From Leucoraja ocellata (Eukaryota), in contig JAWMAR010000001.1 in NCBI GenBank assembly GCA_036785375.1, positions 26,164,001 through 26,228,000 of the forward strand: 64,000 nt of DNA, in the 5' to 3' direction. This document shows positions 1 to 64,000 of the stretch, piece after piece. The notes beneath the pieces were generated by a model. The model was not told the DNA's origin. It searched no databases and saw only the letters and a list, made by a program, of their open reading frames with translations. Within the stretch, counting starts at the first letter, position 1; each line of letters opens with the position of its first letter. The translations under genes were made by a program, and so were the position numbers.

Positions 1-544
1 GGAGCAATCCTTGATACAAAAAAGCCGGACCTGACCAAGGACATCCTGCATCTGTCATGTAGCACTACTGATCATGGTAAATGAGTACTTCAGAATAGAT
101 CCAGCAGCTCCAAATCAGCCAACCATGAGATATTGTGAGCTGTCAGTAGCAGCACAATTGTATTCAACTGCAATCTATAATATTTGTGATCTGCTACATC
201 CGCCATGAATATGCATAAGGAGTGTAAAAAAGCATGCTGCAGCACCGCCAACTGTATATATTTTTAAAAAGCTGTCAACTCTTTAATACTTCAAATTCAT
301 AAGAACTGCATGCTAAACAAAAACAGTGATAGATAAACCCAAGTAATTCCACAATCAAATGACCAGATTAAAAGTCTACAAGCCACTCAAGTTGTGTAAA
401 GTTGGGGCACAGCTAAATTTGCAGTGAGGAAAAGGTTCCACTATCATTCGATTCAGTCATAGAATCATACAGTGTGAAAACAGGCCATTCAGTCCAACTT
501 GCCCATGCTGACCAAGATGCCCCATCTACTCAAGAGTGCAACCT

Positions 545-830
545 CTGAGTACAGAGTGGCACAGCTAGTAGGGCACAGGCCCAGCAACCTGGGTTCAATC
601 TGATTTCCAGTACTTCTGGTAACCGCATGGATATCCTCCTACATCCTGAAGATAGGGGATAGTAGCTTAATTGGCCACTGATAATTTCCATTGAATGGTA
701 GAATCTAGGGAGAGTTACATTGAATATGGGGAAAATAAAGTAATTTAAGAGAAAAATACTATAAATGCGTGTTTGGATGGTTGACAATGATTTTGTGGGC
801 TGGCAGACGTGTTTCCCTGATGCTTGGTAC
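545..830 (+). mobile_element. tRNA-derived SINE (HE1/V-SINE-like), decayed
   Basis: Head gtggcacagctagtaggg...cctgggttcaatcc, core ttaattggccactgataattt, CR1-like tail tgggctggcagac...tttccctgatgc. Confidence 0.55.
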
Positions 831-1979
831 ATAACACGCCTCGCTTTATACTATTAAGGACAAAACAGCTCACTTGATTGTCATCCTATCCACCACCAAG
901 AACATGTAATTCTTCTACTATTGGCAAACAATGAATGCACTGTATACATCTATAAAGTGCCATGTAGACAATTGCTTGGTGGCTTTGACGGCACCTCTCA
1001 AATTTGACATTGCTCATTAAGAAGGGCAAGGAAGAAGGCATGTAGGAAAATGTTCTCCAACTTCCTCACTGAGTGGCACATCATCCTGAATTAAAAATAT
1101 ATCACCATTCGTTTTTTACAGTCTCAATTCTGAAACAGTTTAATCAACGATGCTTAGGCTGTTCCTTCACCCCAACAGGACAACAGCAGTTCCAGGATGC
1201 AGCATTTTATTAGGTTCTCAAGGGCTGTTAGAGATAGACAACAAATGTAGGCTTACCAGTGATGTTCTGTTTTCAGTAAATGAAGGAGGGAATGCTCGGC
1301 TATCAAAAATCCATTCTTACATTAAAAATAATTAGTTGAAATAGCATATATCTTATTTGTTGCAATGGCTAGAAGATGGCCCCATAAACTGGGATAGGAA
1401 GACATTTTACTCTTGGTTATGATTCTTTAGAATTCTTTGCTTTGGAGACCAGTGGGTGCTTGGCCATTGATCTCAGGCATGTCTATAATCATTGTGGATT
1501 TATACACTGAAGGAGTTAAAGCTTATGAGAATAAGAATTTAAGGAGGTAAATCCGCTTAATCTGATTGAAAGATGGAGCAGGTTTACTAATTGTCTTACG
1601 ATATGATACAACTTTATTCATCCCCGGAGAGAAATTGGTCTGCCAACAGTCACAACACACAACAAGGTACACGAAAACTTGAATTTAAAATTAAATTAAA
1701 AGTGCGGAAAAAAAAGAAAGAAAAAGACAAGCTGCCGTGTCTTAACGGGAACGAACGAACGAACAAACAAATGCAGAGTTATCCCCTGGGCAGAGGATTC
1801 TAAAACTAGACTGCCCTCCCTCCCCTTTTAAAATTTCTATCTTGAGTGACCTGGTTTTGATTATTTTTCTTTGTTGTCCTAGACTCAAAACTAATGGACA
1901 GAGTTTTTATTTATTAAGTGTTAGTATTTCAGGGAATATAATATTAATGTAATATCTGATCAGAATCTAACCCCTAAAG

Positions 1980-3014
1980 TAGGTATGTTGCAAAACATAC
2001 CTGAAGGTCGCTGAAAATCTGTCCCAGCCCGTGTGCGCGATTTTGGCGCCGTTTAGAGGGGGGCGGGTTTAAAACGCGATTTTCCCTAGGCTGTTCAAAT
2101 CGAGGTTTTTCAGCCTAGTTAATTATTAACGAAAAATCGCTGGAAGATTCCCTCGCTTGAGCTATTATTCATTTTAAGGGCTTTATTTAATTGTTATAGT
2201 AGGTTAAAAATTATTCTCTAAACCCGCGACCGCCGACAATGGGCCGGATCGCATACAGGGGAAAACGGAAGGTAGGCTGTTTATTTTTACGTTAAATAGG
2301 ACTTCTTAAGATCCCTTTATACAAAGTTTAATGTTGCGAGTAGCTAATTTGGGGCCCATTATATCCCGCAGTATTTTTCTGGGCATTTGAGGGCACAAAT
2401 CTACTGCAATGTGAATGTTCTAAACCAGCGCGTTCACAGGATCCCACTGGAAAGCTGATTTAAATGGACATTAATTTACCGCAATTGAACACTAAATTCC
2501 TTCCATTTGCCTATAAATTAATGTAAATGAGATTTAAAAATCATGTTTTATTGTGAATTATTTGTGAATATTATTTGGACACTTAGGCTATTTAAAAATG
2601 TTAATCATTTATTAAGGAATGGATAGATGTTTAGATCTAGTAATTGAAGTTTGGAATTAGCTACAATTAGGTAACTAATTATATGCTTTAATTTCAGGTC
2701 ATCCAAGTAAGATTATTTTATATTTGTTTCAGAATGCTTCAATCTATGATAACTGAAAATTTCATTCAGTTCTCTTAATTTTTAAGAAAGCTATGGGCTT
2801 TTGACTGTCCACGATCACAGCTGTTTTGTTATGTCCATAGAAAATCAATAGGGAACAAGATGCTAATTTCCGAGTATGAAAATGGCCATAACTTTTTAAA
2901 TACTTGAGATATGAAAGTGAATTAGGTGTCAAATTAAACTTATTTTTATGCTTTATCTGATGGGATAAATTGCAGACTTGATTTTTAAAATCTCAAAATT
3001 TTGTAACATTGCTA
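1980..3014. mobile_element. Non-autonomous DNA transposon (about 1035 bp) with imperfect 16-bp TIRs and a 7-bp TSD
   Basis: Left end TAGGTATGTTGCAAAA versus reverse complement of the right end TAGCAATGTTACAAAA (13/16). Flanked by cctaaag at 1973-1979 and 3015-3021. CpG-rich left part, no ORF. Confidence 0.75.
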
Positions 3015-3714
3015 CCTAAAGCTCTGGTGACATTCTGATGAATCTTATACACACTTAAAAGATCATTGCATTCAAGGTGTGATGCCCAGAACTAGGCAGA
3101 CTATCAGTGATATGATTGAACCAGGGAATATATAACTGTAGAAAAAGTAACTCAAGTTTATTTTCTAGCCTTTTATATTTAGTGATTAGCCTTTCTGATT
3201 TTTTTCTTATTCCATATTATTATACTTGTAATGCATGGACTCTGAAATCACTTTGGAATTCCACTGTGCCTTGTTTTTCACTAAACGAAGAGGAATTTAT
3301 TGATGCAAAATGAATAACTTGCCTGCATTGAAATGCCTCTGCCAGAGTCTTGGCCTCTTCACTGGATCTGTTTATTCCTGTCATTTTATGCTGCCATCTA
3401 TAACATTTATAATGCCTTAAGATTTTGTGTAATTGCTGACTTGTTCATGCTGCACTTCAGTAAATTATGTAATCAATAAATATAGTTTATTGATATGGGT
3501 CCTTGTCGGGCATCTTAATTTTCAAAGTCTATTCCATACCCACTCAACAAACTCCATGCTTCAAGACCTAACCAATCTCCTAACCTGCACGGTTGTTTGC
3601 CCTCATTCATAAACTAACATTCTTATGAAAACCTTTATGGATAGACTTTAGGAATCCATACAGACTATGTCCATTGACTATCTCTGGCTATTTGACTGTT
3701 TTTGGGGGGTTTTT

Positions 3715-4865
3715 TTGAGTGGTGGCGCCATTGAGTGTGGCTGCCTCGCCTGCAGCTGTCTGTCCTCTCATCCTTTTTGTTATTTTTAGTCTGTTTTAAA
3801 GTTTGTTTTTGTGGTCTTTTTTATGTGGGAGGAGGGGGAAACCGTTTATCTTAAGTCACTTCCTGGTCGAGGATGCGTCTATCCTCCGAGCCACATCTTC
3901 GCCCCATCATCGCGGCCGGAGTCCGGCCAGAGCTTCGGCTTCAGCTGCGGCACAGCACGGGATTCTATCGCGGAGCGCGCCATGCCTTGCTGGGAATCGC
4001 CGTGTTGGAGCTCCGGAGTGCTGTGACTGCCGACTTGAACACCATGGAGCTGTGGTTTGTGGAGTTTCCAGCCACGGGCGGCGGGAGCTTCCAGCCACTG
4101 GCGGTGCTGACTTTTCTAGCCGCTGGCGGCACTGACTTTAACATCGCGGAGCCTGGGATCTCTCGCCGAGGTCGCTAGCGTTGAATCACAGTTTAAGGAT
4201 AAGGGGGAAATCTTTTAAGGACCGAGATGAGGAAAACATTTTTCACACAGAGAGTGGTGAATCTGGCATTCTCTGTTAAAGTCAGTGCCACCAGCGGCTA
4301 GAAAAGTCAGCACCGCCAGTGGAGGAGGCCAGTTCGTTGGCTGTATTTAAGAGGGAGTTAGATATGGCCGTTGTGGCTAAAAGGATCAGGGGGTATGGAG
4401 AGAAGGCAGGTACAGGATACTGAGTTGGATGATCAGCCATGATCATATTGAATGGCGGTGCAGGCTCGAAGGGCCGAATGGCCTACTCCTGCACCTATTT
4501 TCTATGTTTCTATCTCTGCCCAGCTCGGACTGTGGACTTCAGGAGCCGCGGTCTCCGGTAGGAAGCGGCTGATTCAGAGGCTCCAGGCTGCTGAGAGTGT
4601 TCTTCCGTTCGAGGGCCTGAAAACATCGGGCCGGCGTAGCGGTGACTGCGAAGGCCTCAATAGGCCCCGACCACGGGTGAACAGAGGACGAGACTGAACT
4701 TTGGTGCCTTCCCATACAATGGGAAATGCTGATTCTGCCGTGGGGGAGGTGTTTTTTATGTTTTATGTTAAATTCTAAAGTGTGGTGTTTATCTTATTTG
4801 TGTGCTGCATGTTAACTCAAATTTCACTGCACCATTTAGTGTATGTGACAATAAATGTCCTTTGT
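3715..4865 (+). mobile_element. GC-rich retroelement-derived repeat interrupted by a CR1 fragment
   Basis: CpG-rich body ending in a LINE-like 3' tail (aatttcactgcacc...atgtgacaataaa). It accounts for the overlapping spurious ORFs at 3803-4697. Family not identified. Confidence 0.5.
4186..4513 (+). mobile_element. CR1 (HER1-like) LINE 3' end, nested insertion
   Basis: tcacagtttaaggataaggggg...ttttcacacagagagtggtgaat...gggccgaatggcctactcctgcacctattttctatgtttctat, similar to 16130-16397. Confidence 0.8.
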
Positions 4866-5053
4866 TTTGCTTTAATAAAAATCAGTTTTATTTGACGTAA
4901 CCTCTTGATTTCCATTAACTCAAATGCTTAATCATTTTTTTTCCTTATGGGTTCTAAAAACCTCCCATGCCAAATGTTGGTCCAAAATAACATGTGCTCA
5001 CTGTCAATTATGTCTCTATGTTCCAATGAAGCAATTAAAAGGTTTTGTATTTA

Positions 5054-5352
5054 AAGTCAAGTCAAGTTTATTCGTCACATACACATACGAGATGTGCAGT
5101 GAAATGTAAAGTGGCAATGCTCGTGGACTTTGTGCAAAAAGACAAACAAACAAACAACCAAACAAACTATAAACACAATCATAAACACACACATATTCTT
5201 TTACATATTAAATATTGTGGGCGGAAGGAAAAACGTTCAGTAAAGTTAGTCCCTGGTGAGATAGGAATTTACAGTCCGAATGGCCTCTGGGAAGAAACTC
5301 CTTCTCAACCTCTCGGTTCTCACAGCATGGCAATGGAGGAGTTTGCCTGACT
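5054..5352 (-). mobile_element. LINE 3' end (Rex1/Babar-like) in reverse orientation
   Basis: aagtcaagtcaagtttattcgtcaca... is a reverse-complemented polyA signal plus short repeat tail like that at 58800-58830. Confidence 0.5.
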
Positions 5353-6249
5353 AAAGGTACTAAATTAATGAAAAATTATTTGTGTTCAACGGCGCCTATT
5401 CCTTCGCTCCATTGATGCTGTCTCACCCACTGAGTTTCTCCAGATTTTTTTAATCTACCTTGCCTTCAATGCAGAATCACCTGTGGAAGCAACAGTGGTT
5501 AAATGAGTGCCTTGCACTTTCTCGCCTTGCCTCTTGGTGAGGTGTTACTGGGGGCTGGGATTTCGGAATTCACATGCTAATGAGTATAAGCATCAGGAAG
5601 AGAAAGTTGCAAAACCTGCTTCTCTATTTTGCAGATTCAGAAGTGATTAATCAATGGGTCATAAATGTAGAACATGTGCAAAGTAAATGTGTTCTTTGTC
5701 TTATGAGCAATCAGAAATAAACTGCCCTGGGCGTCAGCTGTCCCTCCCCCCATCTTCTCCATGCAACCCCCCACCATATGGATGTGAGAATATTATACTA
5801 TTTTCCTTTAGAGGCACTTCAATGCAATTGGGAGTTTAGATATTGGATCTAAGAATCAGTATCTTTTTTAACCATTTAAAACCGTCCATTGTATGTAAGT
5901 GGGTATCAATGAGGTGCTTTGGAGAGCTGCTCTTTGAGTACTTTTTAATGAATTGCATTTGGAAATGGTTTGTGATTTCGCCTCAGTATATTGGTCCACT
6001 AAATTGTTTGCCATCAAGCCTTTAAAAAGTAAATGGAAGATACCATTTAGGTGTCGAAAAAAGGCAAAGTAATCAGATATTCATATTTGTGGGGAGATTT
6101 TCAGGGAACAGCTTTGTCATATGCCTTTGAAGTACTTCAGGTTGTTATAAACCTTTTAACATTTTTGAGAACGGAAAAACTTAGTGCTCCTAAATGAAGA
6201 AAGGAAATGTATTTTTTTCCATAAGGTTGGTAAGAAGTTAAATCTTAAC

Positions 6250-6614
6250 ATATCTGGGCTTGGCATAATAAGCGGCTGCGTGGAGAAATGTCGTCTTAAT
6301 TCACCTCGGGGAGTGCTGGGAGAGTGCAGACATTGGGCTGGCTTTCCTGCTTTTTCTTTCTGTGAGGATCAGGTATCAGGTTCGGAGACTGGGGGTGGGG
6401 GGTGGTGGGGGTGTGGAATGGTTGGTGGGGGTGTGGCTAGTTGTGATTAATAGCCCATGGCATGCAAGGCGGAGCCCGCACGAGCCATCTGGCCAAGATC
6501 TGGGAGTTGCTGTGGGGAAGATAACAGGAGAGGAAAGAGAGGGGCCAATCTGTGCAATCTGTGTCTCAAAGTCAAGCTAAATCAGAAATTGCTCACATTT
6601 GATTTGCTTGGTTT
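6250..6614 (+). promoter_or_regulatory. Probable promoter/5'UTR of the MERKTMVSQ first exon
   Basis: Locally GC-richer, repeat-free sequence directly upstream of the ATG, with G-tracts at 6391-6431 and a CCAAT box (ggccaatc) near 6543. The TSS cannot be determined. Confidence 0.5.
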
Positions 6615-6641
6615 ATGGAGAGAAAGACGATGGTTTCACAG
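6615..6641 (+). CDS. RBFOX2: RBFOX2 alternative first coding exon (MERKTMVSQ)
   Basis: ATG GAG AGA AAG ACG ATG GTT TCA CAG|gtatac. It resembles the mammalian RBFOX2 N-terminus MEKKKMVTQ, and its phase-0 donor matches the phase-0 acceptor at 30635. Confidence 0.85.
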
Positions 6642-7465
6642 GTATACCTCAGTATTTTTAGCTGTTGTCTCTAAATGTTTGCGGAAAGTGTGAGTTCAAC
6701 CATGTGCCTGTGCCGTGCAGTTTTATTTGTACAGAATGAATCATTGCTTCTATTGTCTGCCGAGCTCTCTGCTTTCTGTTGGTTATCAGGGAGACTGCTT
6801 GCATTACTTGTGTTTTCCATATTCACGGGCATAAAGACTTGTAAAATGCATCAGAAAATCAAATTGCTTTAAAAAATATATATAAACCAGTTCCTGTGAC
6901 CATGTCACTGAAAACTGAATTCAGTTGAATTAACTAAATTGACCGGTGAAGTAAAAATGTACAGATGTTCTTGTCCTGTGTAAAAAAAAAAGGAGGTTTG
7001 GACGTCTATTTATTTAAAGAACCCTTTCTCCTTGCTGTATACTGCAGTAATCGAGACAAAGCACAGGATATTTAACCCTATGCATGCTGAACTTGCTTCT
7101 CATTTTAGTACGTGTATGCTATTTTGTGCTTTTCCAGCAGTTCTGTTAAATAGAGATGTAGGGAGCCATAATCAACCAAAAACAGCTTTTCAGTCTGAAT
7201 CATTTTCACTGACCTACAATCAAATAATTTTAAGATTGTTGGCAGCTCCCATCTTCACATCCATATTTTAGGGTTATAAATTATTGTGGTCATTGTGGTG
7301 ACTGAAACATGTGTACGGTTGTGTTGGTTCAGTAATTTATTTGATTTTCTTTTTAACTTAATTTACCTATCTAATAACTGGATTTAAATTTGAGCAAGTG
7401 GGTGTAGGCCTTCTCCTGATCTTTAGCAAACAAAAGGAATCAGCTATGGAATTAAATATATTAAA

Positions 7466-7484
7466 TATATATATATATATATAT
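7466..7484. repeat. (TA)n microsatellite
   Basis: atatatatat... read directly. Confidence 0.9.
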
Positions 7485-9022
7485 AAATAGGATATAATTA
7501 TGCATGATATTTTAGACTAAAGCTATTAACATCTTTCAACATAGATTTAATTTTACATAGTTTCATTATTTTTGGCGAATGCTGCATGTGGGTGGTTTTC
7601 TTGTACTTCTGCGGAGAATACCACACACCTAATGTTATTATATCAATTACACAAAGAAGCAGCAATGGCTTTTGCAGTCTGGGGAATGTGGTTTAGAACA
7701 TATTTTGTACGGTGATGTAGAAAGTGCCTGCAGATTGTAGGTTCTTAATGGAAGCAAGCAGAATTTGCGACAGAATTGTGCTGTCTCTGCAAACAGTACC
7801 TCTGCCTCGAGTTATGTAGTAATTTTTGCATTCTATATGAAAGAAAGAGGTGATAATTTGAGGTTGTTGGCTTTCTGATGAATATTTTTGAAATGAATGC
7901 CATCCACTTTGATCGCCTTCATTCCAATGCTCCTATTTTATGTAATTTCTAATTCCTATCTCACCGGTAATATTCTACTGATAGTTTGAATTGACGAAAG
8001 CACTAACTGAATTTCAACTGACACAAGATGACGCTTAATTTAGACCTTAAAGCACTGAGTTTCCTTAAAAAGATTTGTGTAAACTATGAAACCTCTGTAA
8101 ATATAGAAACTGCATTTAATTGCATCTATATCATTATATACCCCACTTTGGAATTTCCAAATATCGGCCTTAAGATTGATAGGGAAAGCAAAAAAAATTG
8201 CTACAGTTTTCACTCCTGATCATTTTCAGCATTCCATGCTGGAAATGTATGTGTACTTCAATTGAGTAAGGCACTTGTGTCTCTCTGCAGTTAAACAGCC
8301 TGCGGATGTCTTTCTGGGCTCACACAGGAAAGATGGATATTTAGAAATGTTAAAGATTGTTGATACATGAGAAGTTAAACCATTGCAAAATATTACCTTT
8401 CCAAACAAGAGTAAACTAGAAGGAAGATTACTTATAAGGGATACATTTCATTGTTATTGAAGCAGCATTTTTGTGAATTCAGAACAAACATTTTTTGATT
8501 TATTTAAGTCTGAACAATTCTTGCCTCATGGTATGCTCGATGACCAAAATATGCTTATATTAAAATAATTTGTTAATTTAAGAACTTTTAAAATTATGTA
8601 ATTGGAAATTAATGATTAAGGATGATTGGCTTGGTTGCTGCAGGTTATCTACGTGAAATTTGGCATAATTAGTCAGGTGAAAACATTCTTTGGATGTTGC
8701 ATGGTCAATAGATGCTTCTGTGCTTTTGTCTAATTTACAAATACATTGAATGAAGGATCAACAAATATAATACTTGTCGATAGTTGAATATTTGTTGGGC
8801 AGTCAATTCAATTCAAATTCACATTGTCCTCTAGCATTTCCTAGTGAGTTGCTCAATACAGGAATAGTCAGTCACCAAGTGTTACTGAGGTGGCAAAATT
8901 ATTACCCCAGAAGACTAATCCTGCAGCATTATAGATCTTATAGTGCTTTAAATAAAAGGAAAAACAAAATGTTGCAACTATCGGATCAGGGAGTATCTAC
9001 AGAACATAGCATATGAACATAA

Positions 9023-9215
9023 GATAGACACATAAAGCTGAAGTAACTCAGCGGGTCACCCAGCATCTCTGGAGCGAAGGAATAGGTGAGTCCCTTCTTC
9101 TCGACCTGAAATGTCACCTCTTCCTTTGCTCCACATATGCTGTCTGACTCGCTGAGTTACTCCAGCTTTTTGTGTCTATCTTCGATTTAAACCAGCATCT
9201 GCAGCCCCTTCCTAC
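9023..9215. mobile_element. Penelope-like terminal-repeat fold-back (head-to-head copies)
   Basis: atagacacataaagctgaagtaactcagcggg... is inverted with ...cgctgagttactccagctttttgtgtctat. Confidence 0.7.
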
Positions 9216-9999
9216 TCGTATGAACATAATATATAGCAGAGTTGGGATACTTGTGCCTGTCCCACATTCATTATGGCTGATATTTTATCACAGTGCCACT
9301 TTACCACACCAACCATATATCCCATGATTCTCTTCGTGTTTAAAATACAGCTGATCTTTGAATATACTCTGTACTCTTGGGTATTGAATTCTAAAGATCC
9401 ATCGCACTCTGAGTAAAATTATTTATTATCACAAAGGGTCCTAAATGGCTAAATTCTTGTTTTCAGGCTGATTCTAACACTCTAGCCAAGGGAAACATTA
9501 ACTCCACATCTATCCGCTGAAACCCATTATAGTCATAGAGAGATACAGCAAAGAAATGAGCCTTTCTGTCCACTGAGCCTGTGTTGCCATGAAGCACCCA
9601 TTTTTACACACAATGCTGAGTGTCCCGGGTCCCGCTGAGCTACTCCAGCATTTTGTGTCGTATCTTCGGTGTAAACCAGCATCTGCAGTTCCTACCTACC
9701 CATTTTTTACACCCTGCCCTAACCCATTTTACTCTCCTCATATTCTCCAGATGACATGATTCGTCTAAATATTAGGGCCAATTTACAGTGCTCATTACCA
9801 TAGCAATCAATATTTTTTTGTGTGGTTGGAAGATGCCAGAAGGAAACCCATGCAGTCACAGGGAGAAGATGCAAATGCTACGCAGACTGTATCAGAGGTC
9901 AGGATTTAACCCTTGGTCACTGTGACGATCACCAGAATTTATTTATGTTTCAATTTAATTATCACTCGTTATCCTGAACGTGGAAATATAGACCCACTC

Positions 10000-11800
10000 T
10001 CACTAAGTATTTCTTATACAGAAAGCTCAACATCCCAGCAATCAGTTTGGCGCATCTTCACTTTGTTTTTTCTATCCTTCGTCAGGTAGAGATTAGACCT
10101 GCGCACACTGTTCTCACCAGAACTCTATTTAGTACTTGAGGAAATCGCCTTGAAAATAAAGGCCAAGTTGCCTAACAAATTGTTTGCTATAACTGTATGT
10201 TGATTTTCACTGATGTGTATACAAGGTTCTCCAGGTTTTTGTGAATACATACACCTATCGGTTTCTCATAATTAAAATAAAACAACTTTTTTTATTTTAA
10301 ACACTAACGAATGACCTCAGATTTTTCCACATTACATTACCATGTCCATGCCTATTCTTAAATCTCTAGGGTGCCTCTGTGCATTCTTGTCAAGGGCAAT
10401 GCTGACACCTAGTTTTATGTTGTCAGCAAAGTTGGATACATTGTACTTGATTCTCCCATCTGTATCATTGAAATAGTTTGTGAACAGCTAGGATCATCAC
10501 AATGATTCGAGTGACAACCCACTAATCATGTCCTCCCAACTCAAATGTATGTTCCAAAGTTGTTTTCTCTCCATTAACAAATCATCAATCTGTCATTTAC
10601 AACTTATCACTGTGCAGTTTAATTTTGTTTAACCATTCTTACTTGTTACCTTATCGAAAGACTGTTGAAAATCCAGATACACAACATTAACTAATTCGCT
10701 CTTTTCTCTACTGCTTATTAAAGCCAAAACAAAACCTCAAATCTTACAAAAAATATTTCCCTTTCGTAAATCCATGTTAGTTCTATATAATCCTATTATT
10801 ATCAAATTTCCCATTGCCACACCTAATAATAAATTACAACATTTACCCGCCAGCTTTTGTCAAACTACATTCTGTATAATTCCAGGTTAATTTTCCTCTC
10901 CTGTTCTAAAATAATAGGGGTCTGTTTGCTACCTTCAAATCTGAGCCGTTGTGTTAGCATTCATGGCTGTACCAGTTATCATCTTCCATTTCCGTAGCTA
11001 TCTTGCCCAAAGCCATTGGATGCAGTTTGTCAGGTCCAGGGAATTTACTGTCCTTCAGTTCCATCAGTACAAAACAAAAGAACAAATTAAGATTAATTTC
11101 TTTGAACTTTATTCATTGTGGACCTTTTAATTCATTATTATTTTCTCTGTCTTCTGTGAAGATGGTCACAAAATATTTGTTTATTTTCTCTTCTACTTTT
11201 TGATTCTCTAATAAGCTCTTAACTTTGTCACTAAGGGACTTTCATTGCCTTTGGCAAAATTTCCTTTTTACATATCAGTAAAACCTCTTACAATATGTTT
11301 TTCTGTTACACTCTAATCTACTCTTGTATTCTTTCCTTTCTTGATCAATGCCTTGGCCACTTTGCTGAATTCTCAAATGTTCCCAGTCTTCAAATTTACT
11401 GATACTTTGCAACGTTATGGGCTCTTCTCTTTTGATATTTTAATATCTTTCCTTTCTGTTATCCATGCATGGACTACTTTTCCTATTTCTTTGCCTTAAA
11501 TATATGTAACTTGTAAGCTATGCATTAATTCCTTAAATATTAGACATTGTTTGTTTACAGTCATACATTTTAATAGATTCCCAATTTGCCATCGCCAATG
11601 CACACCTCATGCCTACTTTGGCTTTATTCAGATTGAAGACTTCAATTTCAGACTGAAGTAAACTACTTTCAATTTTTATTTACAAATTTCATATTAGTAT
11701 CACTGTCCTCTAAATGACCTCTTAATTATAATATTGTCAGTCAATCCTTTGTCATTACACAATAATAAATCATAATTAGCCTATGGTCTTGGCTCCTCAA
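10000..11800 (-). mobile_element. Old, highly decayed CR1-like LINE remnant
   Basis: Reverse-strand traces of RT motifs (tgtcagcaaagtt reads as FAD on the - strand; aaatccagatac; aaatccatgttag). No intact ORF. Confidence 0.4.
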
Positions 11801-12285
11801 CATACCAATCCAATAAAACATTGTAAAAACTATATGGATTTAATTTTTCTTCCATGCCATTATGGCTTATTTGGTTTGCTGATTTTGTGATTTATATTTT
11901 ACCGCCACTGTTTGGGATGGGGAAGGGGGTATTATATATAACTCCCACATGTTTTTCTATTACTTTCTTTTTTCTCAGTTCCACCAAATCTCCATCAGGA
12001 CTTCTTATTCCATTTCTGTTTTTCCTTTTTGTTAAAAAAACAAAATATTTGATTTTTTTTGTTCCCAATCTTTCTTATTTTGTGTCTGGAATGTCTTTAA
12101 GATCATACCCATTAATTTCTATTTGTGCCATTAATTGAGTTAATGGCTGCCAATGCTGTGTGTATTCAGGTAAAGAGCTTTCATTTTTTAAATGTTTTGC
12201 CATTCTTCCTCCCCACCACCCCACTGATGCTAATTTGCATTATGCTCTGTTTTGTACACTGCTTCTTCCTGACAGAGTGTTCGGC

Positions 12286-12385
12286 TCCCCTTTTCCTTCC
12301 TTCTCCCCCCTCCCCTTTTCCTTCCTTCTCCCACCTCCCCTTTTCCTTCCTTCTCCCACCTCCCCTTTTCCTTCCTTCTCCCCCC
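12286..12385 (+). repeat. 25-bp pyrimidine minisatellite, 4 copies (tccccttttccttccttctccc[a/c]cc)
   Basis: Four tandem near-identical units read directly. Confidence 0.85.
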
Positions 12386-12403
12386 CCCCACCCCCCCATC
12401 AGT

Positions 12404-12431
12404 CTGAAGAAGGGTTTCGGCCTGAAACGTC
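12404..12431 (+). ncRNA. Minimal hammerhead ribozyme motif
   Basis: CUGAAGA-A-GGGU(UUCG)GCCU-GAAA-CGUC; stem II is retained through G-U pairs. Confidence 0.55.
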
Positions 12432-13209
12432 ACCTATTTCCTTTGCTCCATAGATGCTGCTGCACCCGCTGAGTTTCTCCAGCAATTTTGTGTACCTTCT
12501 TCCTGACAGACCCTAGTTGTCATTTTACTATCCTGTATTATTGTTTTGTACTTTCTCTCTAATTTTCTAACTGTCCTCATGTAAGAATTCTACCCTCCCC
12601 AAATGACAGTAAATGCTGGAAATACTCAACAGATCAGGCAGCATCAGCTGAAAGATACACTGAAATTCACTGAAAGATACACTGATATTCAGGTAACTTT
12701 GTCAGTGCTAAAATTCTGAGATAAGGTGGTATGGCAATTTGTGGTAGGAGGAAGGCATGTTGAAAATCTACAATCTTATCACCTATTTTATATCCAGACA
12801 ACTAGCCACATTAGTAGTCTACTTGACACACTGGCATGGTGCATTGAATTGAATAATTTAACATATTCCTTTCCAATGTTTCATGGCTGCTTAATTATTG
12901 AATTGTTTACATGAGGATATTACGTTCTTCTCGTAAAGTTAGATAATCCAGAGGGGATAGTAGGCCACCCAATTACCACTCCGGAACAGGATTTTAGCAA
13001 GAATGTTTGCACGCACAACTTTCAGTGCTCACTAATATGTTCTCAATCTGACATCACACAAAGAGCAAATATGACAAAAAGAAACATGTTGTTTTGAGCT
13101 TTCGATGGCAGTCAGATTAAGAGATATTGACATTTAAAAGAGGAGTCTGGTGTTATAATCCTTGTAAATTCAAGAATAGGTCATGTTATCAGCCCCACCC
13201 CACCCCTCA

Positions 13210-13458
13210 ATCACACCCCAGCAGTATGAGCATTGACTTCTCTAATTTCAGTTTGTCCTTGCTTTCTCCCTCCTTCCCCTCTCCTTCCCAGCTCCCGCAC
13301 AGCCTACTGTCTCCGCCTCTTCCTTTCTTCTTCCTGCCCCTCTTCTTCCACTCCCACATCAATCTGAAGAAGGGTCTCGACCCGAAACGTCACCTATTCC
13401 TTCGCTCCATGGATGCTGCCTCACCCGCTGAGTTTCTCCAGCATTTTTGTCTCCCTAC
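13210..13458 (+). mobile_element. Penelope-like 3' fragment (ORF end MSIDFSNF plus terminal repeat with hammerhead)
   Basis: agtatgagcattgacttctctaatttc is similar to 43451-43480. Hammerhead motif at 13364-13391. Confidence 0.8.
13364..13391 (+). ncRNA. Minimal type-I hammerhead ribozyme motif
   Basis: CUGAAGA-A-GGGU(CUCG)ACCC-GAAA-CGUC: conserved core, 4-bp stem II, palindromic ACGU in place of stem III, GUC triplet. Activity not demonstrated. Confidence 0.65.
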
Positions 13459-13997
13459 TGATTCCTTGCCAATCATTGGTCCTACAGTTAGGAAGGTGGG
13501 ATAGCCTGTTCCAAGAAGGATGAATGTTGGAGTGGAGACTAGTATTTGTTTTTAATTGACTATAACTGTCCAACTACACAGTCCATAATATCTTATGAAA
13601 CCCTTTTTTAATCTTATACTCTCATGCAAAAAAAAGTTGGTAATTGCCAAATAACAGGGCAGGGATCCGTTGAAGTATTTGTGCATTCCTCCACCTTTCT
13701 GATCCTAAACAAGGAGCACTGAAACCCATTACATGTCCTGGCTGGCATAAGTTACTTCACAGACGGGGGGGGGGGGGATGTAGATTTTCAGCTTCATTCT
13801 GCACTAGGCATTACCTTTCAGACTGGATGACAAACTGAAATCTGCAACACTCTCAGATTTTGGAAGATGTTTTAAAAGACACAATTTTACGTCAAGTACA
13901 TCCTACTGATGAAATGAAACTGTCATTTTTTTTTTAATGACAACTCTTTTTGTTCTCCATTATTTTTTAAAGCAAATCAATTGGATTATTTTTTTCG

Positions 13998-14097
13998 AAG
14001 GTAGACACGAAATGCTGGAGTAACTCAGCGGGACAGGTAGCATCTCTGGAGAGAAGGAATGGGTGATGTTTCGGGTCAAGACCCTTCTTCAGACTGA
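13998..14097 (-). mobile_element. Penelope-like terminal repeat with hammerhead motif (14065-14092)
   Basis: Reverse complement reads ctgaagaagggtcttgacccgaaacatc, followed by the shared tail. Confidence 0.75.
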
Positions 14098-14464
14098 ATG
14101 TCTTACATTTAATTTTTGGAACTGTTGTTGGTTAGTTTGCAGAGAGGGAAATTTAAAAAGAAATATCCTGGATATAATCTGAAGCAATTGAAATAAAATT
14201 CCTTGAGCATTGAGTAAATTAATTATAATGAACTTAGAGCATGGAACAGACCAATTAGCATTGTTGCTTGTGCTGATGTTGGTACCCAGAACATGGTTAG
14301 ATAGAGTCAGTAAATGGAACATTGTGTTTGAGAAGTCTGGTTAAGTATTCTTAATATGTAACTAGCAGGAGCGAAAAGTGAGTTTGTGGGTGTGATATAT
14401 TTTGATTTTTGAACAATATTTTTAAAATTTTCATATAAAGATTGACATAAAATATGAGCTCAGG

Positions 14465-15110
14465 GCGTGGAATCCGGAAACAGGCATTTTGGCCCAACTT
14501 GCCCATGGTGCCACATCTACACTAGACCTATCTGTCTGAATTTGGTCCATATCCCCCTGAACCTTTCCTATCCAAGTCTCTTAAATATTGTTATGGTACC
14601 TCCCTCCTCTGCCAGCTCATTCCACATATCCAACTATGTGAAAAGGTTGTTCTCAGGTTCATATTACATTTTCCCCCTCTCAGTGCATGGATAGAAAAGG
14701 TTTAGAGTGATATGGACAAACGCTGCAGGTGGGATTAGTGTAGATGGAGAATCTGTTGGCATGGGCTGTTGGGCTGAAGGGACTGTTTCCATGCTGTTTG
14801 ACTCTAGAACTCGCCTTAAACCTATGTCCTCTGGTTCTTGATTTCCCTACTCTGGGTAAAAGACTGCATTCAGCCTATCTATTCCCCTCAAGATCATATT
14901 CACCGCTATAAGATCACCCCTTAGCCTCCTGGGCTCCAAGAAATAAAGCCCTAGCCTGCCCAACCTTTCCCTATAGCTTAGGCCCTCAAGCCCTGGCAAC
15001 ATCCTCGGAAATCTTCTCTGGACTCTTTCCAGCCTTACAACGTCCCTGCAGCAGGGTGATCAAAGCTCAATACCATATTCTAAATGTGGCCTCACCAACA
15101 TCTTGTTCAA
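14465..15110 (-). mobile_element. CR1 LINE 3' fragment, with a + strand CR1/SINE tail inserted at about 14683-14806
   Basis: Similar to the - strand CR1 at 33560-34100 (cctatgtcctctgg...ccctactctggg...ataagatcacccc). Confidence 0.7.
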
Positions 15111-15299
15111 GACGTAACATATCAGAATTGACAGACAATTGTTTAAAGGTTAAAACAGACTAGGAAAAAAACAAGTCACTTTCTGATTGGCTGCCTACTA
15201 AAAATATATCACAGGGATCAGTACGGGCTCCTCTCAACTGTTCACAGATTATATTAGTGACTTGGCTAAATTGCACTCTTGTCTTTCTATCTAAGTGAT

Positions 15300-16397
15300 C
15301 AACACACAAGTTCCCACACAAGAGATTAGTGCGCAAAATTAGAGCACATGGTATTAGGGGTAAGGTATTGACATGGATAGGGAACTGGTTGGCAGACAGG
15401 AAGCAAAGTGTAGGAATTAACATGTCCTTTTCAGAATGGCAGACAGTGACTAGTGGGGTGCCGCCGGTACTGGGATCCTAGTTATTTACAATATATATTA
15501 ACGATTTAGACGAGGGAATTAAAGCTAGGTGGCAGTGTGAGCTGCGAGGCGGATGCTATGAAGCTGCAGGGTGATTTGGATAAGCTGGGTGAGTGGGCAG
15601 GTGCATGGCAGATGCAGATGTGGATAAATGTGAGGTTATCCACTTTGGTGGCAAGAACAGGAAGGCAGTTTAATGTCTGAATGATGTCAGATTATGAAAA
15701 GGGGAGGTGCAACGAGACCTGGATCTGCTTGTACATCAATCACTAAAAATAAGCATGCAGGAACAGCAGGCAGTGAAGAAAGCTAATGGCATGTTGGCCT
15801 TCATTGCAAGAGAATTTGAGTTTAGGGGCAAGGAGGACCTACTGCAGTTGAACAGGGCCCTGGTGAGACTACACCTGGAATATTGTGTGCAATTTTAGTC
15901 TCCTAATTTGAGGAAGGACATTATTGCTATTGAGGGAGTGCAGCCTAGGTTCACCAGGTTAATTCTTGGGACTGACATATGATGAAAGAATGGGTCAACT
16001 GGACTTATTTTCACTGGAATTTAGAAGAATGAGAGGGGATCTTCGAGAAACATATAAAATTCTTAAAGGTTTGGACAGGCTAGATGCAGGAAAAAATGTT
16101 CCCGATGTTGGGAGAGTCAAGAACCAGGGGTCACAGTTTAAGAATAAGGGATAGGCCATTTAGGACTGAGATAAGGACAAACTTTTTCACCCAGAGAGTT
16201 GTGAATCTGTGGAATTCTCTGCCACAGAAGGCAGTGGAGGCCAATTCACTGGATGTTTTCAAGCGAGAGTTAGATTTAGTTCTTAGGGCTAAGAGATATG
16301 GGGGAAAAGCAGGAATGGGGTACTGATTTTAGATGGCCATTGAATGGATCAAAGGGCCAAATGGCCTACCCCTGCACCTATTTTTCTATGTTTCTAT
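15300..16397 (+). mobile_element. 5'-truncated CR1 (HER1-like) LINE: frameshifted RT C-terminus plus 3'UTR
   Basis: ORF pieces KKANGMLAFIAR..ALVRLHLEYCVQF, LFSLEFRRMRGDL.ETYKILKG and TRGHSL..FFTQRVVNLWNSLP; ctatgtttctat tail. Confidence 0.9.
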
Positions 16398-17021
16398 ACA
16401 AAGCTCTAAGTGGAAGTGAGAAGGATTCAGATAATCTGTAAGCAATAAAGACAAGTGAGCGGATAAGAGGGAGAATAATATAAGAAAATGTGATGTGCAT
16501 TAGTTGAAGGGAAAAAACAATACATTTTAAATGGTGAGAAATGAATAAAAGTTGTCAGACAGATTTTGGATGCTGGTTCATAAGACAGGGGAAAAATGCA
16601 TATAAAGCAAGCCTTTGTTCGAAGAGTATGGGGTCCAAACGTAAGAAAGTCAAGTTGAAATTCTGCAGGATTTTGGTGAGAATTGATTGGTGTCTTGAAG
16701 AAAATTTACAACAGCATGCAGTGTAGATGCACTTGATGGAAGGTTGTCCTCTGAAGAGAGCTAACCTGACATTTATTTATTGAAGTATCCAGGAATGCAA
16801 GATATTGAATATACAAGATTTGAAAAACATTGATGAGATGATGCCAGAAAACTCTCCTCCCAGCTGTTAAAAATAAAACTTGGAGGACATAGTCTCTGGT
16901 ATATCCACTTAAGACCAAAATAACACATTTTATCATGAGTTGCGAATCTTTGATGGATGTTCAGTGCTTTGAAGAATGGCTGATCATCTACACAGGAGTG
17001 TAGTTTAATTGGAATTAATTT

Positions 17022-17135
17022 AGAGATCTAATGTAAGGCAAGCACAGTCCTACTTGCCTTACATTAGATCTCTCAACAACAGTCTTTTATTCAAACGATA
17101 AGCACAATCCTACTTATCGTTTGAATAAAAGACTG
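17022..17135. repeat. Two adjacent perfect inverted repeats (21 and 23 bp) with near-identical 10-nt loops
   Basis: agagatctaatgtaaggcaag-cacagtccta-cttgccttacattagatctct and cagtcttttattcaaacgataag-cacaatccta-cttatcgtttgaataaaagactg. Confidence 0.95.
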
Positions 17136-17584
17136 ATGTTTAGAACAGTCCTGAAGAAATTCCAGTAATGATATCAGAATGGTGTCAAATGTTGAGGAAA
17201 CTGTTGTCAAAAATTGATGCTCAGAAAACATAGAATCAAAGTTGGAATTGTTTCCTAGGTATTAATAGAAGATAACCTCCTTGAAGAAGTGATTTATGAT
17301 TATTTTAACCAGTCTGAAGAAGGGTCCTGAGCCAAAATGTTATCTGTATTTTGTGTCACTTAGAATTATATTTGTTTGAAGAGGAGTAAGGACAGACTTT
17401 TTTTTTCCTCAATAGGTTATCTTTGTCGAGTGGGTGAGATACTGGACTAGTATCCTTTGAATTCCACCACATGAAATTGAATCAGGGACCACTGATAGTC
17501 TATTAGGAAAGCCAGTTTAGTACCTGTATGTGATTCTCATTCCCTGGCACTCAGTTGAATTTTTGGTATAACGGAGTTGCATAG

Positions 17585-17870
17585 GAGCAAAAATCAAACA
17601 GCTGGAGAAACTCAACTGATCAGGCATCATCTATAGAGGGAAATGGACAGTTGACGTTTCAGTTCAAGACCCTTTTTCAGACTGACGGAGTAGGGGGAAT
17701 AAAGCTGGAAAATAAAGGTGTGAGTGGCAAATGATGGGTAGGTGAAGGTGAGTGATTGGCAGATTGATGGAGTGAGTGGCTGGTGAAAAGGAAACAAAAT
17801 GGTGTCAGAAAAGGAAAGAGGAGGAGTGAAATGTAAAGCAGGTGGACGGGAACGGGTGAGGGGAAAGAGG
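17585..17870 (-). mobile_element. Penelope-like terminal repeat, decayed
   Basis: gctggagaaactcaactgatcaggcatcatct...gacgtttcagttcaagacccttttt-cagactga followed by a purine-rich tract. Confidence 0.65.
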
Positions 17871-18129
17871 GTCATTGCCATGTCAGTTACATACAAAAGC
17901 CCAGGGCACGTTTTAAAGATTTAAATTTTAATGGTGTATCTTGATTCAATTTACATTCTAGTGGTATTATTTTGTGTACAATAAAGGCACACCAATATTT
18001 TTTGGGAAGGACCTCTGAATGTAAGAAATCTGGTTTGCAGATAAAATTTCATAACTGAACCTAGTGTAATGAAAGAGATGTGTGCAATCTCCACAGTATG
18101 TCTAACAGGATATCCAAAAGACCATGGTA

Positions 18130-18465
18130 ATGAATGGAATACTTAATGTAGACTTGTCACTGTTATGCAGGAGGTAACATAACATCAGGTTTATGTATCA
18201 GACGTTCATACAAACAGCATGTGGGAAAGATTGGGCAGTCTGTTCACAAGTGATGATCAATGGTCACTTGGTCAGAACCCCAGAGGCAACACCTGGTCTT
18301 TTTCTAAATAGTATCATGGGATTTCTTGTTTCCACCTTATGCAGTTTCACATATTGCACTGATAGTATCACTCAGTATTGCATAAGGGTGTCACCCCAGA
18401 TGTTCATGTTCCAGACTCTCAGGTGAAACTTATACCTATAAACTCCTGAATCAGAAGCAACAACC
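18130..18465 (-). mobile_element. Ancient SINE remnant (Deu-domain/SacSINE1-like)
   Basis: Motifs cactgttatgcagg, caaacagca, ggtcagaaccccag, aaatagtatcatgggattt; similar to 46410-46730. Confidence 0.4.
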
Positions 18466-21124
18466 CTAGAATAAGTCTGAGAAATGTATGTTTAACAGTA
18501 TATTAGGAATATTTATTTTTGTAGAAAAAAGAACCTAATGTAATGGTCGCTTCACTTGACGGACAAGAAATTTGATATTTTCCTTTGTGTTAAGCTAGGA
18601 TGTCCAGTACATGAATAATGTCACAATACAAAGATAAATTGTTTACCTTTCAGGATCTTAAACTCCAGTCATATTTACAGTGGGGAGGACTAGCCATTGT
18701 TAGCACAGCTTTTGCAAAGTTATACGTACTGTTTTCAACATTCACCCTTTCTTCATTTCATTTTAACATGATAAAAGATCAGACAAGAGCACAAAATTAA
18801 TTGGATCCAGTTTAATTTTCCAATCTGCTTTAAAAAAAAAACACAATAAGCTGCGGTCCTTTTCAAATTTCTGGGATTCTGATGAAATTGTAGGTTTCCA
18901 TTGGGTAATGGTGTCAAAACAATTACTTGTACAGTGTACTTCTTGGCCATCCAACATCCATGGGGAATGAGGCAAGAATAGGATTGCATGAGAATTGCAA
19001 AAAGCGTGTAAATAATTTGCCAATTTATATTTAATTTCCTAATTCTTTTAAATAACAATGTTTTGCACTGTGGTTCTTTAAGGTTCCAGAGTATTAATGT
19101 AAAGTTCAGAAAAACAAAATCAAAAGATTGCCTGTACTCACCATTACATAAAGTGCCAAATCTCCAAAGAGAATGGTGCCTATGACTGCCTTGTGTAAAA
19201 TGTAAATAAACTAAAATATCCTTCCACGCTTTTGCAAGAAAAAATAAATAAATCTGAAATTGCTTAATATTCTTAGAAATGCAGACAGCTGCATGAGAAT
19301 TTGGGTGCATAAATATTAGATAAACAAGTTTTATTTTTTACCATCTGACATAAGCTTTAAACTTAAGCTTAAAGTTTAAAGCCCAGGGCACGTTTAGGAC
19401 ATGGAATGTTGAGGACATGGAATGTCTCTCTTATGAGTTTTCCATTTTAAGCTCTGTTTCATAATCTGCATCCCAAACTGGCTAGTGTAAAGCTCTGTCA
19501 GCTTCTGAGGCGATTGGGTGAAATAGTCTTTTGATGATTGTAAATTATGGTTACAGACTAGGGCCATCCTCCTGGTCTGTTAGCAAATTAGCGGCAGACC
19601 TCTGGATTGGTGTGGGACTATGGGAGGGGGGGGGGGTTAAATTAAGATGACATGTTAAAAGAATGTTTGAGGGTGTCTGTATATTCCCAGTTGATTTATT
19701 CAAAAGTGTCTGCTGCAAATTTGGATATGTGTTGTGCATTTGTTTCAAAAGCTTCTTCTGGATGAGTATAGCAGCAGTGTTAACATTCCCAATGGAGCAA
19801 GTCTACCCTAGACTACTTGTGTTTGAATAAAGTTTCGTCCAAGTTTGCCTGAAACTCAGGGATGCTGGAAACATAAATGTTTTTTTTGTGGAGAGATTCA
19901 GATAGGGAGAGTGGAATGGATCATGGCTGTTTTTTCTTTTTCATCTGGTTGAAATTAATCTCTTTGGTTACATTTTTAATAAACTGAGTGGCCCTTTTAA
20001 TTCAGGTGCATGGACAAAAATAGTTATCTTGCAAAAATGCCTTGTATTTAGATTAGTAACAAATTCATTATTTACTGAATATGTGGTTTGGATTTGAATC
20101 TTTAATTGCCTAAGAAATTGTAATCAGTTCTTTATTTGAATGTTTCAGCCTCAACATTTCCAGGAACAATTATTAGTCTTGTAAAGCATCTTAAATGAAG
20201 ATGGCACAGTAGTGTAGCTAATTCTGCATTGTGCTGTGGAGATACTAGGATCAAATTGCAGCTCCTGCTGTCATTTACTCTAAACCATTCCCTTGAAGAT
20301 CAACAGCATCAAGGAGAAGGCTCAGAGTAAACGATAGCCCGGCAAACAGCACTCGGCATAGCCACCTAGTCATGACTTCAAAAAACAGGGAAACATTTAT
20401 ATAATTCAAATTTGAATTGATGATCGGACAAACCTTTGTTAGAAAGATTTATTTTTAAATACATTTTTTTAAATTAACTTTTCCGATTTTCTTTTCTGTG
20501 TAAAAAACGAAAAGAATTAAAGTGGAGTTGCTTGACAGGCTGGTGAGACACGAAGATTGGACCTTTGCAGTCTGTTTGTTCCTGATTAGATTGTCTGGCA
20601 TTCTGAATGGGGTGAATTCACCAAACATAGTTGCCGCCTCTAAATGCTCAAGGTTACATTCTATTATACAGCATAAATGAGTTACAAGATAGTGGTTACT
20701 CTGAGCGATACGAGTGTGCAAGTACTTAGTGTCATTGTGACACTATAAAAATCTGAACTTCCCAGTAGAAAATAGGTCTAAAAATGATGAACCTTGTGAA
20801 ATCCAAAGAAAGAAAACATTGCTGTATGATAAATTTAGCATTTTATTCTCTTTGGCGAAAGTACTATGAGCTCTAATAAGATAGGTCAAACCCCAACCTC
20901 ATTGAAAGGCGGAGATTAATTGATACAAATTTCTGAAAATGCACTGCATTTTCATGATCTAGAACAAATGGATCTGACTCTTGATTTTAATGAATTATTG
21001 GTAGCTTGTCTCTTAAAACCAAAGACAGTGGTTGAAGTGAGGTGACCCATTAAGTTATATCCAGGAAATTTTTTGATCATTTAAAAGTTGAATGCATATG
21101 CTAATTAGGTGAGATGGTCTGAAC

Positions 21125-21162
21125 CAAAGATCCTATAGCAAAGCTTTGCTATAGGATCTTTG
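21125..21162. mobile_element. 38-bp perfect palindrome flanked by an 8-bp TSD (minimal MITE)
   Basis: gtctgaac|caaagatcctatagcaaagctttgctataggatctttg|gtctgaac. Confidence 0.8.
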
Positions 21163-24100
21163 GTCTGAACTGAATCCATCAAGGCAATATGATCATAAAA
21201 AAATATAGGATAATCTTTGATTTCTAAAATATAATAGTATTCTAGAATACTTGTGATGCTCCCACTCTGGAAAATTTTGAGTTAAGAAAGCTAAACATTA
21301 TATATAATTATTCTGGAAACGTGGAAAAAGTAATGGGAACGAATGGTATGATTCATCAGTCATGCAATCTTGCAAGCTTCTTGGTCTGGGATGTGGTTAC
21401 CATGTGCTATAGTTGACTGGTGTTCCTTAAAGTTTGCAGTCAACCTGAATGCTGCCTGGCATTTGCATGCACTGTAATTGACTACTTAGTTCCTTGGTAT
21501 TTGCAATAGTTTACAATTGACCTAATTGTTCTTCGGAGTTTTCTGGGTGCTGCAATTATCGCCAGTGTTCCTAGGAGCTTGCAGAATACTTTAACTGATT
21601 TTATTTCTGGCTGAACAGCACCCCTGATTATTATCCAGCAACTTGCATGGGAGTACATTAACCAGTGTTTTGACAGAATATTGGAATTGGCCAATTTGGA
21701 CTTTGCCATCCAATTGAGTGTTAGCCTGTATAATGCAGATTCATTTGTGAAAATTACCCACATAAGTGAAAATATTAGGATGCTAGTCTGAGCGATTATA
21801 TCCTAGTCTGGATTAATGATCCCAAGTCTATGGGTGCCAGGTCTATTAGAAAGATGTAGCTCTATATCTCCCACTCTGCATTATCTGAGGTTTAATGATT
21901 ATTTTGTAAAGAAATTAAATTAATTCTAGGTGAAATAGTTTGATGGCATGAAAGCCTTAGACTGCTATCAAACAATTCATGGAGGATAGCGCCGAGGCCA
22001 GGGTGTGACTGCGGCTCTTGTCCTTGTGGCCGATGCATAAGCAAGAATTAACGTTTGTTTTAAACTGATTAATACCTTTCTGGGAACAATGGCAATGGTC
22101 TTGTGTATGAATATAGCAAAGATCTGACTGGGGGACCATATATTCTGATGAATATATCTCTCTCGTATTTCTTTTTTGTTCCACTTTTTCCAGGTGTTCT
22201 TATTAAAGTACATAAATTAGGAATTGTGTATCCCTGGAAAAGGTATTTGCCGTGGTACGTATGAAGCAATTTCTTTTGCAGTAAAATCTATTCTTAATAA
22301 TGAGTAATTATGGCACAGGATTACTGCAATAGCTTGGTTGTAATAGTGGTTTGTCTGCTGCCACCCACATACTGGTACAAAACGATAAGATTAATAAAGT
22401 TTAGAATCTTCATTAGGGGGGAAAGGTAAGGTATATTCAACTAATATTGGCACTAACATTTAGAAATAAAAAACTTTTATTACAAAGAAGCCAATATCCC
22501 TAAAATTGAATTTTGTGCAAAAAAGATTTAGCATTTTAGTAATGAGTGCTCCAGACATCTTGGAAGTGAATACTGCAGCAGTGGAAAGTTCTGCATGACG
22601 CATGCTGAAATGTGTTTTTCATTAGTGACTGCCTTTGGCAAGTGCTGTGAATTTCTTTAGTGTTACTGATGGAGTTTTTTTTATTTAGTTAACTCCATAT
22701 GCACCAAATGTTTTATTTTCACTTTGATTTCTGTGAAATGTAAGAACATTAAACTATATTTCTTTAATTTTCAGAAAATTATGGCATCAATTAAGTTGAA
22801 ACTCTGTCCCAATTAAGTTAAAATTCCAGTGAGTGAGTTTCAGCTGATCATTGGAATTATCACTTTGGAATCTCCTGAGATGGAATTCAGCACCAGTAAC
22901 CACCTATCAATCCAGATTAAGTTATTTGGATAGTAATGCTTGGAACTAAATACAGATACTGCTTGTTCATCCCAATATATTAATAGGAAAACATCACTGC
23001 AATACAAATAAACGACACAAGATATTTAAAGAGTATTTGATGCATTAACTCCAAATTATATTCGAATTTGATTTCAATTTGTAAATAAGATATTTTGCTC
23101 TCCCATTGTGCCTTAATGAGCAAGTCCTATGCCTTGCGCGGCACAAAGCTCTCAGCTACCTTATTTCTCCCCCTCCCCCACCAACCAATCAAGGCAGTTA
23201 ATTTAAGATGGCCAATATTTAAATTGCCCCAAGTGCCCTGAAGTCTGAAAAGCCAGATGACCATCCAGATGACCAGATGACCAATATATAAAAAGTGAAT
23301 TGTGAAATGCTAATGACATTTCTGCATTACTCATTTATTGAGTACCTGTCACTTGTCCTGTTCAGATATTCACTTTCTGAAAAGCAACACATTTATTATT
23401 AATATTTACATTAGTGTTGTAGATGGCAATATTAAAATAATTTCAAGGCCTTGTTCCTTTGTAATATCTGTAAATGGAAATGATCTCTACGTTTCTCTGC
23501 TAAATTGAATATTTATATTGCGCTAGGTAAACATAGTAGGTTTCTGAAGATCTACACATAAATGCAGGCAGATGATGATAAATGCTTTGAATCTATTTTT
23601 CAAAATTGAAATGGTTATTTTGAGATTTGACATCAGAACTCTGCTATGCATCAGTATGCATCGGTCACGATGCTGCTTCTGTTAAACTGTTCACCACATT
23701 TAGTCGTCTGGAGGGAAACTGGGTAATCCGGTGGCAAAAGGGCAGAGTCTCTGGTCTGCACCACATTGAACTACTGACTTTCAGGATTTGGGTTGTCAAC
23801 CTATTTATAAAAGGTTGTATTTGTGTAGCTTTTCTCACATTTGGGATGGAACGCTGGGGCAGTGCAGTTGGGTGAAATAATTGCTCATCGAAATAGTAAG
23901 TAGAATAAGGGGGAAAAAAGAGTTGCAATTTATACAGTATAGTACCTTTCAACTTCACCAACTTTTTCACAGTCAATGAATTATCAGAACACCCGTTTAA
24001 CACTCCCTTCAAACCAGTAAATTAGAGAATTAACTCATTTTGATTTTCTTTGCTGAGAAATATTTCCAAATAGGATATGAAGAAATAATGCCTGAATGAT

Positions 24101-24173
24101 AATAGTTTGAACATTAGAACATTTTCTACATTTTAAAAATAAAATAGCAAGCCAGTTCTGTTTTCAAGTTACG

Positions 24174-24475
24174 TCGGCACAGTGGTGCAGTTGTTAGAGC
24201 TGCAGACTCGCAGCCCCAGGGATCCGGGTTCGATCCTGCGGTTGGATGCTGTCTCTGTACAGTTTCCGCATTCTTGCTGTGACCGTGTGGATTTCCTCTT
24301 GCATCCCAAAGACATGTGGTTTTGTGGATTAATTGGTCTCTGTAAATTGCCCCTGATGTGTAGGTAATGGATTTGAAAGTGGGATAATATAGCATAAGTG
24401 TGAACTGGTGATTGATGATAAGCCTGAACAGTGGGCCTAAGGACATGTTTCCGTGCTATACCTCTAAATTCTAAG
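24174..24475 (+). mobile_element. tRNA-derived HE1/V-SINE
   Basis: A/B-box head ggcacagtggtgcag...ccgggttcgatcct, V-core catcccaaagacatgtg...ttaattggtctctgtaaattgcccct, CR1-like tail. Confidence 0.8.
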
Positions 24476-25371
24476 TAAGGGGGCCATACGCAATTTCTTC
24501 CCGTAAAAGTGAAAAAAAAGTACAATTTTAATAAGAATAGACACAAAATGCTCGAGTAACTCAGCAGGTCAGGCAGCATCTCTGGAGAAAAGAAATAAGT
24601 GATGTTTAAGATCGAGACCCTTCTGCTTACACAATTTAAATAAATCTGTACTTAAAATTCAATATGACCAATAAGAAAGAATGCATTCTGCCTTGACTCC
24701 AGTAAATTAATTTAAAAAAGCGCACAAATTGGGAAATGAGAGCTGATATTTACACTGGGAAAGATGAATGCAGGGAGGGTACATAAATGCTGGCTTTTTG
24801 CAGTTCTATATATAACTCTCTTCCAATATTGGACATGTGAATTTGGCTAAAATTAGTTTGTGGATGACATCATGAAATACGCTTTTACCATGAACTTATC
24901 AGTCATTATTTTTGGAGGAGTGTACTTTTCATAGATCTGATTATGTAGAGCTGCTCAGTATTTTTTTTATGCAGCTTTATAAGCTTAACATGGCTACGAT
25001 TTTTGGCATGGCATCCTTTGTGTCAAGCCTTCATTTCCATCTATCTCCCCAGGACACTGAGGGAGAAAGAGAATGGATCTCTCATTTAGGATGACTCTGC
25101 TAATTATTATAATGCTAAAGTTGAATGGACTTTGAGTTTGGAAACATCACTCACTTCTGGCTGTCCATTACTTTTTTTTTCCTTTTCATTACTGGTCGGA
25201 ATCTCATAAATAGCTGCTACCAGAGACAGAAATTAATACAGGTAACGCCCCAAAAAATTAAGCCACGATGGTATTGACACCAAAAGAGACGGTGTAAACC
25301 CAAAGAGATGATAGTAAATTTCTCTATTTACCTTGGGGATGCACTGTAACAAGTGACAGATTTATAATGTG

Positions 25372-25560
25372 CATAACTCAGCAGGTCAGGCAACATTTCT
25401 GGAGAACATGGACTGGTGACATTTGGAGTCGGGTCCCTTCTTCAAACTCTTTCCCAACCTGAATGGTTGCCTATCCATGTTTACTGTTGCCTGATCTGCT
25501 GAGTTACTCCAGCATTTTGTTTCTTTCTTTGGTAAACCAGCATCTGCAGTTCCTTGTGTT
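25372..25560. mobile_element. Penelope-like fold-back remnant
   Basis: taactcagcaggtcaggcaaca... is inverted with ...tgttgcctgatctgctgagtta; degenerate hammerhead at about 25418-25445. Confidence 0.65.
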
Positions 25561-26633
25561 TATACTTAACTGCCCTCTAATCACTGCATTTTCTTAAGAT
25601 TGCCCTGTTTTTAATAGTGAAAATTGTAGCTATTTTTCCTCTGCCCCTTAAATCAACTGTTTAATGAGAAATTTGATTTTGTTTGTTGTTCTAACTGAGT
25701 CCCACAACCTGCTCCAACTCCAATTAGGTGGCTGATGCTATTCTTTAATGTTGTGTGAAACTTGCAGTGCCCCTATTGTAGCCCATCCAGCCACAAAATG
25801 ATTTACAGCTTTGTAAACTTGGTTAAATTGGTAGCTGTTTAATCCAACAATGGTGTATATTCCTTGTTTTTACTATTTATACATTCCTCAATCCATACTA
25901 GCATATTATTCAGAATCTCATGTTCTTGAATTTTGGACACTAAAATCTATAGCCATTTAACAATGACCTTCTAAATGTCCAAATATACAATGGGCACTGT
26001 TTAAAAAGCTCAGATTTGTCCAATATGATTCTGTGAAACCTAGTTAACTACTCCCTATCCTATTAATGTTTTCAGTATGCCATAAATCCACTGCATAATA
26101 ATTGAAAACTGTTTTCCCCACGACAGACGACTTTCTCCCTCAAGTAGATATACCACTTTGCAATCTGTGGGGACTTTCAGAATAAATGTGATTTTGGACG
26201 ATGACAGCCACTGCATCCACTATCTCCATAGTATCCAACTTTAGATATGCGTCATCAGCTCCTAGGGATTTATTGGCTTACAGTCCTGCTAGTTTTACTA
26301 CAGACCTTTGCTGTTACAAATGTGACTGGACAACACTCTAAACATACATTGTTTGGCAGGATGGATGTGCCCGTTGCTGCAGGGCTATAGGCATTTTGGG
26401 CTGGGTGGGAATGACGCATTTCTGCATGCCTTCTCTTCCCATCACCCATTCACCCGAGCTACAATAATTGGGGGCTGGGTAGAACCAACCAGAGCTGAGA
26501 GTGTTGAGGAGCTTCACTCACCGAGTCAATGAGGCACCTGCTCATTCCCCTGTACCTGCTGTCTCTATAATATTTTCTTATTGAATTGTTTCTGTTCAGT
26601 TCCATCTTTTAAAAAAAAATTGAATTGGGAACG

Positions 26634-26773
26634 GTTCATAAGTGATAGGAGCAGAATTAGGCCATTCGGTCCACCAAGTCTACTCCACCATTCAATCATG
26701 GCTGATCTATCTCTCCCTCCTAACCCCATTCTCCTGCCTTCTCCTCCATAACCCCGGACACCCGAACTAATCA
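26634..26773 (-). mobile_element. CR1 LINE 3' tail
   Basis: ttcataagtgataggagcagaattaggccattcgg...ccattcaatcatggctgatct, the reverse of the CR1 3'UTR. Confidence 0.75.
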
Positions 26774-27094
26774 GGAAAGGAACCATGTTGTAATCTGGTG
26801 ATTGCCTATATTGATAATTTCTTTCAGCTTCCCATTGACTTTGGTCGAGTTGGCCACTATTTGTAAGAGATTCCGCCTTCTGTGAAAGCAAAGACAAAAT
26901 ATTTATTTAATTTCTATTCAATTTCCTTATTTTGCAATATTTTCTTTTCCGACAATCTGTAGGAGATCTATGTTGATTTTTTTTCTAACATTGAGATATG
27001 TTAAGGCTTTTATGTTTCTTGATTTTTTTTGTCTTATTTTTGTTAGTCTTTGAATTCTTAAATTTTTCATTCGTTAAATGATGTAAATGCTCTA

Positions 27095-27725
27095 TTGCAT
27101 GCATTAAAAAGTTAGCAGCTAGATCCAATAACTAGTAAGGAAGACAAACAGCGTGTTGAGCTTTTTTGCAGAAAGGTTGAAGTTTAAGAATAGGGAGGTT
27201 TTGTTGCATTTGTATAGGCAATGGTGGGGGTACACCTTAAATACTGCATTCAATTTTAGTCTCATTACCTAAAAAAAGTTACAGAGTAGGATTGGAGATA
27301 GTCCAAAATACATTCACCAGACTAATTCCTGGGATGAGACCATTGTCAATCAAGACTGGCTAGACTGTCAGGTTTGTAATCCTTGGAGTTTAGAAGAATG
27401 AGGGATAACTTTATTCGAATGTTTAGGATCCTAGGGGGCTTTGGCAAGGCATATGTTGAGATATATACATTACTGGAGAGTCATGAGCAAGCTACAACCT
27501 AAGGAGTCTGTAATCTTAAACTACGGTGCATAGAAATGTATTCTGTGCAATTCTTTGCCACAAGGGTGGAGGAAACCTAACCACTGGATATTTAAGGTAG
27601 AAATAGATAAAATTGAAATCATGGGGAACTGGCACAGAAAAGGAATTGAGGACTGCATAGATCAACGCTAATCATTTCGGATGGTGGGCCAGATTTAAGC
27701 AAGAAAGTGGCCTATTTTCATGTGT
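27095..27725 (+). mobile_element. Old CR1 LINE 3' fragment
   Basis: ttggagtttagaagaatgagggataact and caattttagtct, similar to 15890-16050. Confidence 0.6.
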
Positions 27726-30634
27726 ACTTTTTGCCAACATCCTTTTGTTTTAATACTATTTTCATCTTCCCTTGTTGGTCATGGGTTGTTTGTGACAAGA
27801 AGAATGAAAAAATCTAAGTTATGGACAGTAAGGAAATAAGGTTGAATATCTTTTTTTAAAGTGCAAAAAATAAAAAGTAAAATTCTAAGAAATGTCTCAA
27901 AAATGAGCAGTTACAAAGGCAAATAGTAAAGTGTTTAATAAATACCAGGTAAAAGGGAAGGATGAAACTTAGAGGTAATTAGGAATAAAAAGGAAATCTA
28001 ATTGAAGGATAAGCTTATTGGATAATTGTTGTGTAATGGAGAATACTAGTAGGGAGGAAGGAGATCAATAAGAGAAAAAAGTAGAATAATGTAGTTGTGG
28101 ATAAAAATAGGGTGTGTGAAACCATAGGTGGAAATGTCATCAAATCCTGATGGTTGCATTTAAAAATGAGAGAAGTGAGACATCTTAGCTGCAATCATAT
28201 TTGTTGTCTGTGAGTAGTATCCAGAGACTCAAAGACTGCCAATGTACAACACCTGTTCATAAGGTTACGGCAGACCAGACAGCCTATTAGTCATAATTTA
28301 GATAACAAATTATGATGAATTTAAAGTTACATGCTTTCGTTTTACTTCATTTTTATTGCATCCCTTCCATAATATTTTATATTAAGTTCTGCCTGGAGTA
28401 CAGTAGCTGAGGCCAAAATAATAATTTGTATCCATGTCTATGAGTAAAACATCATAAATTCCTTTTTTTTTTACTGTTGCATAAGTGTACTCCCACCTTA
28501 AAAGATTCAGGAATTTCTGTTTTTGGATCACCTTGTTGCTTTTTTTGAGAGTACTTAATTTCACTGTTATTTATCCCAAATTGTTATACTTTAGTTTTCT
28601 CTACATTGAACAAATACTTCATAATTTTATTTATAACATTCATATCCTCTATTTTCTTTTATTTCATCAATAACTTCAGTTAAATTATATATGCTGACTT
28701 ATTTTTCCATCTAAGCTGATTATTCCTTGCTTTTCTAACCATTCAATTATTTCAAGCTGTATTATGGATGAACACTGTTTACTCACTGAGGTCTGCCAAA
28801 TGTGAGCAGACTTTTTCCTTTAGAGAATATTCAGTTGCATTCCCACATTGGAAGAACTATCCAATGTGGAAAAAAAAACATTGATGTTAAATTGTTCAGG
28901 CTTATACATATATAATGTCACATGATAGATGATTAATTGTATTATAGCTAATAAAATTCAATATTTTGGTACCAGTCCTCGTCCTTGCATCTGGCTTAGT
29001 GGGGGTGGGATGCAAACGATGGAGGTGGAATACTAATGACCTCTTCACTGACAGTTACAATTTGTTGAATTGTATGCCCACCTCCAATCCATGACAGACC
29101 CGTGTATTTTCATATTTTCCTCCTGAAACACACAATTTAGAAGTAGACACATGAGATTATTTTAACGAGGGTCATTGAAAATTCTGTCCTGAAGTTAGCT
29201 TTTCACATATTAGTGATTTTATTTTGTTGTCTTACGTGAAGTGAAAGCATTGTTTTTCAACCTCGCTGCCTGATCTTTCAGTTCTTCAGTGATCCAGCCC
29301 AAGTGCATTACACATATTCAATGACCAAGACCAAAGTTTATTTTGACAAACTGGCAGGAATATTACATTGTTTGATCTTATATTAATCTGGCCATGCCAT
29401 CACATACGTATTTAAAAATGAAATTTAAGGAGAGAAAATGTACAGGGTTTTTGTGGATTCAGGCTGGAAATTGAACTTCACACAGTCACGTTGTTGCCAC
29501 TTCATGGCTGCCCTTGGCCCAGTGTTCTCTACTCTTTAGTCATGCTCTGCTCCCTCCCCAATTTTGGATCCACATGGATTAATGCGCTGTAAATCTTAGA
29601 CTCGTACAACATAAAGACAGGCTACAGAATCCATGCCAGCCATCTTGAATCGTATATCATACGAGAGTGATGAGAGAGCAAAATATTTTTACCATTGCCA
29701 TATGTCAGATATAGGAAACTTCTGGAAAATATTGCGTATTTTTTCAGCTGTTAGTCATCAGGAAATTGACTAATATTTGTAGGGATCCAACACTTTCAAA
29801 AACCAGTGCTTTGTTGCACATTTTCCATGCAAAATATTGTACTCTTGTATGCAATTATTCCATAGGTATTGGTCATTCAGTCTGATATGATACTGCCATT
29901 TGAAAGACATTCATGAGCAATGAGGCTGGTGAACTCCAGTTACCTACATTGCTTTGTACATCTCTAATGCGTGCACGTTGAGTATAATCAAAGGGTCATT
30001 ATTAAGAGCAACATTCGTGTATCTGTCAATCTGAAATGCATGCCAGACAGTTGAATGATTCTTTTGCTATTTCCTCTTCTACTTTTCAAAACCAGAGACT
30101 TGAAAATGGATTGATTTTCAAAGAGTTTTTAGTCCCATAAAAGGTGCTCTATTATATTGCCAATCTAAATCTTCGGATTATCTTCTAAATCCATAGAAAA
30201 TACTCAGGATGCAATGTTTGCCAGCATTTAGAAAAGTCATTAAGAAACCAGGTTAAGGTTTCTAAGGCTTAATTACTAATGTCCTCTTGGCGTCATCATG
30301 TCAATTCCCTTCTTAGATTCAGCAGGACTTTAGTATTTCTGATATTTTCCAGTGGCAATGTAGATGGTCAGAATTTGCAGTTTTTGCCTTTGGCTTTACA
30401 GGGAACAAGTCATTATTTCTAATATTTCAATTTTTTCTAAAATAAATTCAGGTCTTATAAATGAGCAGACATAATGTTGCAGATATCTAGAGGGAACAAA
30501 TCTTGCAGAATTGTTGTTAATGTCTTGAATGTGTTCATATCAGTCAGGTCATTGAATGCTTCACATTTATGCCCTGTCCAAGTATGTCATAAGAAACGTT
30601 CCTCAAATGTCATTTTTCATTCATCTTTCTTCAG

Positions 30635-30886
30635 GGTAGCCAGGAGCCAGCAGCCACCCCAGACGCTATGGTACAGCCGTATGCTACAGTTCCATTCCCT
30701 GCCCCCCCTCCTCCTCCTCCTCCACAGAATGGAATTCCAACAGAATACACTGTTCCACACACTCAGGACTACACAGGTCAGACGCCAGTCCCAGATCATA
30801 GTCTGAACATCTACGCATCCAGTCAGACCCTTGGGGAACAGAGTGGCACAATTGCCAATGTGCAGCCTGTATCTGGAACCGCCACA
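30635..30886 (+). CDS. RBFOX2: RBFOX2 common N-terminal exon ([16 protein letters not shown]...PQNGIPTEY...SGTAT), 252 nt
   Basis: Pyrimidine tract plus ttcag| acceptor, 84 open codons, ACA|gtaagt donor. The motifs [15 protein letters not shown] and PHTQDY are RBFOX2-like. Confidence 0.95.
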
Positions 30887-32094
30887 GTAAGTTAAAATCC
30901 AGGCTTTAGTCTTCACCCTACACGGTGATAAATTGCAAAAAAAGTTCAATTTTATATATCGTTATTATTTTAATATCCTTATATTATAGCCACAGCAAGA
31001 ATCAAATATATGGTATGCTTGTTTTACAAATGGACAGCCATGACATATATGTATATAATTTATAAAAAATAACCTCATAATTGCCTAATTCCAGCTAACC
31101 CATTATATATGGAAACAATAGCCCAGAATTTGTATGTTTGGAGTTCATGAAGAAGAATTTAAAGCAAATGTACTATTAATGGGAAGGCCAGCTTTAATAA
31201 AAGTGCATTCTATTTGTATGAATTCCCTTATCTATTGCTAAATAAAAATAAAAAGTACATTTTGTTCCTACCAAAGGAACCTGTATAACCTTTCTGTTGG
31301 TGGAAGAAGTACCCCTGCTAATGAAAGATTTACTGGGTTATAAGGTAACCAATGTAAATCTGCTGATATTTGCTGCCATTTCCCACCAGGTGTTTGCAGT
31401 CATGAGGAACCCAGCCATTAGTTCAAAGGTCCTTTATTTTTAATCTGGAATCCCTGTTATAAAATATTGGAAAGATTATATTACAAAAAGCCAGAGTAAA
31501 TTTGGTGGGAGCAAGCTCTCATAATTAAATGAAAGTAGTTTGCACCCAAATGAGGTACTCCACTACAGCATCTAATTGTTTACATCTGCTTATACTCGAA
31601 TAATTTAAACATTGAAAATGTAGTTGTATATAACTTATTTCACTTTCTGTGCCATTTATTAATGTTCGAAAACACTAAGAAATAGATAGCTCAGTGGTGA
31701 TCTGGAGGTCCCTCTGCCAAGCACCCAATGGAAAGGAAACAAAATGTAAAAACTAAATTTAACAATTTTTACAGTAAATTCAGATGTTTCAGAAATCAAG
31801 GCACTTAAATAGAATTAAGATATAGGTCAACAATATTATAATTTAAATGCATAATGGTTTTGAGGCACTGGTGGATTTACTCTTGTTATAATAAACATTA
31901 GTTTACTATGCAATTACTATGCAGTCCAGTCTCCATTGTTTCTGACCTAAATGCCGTGAACTTTTAGGCTTATCAAGAAGTCTTGCCAAGTGGTCAAACT
32001 GGGCCAATTTCAGCTTTGCCCAACTCTTCATTTATTTTGCACATTCATCTTATCTTATATGTTTATACAACAAATTTGAGATTATACTTGTATC

Positions 32095-32420
32095 AACACA
32101 CAAGGCCCATTGTTGAGTCCATGCCGGTTCCCAGGGAGTAATTCTATAGTTTAATTCCACCTCTTTTCCCAGTCCTCTTGCAATGAACTCTGTTGCATAC
32201 ATAACAATCAACAGCCCTTTGATTCATTTATTTTATTATCTGCCCACATGGGTTGATAATCTACAACAGCCAATTGACCTTCTAGGAAATCTTTGGAATT
32301 TGGAAGGCAATGGAATCACCCAGGGAAAACCCATGAGGTACAGAGAAAACGAGTAAACTGCACAGATAGCACCCACGGTCAGAATCGAACTCACGTTCCT
32401 GGAGCTGGTAGGCAGTCGTA
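32095..32420 (-). mobile_element. V-SINE remnant
   Basis: cccagggaaaacccatg...gtaaactgcacagatagcacccacggtcagaatcgaac (reverse SINE head and core). Confidence 0.55.
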
Positions 32421-32553
32421 TTAATTACTGTTCCATCTTGCTGCCCATGATAGGTCATAATTAACTGACATGAATTAAAACTAAACTCACAAAGTTATAG
32501 TCTTGAGCTTTTTAGCTGTTGACATATTAGAAAAACAACTGATAAATTCACAG

Positions 32554-32658
32554 GTAGACAAAAGTGCTCGATAAACTCAGCGGGTGCAGCAGCATCTATG
32601 GAGCGAAGGAAATAGGCAACGTTTCGGGCCGAAACCCTTCTTCAGACTCTTCAAAATT
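32554..32658 (-). mobile_element. Penelope-like terminal repeat with hammerhead (32618-32645) and 14-bp flanking direct repeat
   Basis: tgataaattcacag at 32540-32553 and 32659-32672. Reverse complement reads ctgaagaagggtttcggcccgaaacgtt. Confidence 0.8.
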
Positions 32659-33439
32659 TGATAAATTCACAGAGTAGTCCCACAAATTATTGCAATGTAG
32701 TGAATTCTCTAACATTATTATTACAGCTCTCACGTACAGTAATTGATGGCCTCAGTGTAGATAAACACTACTGACCAGAACATTAACTAGTGAGATGATC
32801 TGCAGCTTTTTTTTGCTCCTTCCAAATTTTTAACTGTGATGTCCTGACTCCACCCAGCTACAAATATTTTATATTGTGGGTTTGTTCTAGATTTGATTGT
32901 CCACCATGAAATATGTCCATAAATAAGCTTTTAAAATGTATATTTTGCAAAAGCATTTGAACTTATTGTCCTGTTGACCAATCTGGGTAGATGTATTGAC
33001 TAATTAGATTATGTGTTTAGAATTCTCATATGGTTTTCTGGGTGGCCTTATGTATTTAGCAATCTCTAGATAACTTGAAATTAAATATAATTTAAAAAAA
33101 TTTAAAATGTGATTTTACTGGAGCTCACTAATTTTGCTACCATGCTCCCTGCCCTGCTTTTATCAGCCAGATTGATGGGAATGTTGAAACAGTTGCTGTG
33201 CCTGTTTGAAGGGTCTTTGACCAACAGTGTAGTGAGAAGCCCCACTGTTGACTGTTGACGGCTCGCACAGCTGTCAAACCAGTTCAGCATGTTCTGTCCT
33301 TTCACCCTAAACTCTAGTGCTGACGATTCTGGACAGCTGTACACAGGAGACCGCATAGAAAAGCTATTTCAAAACTGCCTTTCCTTTGTTTTTCTCTCGT
33401 TAAGATGCAGCATTTAGTAATGAAATAAAGTAGGAAACA

Positions 33440-33453
33440 GTTGCCTTGGCAAC
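33440..33453. promoter_or_regulatory. RFX X-box-like motif GTTGCCTTGGCAAC
   Basis: Near-perfect match to the palindromic X-box GTTGCCATGGCAAC, in a non-repetitive intronic stretch (about 33100-33460). Confidence 0.45.
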
Positions 33454-33559
33454 GCTGGAGGATTGTAGTTGTACACTTCAATATCCAAACACACTACCCC
33501 ATCAACACCCATTCTGATTCGCTTGCTGTTTCACAGTTCTGAGCATTTTCAGCTTTTCG

Positions 33560-34095
33560 TCGAGTCATAGAGTGATACAATGTGGGAATAGGCCCTTAGG
33601 CCCAACTCGCCCACACCGCTAACAATGTCCCAGCTACACTTGCCTGGTCCATATCCCTCCAAACCTGTCCTATCCATATCCCTGTCTAACTGTTTCTTAA
33701 ATGATGGGGTAGTCCCAGCCTCAACTACCTCCTCTGGCAGCTTGTTCCATACACCCACCACCCTTTGTATGACAAAGTTACCCCTCGGATTCCTATAAAA
33801 TCTTTTCTCCTTCACCTTGAACCTATGTCCTCTGGTCCCCGATTCCCCTACTCTGGGCAAAATACTCTGTGCATCTACCCGATATATTCCTCTCATGATT
33901 TTGTATAGCTGTATAAGATCTCCCCTCATCCTTCTGTGCTCCATGGAATAGAGACCCAGCCTACTCAACCTCTCCCTATAAGCTCACACCCTCTAGTCCT
34001 GGTAATATCTTTGTAAATATTTACTGAATGCTTTCAAGCTTGAAACCATGTTATCTTTTCTATGACATGGTGCCCAGAACTGAACACAATATTAT
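33560..34095 (-). mobile_element. CR1 LINE 3' fragment
   Basis: ORF 33549-33968: LGLYSMEHRRMRGDLIQLYKIMRG..TRGHRFKV..QRVVGVWNKLP. Confidence 0.9.
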
Positions 34096-35510
34096 AAACA
34101 TTTTGTTGCCTAGGCTCAACAGAATATTCATTTTTTTAATTGGAGATTGCTAGTTCTACCAGCAGTTCTCTCCCTACTTATCTATGTTAACCATTGGAAT
34201 ATAATTCCAGAAAAATATCCGAATTTTTGAAGCAGTGAAACATTTCTAAACATGCATTTGTTTTTATTTCTAAGCTGCTGATATTTGGTGGATAATATTC
34301 TCGGTAGTGTAGAAGTATTTTATAAAAATGTAGTTGGAGTCCTTCACTGGCCATATGTTGTATTCTAGAGATAGATCTGCCGTTGTACAGTATTCATGTT
34401 TTTGGGGAACTTGGAACAAACTCAATTTCTACAATAAACTGATTCTACAAATGCCACGTACTGAAGAAAAGTGATGTAGCTTTGTTATTCAAATACTTTT
34501 TAACAGTTTGAGGTTCGAGTTAGAAAGGGACGCTACTGCGCGGCAGGATTATGAATTAACTTTGCCTTTCTTATCGGCACAATGACACTCGTAAATGTGT
34601 CATCAGAAAGCAGCTGAGCCCAGGAAAGTGTGTGTTCATCTTTCACACCTGTGGGGTTGCTGGTGCTCTATAGTTACATACACAGTTCATCTGTTTGGTG
34701 ACATTCAGTTGAACAAGAATGGAAATTAAATTGCAACTCCGGATTTGGAGGAACAAATACCAGTGGGATTGACAAGTTCCTCTTTAGCATTCTCTGTTAT
34801 GTCACTGTTGCTAGTCCTCTAGACCTATCAATATTATGTCTTTACATCCTGTGTACTTCATACCACTCTTCCAAAGTAAACTAAATCTAAGCACATTCGG
34901 GTATCATCTTTTCAGTGAGAATCTTGATAACTACCAGTCAGTTTCGAGCTAATCCAAGTAATTATGTTGGTTCAAGATTTGAATGCTGCTTTAGAAATAA
35001 TTGAATTTCTTCTTAAATTGAGTTGTGTTCATGCATGTATTGACCCAATTAATTCATGTTGTTAAATACCTTTTGTTTGTGAGTATGTACGGTGTGTCTT
35101 TAGGGAGCCTTGGCCATTGCAAATTTCACCAGGTCATCTTTGGTAGCTTGATATGATGAAACATGAAAGTGACAGTGGTGAAGTAGGCATGTGCATTCTT
35201 CGTCGTTTGGGCCAGTAAAGTAGGAAAGTTTTGTTGCAACTGTATAAAACTTTAAAGGAAGGATGTGGAAGCTTTGGAGAGGATGCAGAAGAGATTTACC
35301 AGGATGTTAGTTGAATAGGAGTAGTGTATTGGCTTAACCGAGTGGTTGAATAAACTTGGATTCTTAGGCTGAAGTGTCAGAGGCTAAGTAGCAAACTGAT
35401 AAGTCTGTAAAATTATGAATAGGGTAGTTAGTGTAGAAAATAGTGTAGAGAACTTGAATAGGGTAGTTATGCAAGAGTTTTTCTCAGGGTGGAAATGTCA
35501 ACTACTAGAG

Positions 35511-35651
35511 GGAAGACAAAAATGCTGGAGAAACTCAGCAGGTGAAGCAGCATCTATGGAGCGAAGGAGATAAGCAATGTTTCGGGCCGAAACCCTTCTT
35601 CAGACTTCAGGTGCTCAACCATTGAGTTTCTCCAGCATTTTTGTCTACCTT
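35511..35651 (-). mobile_element. Penelope-like fold-back with hammerhead (35576-35603), adjoining a CR1 fragment (about 35210-35510)
   Basis: gacaaaaatgctggagaaactca ... tgagtttctccagcatttttgtc terminal inverted arms. Confidence 0.75.
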
Positions 35652-36296
35652 GGGTGTTTAGAAATGGTCAGCAGCGATGTTTTCCAATGTCTTGTTAAGC
35701 TTTATATGAATAATGGTTAGTTGCGCTAAATATGGTTCAGTTTTCACTTGATTGCAGGCACTTTACACAGGGTGTTGTCCAAACGTTTTGAAGGTGAGCA
35801 AGGCTAGGCATAGAATCCCTCAAGTGGGCTGCACAGAGTTATACAGAAATTAAAATGAGGTTCCTTCAGGTAAAACGCTAAAGTTCTGTGTTTAAAAATC
35901 AAGACTTTTCATATAGTATATGGAAATAACTTGGATACAGCAATATCCCAGGATTTCTCCCCTCCTCGTATTGTTAGCGTTCACAGTAAAACATGTCATA
36001 GTTAAGAGTCAGCATTCTTAGAACATAAAGGAAGGGGGGAATTTGTACAAGTGCAGAATTTTTTGAAGAAACAAATGTACCTACAGACCTGTGATAAATG
36101 GCCCTGTTGTAAACCAGATACCAATTTGTAGTTCCTGACTGGCTCAAGATAGTTTTGTAACTACAAATATTGTTCATTTGGAAATAAGAAATATTTAATT
36201 GTGCATCCATAATCATTTACTGTATTAACAGAAATGTTTTGATTGAAATATTCAGCAGCAAAATTGTCTTCTTTCCTTTTTTTCCTATTCTTTCAG

Positions 36297-36437
36297 CAGA
36301 CAGATGAAGCAGCACAGACAGATGGACAACAAACACAAATCACAGAGAGCAGTGAGAGCAAACCCATACCTAAACGGCTTCACGTTTCCAACATTCCCTT
36401 TCGATTCCGTGATCCCGACCTCAGGCAAATGTTTGGG
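36297..36437 (+). CDS. RBFOX2: RBFOX2 exon with linker and RRM start/RNP2 ([12 protein letters not shown]...[23 protein letters not shown])
   Basis: tttcag|CAG tandem acceptor, 141 nt, GGG|gtaaga donor. [22 protein letters not shown] is the invariant Fox-1 family RRM start. Confidence 0.97.
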
Positions 36438-38769
36438 GTAAGAATGAGCTTTTACTGGAACTCTGTTCAAAGCTTCATAGAAAAAAATATTTCCCATTAA
36501 TGTTCCCTCAGAAAAGGAATTTATGAGCAATGCTTGGTGCAAAAAGGTTGGTGAAAGATTTTTAAAACGGGGATTGGAATAATATAAAGAGTAGTTCCTT
36601 ATAACTTAAATTTCATCTCTAGAGCTTGGGGTGCAGTCTGCATGGAACAGCGAAATAAGAGGGGGAAAATGGAAATTAATTTGGAAGATATCTTTCCAAT
36701 TCTGTGCAATTGAAATTCAACAGTGCAAAATAACTGGTTATCGATCTGTTTATATGTGAACTTTAGCACTATTTCTGACCCTTTGATTTATTCCTATACA
36801 ATTTACTGTATGTTGATTGCACGTTAGTTATTAAATTAACAAGTGTGGTTCTGAAGCTGTTTAGTGTAACAATACCAAAATGCTAGCGGTATGTTTGCAT
36901 CTGCAGCTATCTTCTGTCGCAAACTTTGTTGGGATGTACTCTTCATCTCATGACCTCCCAACAAATAAAAATGAAAAGTATAATACATCATTCAATGTCA
37001 GTGATTATTCTCCTTTCTAACCCTATAGCTGAAATCCCTCATGATTGGGATCATCACCTATGCACCACTGATATTTTTTAATTTCTTTAAAATTTGATTT
37101 TGCCGCATTCCCTTTTCCTACTCTGTAAGATTCTGTGGGTGTCAAAAGCTTTCTTATACCCCATCCAACTAGGAATAGACACATGAGCCATTGTATTATT
37201 CGTAAGTGAGATGGACAAGGGGAAGAGCACAATATAATCATTTTGGCACAAGAGATCGCTGTTCAGCCCAGCATTTTGCTGTCCCTGTGTGCAGCAATTT
37301 ATTCCAATTCTTTCTCTGCAATTCTTTGAAAGCATCGGTTAGTTCTGTTTCCAATATTCTTACAGCAAAGAGATCCAAATTATAACACTCTTAACATATA
37401 AAGTTGTCCCTAACCATCTTTCTTGTAGCTTGTAGTACTTAAAATATATGCCCTGATGCTTGACCTATCCATTAATGGAAACAGACTTTCTTTATACCCT
37501 CTCATGATAAAAACAGATCCATGAAAACTCCCTTCTAATTTTGTTGCTCTAATAACAACCCCAGCTTCTCCAGTCTAAAATACTGGTAAATCAGGCCAGG
37601 GTGAGAATACTGTATCCAGCTTTGGTCCACACCACCACACAAAGTAACTCTATTTTGGAGAAAAAAGGAAGATTCACTAGAATGATCCCCACTAGATTTT
37701 TAATTTCTGTTTTGAGATGAATATGAAAAATTGCTGAGCAAAATCATCATGATTGAAATTGTATTTGATGCTCAGTTTTACAAACAATGAACTTTAATAT
37801 CAAAGGATACAGTGAGGCATGTAAGATGGTCTTAAATGTTTGATCTTTCCCTCCAGCAGATGAAGTGCATTCAAGTAATTTTTTATTTGCTATATTTGAA
37901 TTTACATTCTGGATAGCCAGTGGCAGTGAGTTGCCCTATTAATCTAGCTACTTAGCCTAGCAGCAGATTCACAGACCCATGAAAAGTTTGCTGTTGGAAT
38001 AATGGAACCACATTTAGCAGCATGAACCCCATGAACCAGAATGCCAGTCACCAAGAATCTGAATCAAAGTGGAGACAGTGTAAAACAGTAATTTGCATGT
38101 ATTGTGCACTTTCAATGCATGAAAATGTCACAAAACGCTGACAGTCATAATCAGAAAAGGAAAAAAAAAAAGATAGCCAGGGCAAAGAAAGAAGTAGTGC
38201 AAAACTGTGTTGTCAATGGTGGGAGGAAAAAGTGCGGAGTCCAAGCAGTAAAGTAGTTGGAAGAACAGCATTCCGTAAGCTGAAGGATGGTTTTTAGAGC
38301 GAGGAAAGGCCAAATAAATGAACATAAATGTTGAAATTATACTTTTGGGACCAGAGGTTCAAGAGTCCATTGTCAGTTAACATATTTTCATGTCCGTTTG
38401 TGCATGGTCTTCTGCCAGTTTAGTAGAATCCATGTATCAAAATCTGAGCAAATCAGTGGCTCATTAACATCATATATGGTTTGAATTGCACATAGCAAGG
38501 AATCTTAACCATTATGATTTTACATCAAATTAAACATAATATGGGGTGAATTAAAGTTTTAATTTTGGCCCTAGAAAATTCCAAATAAATTGGTATCCTG
38601 TGCTGCCTTGGTATCCGAGGGGAAATTTGTCACTGCTGCAGCAGAAATAAGAGGAAGGCTGGGTAGGCTTAGCAGTAATGTTTCACCTTGGAGATGAATT
38701 AAAATCCATAATGAAAACAAAAAATACTAAACGGATCTATTCCCATCTGTGGGAAGAGAACCCGTCAAT

Positions 38770-39270
38770 GCTTCAGATCAGAGATCCCTCTTCAGAAGCA
38801 AAAAAGAGACAAATGAAACTTGTTAAACTGCAGTGGGGGAGAGGGATGACTCTGATAGGGTAAAACCAGGATGGCCGTGGAGAAAAGCTGTAAACAAGGT
38901 TATCTGGTCAGTGAGTGAATGGGAGCAGTTAGAGGGTGAGAAACTAACCTGGACAAAAAAAATGTGGGAGTTGGGAAATACAGAACACAAGGACAAGCCC
39001 AGCAAGTTAGGATGGACATTTGATCCATGCTCAGAGAAAAATGGGAAGGGAGTAAAAACAAGCTGGGCTGGTATTATGGGTGACAGACATAGATTCGAGA
39101 AATAAAGTTACTTGAAGTTGTAGAATCGTTATTGAGTCCAGAAGGCTGCAATGTGTGCAGATGGAAAATGAGCTTGCATGGGACTCACAATGCCACTAAA
39201 GGAGGGAGACTGCAAAGCAATAGGTCGCAGTGGAATGAGGAATTGAAGTGGCAAGCATTAGGATCATTTT
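38770..39270 (-). mobile_element. Old Penelope-like fragment
   Basis: agttacttgaagtt...ttgagtccagaaggctgcaa...aaaatgag resembles the reverse of the Penelope ORF end at 43410-43483. Confidence 0.45.
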
Positions 39271-39883
39271 TGTCGCGGATTGATTTTCAGGAATTAAAAC
39301 CTGTACCCGATTACATCAGTTGAAATGAAGGCATGTTACAAAATTGTTTGATTCCCAAATCCATAATGGGTTCAGCCTCTGATCTGTGCAGTGGTGAGTT
39401 GCTGCTGGTCGAAATAATAAGTTAAGTTTGGTACCCTGAAAGGCCCTGGCACCGGTCACTTTCCAGTAATTCCACTCAAAAGTCTATGTCCGTGAATAAG
39501 ATGCAGGATCAGGTTTCTCCCTTGGGGTCATATAGCCATGAAAGCTTGCTGAATAAATCTTTCAAAAAGGCTGAATAGTGAGTCGTTAAATATAGTCAAG
39601 GCCAAGTTGGACCTATGGATTATAGGTAATGAAAATTATGGGCATCAGGCAGATAAGCGAACTTTAGAGTAATTACCAGATTTGCTATGATCTTATTGAA
39701 TGGTGTAGGAGATAAGAGAAGCCATATGGCTACTCCTTTATCTTTTAAGTTACTTACGGAAATCTGATATTGACATCTATTCCAGTAGGAGTCAGCATCT
39801 TTAAGTCAATGTATAAAGTAGAACTGAGCAGAATTTTGAACTGACATTTGTACTAATAAATTCTTATTTTATTTTCTCTGCAG

Positions 39884-39937
39884 CAATTTGGTAAAATCAT
39901 AGATGTAGAAATTATATTTAATGAGCGTGGCTCAAAG
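39884..39937 (+). CDS. RBFOX2: RBFOX2 54-nt RRM exon (QFGKIIDVEIIFNERGSK)
   Basis: Branch-like tactaat at 39851, pyrimidine tract, ctgcag| acceptor, AAG|gtaagc donor. Too short for the ORF track but matches the Fox RRM. Confidence 0.97.
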
Positions 39938-42800
39938 GTAAGCACATGTTTTTTAATGTTTCTATGGTTATACTAATTGCTGTATATAATTGCTAAAGTT
40001 GAACTTGTTGGCTGTTTTAAACTATTTCCAGCTTGTGGCATTTTCCAAAGTTGATCCTTTTCACTGATCATCTTCATAATAGGATAGGTTGTAGTTATCA
40101 GCGTCTCCCCGTCCTCGTAATCATCATTGTATATAATGGCAACATTTTCTCAATGATGTATCCATGAAGCATTCTATTGTTTTTATTTATCCCCCTATTT
40201 GTCCTTTATTAATTCCTCTTCACTGAAACAATGTTCACAATCCAGAATTGTGGTTGTTTATCGAGTCTTTCACCTGGTTGCCTTTACTAATTATTTAGTA
40301 ATATGTGCAGCTAAGGCCCTATTTATTTGGCAATACGTGATACCAACGATCAATGTGTTGATTCCATCTGTGCGTGGAAACGAATTGGTCGTGTTTAATG
40401 GTGACAGAATTTGGAAAATGATGCTTGGCTGGAATCAGTTTCAGGTCACAAAACTATGCTGATTAAGTAAAAATACTTAAAAATAAGTTTAAGATTGTTT
40501 TATTATTGTCCTATTCTACTGCCATTATTCTGCTGCGCCTTCTTTCCCTTAAAGTAACATTTATCATATTACCCATTTATATTTACTATTGTGGCGTAGA
40601 ATTCATCTCTCTCCTCATTCCTTTAAAGACTGCTAATTTTTAAATTATATACTACTCTAATGTCAAGTTCCCAGTTTTATTTCAATTCTCCAGTTTATCT
40701 GGAAAATTTTCAGAAAAGAAATTCTCAAGGTGAACGTTCTTCTTTTGTTCTTTTGAGAACTAGCTGACAGGCTTTTTAATCATAGAGCTGCCATTAAAAG
40801 CCTTTTTAACTACAGAGCAGTTTAGAGATGCTCAAAAAAGAGAATGGCTCTGTGCTTTAAGGCAACTTAATTATTCTACATTGTACTTTTTTTTTCCATT
40901 ACAACCCGTTTTAAATTGATAGATGAGCACATGCTCTTGGTTCCTGCAAACCTTGAACATTGCAGCAACACTGGAAATGAGGGTCACTGAGGTGGGCTGC
41001 CACTCAGTAAACAACGTGGAAGCTTCATCTAGTTCTCTATCCCTTGCCATAATTGAACTGACTAGAAAAGGAAAGGTATTAACCTCCAACCTAATAAATG
41101 GCTTTGTGAAGACTGCAACTACTGCAGTTTTCTCACATTTACTTTATGAGCAGAGTGAGAGCGGTGGCAGCAACCCTGCAACAACTGCAGATGCAGCAAA
41201 TCATATGTCACCTTGTTAACCTTGTGTTTCTATTCATGGACCTTCAGTGGTGTTGAGGGAAATACCATATCAGTAAGCAACGTGATAACTAGCTCAGCAT
41301 CAAATTCCAAACTTGCCTTTGGTGCTCACAGCCCACTGAATGTAATATTAAATGGATCTCTAAAGATGTAAGCTGCATTTTTTAATTGGTAAAAGCTTAA
41401 AAGCAAAACAATGGTGGTCTTCTGAGCTAGCCATTAGTAGGAAAAGAGTCACGGTGGTATACCACTAGTTAGCAATATTGTCATTTTTGAGGTGATGGGC
41501 TTATGGTGTGACAATCCTGGGATACATCTGAAAGTATGCATGCCCACTGGGAGAACTAGGAATGCTGTTGATTGTCATGGGCCATCAGTATGCTTGTATT
41601 TGTAAACCAGGCTTAAATTTAAATAATTGTTGTAGGAAGGAACTGCAGATGCTGGTTTAAACTGAAGATGGACTCAAAATGCCAGAGTAACTCTAGCAGG
41701 ACAGGCAGCATCTATGGAGAGAAAGAATAATGTGCTGTTAAATAACTAGTGCAGATAAAACAGTATACTAGAAAAGGGAGCAATTTCACTTGGAATAAGG
41801 ACTGAGTATTAAGTGTATTTAATGTATTTGTAATGCTGGAAAATCAGCTTAATGTTTCTTAATGATCTATCACAATTACCATTGCAGTCAAACAAAGGTT
41901 TGGGATGGAGAGAGATGACCATATGTGATATCACTTATGATAATCTGATTTATTATTTATGAAAATGTTATGATTGCAGCATTTCATGGAATGTTTTTAA
42001 AGAGAGAATCTTCCATTTCATTGTCCTTTGCAAGAAGTTTAAAAACAAAATGTAAATACAAATTCACTCCAAAAAAAAAAGCTGCAGATGCTGACAAAAG
42101 AACAAAATGCTGGAACTACTCAACAGGTCACGCAGCATCGTGGATTTTTTTTTTTTTAAATCAACATTTCTGGTTGATGGCTTTTCATCGATACAACCTT
42201 CTCTCCCCACACATGCTGCTGACCTGCTGTAGAGTTGTTACCGTTTTTAATTTCTTCTTGCTTGGTTGTTTATTTCAATTCAAATCAATTCAATGATTTC
42301 TGGAGTCCACTGCTGAATTCCCGATCTGCCTTTTCCCATCAATCCTACTAGACTGTGCTTGTGGACTATCTAGTAATAGTCAAAAGCTGAAGCAAATAGA
42401 TTCATTTTTCTAACAGTAGATGCCCATTTTTTGGAGGGGGGAAGAGGGAGATCTTGCCGTTTTCTTCTGTGACGTGTTTAGGCTCAGTTATCATAGAGCT
42501 GTTACAATCATTGCAGACATTCTGTTGTTCTACCCAGCCTGAGCCACAACCCTCTGAGCTGTCACAGCTTTAAGTGGAATAGCATGGTTTTGAATGTATA
42601 AAATTACTTGTGAATTATTCTCTCTCCCAACATTCATTTTCCATTCTGATCTCATACTAAATTTAATAATCACCTTTGCATTTACCAATGATTTCAAGTG
42701 ACTGTACAGGCCATAAAAATGGGATATTGCCTTTTTTTAAATGACATCGCATTGAAATATATTTTGATGTTTATTTTCAGTATGTTTAGGAAGGAACTGC

Positions 42801-43754
42801 AGACACAAAAAGCTGGAGTAACTCAGCGGGTCAGGCAGCATCTCTGGAGAGAAGGAATTGGTGACGTTTTAGGTCGAGGCCCTTCTTCAGACTAGTTAGG
42901 GAAAAAGTGAACAAGAGATATAGACAATGATGTAGAGAGATAAGAACAATGAATGAAAGATATGCAAATAAGTAACGATGATAAAGGAAACTGGTCATTG
43001 TTAGCTGTGAAAATGAGAATCTGGTGCAATTTGGGTGGGGGAGGGATAGAGAGAGAGAGGGGGGGAATGCCGGGGTTACTTGAAGTTAGAGAAATCAATA
43101 TTCATGCCTAAACCTCCTCCCTCGACTGTCCATGGACCCCAACATATTATTCAGGTTAGCCAGAGGTTCCCATGCACCTTCTCCAACCTCATCTATTGTA
43201 TCCATTGTTCAAGATGTAGACCATCGGAGAGACCAAACGTAGACTGGGCGTTGTTTCGTTGAACACTATTGCTCAGTCTGCCTGAACCAACCTGATCTCC
43301 CGGTTGCTAAACACTTTAATTCTCCTTCCCATCCCCACGCTGATCTTTCTGTCATAGGTGCCCTCCATTGTCAGAATTAGGCTAAACGCAAATTGGGGGA
43401 GCAGCATCTCATATTTCGCTTGGGCAGCTTGCAGCCCAGCCCAGCCCAATGGTATGAATGTTGATTTCTCTAACTTCAAGTAACCCCGGTATTCCCTCTA
43501 TCCATCCCCATCCAAGTCGCACCAGCTTCTCATTTTCACCCAACAAACAGCTAACAATGGCCTGTTTCCTTTATCATCGGTACTTTTTTGCATATCTTTT
43601 ATTCGTGGTTCTTATCTCTCTACATCATTGTCTATATCTCTCCTTCCCCTTTTCCCTAACCAGTCTGAAGAAGGGTCTCGACTCGAAACGTCGCCCATTC
43701 CTTCTCTCCAGAGATGCTGCCTGTCCCGCTGAGTTACACCAGCTTTGTGTGTCT
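42801..43754 (+). mobile_element. Penelope-like element: decayed GIY-YIG endonuclease C-terminus plus terminal repeat, preceded by an inverted terminal repeat
   Basis: 43130-43480 encodes broken QVSQRFPCTFSNLIYCIHCSRC..IGET..LPVAKHFNS..EQHLIFRLGSLQP..MNVDFSNF. Arms 42801-43108 and 43451-43754 are inverted copies. Confidence 0.85.
43665..43692 (+). ncRNA. Minimal hammerhead ribozyme motif
   Basis: CUGAAGA-A-GGGU(CUCG)ACUC-GAAA-CGUC. Confidence 0.55.
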
Positions 43755-46409
43755 AATATCTTGAAGTTTAATTTCTTTCTGTTTCTGACATTATAGTGGG
43801 TGGGAGCTATATTTAGCAGCGAAGGAGTTAAATTGTGATTTGATTGGTTATGTTTGTGTTTTTCCAGAAATACAGGGGACCAATTCGCCACACAGTATTC
43901 TGATGTTTTATATGATTAACTGTCTCACTAAAACCACTTCATGCTTAAAAAGGGTTAGGAAAAACAAGTTTTCTTTCATATTCCTTTGATTTCATGACTA
44001 ATGAAGCAACATTTTTAATACCGAGATAATATTTCTGGTGAAGGACTTGGCCAGAATCCTTTCGACCTCACACCTTTTGCTTATATTCGTCAATTTCACA
44101 GCTGTCTTTGCCTAGTTGCTATCCTTTACAGTGGGTCCTCAGAGTCGGCCACAGGTATCCAGCTTATGGAGCCTCACCATGCATTGGTGTGCTTGCTGTG
44201 TACGGTATCTGGGAGACCACTGCTAACCATGCCCAAACTGCCCGAATTGGGAGAAATCAAACTGAACTGATGATGAGGAGTGGCTTGCAAGAATGTCCAG
44301 GGATCTTTAGTCAGGGCATAATAATTGATGGAATGGGCACCACGATAACACTTAAGCTGTTATCACTCCATTATTTCAAAAGTTAGAGATCTGTAATTTT
44401 ATTAGCTGGAAATTAATATTCAGTGTGCTGCTGAATGTATATTTGTTAGGCAACATATTTTACCCCATGAAGCTGTTGATGAATTGTTCCATGCAACTTC
44501 TAAAGTATTTTTAATTCCTGTTTGAGTATAGAAAAAGAGTATGAGCAAGCTATTCAATCAACATAGATGTTCAAAACATCATTGGCATTGATTTTTTTTA
44601 AACAGTTTGCAAGTGTTTGTGGCATTCATTCATGAAAACTCAAATCACTATTTCCTGATGATTTCTTTGCCTTAAAGTCTAAAAGATCTCATGTTGATGC
44701 TCGAACTGTGCCATGTGAGTTAATTTCAATCAGAGCAGCTGTAAGGGCATAAATATCAGCAGTACTACCCCATTGATAAAGGAGTAGAACAATTGCTGCC
44801 CAAAGATCATTGTACAGACATTTGATGACAATAGGATCGGACTTGCCTATAATGTTTATCGTCACGCGACCAACTCATTGCCAGGGCCTATGCACAAAGA
44901 TATGTCACTTTGCCATGTATTAGAGGGCAGCCAGCAGCCAGCACCCAGAAGCATTTTATGTAGAAAATTTAGATCATGGAAGAAAATTTAAATAAATTGG
45001 AAAATAGTAAGATGCATCACAATGCTGGTGTCTTCCCATGCTCATATATTGAGGAAAATTTTTAAGTTGCCAAGAGGTCAAATGATTTCAGCAGATAGCA
45101 CAATGTTTATAGTGTGAACAGAGACCTTTGATTAACAGCTCCATTAATTACAAACAAATACTTTTCTCACACTAGGCTATTTTTTAATATGCTCGTCAGA
45201 AAATCACGTGATTTTGAGTTAACGTTTTTTTAAATGGAAGCAATATGAATGTCAAATGCTGAACTTAACAATTTTTTTTTCCATCCAGTTAATCAGGCTT
45301 AGAATATGAGCAAGAATGTGAGTTATATTATATAATACATAAACCTACAGTTAACCAGGATCAGACCAGCCTGTTTTTTGTTCTTCACTGAAGGGATGTG
45401 TCCCAGTGAGGATGACACGGGGCAGCTTAATTCTGATTTTCATTGCTCCTGATAGTGGTGGTTGGCAGTGTCACCTGTGGGCTCGAACTGGGGAACTGAT
45501 TCTTGCAAAAAGCTTCACGTCATTCTTAGTTGATGAATAAGGTTTTAGATAAAACTCCTCTAACGCAGCATGAAAACAACTACCCTCGACCAATCACTTC
45601 AAGCATGATTGTTTTTGCTGCTGAAACTGTGTTATTATGTGCACTGTGGTATATTGGGGATATGGTGCATGTATTCTTATGGGTTAAATTGTGTTTTCTG
45701 TCTATGAACACACATAGGAGTATTGCCTTTTTTATTTCTCGTTTTTATATTTGTATCTAGTAACATTTATTTATCATTCTTCTGCAGGGGTTGTTGATCT
45801 ACTTTTTTGACACTGCTCATCTGTTGCTTGTATTTATTGCAGTTCTGAGGCCAGGTTAAAACGACGAGTTACTTGGGCTATCTCCATCACACTTCCTTTC
45901 TATAATTATTTACCATTAATTTCTTTAAGCTTTGATAAAACCCTGTATATGGCCCATAACTTTAAATGCAGACCTACCTACATTGAGTTACTATTTTATT
46001 TTCAAGTGCCCTAGACTTCCATACCCACATGTCCAAATTTGGCTGTGAAACTGTGTGTGTGTGTGTGCGCTCCCTGCCAAATTGAGGACAGATGACTTTA
46101 GGAATAGCTAGAGCAGAATAAGATTGAATTTCTGCCCTCTACACTAAATATGGATTTGTAAGGGCTGACACAGCAAGAGTGTTGATTTTTATGGTTGTAG
46201 AGAGGAAATTTTATTGAGTTGACCTTTCATCGTTATGGAACATTATAAGCTACCGTACAAGAAATTTTGGAACTTGAGAACTTTTGCATTGTTCCTTTGT
46301 CTCTGTTCATCCTCCAATTCTGTAGTTGTCAAATCTTGATAACTGGTTATTCAATGTTACACAAAAATTGGGAAGTTAGATTCGTTCAACCACGAGGCCT
46401 CACCATGAT

Positions 46410-46730
46410 TCATGGCCAATGAACTATTTTTGAGTATATTCACTACTGTATGGGACAAACTATGATGATTTTGTGCTCAGCATAGCCCCATCAACAGCAA
46501 AGACGTCAGTTAATTCCTGTGGCATTGTTGTTTGAGGAATGTGTGTGGACAGGAACATCAGACGAACACTCATATTCTTCAGATCATACCATAAGGAAGA
46601 AAAGAGATCTGTTTAATGTCTCCTTTGAAAACTGAGCATGCACAACTGCATTGAAATTGCTCAAATTACATGACCAGGTCTAGGAATAGATTTGGATTTT
46701 CAGACCTTCTGACTCGGGCAATGATCCAAT
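46410..46730 (-). mobile_element. Ancient Deu-domain SINE remnant
   Basis: gccaatgaactattttt..., gtttaatgtctcctttgaaa, accttctgactc. Confidence 0.4.
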
Positions 46731-47629
46731 TGTTGAGGCAATCTCAGGTTTAATACAAAATACATGTTGCAACTCTCTCATCACAATATTTTCCAAAATA
46801 TTTGTCCGTTGTTGATCGCACTTTAGGATGAAGCTGGCATCACCGTTGCAAAAGATTTAAAGTGTTTTTTTTGTGAAGAAACTTGGCCAGCTAGAGCAAT
46901 TTATGGAAGGAAAAATAAAATGGAAAAATCAATCATTTGATGAGAATTGTAAGATCAGTGCATTTGTTCAGGATTGGGGTAGAATGAAATTGCAGAGGAG
47001 GGAAAGAATTTTAAGGAATGGATGATGGTTTTGATTGATGGGGAGTCAATAAAGACAAAAATGGTAAAAAGTAATTTGTGATAATGTTAGAAATCTTTAA
47101 TTAAAATTTAAATGATTAATATGTACCCATTTGCCATTAATTTCAGATATTGCCAAATCTTGACCTGTTTTCCTCCGATCATTCCCACCTTTTTTTGTTG
47201 AAACGTTTATCACAATTCTAATATTATAGTGTCTGCACTTAACAGGGAATAATTTTCTAAATTGCTGAAATTTAATGTAATATAAAAAATACTGCAGGAA
47301 GAAGGTGGTTTAACAAAGTATTCACATATACTTCACAGTTGGAGTTTTGTTTATTGCAGCAGTTTCCTTACTCCACAGCCAATATAAAATGAAATGAGAC
47401 TAATTAGGCCATGGTAACAGTAAGATAAAAATAGATTTAGTAATGCATAATGCTTAGGAATGGTCATATCCGATATACAAATAACTATTTACCAAACACT
47501 TTGAGAATTGAGCATCATATTTAAATTGGCTTTAAAATTTTAAGTACTCCATGAAGGCTGCTGAATGATAGCACATCACTATTGATCTAGAAATAAAACC
47601 CAAGATCTTCATTAAAACAATATCAAATA

Positions 47630-49165
47630 TACAAGAAGGAGATGGTGTTGGGGCACTTGAAGAGCATTAAGGTAGCTAAATCCCCAGGACGTAATGAGAT
47701 TTAGCTCAGATTATTAAGGCGAGACAGGAGATTGTGGGATCCTCAACAAAGACCGTTGCAACTTCTCAAGCCATGGGCGAGTTCCCGGAGAACAGCTAAT
47801 GTCCCTTTATTTAAGAAGGGGTGTAAAGAGAATCCAAGGAATTATAGGTTGTTGAACCCCACGTCGGGATTCTTTGGGATATGATTTACTCATATTTGGA
47901 GATGGGTTAATTCGAGGCTGTCAGCATGGCTTTGAACATAGCAGGGCATGACTTACTAACTTGATCGAGTTTTTTTGAAGAAGTGACAAGGGTGATCGAT
48001 GATGTTAGGGCAGTGGATGTTGTCTACAGATTTTAGTCAGGCAGTTGATAAAATCCCCCTTGGCAGGCTGATCCAGAAGATTAAGATGCATACTATTAAC
48101 ATTGACTTGATCATATGGATTCAGAACTGGCTTACTGGTAGAAGACAGAGTTGTGGTGGAAAGATAATACTCACGCTGGAGGTCTGTGACCAGTGGAATT
48201 CCTTGAAGATATGTTCTGGGACTTCTGCCGTTTGTGATGATGTATAAAATGACTTGGACGTAAACATGGACGGATTAGTTTGTAAGTTTACGGATGACAC
48301 CAAGATTGCTGGAGCCACAGTCTGCGAGGAAGGCTGTCAAGGTATACAGTAGAATATAGATCAGTTACAGAAAAGGACAGATAAATGGCAGACGGAGTTT
48401 AATCTGAGCAAATGTGAGGTGTTGCACTTTGGGAGGTCAAAGGTAAGGGGGAAATATATAATTAATGACATTACCCTTAACAGCATTAATGCACAGAAGG
48501 ATCTTGGTACCCAAGTCTATAACCCCCTGAAAGTGGCAATGCAAGTAGATAGAATGGTGAAGAAGGCATATGCCATGCTGGCTTTCTTTCATGGGTCGGG
48601 GGATTGGATATAAGAGTCAGGATACAGGTTTATAGGTCATTAGTTAGGCTGCATTTGGAGAAGTGCATGCAGTTCTGGTCACCCCATTAATGGAAGGATG
48701 TTGAGGCTTTGGGAAGTGTTTACCAGAATGATGCCTGGATAAGAGGTATTGACTAGAGGTTGGACAGACTTAGATTGTTTTCACTGGGATGCTAGAGTTT
48801 GCAACAAGACCCGATAAATGTATATAAAATTATAACAGGCATATGACTGCCAGAACCCTTTTCCAAGGATGGAAAAATCAAATACTGGAAAGCATAACTT
48901 TAAGGTAAGAGGGGCAAAGTTTAAAGGAGATGGGGCAACTTTATTTATACACAGGATGGTGAGTGCCTGGAACGTGCTGCTGGGGTTGGTGGTGGAGGCA
49001 GATATGATAGTGAGAGTTAGGAGACTTTTAGACAGGCACATGGATATGCAGTTAATGGAGGGATATGGATTATGTGCAGGTAGATAAGAGATGGTCTTGG
49101 CATCATGTTCAGCACAAACATTGCGGGCCGAAGGGCCTGTTCCTATGCTTTACTGTTCTATCTTA
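47630..49165 (+). mobile_element. CR1 LINE RT and 3' end, frameshifted
   Basis: DFSQAVDKIP, WIQNWLTGRRQ, KFTDDTKIAG, LHFGRS, VKKAYAMLAF, AWNVL; CR1 3'UTR gggccgaagggcctgttcc. Confidence 0.88.
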
Positions 49166-51219
49166 TATAACCCCCTGCAGAATAGAAATGTTTAAATATA
49201 GCCGCATGGTTGCCTTTAATTATTGTATTATATCTTAACCAGGTCTCTCTGTTGGTTAAAAGAACAAGATGATTATTTAATCATCTTGGTGAAGAGTCCA
49301 AGTTTGAATTGGAACATTTTCAATTTTGGTTTGAGTTGAGGTTTGTTTCATTGGACATTCAGTGTTAGAGAGATGCTGAGTCAGGTTACTTATTGGAAAA
49401 TGCTCCTCTGTTACAGCACAGCGTCATAGTACCCATTGAGCTTCAACATTCAGCATGAGCAGAATAGCCAGTATTGCTTCATTTTAACTTCTCATTTCCT
49501 CTAATCAGCATCCTTATGACCTCTGAGTACGATTGCTATTTAGTGCTGAATTACACTTCATTTACATTGTAGACTTCTGCTATTAGAAACTGCCAAAATT
49601 AATTTCTCTTGGGACTATTATGACTGTGAGTGGAGACTTTCCTGCCATCTGTCTCTGCTGGCTTGAACCCAGATTTCGGAGTTGAAAAGGACAGTGTTCT
49701 GACTGTGCCACCCATTCCCCCAAAAAACGACTTCTTACAATGCAATCCTACAAAACATTGAAATGCATTCCCTGTTTAAAATATGTTATGGTTTGGAAAA
49801 CTCAGGAATTGATTGGTATCAAAAGTTGATTGTGTTAATTAGGATTAGTTTGGATTCTATGTGTCCATGGGTTTATACTAAAGTGTTAAAGCCCAAATAA
49901 TTCATGGCTTGGCTGGCAAACACACAAAAGCATTTATCCACTGACTGACTACATAATTTATCTCTATGACCAACTCCTTTCACATGACCAAAAATTGCAT
50001 TCTGCAAAGCAAATTGTCTCAAACTATCTCACACTTGACCCATATGCTTCAAATGTGCAGCCGGAGATTTGGGTTTCTGAAGGCTTTCGTAGTTGGATCA
50101 TTTTCTTCGTCCATTTGGCTCACAGAATTCTAGCTTTGATGTGGTCAGTTGTTTTTCCATTGGCTCCTTTCACAGTCTAATAAGTGGCAGCTGAAAGTCA
50201 TCTCTCACGAACACACAATTAAATTTAATTAATAGCAGTATTCCAGGAATCAACTGACATGAAGTTAGGAAAAGGCAAGAAGCAGAAAGGCAGGGAAGTA
50301 GCATTTTGGCAACCTGCGTGTCAAAACAAGAGAGAGACTATTAACTCAATTTGATTTATTTCATTACGAGAATTATATTTTCAGCAAAAAGATAGGTGCG
50401 TTTGCTGTACAGAACTTACAAAAATGTACCCGTCAATTCATCTCATGTGTTCCCTACAGGCCAGACTCTTGCTCATATGTGGTTCCACAGTTTCTGGCAG
50501 CTCTGGAATTTTTCCAAGGGATGCAGACACTCACTGCTGCAGCTGTGGTTGAAGCTGTCCTCAGTAATTGGAGTTTTCAGCAGAGGTCACTGGAGAATTA
50601 TAAACAGCAGGACACTGACTGATTTTCCAGACCCCTCCCCATCTATTGACACCACCAATCCTTCAAAGGTTTGAAATAAGGAAGTTACCCACCAATACCT
50701 CAACATGATAACGGGTTAGACACACAGTGCCATGGTTGCACTGTTCGCATGTAAAAAAAATATAGCATGAAACTGACAGTAACAGCCAAATAAATGTGTT
50801 ATATTCTGGGTGACTGTAGCTCATAAGATTTGACTGTTATAAAGTTATAAAACTCTATACATTTACTTTCCTTAGGGACCTGGATAAATAGCATTTAGAA
50901 TTTTCATTAGCTAAGCAAAGTATATGCTTTAGAAGCCAGCTGCAAGAACAACCCTGAAATTGTTGATCAGCATAAATACTAATTATAGATAACGCATAGG
51001 AACACCTTAAAACATGAATTTGAAATTGCAATGTTCCTTCCGACCTCTGCTCACTAAAATTCTATATCCTGCTCTTTGCTGCTTTCATCCATCACTTTCC
51101 TTTACCCACAAAATGCTGCCCCAAACTCCCGATTACTAATGATCAGCCCAAGTAACGAGTACAGTTTTGTTTGGCCTCGCCGCTTACCTTTTTATTTATT
51201 TTTAATTTTCCAAGAAACA

Positions 51220-51422
51220 TGCATGAGGATGAGAGAGAAGAGTATTGCTGATTGTGGTCATGTACTTGTTCTATTTATAATGATGTGCATGTTGTTCTCC
51301 CCCCTTCTCCCGCCGCATGCAGGGATTCGGGTTCGTAACTTTCGAATCTAGTGCTGATGCCGACAGGGCGAGGGAGAAATTACACGGCACGGTGGTTGAG
51401 GGCCGTAAAATAGAGGTGCATG
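51220..51422 (+). promoter_or_regulatory. Cluster of RBFOX binding motifs around the RNP1 exon
   Basis: TGCATG 51220-51225, TGCATG 51286-51291, GCATG 51315-51319 (in the 3' splice site) and TGCATG 51417-51422 (in the 5' splice site). Confidence 0.85.
51323..51415 (+). CDS. RBFOX2: RBFOX2 93-nt RNP1 cassette exon ([31 protein letters not shown])
   Basis: gcatgcag| acceptor, 31 codons, GAG|gtgcatg donor. Same length as the mammalian autoregulated RRM exon. Confidence 0.97.
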
Positions 51423-54099
51423 TCTTAAAAAAAATTGTTTCCTTCTATACATTTAATTTAAATGTCTTGCCTCACTTTTTATTTTATACACTGGTTGTTC
51501 GATGGTCATCTTTTGTGCGTCATTGTTCTAACTCCTCCTTTACCCTCCAATCTCTTTTTTGCACTCATTAATTTACACAGTAATTCCTCCTGCCTTGCTG
51601 ACCAGAATTATGTTTGTTTTTTTTTTTAATTTGGCCTCTGTTGTGCAAGGCTCTCTTCTGTTTTGTTTTTGCAATGAGAATGTCCAGTTTTACCTCCGTG
51701 TCTTTCAAAGCAGGGTGCAAATAGGTTCCCCTTGGTTTTATGAGGTAAAACTACCGAAACACAAAATGAAATGAGTCAGTTTTCTCCAATGCAGTGCTGA
51801 GGGGTGAATCCATCAGTGGAGGTGGCCTCTCCTTTTGTAAACAAGAGGTTGACTCGAGCTTCTTTGGACTGCCTTTCCAAGCAGCTGCAGATGGCCTTAG
51901 ATCAATGCTCTGAACTACTTGGAATGTGCATAACAAAATTATGTTTATCACATATTATTAAAAGATAATCAGTTAAAACATAATACGTTATTCATTTACT
52001 CTTATTTTTTGTTAAAACCTTCTATAAATCCAATTGTTTCCTTGCCTTTGGCCTATTACGAGCCAGCCAAATCTGCAGACGGCTTAGAGTGCCTTTGTCC
52101 AAAGAGGATCCGAAGCCTGATTAATGTTTCATAATTTTGGTTGGAATTTTCTCAATTCCCAAGGAACTTTAGGTCTTAGATTTCCTCCTCAGCTCTGCCT
52201 TGTATGCAGACTGGTCTTTATGAATCATTTAAAGCCTTTTGAGTAAGATGTTTGCATATTTTGCTTTTTTTTTATATTTCCCTCCTCGATGATGTAGCGT
52301 TTAGGGCCCTTCACTTGAGTCACAGTAACCATGGTAACTATACATGCTGGCGATGGTACGCAAGGGGGTAAGTGAACCAAAAAAGGAAAACAAAACAAAC
52401 GAACACAAACAAAAAGGAAACCCATCTGCCATTTCACGTTTAACGCTACGAATGTGACTTGACTTGTCGTTTTCCCCTTTTCCAATGCTGTTTTTTGGTG
52501 CTGCCTGTACTGGAATGTACATTTTTTTTTTTTTTAAGCAGCCTGAGCTATATTTAGTGGTTGATTGATGGTGACTCCTCCACATCTTACTCAGAGTTTT
52601 AACTACAGTTTTGCTGATTAATGCACCCTTTCTTTGTGTTTGTTTGTCCTTGTTCCCCCTCTCTCCCCCTTTCCTTGTATGTCACGCCTGTGAATGGTTA
52701 CTCTGTTTCTCTGGGATTGTGCCTCTATCTCTATTGGCTCAATGTGTGGCTTCTCCAATGGTTCTTGGCCCTTCTTGGTGCTCATGTTGCACACTGCTGG
52801 AAAACTGACTTTTGCCCTCACTTAATGTTTAAACCCCTTCACTACTATCCTTTTAATTTTTAAGATTTCTTTTGGCATGTTCCTTGTTTCATTGTTTTGT
52901 CCCATGGTTTTTAGATCTGTTTGAGTGTGGCCAAACAAAGGTAAACCTAGTACTTCTCAGGCTAAAAACTGTGTAGACCTTCAATGGGTGAGAGTGTATT
53001 TTGCGAAGTGTTCTGATCAAATCTATTGATTCTAATAGAGTCCCTGATCAAATATCACCTACTAATAATGAGTTTTAATAAAATATTAAACTGCTTTTTA
53101 TCTTGACTTTTATATTCCAACATAAACAGAGTGGGATTTTTTTGAAAAACACTAGTTCTCCTTTTTGTTGAAAGCATCCTTTAAGTGAGTTTCCATTGTC
53201 TCAATTTAAAAAAAAAATCTTCTGGTGGTGCTGATTCATGCTAGCTTACGATTCCATTGCCACCTCCTGCATCCTGGTATTCCCACCAAAATGCCACTTA
53301 TTCATTTGTGGGGCTAGCAAGTGAGTGTCATCAGGCTGTTCAATCTTGAAGGGACATCACAGTTCAGGTTGAACTTCTTGTCACCTAACATGCTAATGCC
53401 ACTGGAAGTGAAGTCAATGGAGCTTTTGTTCATTTGCCCTAATATGTGGCCCACTGACAGATTTTGCTTGCCACTGCTCTGAAGTGCCTTTGAATGTTTT
53501 GTCATGTTAAAGGTGCTATATAAATACAACAGTTGTTGTTCAGGTTAGCATATTAAAGAAATATTGGTTTTCTTTCAATGCCTCCCCTTTTAACCTCTAT
53601 GACATGATTTACTAAAGCACTGTTGCTGTCAGCCTGGCTTAGATTGGCACTCCTTGACCCTGGAATTGAGCATGTTCCCTCCCTGCTCTTTAGGGCTGCT
53701 TTCTGTTTACCCATTAAACCAATTGGTATGCCTCTTATTCATTCTAAAATCATTAGCAGTAACCACACTAGGTAAGTCTTCCTGACACTGAGGGGCAAGT
53801 GTGAGTCTTAACTCCAACGGGAAAGGATAAAAACTGCCGATGAATATTCAGCTGGACAGTCAACTTCTGTGAATTGAAGGACAAGTGTTAATATGTCATG
53901 TTGATAATCTTTTATCAGAAACTGGCTGAAATAGGGCAAAGATAACATGGCAGTTAAGGTGATAAATTAGGGTAGAAATAAATTCTAGTCGATTTAAGAA
54001 ATGATTTAACAAAGATGGACTCTAAACAGCTACTTGAAGCTAACCAATCAATCTGAGTACTGACATGCATTTAGGAAGGCGATTCAAGCCCTCCAGGGC

Positions 54100-55925
54100 C
54101 CACATGTTTTCACAAAAGTAAAGGATGGGACTGCTGAAATGTAAAACTACCGAGATGACATGGGGCATAAATGAAAAAGTGAGACTGATAAAGAGAACTT
54201 TAATCACAAAGTTTAAGACTGACTAAAAGCTGAGAAAAATATAGAAAATGTGAGGGTGAAATTAATAGAGATGTTGGGAAAGCCAAGATAGGGTATGAAA
54301 AAATAACGGAAAATAAAACCAAAGAAACCCCAAGATATTTTATAAATGTATAGAGTTAGAACATAATTAAGGAAAGAGTAGGGTCACTTAAAGATTAAGT
54401 TATGTATGGTAGAAATCAATGTGAGTCAAAGATTGTCCTTTGGAGCTATCTTCATAAAAAAGGGAGATGATGCCAATGTGGTGGATTAGGAAGAGAGTTA
54501 TGCAAAATTACATATAAAGCTGCTAGGACAGGAAGTGAGGGGATATATCACCAGACCCAGATGAAATTCATCCTAAGCGTTTTTTTTTAAATATGGAGGA
54601 AAATGTAACGGTTCTGAACATCATATTCCAATCCTCTCTAGCTGCCAGTGTGATGCCAAAGGATTGGACCGTTGCTAAAATTATACTATTGTTTTAAAAG
54701 TAGGAGGAAAAAAAAACAGAATCATTAATACAATGAATTCTGAGCAAGAAAATGAAACTTCAATTTGAAAGATGTAAATTAAGCAAGCAAATAATACATG
54801 CATTTGTTAATGTTGACTAACAATTAGGTCAAATGAGAGCAATTAATTTTATATAGTCCATCTTGTTTTTTTTAAGCGTCTTTTTGAAAAGCTCCCGCAT
54901 TATAGGCAGGTTAAAAAGGTAAAAGCCTGTGGGTTGCCAGAGGGAGTAGCAAGGTTGATCCATAGACCCACCCAATGGCAAGAAGCAAAGGGGTATTGTC
55001 TTTGGGATAGGACGAACTGTTTCTACTGGTGTTGTATATGGCCCAGTAGACAATCTCTTACTTTTTGGAGTTAGACATAATTGTAGGGCGCATGACGAAA
55101 GTCTGCAGATGTTCCAAAACTTGCCCATTTGGATAGATGAAAAATTAAACTCCTAGAAGTTACAGATGGCCAGGTTGGTCAGGAAAGTTGCAAACCGAAT
55201 TTTACACAGTGAGGTGCAGAAGATGCACCAAGGCGAGGCGGTGAAGAAAGACTGAGAAGTGTGAAAGAACAGGAGAATCTTGGGACGTATGTACACCGAT
55301 CCTTAAAGATAGCTGTACAGATTGATGTGGTATAAAATGCATGGAGGATGATTTGTTTTATTAATCCAGACAGACTAAAAGTAGCTATATATTGACTGCT
55401 GGAATCCTATTCAATGTTAAATTAAAGAGAAAAGGTTTGGGCTGACATTTCAAGTTAAACTATAATACATGAGTTAGCCCACAGCTTGTGTACTGTAAGG
55501 AAAATCGATGTAGTTGCAATGTGGAGAGTACTGGGAAGATTTCTAAGGATGTTGCCAGGACTGAAAAATATTAGTTATATAGACTAGATATTTGTCTTTG
55601 AGTGGAGACTTGACTTGAGGTGTATAACATTGAGGAGCCTGTGTAAGAAGGACCTTTTCCCTTAGCAGAAAAGTTATAAACTGGTACAAGAATTTACACT
55701 GGTTGGTTGATCTGAAAATAGCATCTAGTCTATACGTAGTCTATAAGGGAGAAACAGGGTGACAGATCTGGGTGATAAGGGTGACAGACTTTCAGCACCG
55801 TTTAAAAGTATTTGGATATGTTCTTCTAGCACTTGGCTGCAGATCAATTGTGGCAAGGGTACTCCTTTTCAGCTTGCATGGACACAGAGGGCTAAATAGA
55901 TTCCTGTTCTATCATGCAGTTTTAT
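54100..55925 (+). mobile_element. Very old CR1 LINE remnant
   Basis: Traces such as tcaccagacccagatgaaattcatcctaag, gttgctaaaattatactattgttttaaaa and a CR1-like tail gggctaaatagattcctgttct. Confidence 0.5.
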
Positions 55926-57933
55926 ATGACCTCCATATAACTGGACCTAGGAAATTTGAAACATTTTTACATTGATAAATGTTAGTTTCCCACTTTCTTG
56001 CTTGCTAGTTTATTGAAAGACAGACTTTTAAAATGTTTTTTTGGTCTAATTTCATAGCTAAACTGAACACTTGTAATGTTCCGGAGACTCATTTGCAATC
56101 AATAAATATTCAGTTCCTTTGCATAAATGAAAATGATCAAATACAGATAGAGTCAGGTTAGCTACAGATCTGGAACCCACCAGAATAAATTCACTTTATA
56201 ATGAATACCTTGTTTAACTTGTTACTCTTTCATGGAGGTACTGGTAGCTAATGCATTGAACTCATCAGTGAGAATCAAGATCATCAGCAATGAAGGATTT
56301 TATGTGGTCTGATTGCTGTCTTTGTGTCACTTTGAAGGCATTGTACACATGTGTTGCAAGAAGGCTTGAAGGAATCAGCACCTGTACTGTAGTGAATATT
56401 GAGAGGTAAATTTCTTGGGGCTTAAATAAAATTAGTTCCTCAGAGGCTCGTCAAAAATACACGCAAATCCCTTTTGGTTAAACTGAAGCTTGGAGAAGTG
56501 GACCTCATTGAACCTTACAGGAGTGGGTCCATTTGGTCTATCACACTTGCCTAGCACTGTGATAAACATCTAATAGTTCAACCCTGTTAGGCCTCTTCAA
56601 GTTGTTTTCCTTTCCAAATATACATTGAAATCCATTTTAAAAGTTACTAAACCCATGCACCCTATTATGCATTGCATCCCAGGTCACAACATATGTCAAA
56701 GCAAAAATTCCCATCTTTTTTCAAAAGAATATTTCAAAATGCATCGTGTGCTTCCTGCTGGACTTTTTTCCAACATTTTCATCATTTCAACACCACTATT
56801 AACTATCCTCTATTCATATCCTTTGTGAGTTTTGTCTCAACTTCTGCATTCTTCATGTGCTTTAGGTGCCTCATCTCATTCCCCAACCCAGTACTGTTCT
56901 CATCAATCTCCTCTGTCCTTTCTACAAGGGGTTAGCATCCAGTTTAAAATATGGTGGCCCAGACTTGAACACAATTCTCCCCTTGAGCTCCAACCAATGA
57001 TTTACAAAAACTGATTTAGAAGAACTTTTTTTTTGTCCTCAGTTTCCTCTTTAATATCTGCCAGTCAAGTTTTGCAAAGGCTATTTTTAATTCTTAACTT
57101 TTCCTGTCATCTTGAAAGATGTACATCCTGAAGGTCACAAGGTCCAATACACCACCCCTCCCCGTCGCCAACACACTGCTTTTGAATTATATTAAAGATA
57201 GTATATTGTCTCCCTTATGCTAAAAAAAAATCAATTGCTGTACATTTGTTACTTTCTCCGAAATGTCTATATTTTCCTGATATTTCATTATCCTCAATGT
57301 TTTATAACATTTTCAAACATTATTGTTTTGTGTCCACCCTTTCTATTGAGCAGTTGAAATGACTTGCAATAATTTCTGTCCAGCCTTGTACTCATCTCCT
57401 GAAAAGAGCATACCCTCCTTGATGGTCATCTGAACTGAAGCCAAGAGAATACGTTTTTACAAATCTAACAGAATAAATGACCTCTTATTTACAACCATTT
57501 ATTTGGCCTCATAAATGCATCACATTCAAGCAAATCCATATATTGCAGTTGATATGTCCTCTTCCCCAAAGAAACTCCAAGCAAACAAATTGTTCAGGGT
57601 TTGATTTGTTATTTCGGTGTAAGCTCATGTCATTTCGGTTTTCAATGTGGACAAAATATGAAAAGAGCTTGCCTGAGAAATAATGGTTTACATTTGAGTG
57701 TCCTTGTTGAAAATATTTAAAAACATTTTGAATTTTATTAATAAATGCTAATATGTATATTGAGTTTAAAAAGTAAATTGTAAATTTTATTTCTAATTCA
57801 GATAATGCTATGACCATAATAATTAAGAGTAAATCGTTCTTGATTGTGCTAGTCTTTGCATGTTCTGTATTTTAAACTCAATTACCTTTTCCTTGTTTAA
57901 CGTGCTGGTTCTGTGTCGATCTGTGAACCTCAG

Positions 57934-57994
57934 GTAAACAATGCCACAGCTCGTGTGATGACTAATAAGAAGATGGTGAGCCCTTATGCAAATG
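57934..57994 (+). CDS. RBFOX2: RBFOX2 61-nt exon at the RRM end (VNNATARVMTNKKMVSPYAN-G)
   Basis: cctcag| acceptor and AATG|gtaggt donor. TNKKMVxPYANG is RBFOX2-type (RBFOX1 has TNKKTVNPYTNG). Confidence 0.96.
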
Positions 57995-58399
57995 GTAGGT
58001 ATTTCAAGGATTAAGCGTATACAAATTTAGCAACATTTTTTGTACATGTTGTGACATTGTTTCAAACTTTAGTGGAAGCAAACCAGTTCTGCATAAATGC
58101 TCTCATTTTTCAAACGCAATTTTTTTATAGGTGCTTGAACAATTAAGCTTGATTGAGAAACTCCTTGAAGTTTGACCTTAATGCTTGTATTGCCTCTTTT
58201 GTATATACAGCATCCCACAGATTAGGCCAACCCGCATTAACGAGTAAATACAGTTATTTGTCGAAAAGTGATGAACCAATGGAAATATATAGCCCCTGGA
58301 ACTGTAGCCTAGGAATTAGAAAATTGGTGAAGGGCCCTGTTCATAATCTCTCCCAGTGGTGCTTGCGCATATCTGTGAATTAACTAGGGTGGATATTTA

Positions 58400-58662
58400 G
58401 AATTGACTGCCAGGAGGCTCTCACCTCCCCACGATCGAAGGGATCTATCGCAGTTGCTGCCTCAAAAAGGCTGCCAACATCATCAGGGACCCATACCATC
58501 CTGGCCACACACTCATCTCTCTGCTGCCATCAGGTAGAAGGTACAGGAGCCTGAAATCTGGTACATCCAGGTTCAGGAACAGCTGCTTCCCCACAGCCAT
58601 CAGGCTATTAAACTCGCCATCAAACAAACTCTGAACTATAACAGCCTTTGCACTTTATCTGT

Positions 58663-58697
<35 letters not shown>

Positions 58698-58830
58698 TAG
58701 TCTATGCTATATAGACGCACTGAACTGTTCTATATTTATGCTTATAATATTCTGTTGTGCTGCAGCAAGCAAGAATTTCATTGTCCTATCTGGGACACAT
58801 GACAGTAAACTCTCTTCTTGACTTGACCAA
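58400..58830 (+). mobile_element. Rex1/Babar-like LINE 3' end
   Basis: Translates as IEGIYRSCCLKKAANIIRDPYHPGHTLISLLPSGRRYRSL..RFRNSCFPTAIRLLN. Internal (TA)n at 58670-58694; gacagtaaac..cttgacttga tail. Confidence 0.75.
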
Positions 58831-60214
58831 AATATTAAAGAGAGTTGGATACTGAACGGAGAGATTTCCAGTACAAAAAGTACAGGCATTGATTGATTGA
58901 CCTTTTCTCATGGACTGTTATGGTCTGATGGAGGCTGCAGCTTCCAAGATTGGGTCTGTTTGTAATAAGCCTACAGTGAAATTAATGTTATTTCATTTGA
59001 AGGTCAACTGTGAAGAAATGCCATTTAGGCAAAGTGTTGAGAAACTGCTACATCTCCGAGAACCTTTTCTCTATAATCATGTTTGCCTTCTGGCCAAATG
59101 TTTCTGAAACTGTGCTACAAAAGCTTAGTTTTGTTACTGAATTATTGAATGCAGTGTTTTTAGCGAGGAAAAAATATATTGCACTTTTAAGTAGCAGAAT
59201 ACCTGAAGGCACATAACGGGAACATTATCAGGTAAAGATGACGCTGAGTCACATTGCAGATGTTAGGGGAGATGACCGAAAGTGCGGTCCAAGAGGTTTT
59301 TAAAGGAAGAAAAAAAGATGAAAGGGTTTATGGAGGAATTCCAGAAGTTGCATGAATGCCAAAAATGAACCTGCACGAATGCCAAAAATGAAGCAACTTT
59401 TGAAAGAGTGAAAGTATCTTGGAAGGTGTTTTAGATGGATGAAGATTTGAGATTTGGAGGAATTAGAAACGTTGTGAATTTTAAAATCAAGTCATTGCTT
59501 AATTGGGAGCCTGTATAAATCAATAGAAGGCAGGGTTGATCAGGAAGAGATGAATGAGGTTTTCAGTGGCAAATAAGCTAAAGGACAGCTAGAACCGTGC
59601 AGTATTTCAAGCTGCCCAAACTATCTATTTGATGGCACTGATAAGTAGTTATCTCATATCATATTTGAGATCCAAATGGAAGCAAAAATTTTGTTTAGTT
59701 CCAGATATATGCAGGAGAGAAGTGGAGTTGTTGGCTGGGAGTTTGCAGAGAGATCTGAAAATGATTCTCAATGCTTCATCCATTTCTGTTCATCCATTTC
59801 AAGACATTTAACAAGTAATGTGACAGTGAAGAAATAATTTTCTAATTTTGTATAACCCACTCCCACCATTCCATTCAGGGTCTCTTTCATCTTATTCTTT
59901 ACCCCCTACCCCAACCATTAGCTTGGCATCACCCTCCAACACCCGGTTCCATGAATCAATCACTGGCATATCTGTTTATTTGTTTTTCTTCTCCCTTGGT
60001 TCGCCTTTCTTTTCCCTCCAGTGCCTGCTTCCATCTGCTCAACATTACTCCCGTATCTGCTTCCACCTGTCACCTACCATCATCTTTCTCAGTTTAGACA
60101 GTGTTGCAGGTTGGCTGTAATACATTCAGGTATTTTGGATAGCGAAGTGAGATTGGAGTAGTAGTTTGCAAAGACCAAGGAATCAATGGGTGTTTTGATA
60201 GACGGGTGAAATAG

Positions 60215-61390
60215 ATGAAAGACACAAAATGCTGGAGTGAATCAGATGCTTGTCCAGGGATGCTGGACAGCATCCCTGGACAACATGGTTGGGTGCAGTT
60301 TTGGGTCAGGATCCTTCTTTAGACTGATCGCAGGGGGAAGGGATGGCAAAGCATGGCAAGTCATAGGAAATGGGGAGGTGCTGGACAAAGCATGGTAGGT
60401 CATAGGTGAATACAGGCATGGGGGGGGGGGGGTGTTTGATGGTTGGACAAGTACTAGAGATGAACACGCACCAGGTGTGAATTGTCTAGGAATGTTGGTG
60501 GGGAGGGGAGAGATAGGTGCAAGGTCAGCCAGAGCTCAGGAGAGGGGGGAGGCAAAAGAAAGAGGGGGTTATGGGGGAAGAAAGGGGATGGGGTTGTTTT
60601 GTAGACGGTACCCAAACTTGGAGAATTTGTTGTTCGTAAGTTGTAAGTTACCCAACTGGAATATGAAGTGCTGTTCCTCCAGTTTGCATGTGGCCTCATT
60701 CTGGCAATGGAGGAGACCAAGGTCGGTATGGGAAGGGAGTTATAATGGTTAGCAATCGGTAGTTTCTGCCAGCCTTGGCAGACCAAGCGTAAGGTGTTCG
60801 GCGAAATGGTTGCCAAGTCTACGCTTGGTCTCGCTGATGTACAGGGGGCCTTATCATGAGCATAAGATGCAGTAGATGAGGTTGGAGGAGGTATACATGA
60901 ACCACTGTCACTGGAAGGGCTGTCAGAGTCCCTGAATGGATGCAAAGGAGGAGGTATAGGGACAGGTGTTGTATCTCCTGCGGTTGTAGGGGAAATTACT
61001 CAGAGTGGGGGTGGTTTGGATGGGAAGGATGAATGAACCAAGGAGTTCGGGAGAGAGCAGCCTCTGCAGAAGGCAGAAAGGGTGGAGATGGGAAGATCTG
61101 ATGGGTGGTGGGATCACATTGGATGTGCCGGAAATGTCGGTGGATGATGTGTTGGATGCGGAGGCTGGTGGGGTGAAAGATAAGGACCAGGTAACAGTAT
61201 TTTTGTTGCTTCTGAGGGGAGGGGGAGCGAGAGCAGAGCTACGGAACACAGAGGAGACATGGGTGAGGGATCCATCCATGACAGAAGGGGGGAAATCCTG
61301 TTTTCCATAGAAAGAGGACATCGGAGATGATGCATTTTGAATTGAAAACCTCATCTTGGGTGCAGACATGTCGGAGACAAAAAAAACAAT
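60215..61390 (-). mobile_element. Penelope-like element (RT-EN linker, GIY-YIG and terminal repeat), decayed
   Basis: Reverse strand shows NRRRYNTCPYTS, YISETKRRLGNHFAEH, LHCQNEATCKLEEQH and a degenerate hammerhead near 60297-60325. Confidence 0.8.
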
Positions 61391-62199
61391 GAACACGGGA
61401 ACTTGAAAGGAATACTGAATGATCAGCGGGTTAATAGAAGGGAGCAGAAGGTAAGGAGGTTAGAGGGAAACTAAAGAAAAATATAAATTCTAAGCCTGGG
61501 CTAGGGAAGGAACATTCTTTCATCCAGCAGGTTAGGAGAAAAGAGGGAAGCCATAGAGACAGTGGACAGAGTAAAAATAAAACTCATGACGATTAGACAT
61601 CTGAATGTTCGCCTTGAATGTAAATTATTCTGAGCATAGCTTCCGATTGTCATTTGCGATGCAGCAATTTAACACATCAATATTTGGAAAACCAAAGCTA
61701 CATGACGGTTTTGCTGTGTTGTGGTGATACCCTGGTTTGACACCTAGCTGAATTCTAGTTACTATGTTAAAAAAAACAGTTGCATGTGACAGAGTGCAAA
61801 GATGATCCCACGGGTGAAGGGAACTGAGGAAAGATAAGAATAGCTTGAATTGAAAAAAGGGGTTGTTAAATTTTATCTTATCATGGCATTGATTATACTG
61901 GTGCATTTTCAGGTTAGACCAGAAATATTCAAATAACCAAGTTGTATAGAACCTTGCTTTACATTGGGGAAAATACCAAAAAGGGTTGTGTTATTGTTTG
62001 AACAACAACCTGGCAATTGAGACTTGTGGATGCAGAGCATTAGGCACCGTGCATGTGGATCTGTAGTTAATTTTAATATACGAGTTGAATCAGGGGCAGA
62101 TGTATAGAAATCTAAGTACACTCTTGTGGGGGTGGGGGGGGGGGGGGGGGGAAGGCGACCTTTTCCTCGTCTTCCTTTTAGTACTTTTTTAAAGGAACT

Positions 62200-63000
62200 C
62201 TATGCCTCTGATATTTGACCCCTTGCTTAGGGATGAGGCCTTATTTATTTCCCCTCTTTTTTTTTAATAAACCTCAATTCCCTCAGCTTCCAAGAGAACA
62301 ACCCCAGCTCATCCAACCTTTCTTCTCAGCTGAGTTATTCCAATCCCGGCCACATCCTTGTAAATCCCCGCACCCCCTCCATTGCAATCACATCTATTCT
62401 GCAATATGATGACCAGAAGTGAGCCATCATGAAATCTGTGCTCTTTTTATTTTGTGTTTGGCTAATGAAGGAAAGTATCAAAATGCCTTTTGAACCATCC
62501 TATTGATTGGTTTTGCTTACTATAAGGATCTATATACTCTATGGTTGCTCTGTTCTTTCACGCCACCACTCTGTGCCCTCGTATATTGTGCATTCTCTTG
62601 CTTTCTTGTCCCCAACACATTACCTCGCACTTTTTTGAAATTAACTTTGCACTTTTTCTGCCCAGCTAGCCAAACTATCAACATATTCAAGCTTTCCTCG
62701 TTCAACCATGCAATTAATTTGATTATCATCCTCAAACTATTAATCGTGCTCCTATAATTACGTCTAAATCATATGTATTACACAATTCAAGATTTGAGTA
62801 CTAAACCCTGTGGAAGCCACTGGATTTGCTTCCAGAAACAAAACCACCCATCAAGCATACTCTGACATGCCAATGAGCCAATTTAGAATCCAAATTTCCA
62901 TCTTCTCTTCAATCCCCCAGATTTTTAGTATTCTCACCTGCCTGTAATGTAGGACTTGCTCAAATCCATATGGACCACATCAAACCTTCATCAACCCTTT
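62200..63000 (-). mobile_element. Old CR1 remnant
   Basis: caagagaacaaccccagctcatccaacct, catccttgtaaatc, cattacctcgcactt, aaaccctgtggaagccac. Confidence 0.5.
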
Positions 63001-63379
63001 TGTTATGACAAAAAAATCCAATTGTTCCTCAAACATTGAGTATGAATTTATTAATAATTTGTTAACATCCATTATTAATGTACGCCTGTCCAAGTGAAGC
63101 TTTATATTATCCTTTAGAATAGATTCTAGTTATCTGCCAGAACCAAAGTTAACTGTCTACCTCCAGAGTGAAATAGAGAACATGCGATAGAAGCTAGTAT
63201 TAACACAAACAAAAACTAGTCTGATTATAGGAAGTTTGAGAAAATGAACTTGAACATGATAAAGCATCAGAAGAGACTGGCAGCAAACAAAAGGTGGAAT
63301 CGATGGGGGAATATTAGATAGTATTAGACAAAAGGCATCAACATTTCCTCCGTAATAAATATCAGCAGAGGGGCACCTC

Positions 63380-63620
63380 AATGCTATTTGCTTAGTCCCC
63401 TATAGTTCTAACTCTATCGTTAAATTCGCCAATGACACCCGCCATTGTTGGATGAATTACGGGTAATGATGAGTCAGTTGAGGAGGAAAATCGGTTGTCT
63501 GATCTCAATGTCATTCAGACCAAGGAACTGATTGTTGAGTTTAGAAACGGAAGCCCAAGGATCCACAAACCTTTTTTCATCGACAGGCAGGTGGTAGAGA
63601 GAGTCAACAACTACAAGTTT
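63380..63620 (+). mobile_element. Rex1-like RT fragment
   Basis: SSNSIVKFANDT and TKELIVEFR..VERVNNYKF resemble KFADDT/KTKELIVDFR motifs. Confidence 0.55.
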
Positions 63621-64000
63621 ACTTTACTATATGTTAGAGATACAGTGCAGAAACGGGCCCTTCGGCCCACAGAGTAACACTATCCTGCACACTATTTTAC
63701 AATTTTATCAAAGCCAATTAACTGACAAACCTTCGCGTCTTTGGAATGCGAGAGGAAACCAGAGCACCTTGAGAGCACCTGCCTTCATGAAAGTTATAGA
63801 ACACCCCCCACCCCCCCACCCCCCCCCCCCCCCCCCCACACCCCCACCACACACAAATTGTGATGACCTAGCAGTATGGTGTTAATGAAGAACTCAAATT
63901 AGCTCAGTAAAAATAATTAGCATAAGAGAAATTAATGGGATGGAGAGGTGATAAATCTCCATTATGAGGTGATTTACATTCTTGAAGTGGCTATGGAGAT

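Follow-up and report, generated by a model that had tools for sequence, protein, structure and literature searches.

Minimal hammerhead ribozymes occur in the pLTRs of metazoan Penelope-like elements (PLEs) (Cervera & de la Pena 2014, PMC4209133). These motifs combine CUGANGA plus one extra base, a G-started stem II of 4 bp with a 4-nt loop, GAAA-CG-UH with a palindromic 15.2-16.2 segment, a short stem I and a pyrimidine-rich run upstream; they lie directly 3' of the PLE ORF, mostly as truncated solo copies. Published examples from PLEs cleave inefficiently, dimers included, or depend on the element's own protein (PMC4209133, PMC11167929). Neptune-clade EN+ PLEs (Craig et al., 10.1101/2021.04.23.441226) have a C-terminal GIY-YIG domain with a Cys-rich linker ahead of it and a hammerhead in the terminal repeat, and show 5' truncation, an inverted truncated partner and an optional 30-40-bp tail. 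The Poseidon PLE of Anolis carolinensis, from another clade, is intact and biochemically active, and its hammerhead, with a terminal tail signature, cut only when protein was added (PMC11167929). Domesticated amniote intronic hammerheads, RECK among them, and the split Clec2 ribozyme are described in PMC6155905 as canonical, with a full stem I, deep orthologous conservation and a transcript-sense position in host non-coding RNA. Finally, non-LTR retrozymes are PLE-derived, carry type-I hammerheads and have been reported in one chondrichthyan genome (10.64898/2026.07.22.740005).

The window analyzed here (i.e., the whole 64-kb stretch of skate DNA) very probably holds decayed terminal-repeat pieces of a Neptune-type PLE, spread across the introns of RBFOX2, whose minimal hammerhead likely served RNA processing of the element and, within the pre-mRNA of the host, is likely almost without activity. 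The family shares the sequence and positional traits listed above for PLE motifs, and its nearest listed counterpart is the Neptune motif of Acropora digitifera (Fig. S3, PMC4209133). Unlike that published set, it comes from a cartilaginous fish, a group absent from Table S1 and Fig. S3; its stem I of 2 bp is at the short end, against mostly 3-5 bp (2-bp stems also occur in Fig. S3); its 3' flank repeats the 3' strand of stem II, which creates a competing hairpin; and its density seems far above the 4,000-9,000 motifs of coelacanth and Xenopus (PMC4209133). The Neptune layout recurs in the window, with the Cys motif of the linker decayed, but there as broken 3' ends without RT domain or full-length copy, and for this reason the clade assignment is drawn from the endonuclease region, which suggests a Neptune-type element with Nematis and Naiad as alternatives. 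The skate relics and Poseidon share a hammerhead with a terminal tail signature, and RNA-seq reads end at the cut site in neither. Skate copies also lie in host non-coding RNA in transcript sense but, unlike RECK-type and Clec2 ribozymes, are minimal, multi-copy, decaying and found in both orientations; a RECK-type domesticated hammerhead was rejected, as it needs a stem I of ~6 bp with loop contacts and the skate stem I has 1-2 bp. Likewise, a non-LTR retrozyme was rejected, as it requires head-to-tail tandem arrays, with at least two successive units that each bear a hammerhead, and the window holds no such array of the unit.

The surrounding gene is a skate RBFOX2-like one encoded on the + strand, as the first-pass annotation had it, and exon and protein matches identify the following parts:

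6615-6641, + strand, alternative first coding exon of 9 codons; matches the N-terminus of shark isoform P0020 at 9/9, then GT
30635-30886, + strand, exon of 84 codons; 100% identity to skate RBFOX2-like protein
36297-36437, + strand, exon with RRM start; top PDB match RBM9/RBFOX2 (E 3e-13)
39884-39937, + strand, RRM exon
51323-51415, + strand, RRM exon (RRM_1, E 3e-8)
57934-57994, + strand, post-RRM exon

Every motif copy lies outside these exons. The sense pair at 12404 and 13364 had been placed in the first intron, which holds for the isoform beginning at exon 6615-6641 only; the other RBFOX2 first exons searched for do not lie in the 64-kb window. RNA reads of a relative are present in bin 6400-6666, which spans that exon.

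At most two mismatches allowed, the motif search returned 9 matches against a shuffle mean of 0.65 (none of 100 shuffles reached 9), including exact ones at 12404 (+), 13364 (+), 32618 (-) and 43665 (+). The surrounding ~100-nt repeat family has 23 fragments at E<=0.01 in 64 kb, two of them marginal (E about 0.008), and none in 5 shuffles. The element is very abundant: DNA depth was 0.9-9 million in repeat bins versus 8-18 on unique contigs. All seven copies placed exactly by the first-pass annotation, and its degenerate ones at 17314 (+), 17653 (-) and 42863 (-), were present in the search; those it put near 25418 and 60297 were located too, heavily decayed. It lacked the copy at 24601-24628 (-), the inverted pair at 9022-9182, a piece at 38730-38796 (-) and tail-only pieces. 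The principal features are:

9022-9182, head-to-head pair, both members 5'-truncated (- strand 9022-9100, + strand 9100-9182); the + member continues into a ~35-nt tail
12291-12498, + strand, PLE terminal-repeat remnant 1: pyrimidine tract with CAG end, hammerhead, ~70-nt downstream part
12404-12431, + strand, minimal hammerhead, sense, core complete; ACGU palindrome kept, 2-bp stem I, G10.1-U11.1 pair; cleavage predicted after 12431
13253-13456, + strand, PLE terminal-repeat remnant 2; 76% identity with remnant 1 across 214 nt
13364-13391, + strand, minimal hammerhead, sense, core complete; stem II perfect, stem I just 1 bp; predicted cut after 13391
13997-14097, - strand, inverted copy carrying motif 14065-14092, which lacks the palindrome (CG>CA)
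17314-17341, + strand, decayed motif; G12A, no palindrome
17653-17680, - strand, decayed motif; G8A
24601-24628, - strand, decayed or truncated motif
25418-25445, - strand, decayed motif; inverted pair with 25453-25526 (+)
32618-32645, - strand, minimal hammerhead, core and palindrome complete; antisense to RBFOX2
35576-35603, - strand, motif without palindrome (CG>CA)
42801-43108, - strand, inverted 5'-truncated PLE arm; motif 42863-42890 with G12A; 84% identity over 317 nt with arm 43451-43754
43665-43692, + strand, minimal hammerhead, sense, core complete; wobbles in stems I and II; within a ~300-bp inverted repeat
60295-60322, - strand, heavily decayed motif

The Penelope-like origin proposed for these repeats is upheld by two ORF remnants upstream of motifs and by the same motif in related PLEs. 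The remnants are:

43083-43500, + strand, broken 3' end of a PLE ORF, GIY-YIG region; frameshifts and stops; matched by 135/150 PLE-like proteins
60605-61475, - strand, broken 3' third of a PLE ORF; decayed zinc-finger motif in the linker, GIY-YIG endonuclease; interrupted by 6 in-frame stops

The 43665 copy follows its remnant by 165 nt and the 60295-60322 copy by 283 nt; no PLE ORF lies between terminal-repeat remnants 1 and 2. A Pfam scan of the decayed ORF query itself gave no match, and the query retrieved 370 relatives at E<=0.001. Among 10 relatives scanned, GIY-YIG was detected in 8, RVT_1 in 6 and both in 5, mostly slightly below the Pfam curated cut-off. In the CCHH set of the GIY-YIG domain, C177, C180 and H224 are invariant (alignment A1), and the Cys motif of the linker is present in the 8 aligned relatives; the window copy retains the last Cys of this motif and has Tyr in place of Cys twice. 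The same 28-nt minimal type-I motif was found 78-207 nt past the ORF in 16 of 55 related PLE loci, versus 1 of 55 on the reverse strand. When 4 window motifs were aligned with 5 related ones, the rows being picked by a descriptor that requires stems, compensatory changes on both sides were seen at 5 of 7 pairs, and 0/500 shuffles reach the score. This shared position places the skate family in the class published in 2014, to which it adds a Neptune-type family of very high motif density and, as matters stand, no new regulatory layer.

Parsing of the copies bore out a minimal type-I hammerhead with a palindromic ACGU suited to a dimeric stem III. The core (C3-A9, G12-A15.1, U16.1, H17) is complete in the copies at 12404, 13364, 43665, 32618, 14065 and 35576. 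All 12 copies have an extra A between A9 and 10.1, with the 10.1-11.1 pair being G-C in 8 and G-U in 4, including 12404. The ACGU palindrome (15.1-16.1, in the place of stem III) persists in 6 of 10 parsed copies and was lost in 4 through CpG-type change. The three sense copies once called intact are so in their cores; their stems carry G10.1-U11.1 (12404), a 1-bp stem I (13364) and wobbles in stems I and II (43665). Stem I is short as noted before, at 1-2 bp rather than 2-3 bp, with the third pair broken in 11/12 copies. G12 is retained in 7/12 and lost in 5/12, the palindrome CG is retained in 18/24 cells, and CpG-type changes make up 16 of 52 substitutions. The core was not significantly better conserved than the neighbouring repeat (120/132 vs 513/596, P=0.15). 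The earlier remark that stem II pairing is kept does not amount to covariation: among window copies all 4 pairs vary one-sidedly, and 196/500 shuffles score as high. An Rfam covariance-model search gave 7 matches at E<=5, none of them to a hammerhead family; as minimal motifs have no stem III, the assignment is not weakened by this.

Together, these observations suggest a history in which target-primed insertion with heavy 5' truncation would have preserved, in most cases, just the final 100-300 nt, often beside an inverted partner, and CpG-type transitions after insertion would have destroyed the palindrome and G12. The inverted truncated pairs (9022-9182, 25371-25526, 42801-43755) and the tails after 9100, 9631, 25485 and 41729 agree with the published PLE layout (10.1101/2021.04.23.441226). 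Where intact elements lie in tandem, a motif would pair with its neighbour via ACGU and cut after GUC, probably with help from protein. The RBFOX2 sense copies are predicted to misfold or to pair with inverted copies, and tethering of exons would tolerate any rare slow cut. For the inverted duplexes, folding predicts -155, -160 and -473 kcal/mol and a pairing probability of about 1 for the cores, so that the whole core of each sense copy would pair with a nearby inverted partner. Slow intronic hammerhead cuts are reported to leave splicing unblocked (PMC2995048, citing Dye 2006, Fong 2009).

We consider unlikely a reading in which the sense copies, should they affect RBFOX2 at all, do so without catalysis, either by RNA structure, with 100-300-bp duplexes as editing substrates, or by splicing signals, with the pyrimidine tract plus CAG ahead of the motif as a cryptic acceptor. 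The predicted duplexes speak for it. The three sense copies are preceded by sequence with a pyrimidine fraction of 0.85-0.92, CAG stands at 12400-12402 and 43661-43663, and in Drosophila virilis Penelope an intron end adjoins stem I (PMC4209133). However, copy 2 carries CAA instead of CAG, none of the 15 joints listed of a longer set (4013 more) led from the 6641 donor into a repeat copy, and no A>G excess of RNA over DNA was seen (18 and 12 vs 21), two tests that family reads swamp.

It is improbable that the family is weakly toxic as a whole, with sense copies occasionally cutting host transcripts (in cis or trans dimers, through copy number or PLE protein) and being purged or their RNA lost, RBFOX2 being incidental. 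In the stranded run X22, antisense family reads were 1.8-3.75 times commoner in 7/7 repeat bins, which are not independent (about 3:1), an excess that A-richness in the flanks of 12 copies fails to explain; hammerhead-bearing copies in the window number 4 sense vs 10 antisense (P=0.18); and cleavage with protein help has been demonstrated for the anole PLE (PMC11167929). The strand bias, however, comes from this single library, the second being unstranded. Intronic transposons without ribozymes are generally antisense-biased too (PMC3517506), and the sense strand has a splice-acceptor-like pyrimidine tract plus CAG. Of the hammerhead-bearing copies, 3/4 in sense but 1/10 in antisense have both core and palindrome complete (Fisher P=0.041, in a post hoc test), contrary to purging by cleavage. 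The RNA ends expected at the GUC sites did not appear as read-end pile-ups in 2 RNA runs of a relative despite several hundred-fold family depth, a weak test given libraries not designed to retain cleavage ends.

A bolder form of this proposal, which we hold to be quite improbable, is that skate genomes contain hundreds of thousands of Penelope hammerheads whose sense copies, dimerised or assisted by PLE protein, cleave the pre-mRNAs of the host in vivo, producing the ~3:1 antisense excess, and that the RBFOX2 sense pair is a surviving, possibly co-opted site trimming a master splicing regulator. If sense cleavage were true, the long genes of cartilaginous fish would bear a pervasive load of transposon ribozymes, from which domesticated intronic ribozymes could also arise. 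At a density of about one fragment per 3 kb, a skate genome is well powered to ask whether PLE minimal hammerheads cut in vivo.

Co-option of 12404 and 13364 for cis-dimer cleavage and attenuation of nascent RBFOX2 RNA, as the first-pass annotation had suggested, is very improbable: both copies are sense, ~960 nt apart, with complete cores and matching ACGU, intact copies are enriched in sense, and amniotes have conserved intronic hammerheads (PMC6155905), but the two copies carry different stem lesions, the gap has a chance probability of 0.09-0.17, and the dimer would have just 7 inter-copy pairs (2+4+1 bp) spanning ~930 nt. Relative to the free ensemble of 12380-13470, the constrained dimer is predicted to be less stable by +30 to +37.5 kcal/mol, and the inverted copy at 13997-14097 is predicted to pair with either sense copy over the 28 motif bases minus one. 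Predicted active-dimer energies are -1.5 to +0.1 in window copies versus -6.3 to -14.9 in 5 relatives; the model, which omits Mg2+, tertiary contacts and protein help, discriminates weakly, since it also disfavours the active dimer in the relatives (+4.5 to +14.3 vs +11.1 to +15.3 in window copies). Unique intronic RNA depth, though sparse, is near 0 from about 10.1 kb, upstream of copy 1, so a step at the motif would not be visible.

A contig piece of a relative joins the tail of copy 2 to its flank, which suggests a shared copy and would favour co-option, but the inverted copy at 14065 seems equally old there (both 26-letter matches, below the 31-letter threshold). Against the reading of decayed, near-inert PLE pieces count the sense excess of complete copies, the unexplained antisense excess in X22 and a kinetic window, as the inverted copy at 13997 would be transcribed ~540 nt later than copy 2. 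Contigs of relatives, which break at the repeats and do not give the distance between units, show tail-to-head joints.

The hammerhead feature is real, and it is a skate addition to the known class of minimal hammerheads carried by Penelope-like elements (PLEs). With at most two mismatches, the 28-nt motif was matched nine times in the window (100 shuffles averaged 0.65 matches), and four matches (12404+, 13364+, 32618- and 43665+) were exact, which upholds the motif family proposed by the first-pass annotation. The motif forms the head of a dispersed repeat of ~100 nt. Searched with a profile of this repeat, derived from an alignment of 12 copies, the window yielded 23 fragments at E<=0.01 (two of them marginal) and five shuffles yielded none. 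Nine fragments lie on the plus strand and 14 on the minus strand (P=0.40), and the 14 of 23 that extend into the hammerhead region are divided into four and ten, respectively (P=0.18). Summed contig depth in two relatives was 0.9-9 million for repeat bins versus 8-18 for unique contigs; this measure is not equivalent to copy number and, combined with the density in the window (one fragment per ~3 kb), suggests a family of hundreds of thousands of copies. The proposed check with hammerhead covariance models came out negative, as an Rfam scan of the window returned no hammerhead family and seven matches, none at gathering score. The DNA pattern of the skate motif had no matches in metagenome contigs or in viral contigs. 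Several copies (14065-, 17314+, 32618- and 35576-) start only 3-5 nt upstream of C3, the start of the core, and contigs of a relative share a common boundary at that copy start, where the flanks are mixed and loose ends occur at 14095. The family may be truncated preferentially at this point, or may include a short non-autonomous form.

Two motif copies sit downstream of broken ORFs on the same strand, 60605-61475(-) and 43083-43500(+). Of 150 related proteins, 146 match the first of these ORFs and 135 the second, and the ORFs end 283 and 165 nt, respectively, before C3. The first was read with X at six stops. This decayed ORF yielded no families in a Pfam scan and no match among longer proteins in a word-indexed search, and a full HMMER search retrieved 370 relatives at E<=0.001. 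Among ten relatives scanned, GIY-YIG was found in eight, RVT_1 in six, and both in five in RT-then-endonuclease order, the matches being mostly slightly under curated cut-offs. In the relatives, the endonuclease is also preceded by a Cys motif, which is decayed in the window copy; according to Craig et al. (10.1101/2021.04.23.441226), a Cys linker marks Neptune and Nematis PLEs. That source also describes PLEs as truncated at the 5' end, accompanied by inverted partners and ending in a tail of 30-40 bp, and all of these traits are present in the window. A third PLE 3' end, very decayed, was observed at 38730-39274(-), where a marginal repeat match (38730-38796) accompanies a weak ORF match (39131-39274; 1 of 150 queries). 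In addition, an annotated 272-aa skate protein (record P0122) fuses a DUF4518 piece to the endonuclease region of the same PLE, perhaps as an exonised fragment or a gene-model artefact.

An independent check was made on 80 metagenome loci encoding related endonuclease regions, 55 of which have at least 300 nt downstream. A minimal hammerhead occurs 78-207 nt past the endonuclease match on the same strand in 16 of these 55 loci (reverse strand, 1/55), with a 28-nt layout identical to that of the skate motif. In an ungapped cross-family alignment of four window motifs and 5 of the 19 matching loci, two-sided changes were found in five of seven pairs and the covariation score was reached by none of 500 shuffles, a result that leans towards structure because the rows were picked by a stem-requiring descriptor. 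The commonest motif among the related loci agrees with the Neptune motif of Acropora shown in Fig. S3 of PMC4209133. On the features tested, the skate motif is a member of the minimal PLE hammerheads described by Cervera and de la Pena and, as a putative ribozyme, would work like these. No tandem retrozyme arrangement is present in the window, and the skate copies depart from canonical domesticated intronic hammerheads in the features tested (PMC6155905, in part). No cartilaginous fish was found in the accessible portions of Table S1 or Fig. S3 of PMC4209133. Our literature search found no work on skate PLE hammerheads, and other surveys may cover sharks or the same family; a 2026 preprint (10.64898/2026.07.22.740005) describes, in the part available, retrozymes in one chondrichthyan. 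PMC4836649, PMC3365414, PMC544870 and the Squalomix preprint held nothing decisive.

The host gene was identified from exon 30635-30886, which is 100% identical to an RBFOX2-like protein of the skate Amblyraja radiata, followed by other cartilaginous fish (87-99%) and then bird RBFOX2. For exon 36297-36437, RBM9/RBFOX2 was the best match among solved structures.

RBFOX2-like exons mapped with fetched proteins
6615-6641, plus strand, 9-codon exon
30635-30886, plus strand, exon
36297-36437, plus strand, exon
39884-39937, plus strand, exon
51323-51415, plus strand, exon
57934-57994, plus strand, exon

All of these exons are on the plus strand, so the plus-strand motif copies are sense to the transcript, as the first-pass annotation had held; every repeat copy lies outside the exons. 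Two shark isoforms have the 9-codon exon as an alternative first exon, and three other N-termini sought in the window were not found. At 36294-36299 the exon start has a tandem acceptor (CAGCAG), which fits fetched isoforms with and without one Gln. Raw counts over the whole window for a hexamer that we take to be the RBFOX binding site are 38 on the transcribed strand and 25 on the other.

Within the RBFOX2 introns the hammerhead copies are likely inert. Six copies retain the full core and four of them also the ACGU palindrome. The claim of three intact sense copies holds for their cores and breaks down in the stems, where each has a flaw: G10.1-U11.1 in 12404, a 1-bp stem I in 13364, and wobbles in both stems in 43665. 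Stem II pairing had been described as preserved; within the window all four of its pairs vary one-sidedly and covariation equals that of shuffles, which does not bear this out. In 11 of 12 copies the third pair of stem I is disrupted. Majority-matching cells make up 120/132 of the core columns versus 513/596 downstream (P=0.15), G12 is kept in 7/12 copies, the palindromic CG in 18/24 cells, and CpG-type transitions account for 16 of the 52 substitutions. We infer that such variation is what neutral decay of inserted copies would produce. A longer or bulged stem I was discarded, the best distal duplexes reaching only -3.0 to -4.8 kcal/mol. The bases just past the cut site (12432-12435, 13392-13395 and 43693-43696) duplicate the stem II 3' strand, which gives the family an intrinsic hairpin that competes with stem II and opens it. 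In the best folds, the hammerhead stem II forms in none of the three sense monomers and in both relatives tested.

The idea that copies 12404 and 13364, ~960 nt apart, dimerise in cis and cut the nascent transcript is not favoured by modelling. Such a dimer requires 2+4+1 inter-copy pairs (7 bp) around ~930 nt, and imposing it lies +37.5 kcal/mol above the free ensemble for both sites or +30.1 for one site, in a folding model with no Mg2+, tertiary contacts or proteins. For isolated strands, the active dimer is disfavoured by +11.1 to +15.3 here; in five related motifs used as a control it is also disfavoured, by +4.5 to +14.3, which makes the cost less telling. The dimer's own energy is -1.5 to +0.1 here and -6.3 to -14.9 in the five. 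Inverted copies are predicted to compete strongly with the hammerhead fold: 13997-14097(-) would pair either upstream copy (-155 and -160 kcal/mol), 42801-43108(-), transcribed before 43665, would pair the 43665 copy over ~300 bp (-473 kcal/mol), and cores inside these predicted duplexes are paired at a probability of about 1. A gap of <=960 nt has a chance probability of 0.09 (three copies) or 0.17 (four copies), and no PLE ORF was found between the two copies. In published work, a minimal PLE hammerhead did not cut as a monomer and cut weakly when dimeric or trimeric (PMC4209133), an anole PLE hammerhead cut only with its own protein and had 0 RNA-seq reads ending at the site (PMC11167929), and splicing persisted with a slower intronic hammerhead and was blocked by the fast HDV ribozyme (PMC2995048, reporting Dye 2006 and Fong 2009).

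Two raw RNA runs of a related species (roughly 5% of the reads of one and 1% of those of the other) were mapped on 6400-14400. No read-end pile-up was seen anywhere in this region, including the predicted cut sites at several hundred-fold family depth; this is a weak test because these libraries do not keep cleavage ends. Between 90 and 96% of mapped reads came from other family copies, and a depth step at the motifs is not judgeable because from about 10.1 kb onward the unique depth in the intron is already close to zero; beyond the entries listed, the mapping has 342 differences, 4013 joints and 4121 loose ends. Contig pieces with overlaps of 26 and 25 letters, below the 31-letter rule, suggest that a relative has both copy 2 (13364) and the inverted copy.

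Two observations count against reading the copies as inert relics. First, core and palindrome are complete in 3/4 sense versus 1/10 antisense copies (P=0.041 in a post hoc test on small numbers); adding the requirement for G10.1-C11.1 and a 2-bp stem I leaves one complete copy per strand. Second, in a stranded RNA run of a related species (X22), whose unique reads are on the plus strand, family reads over 8803-14142 were antisense to the element 1.8-3.75 times more often in 7/7 repeat bins, which draw on one shared read pool. Internal oligo-dT priming as the cause is not supported (flank A content 0.31 versus 0.32, 12 copies). Cleavage is one candidate cause among others, because intronic transposons are commonly antisense-biased through termination signals (PMC3517506, in part) and the sense strand before the motif carries a pyrimidine tract and CAG.

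Pyrimidine tracts ending in CAG, one base before the core, resembling a splice acceptor
12400-12403, plus strand
43661-43664, plus strand
17681-17684, minus strand
60323-60326, minus strand

In D. virilis Penelope, an intron ends at the position equivalent to this CAG before the hammerhead (PMC4209133, in part).

Two adjacent perfect hairpins of 21 and 23 bp were observed at 17022-17073 and 17080-17135, with near-identical loops and inner bases and unrelated arms; Rfam gave them only sub-threshold miRNA matches. Another repeat with ORF remnants is present as fragments at 4186-4513, 14811-15033, ~15160-16400 and 33549-34040, which presumably resemble the 3' ends of CR1-type LINEs.
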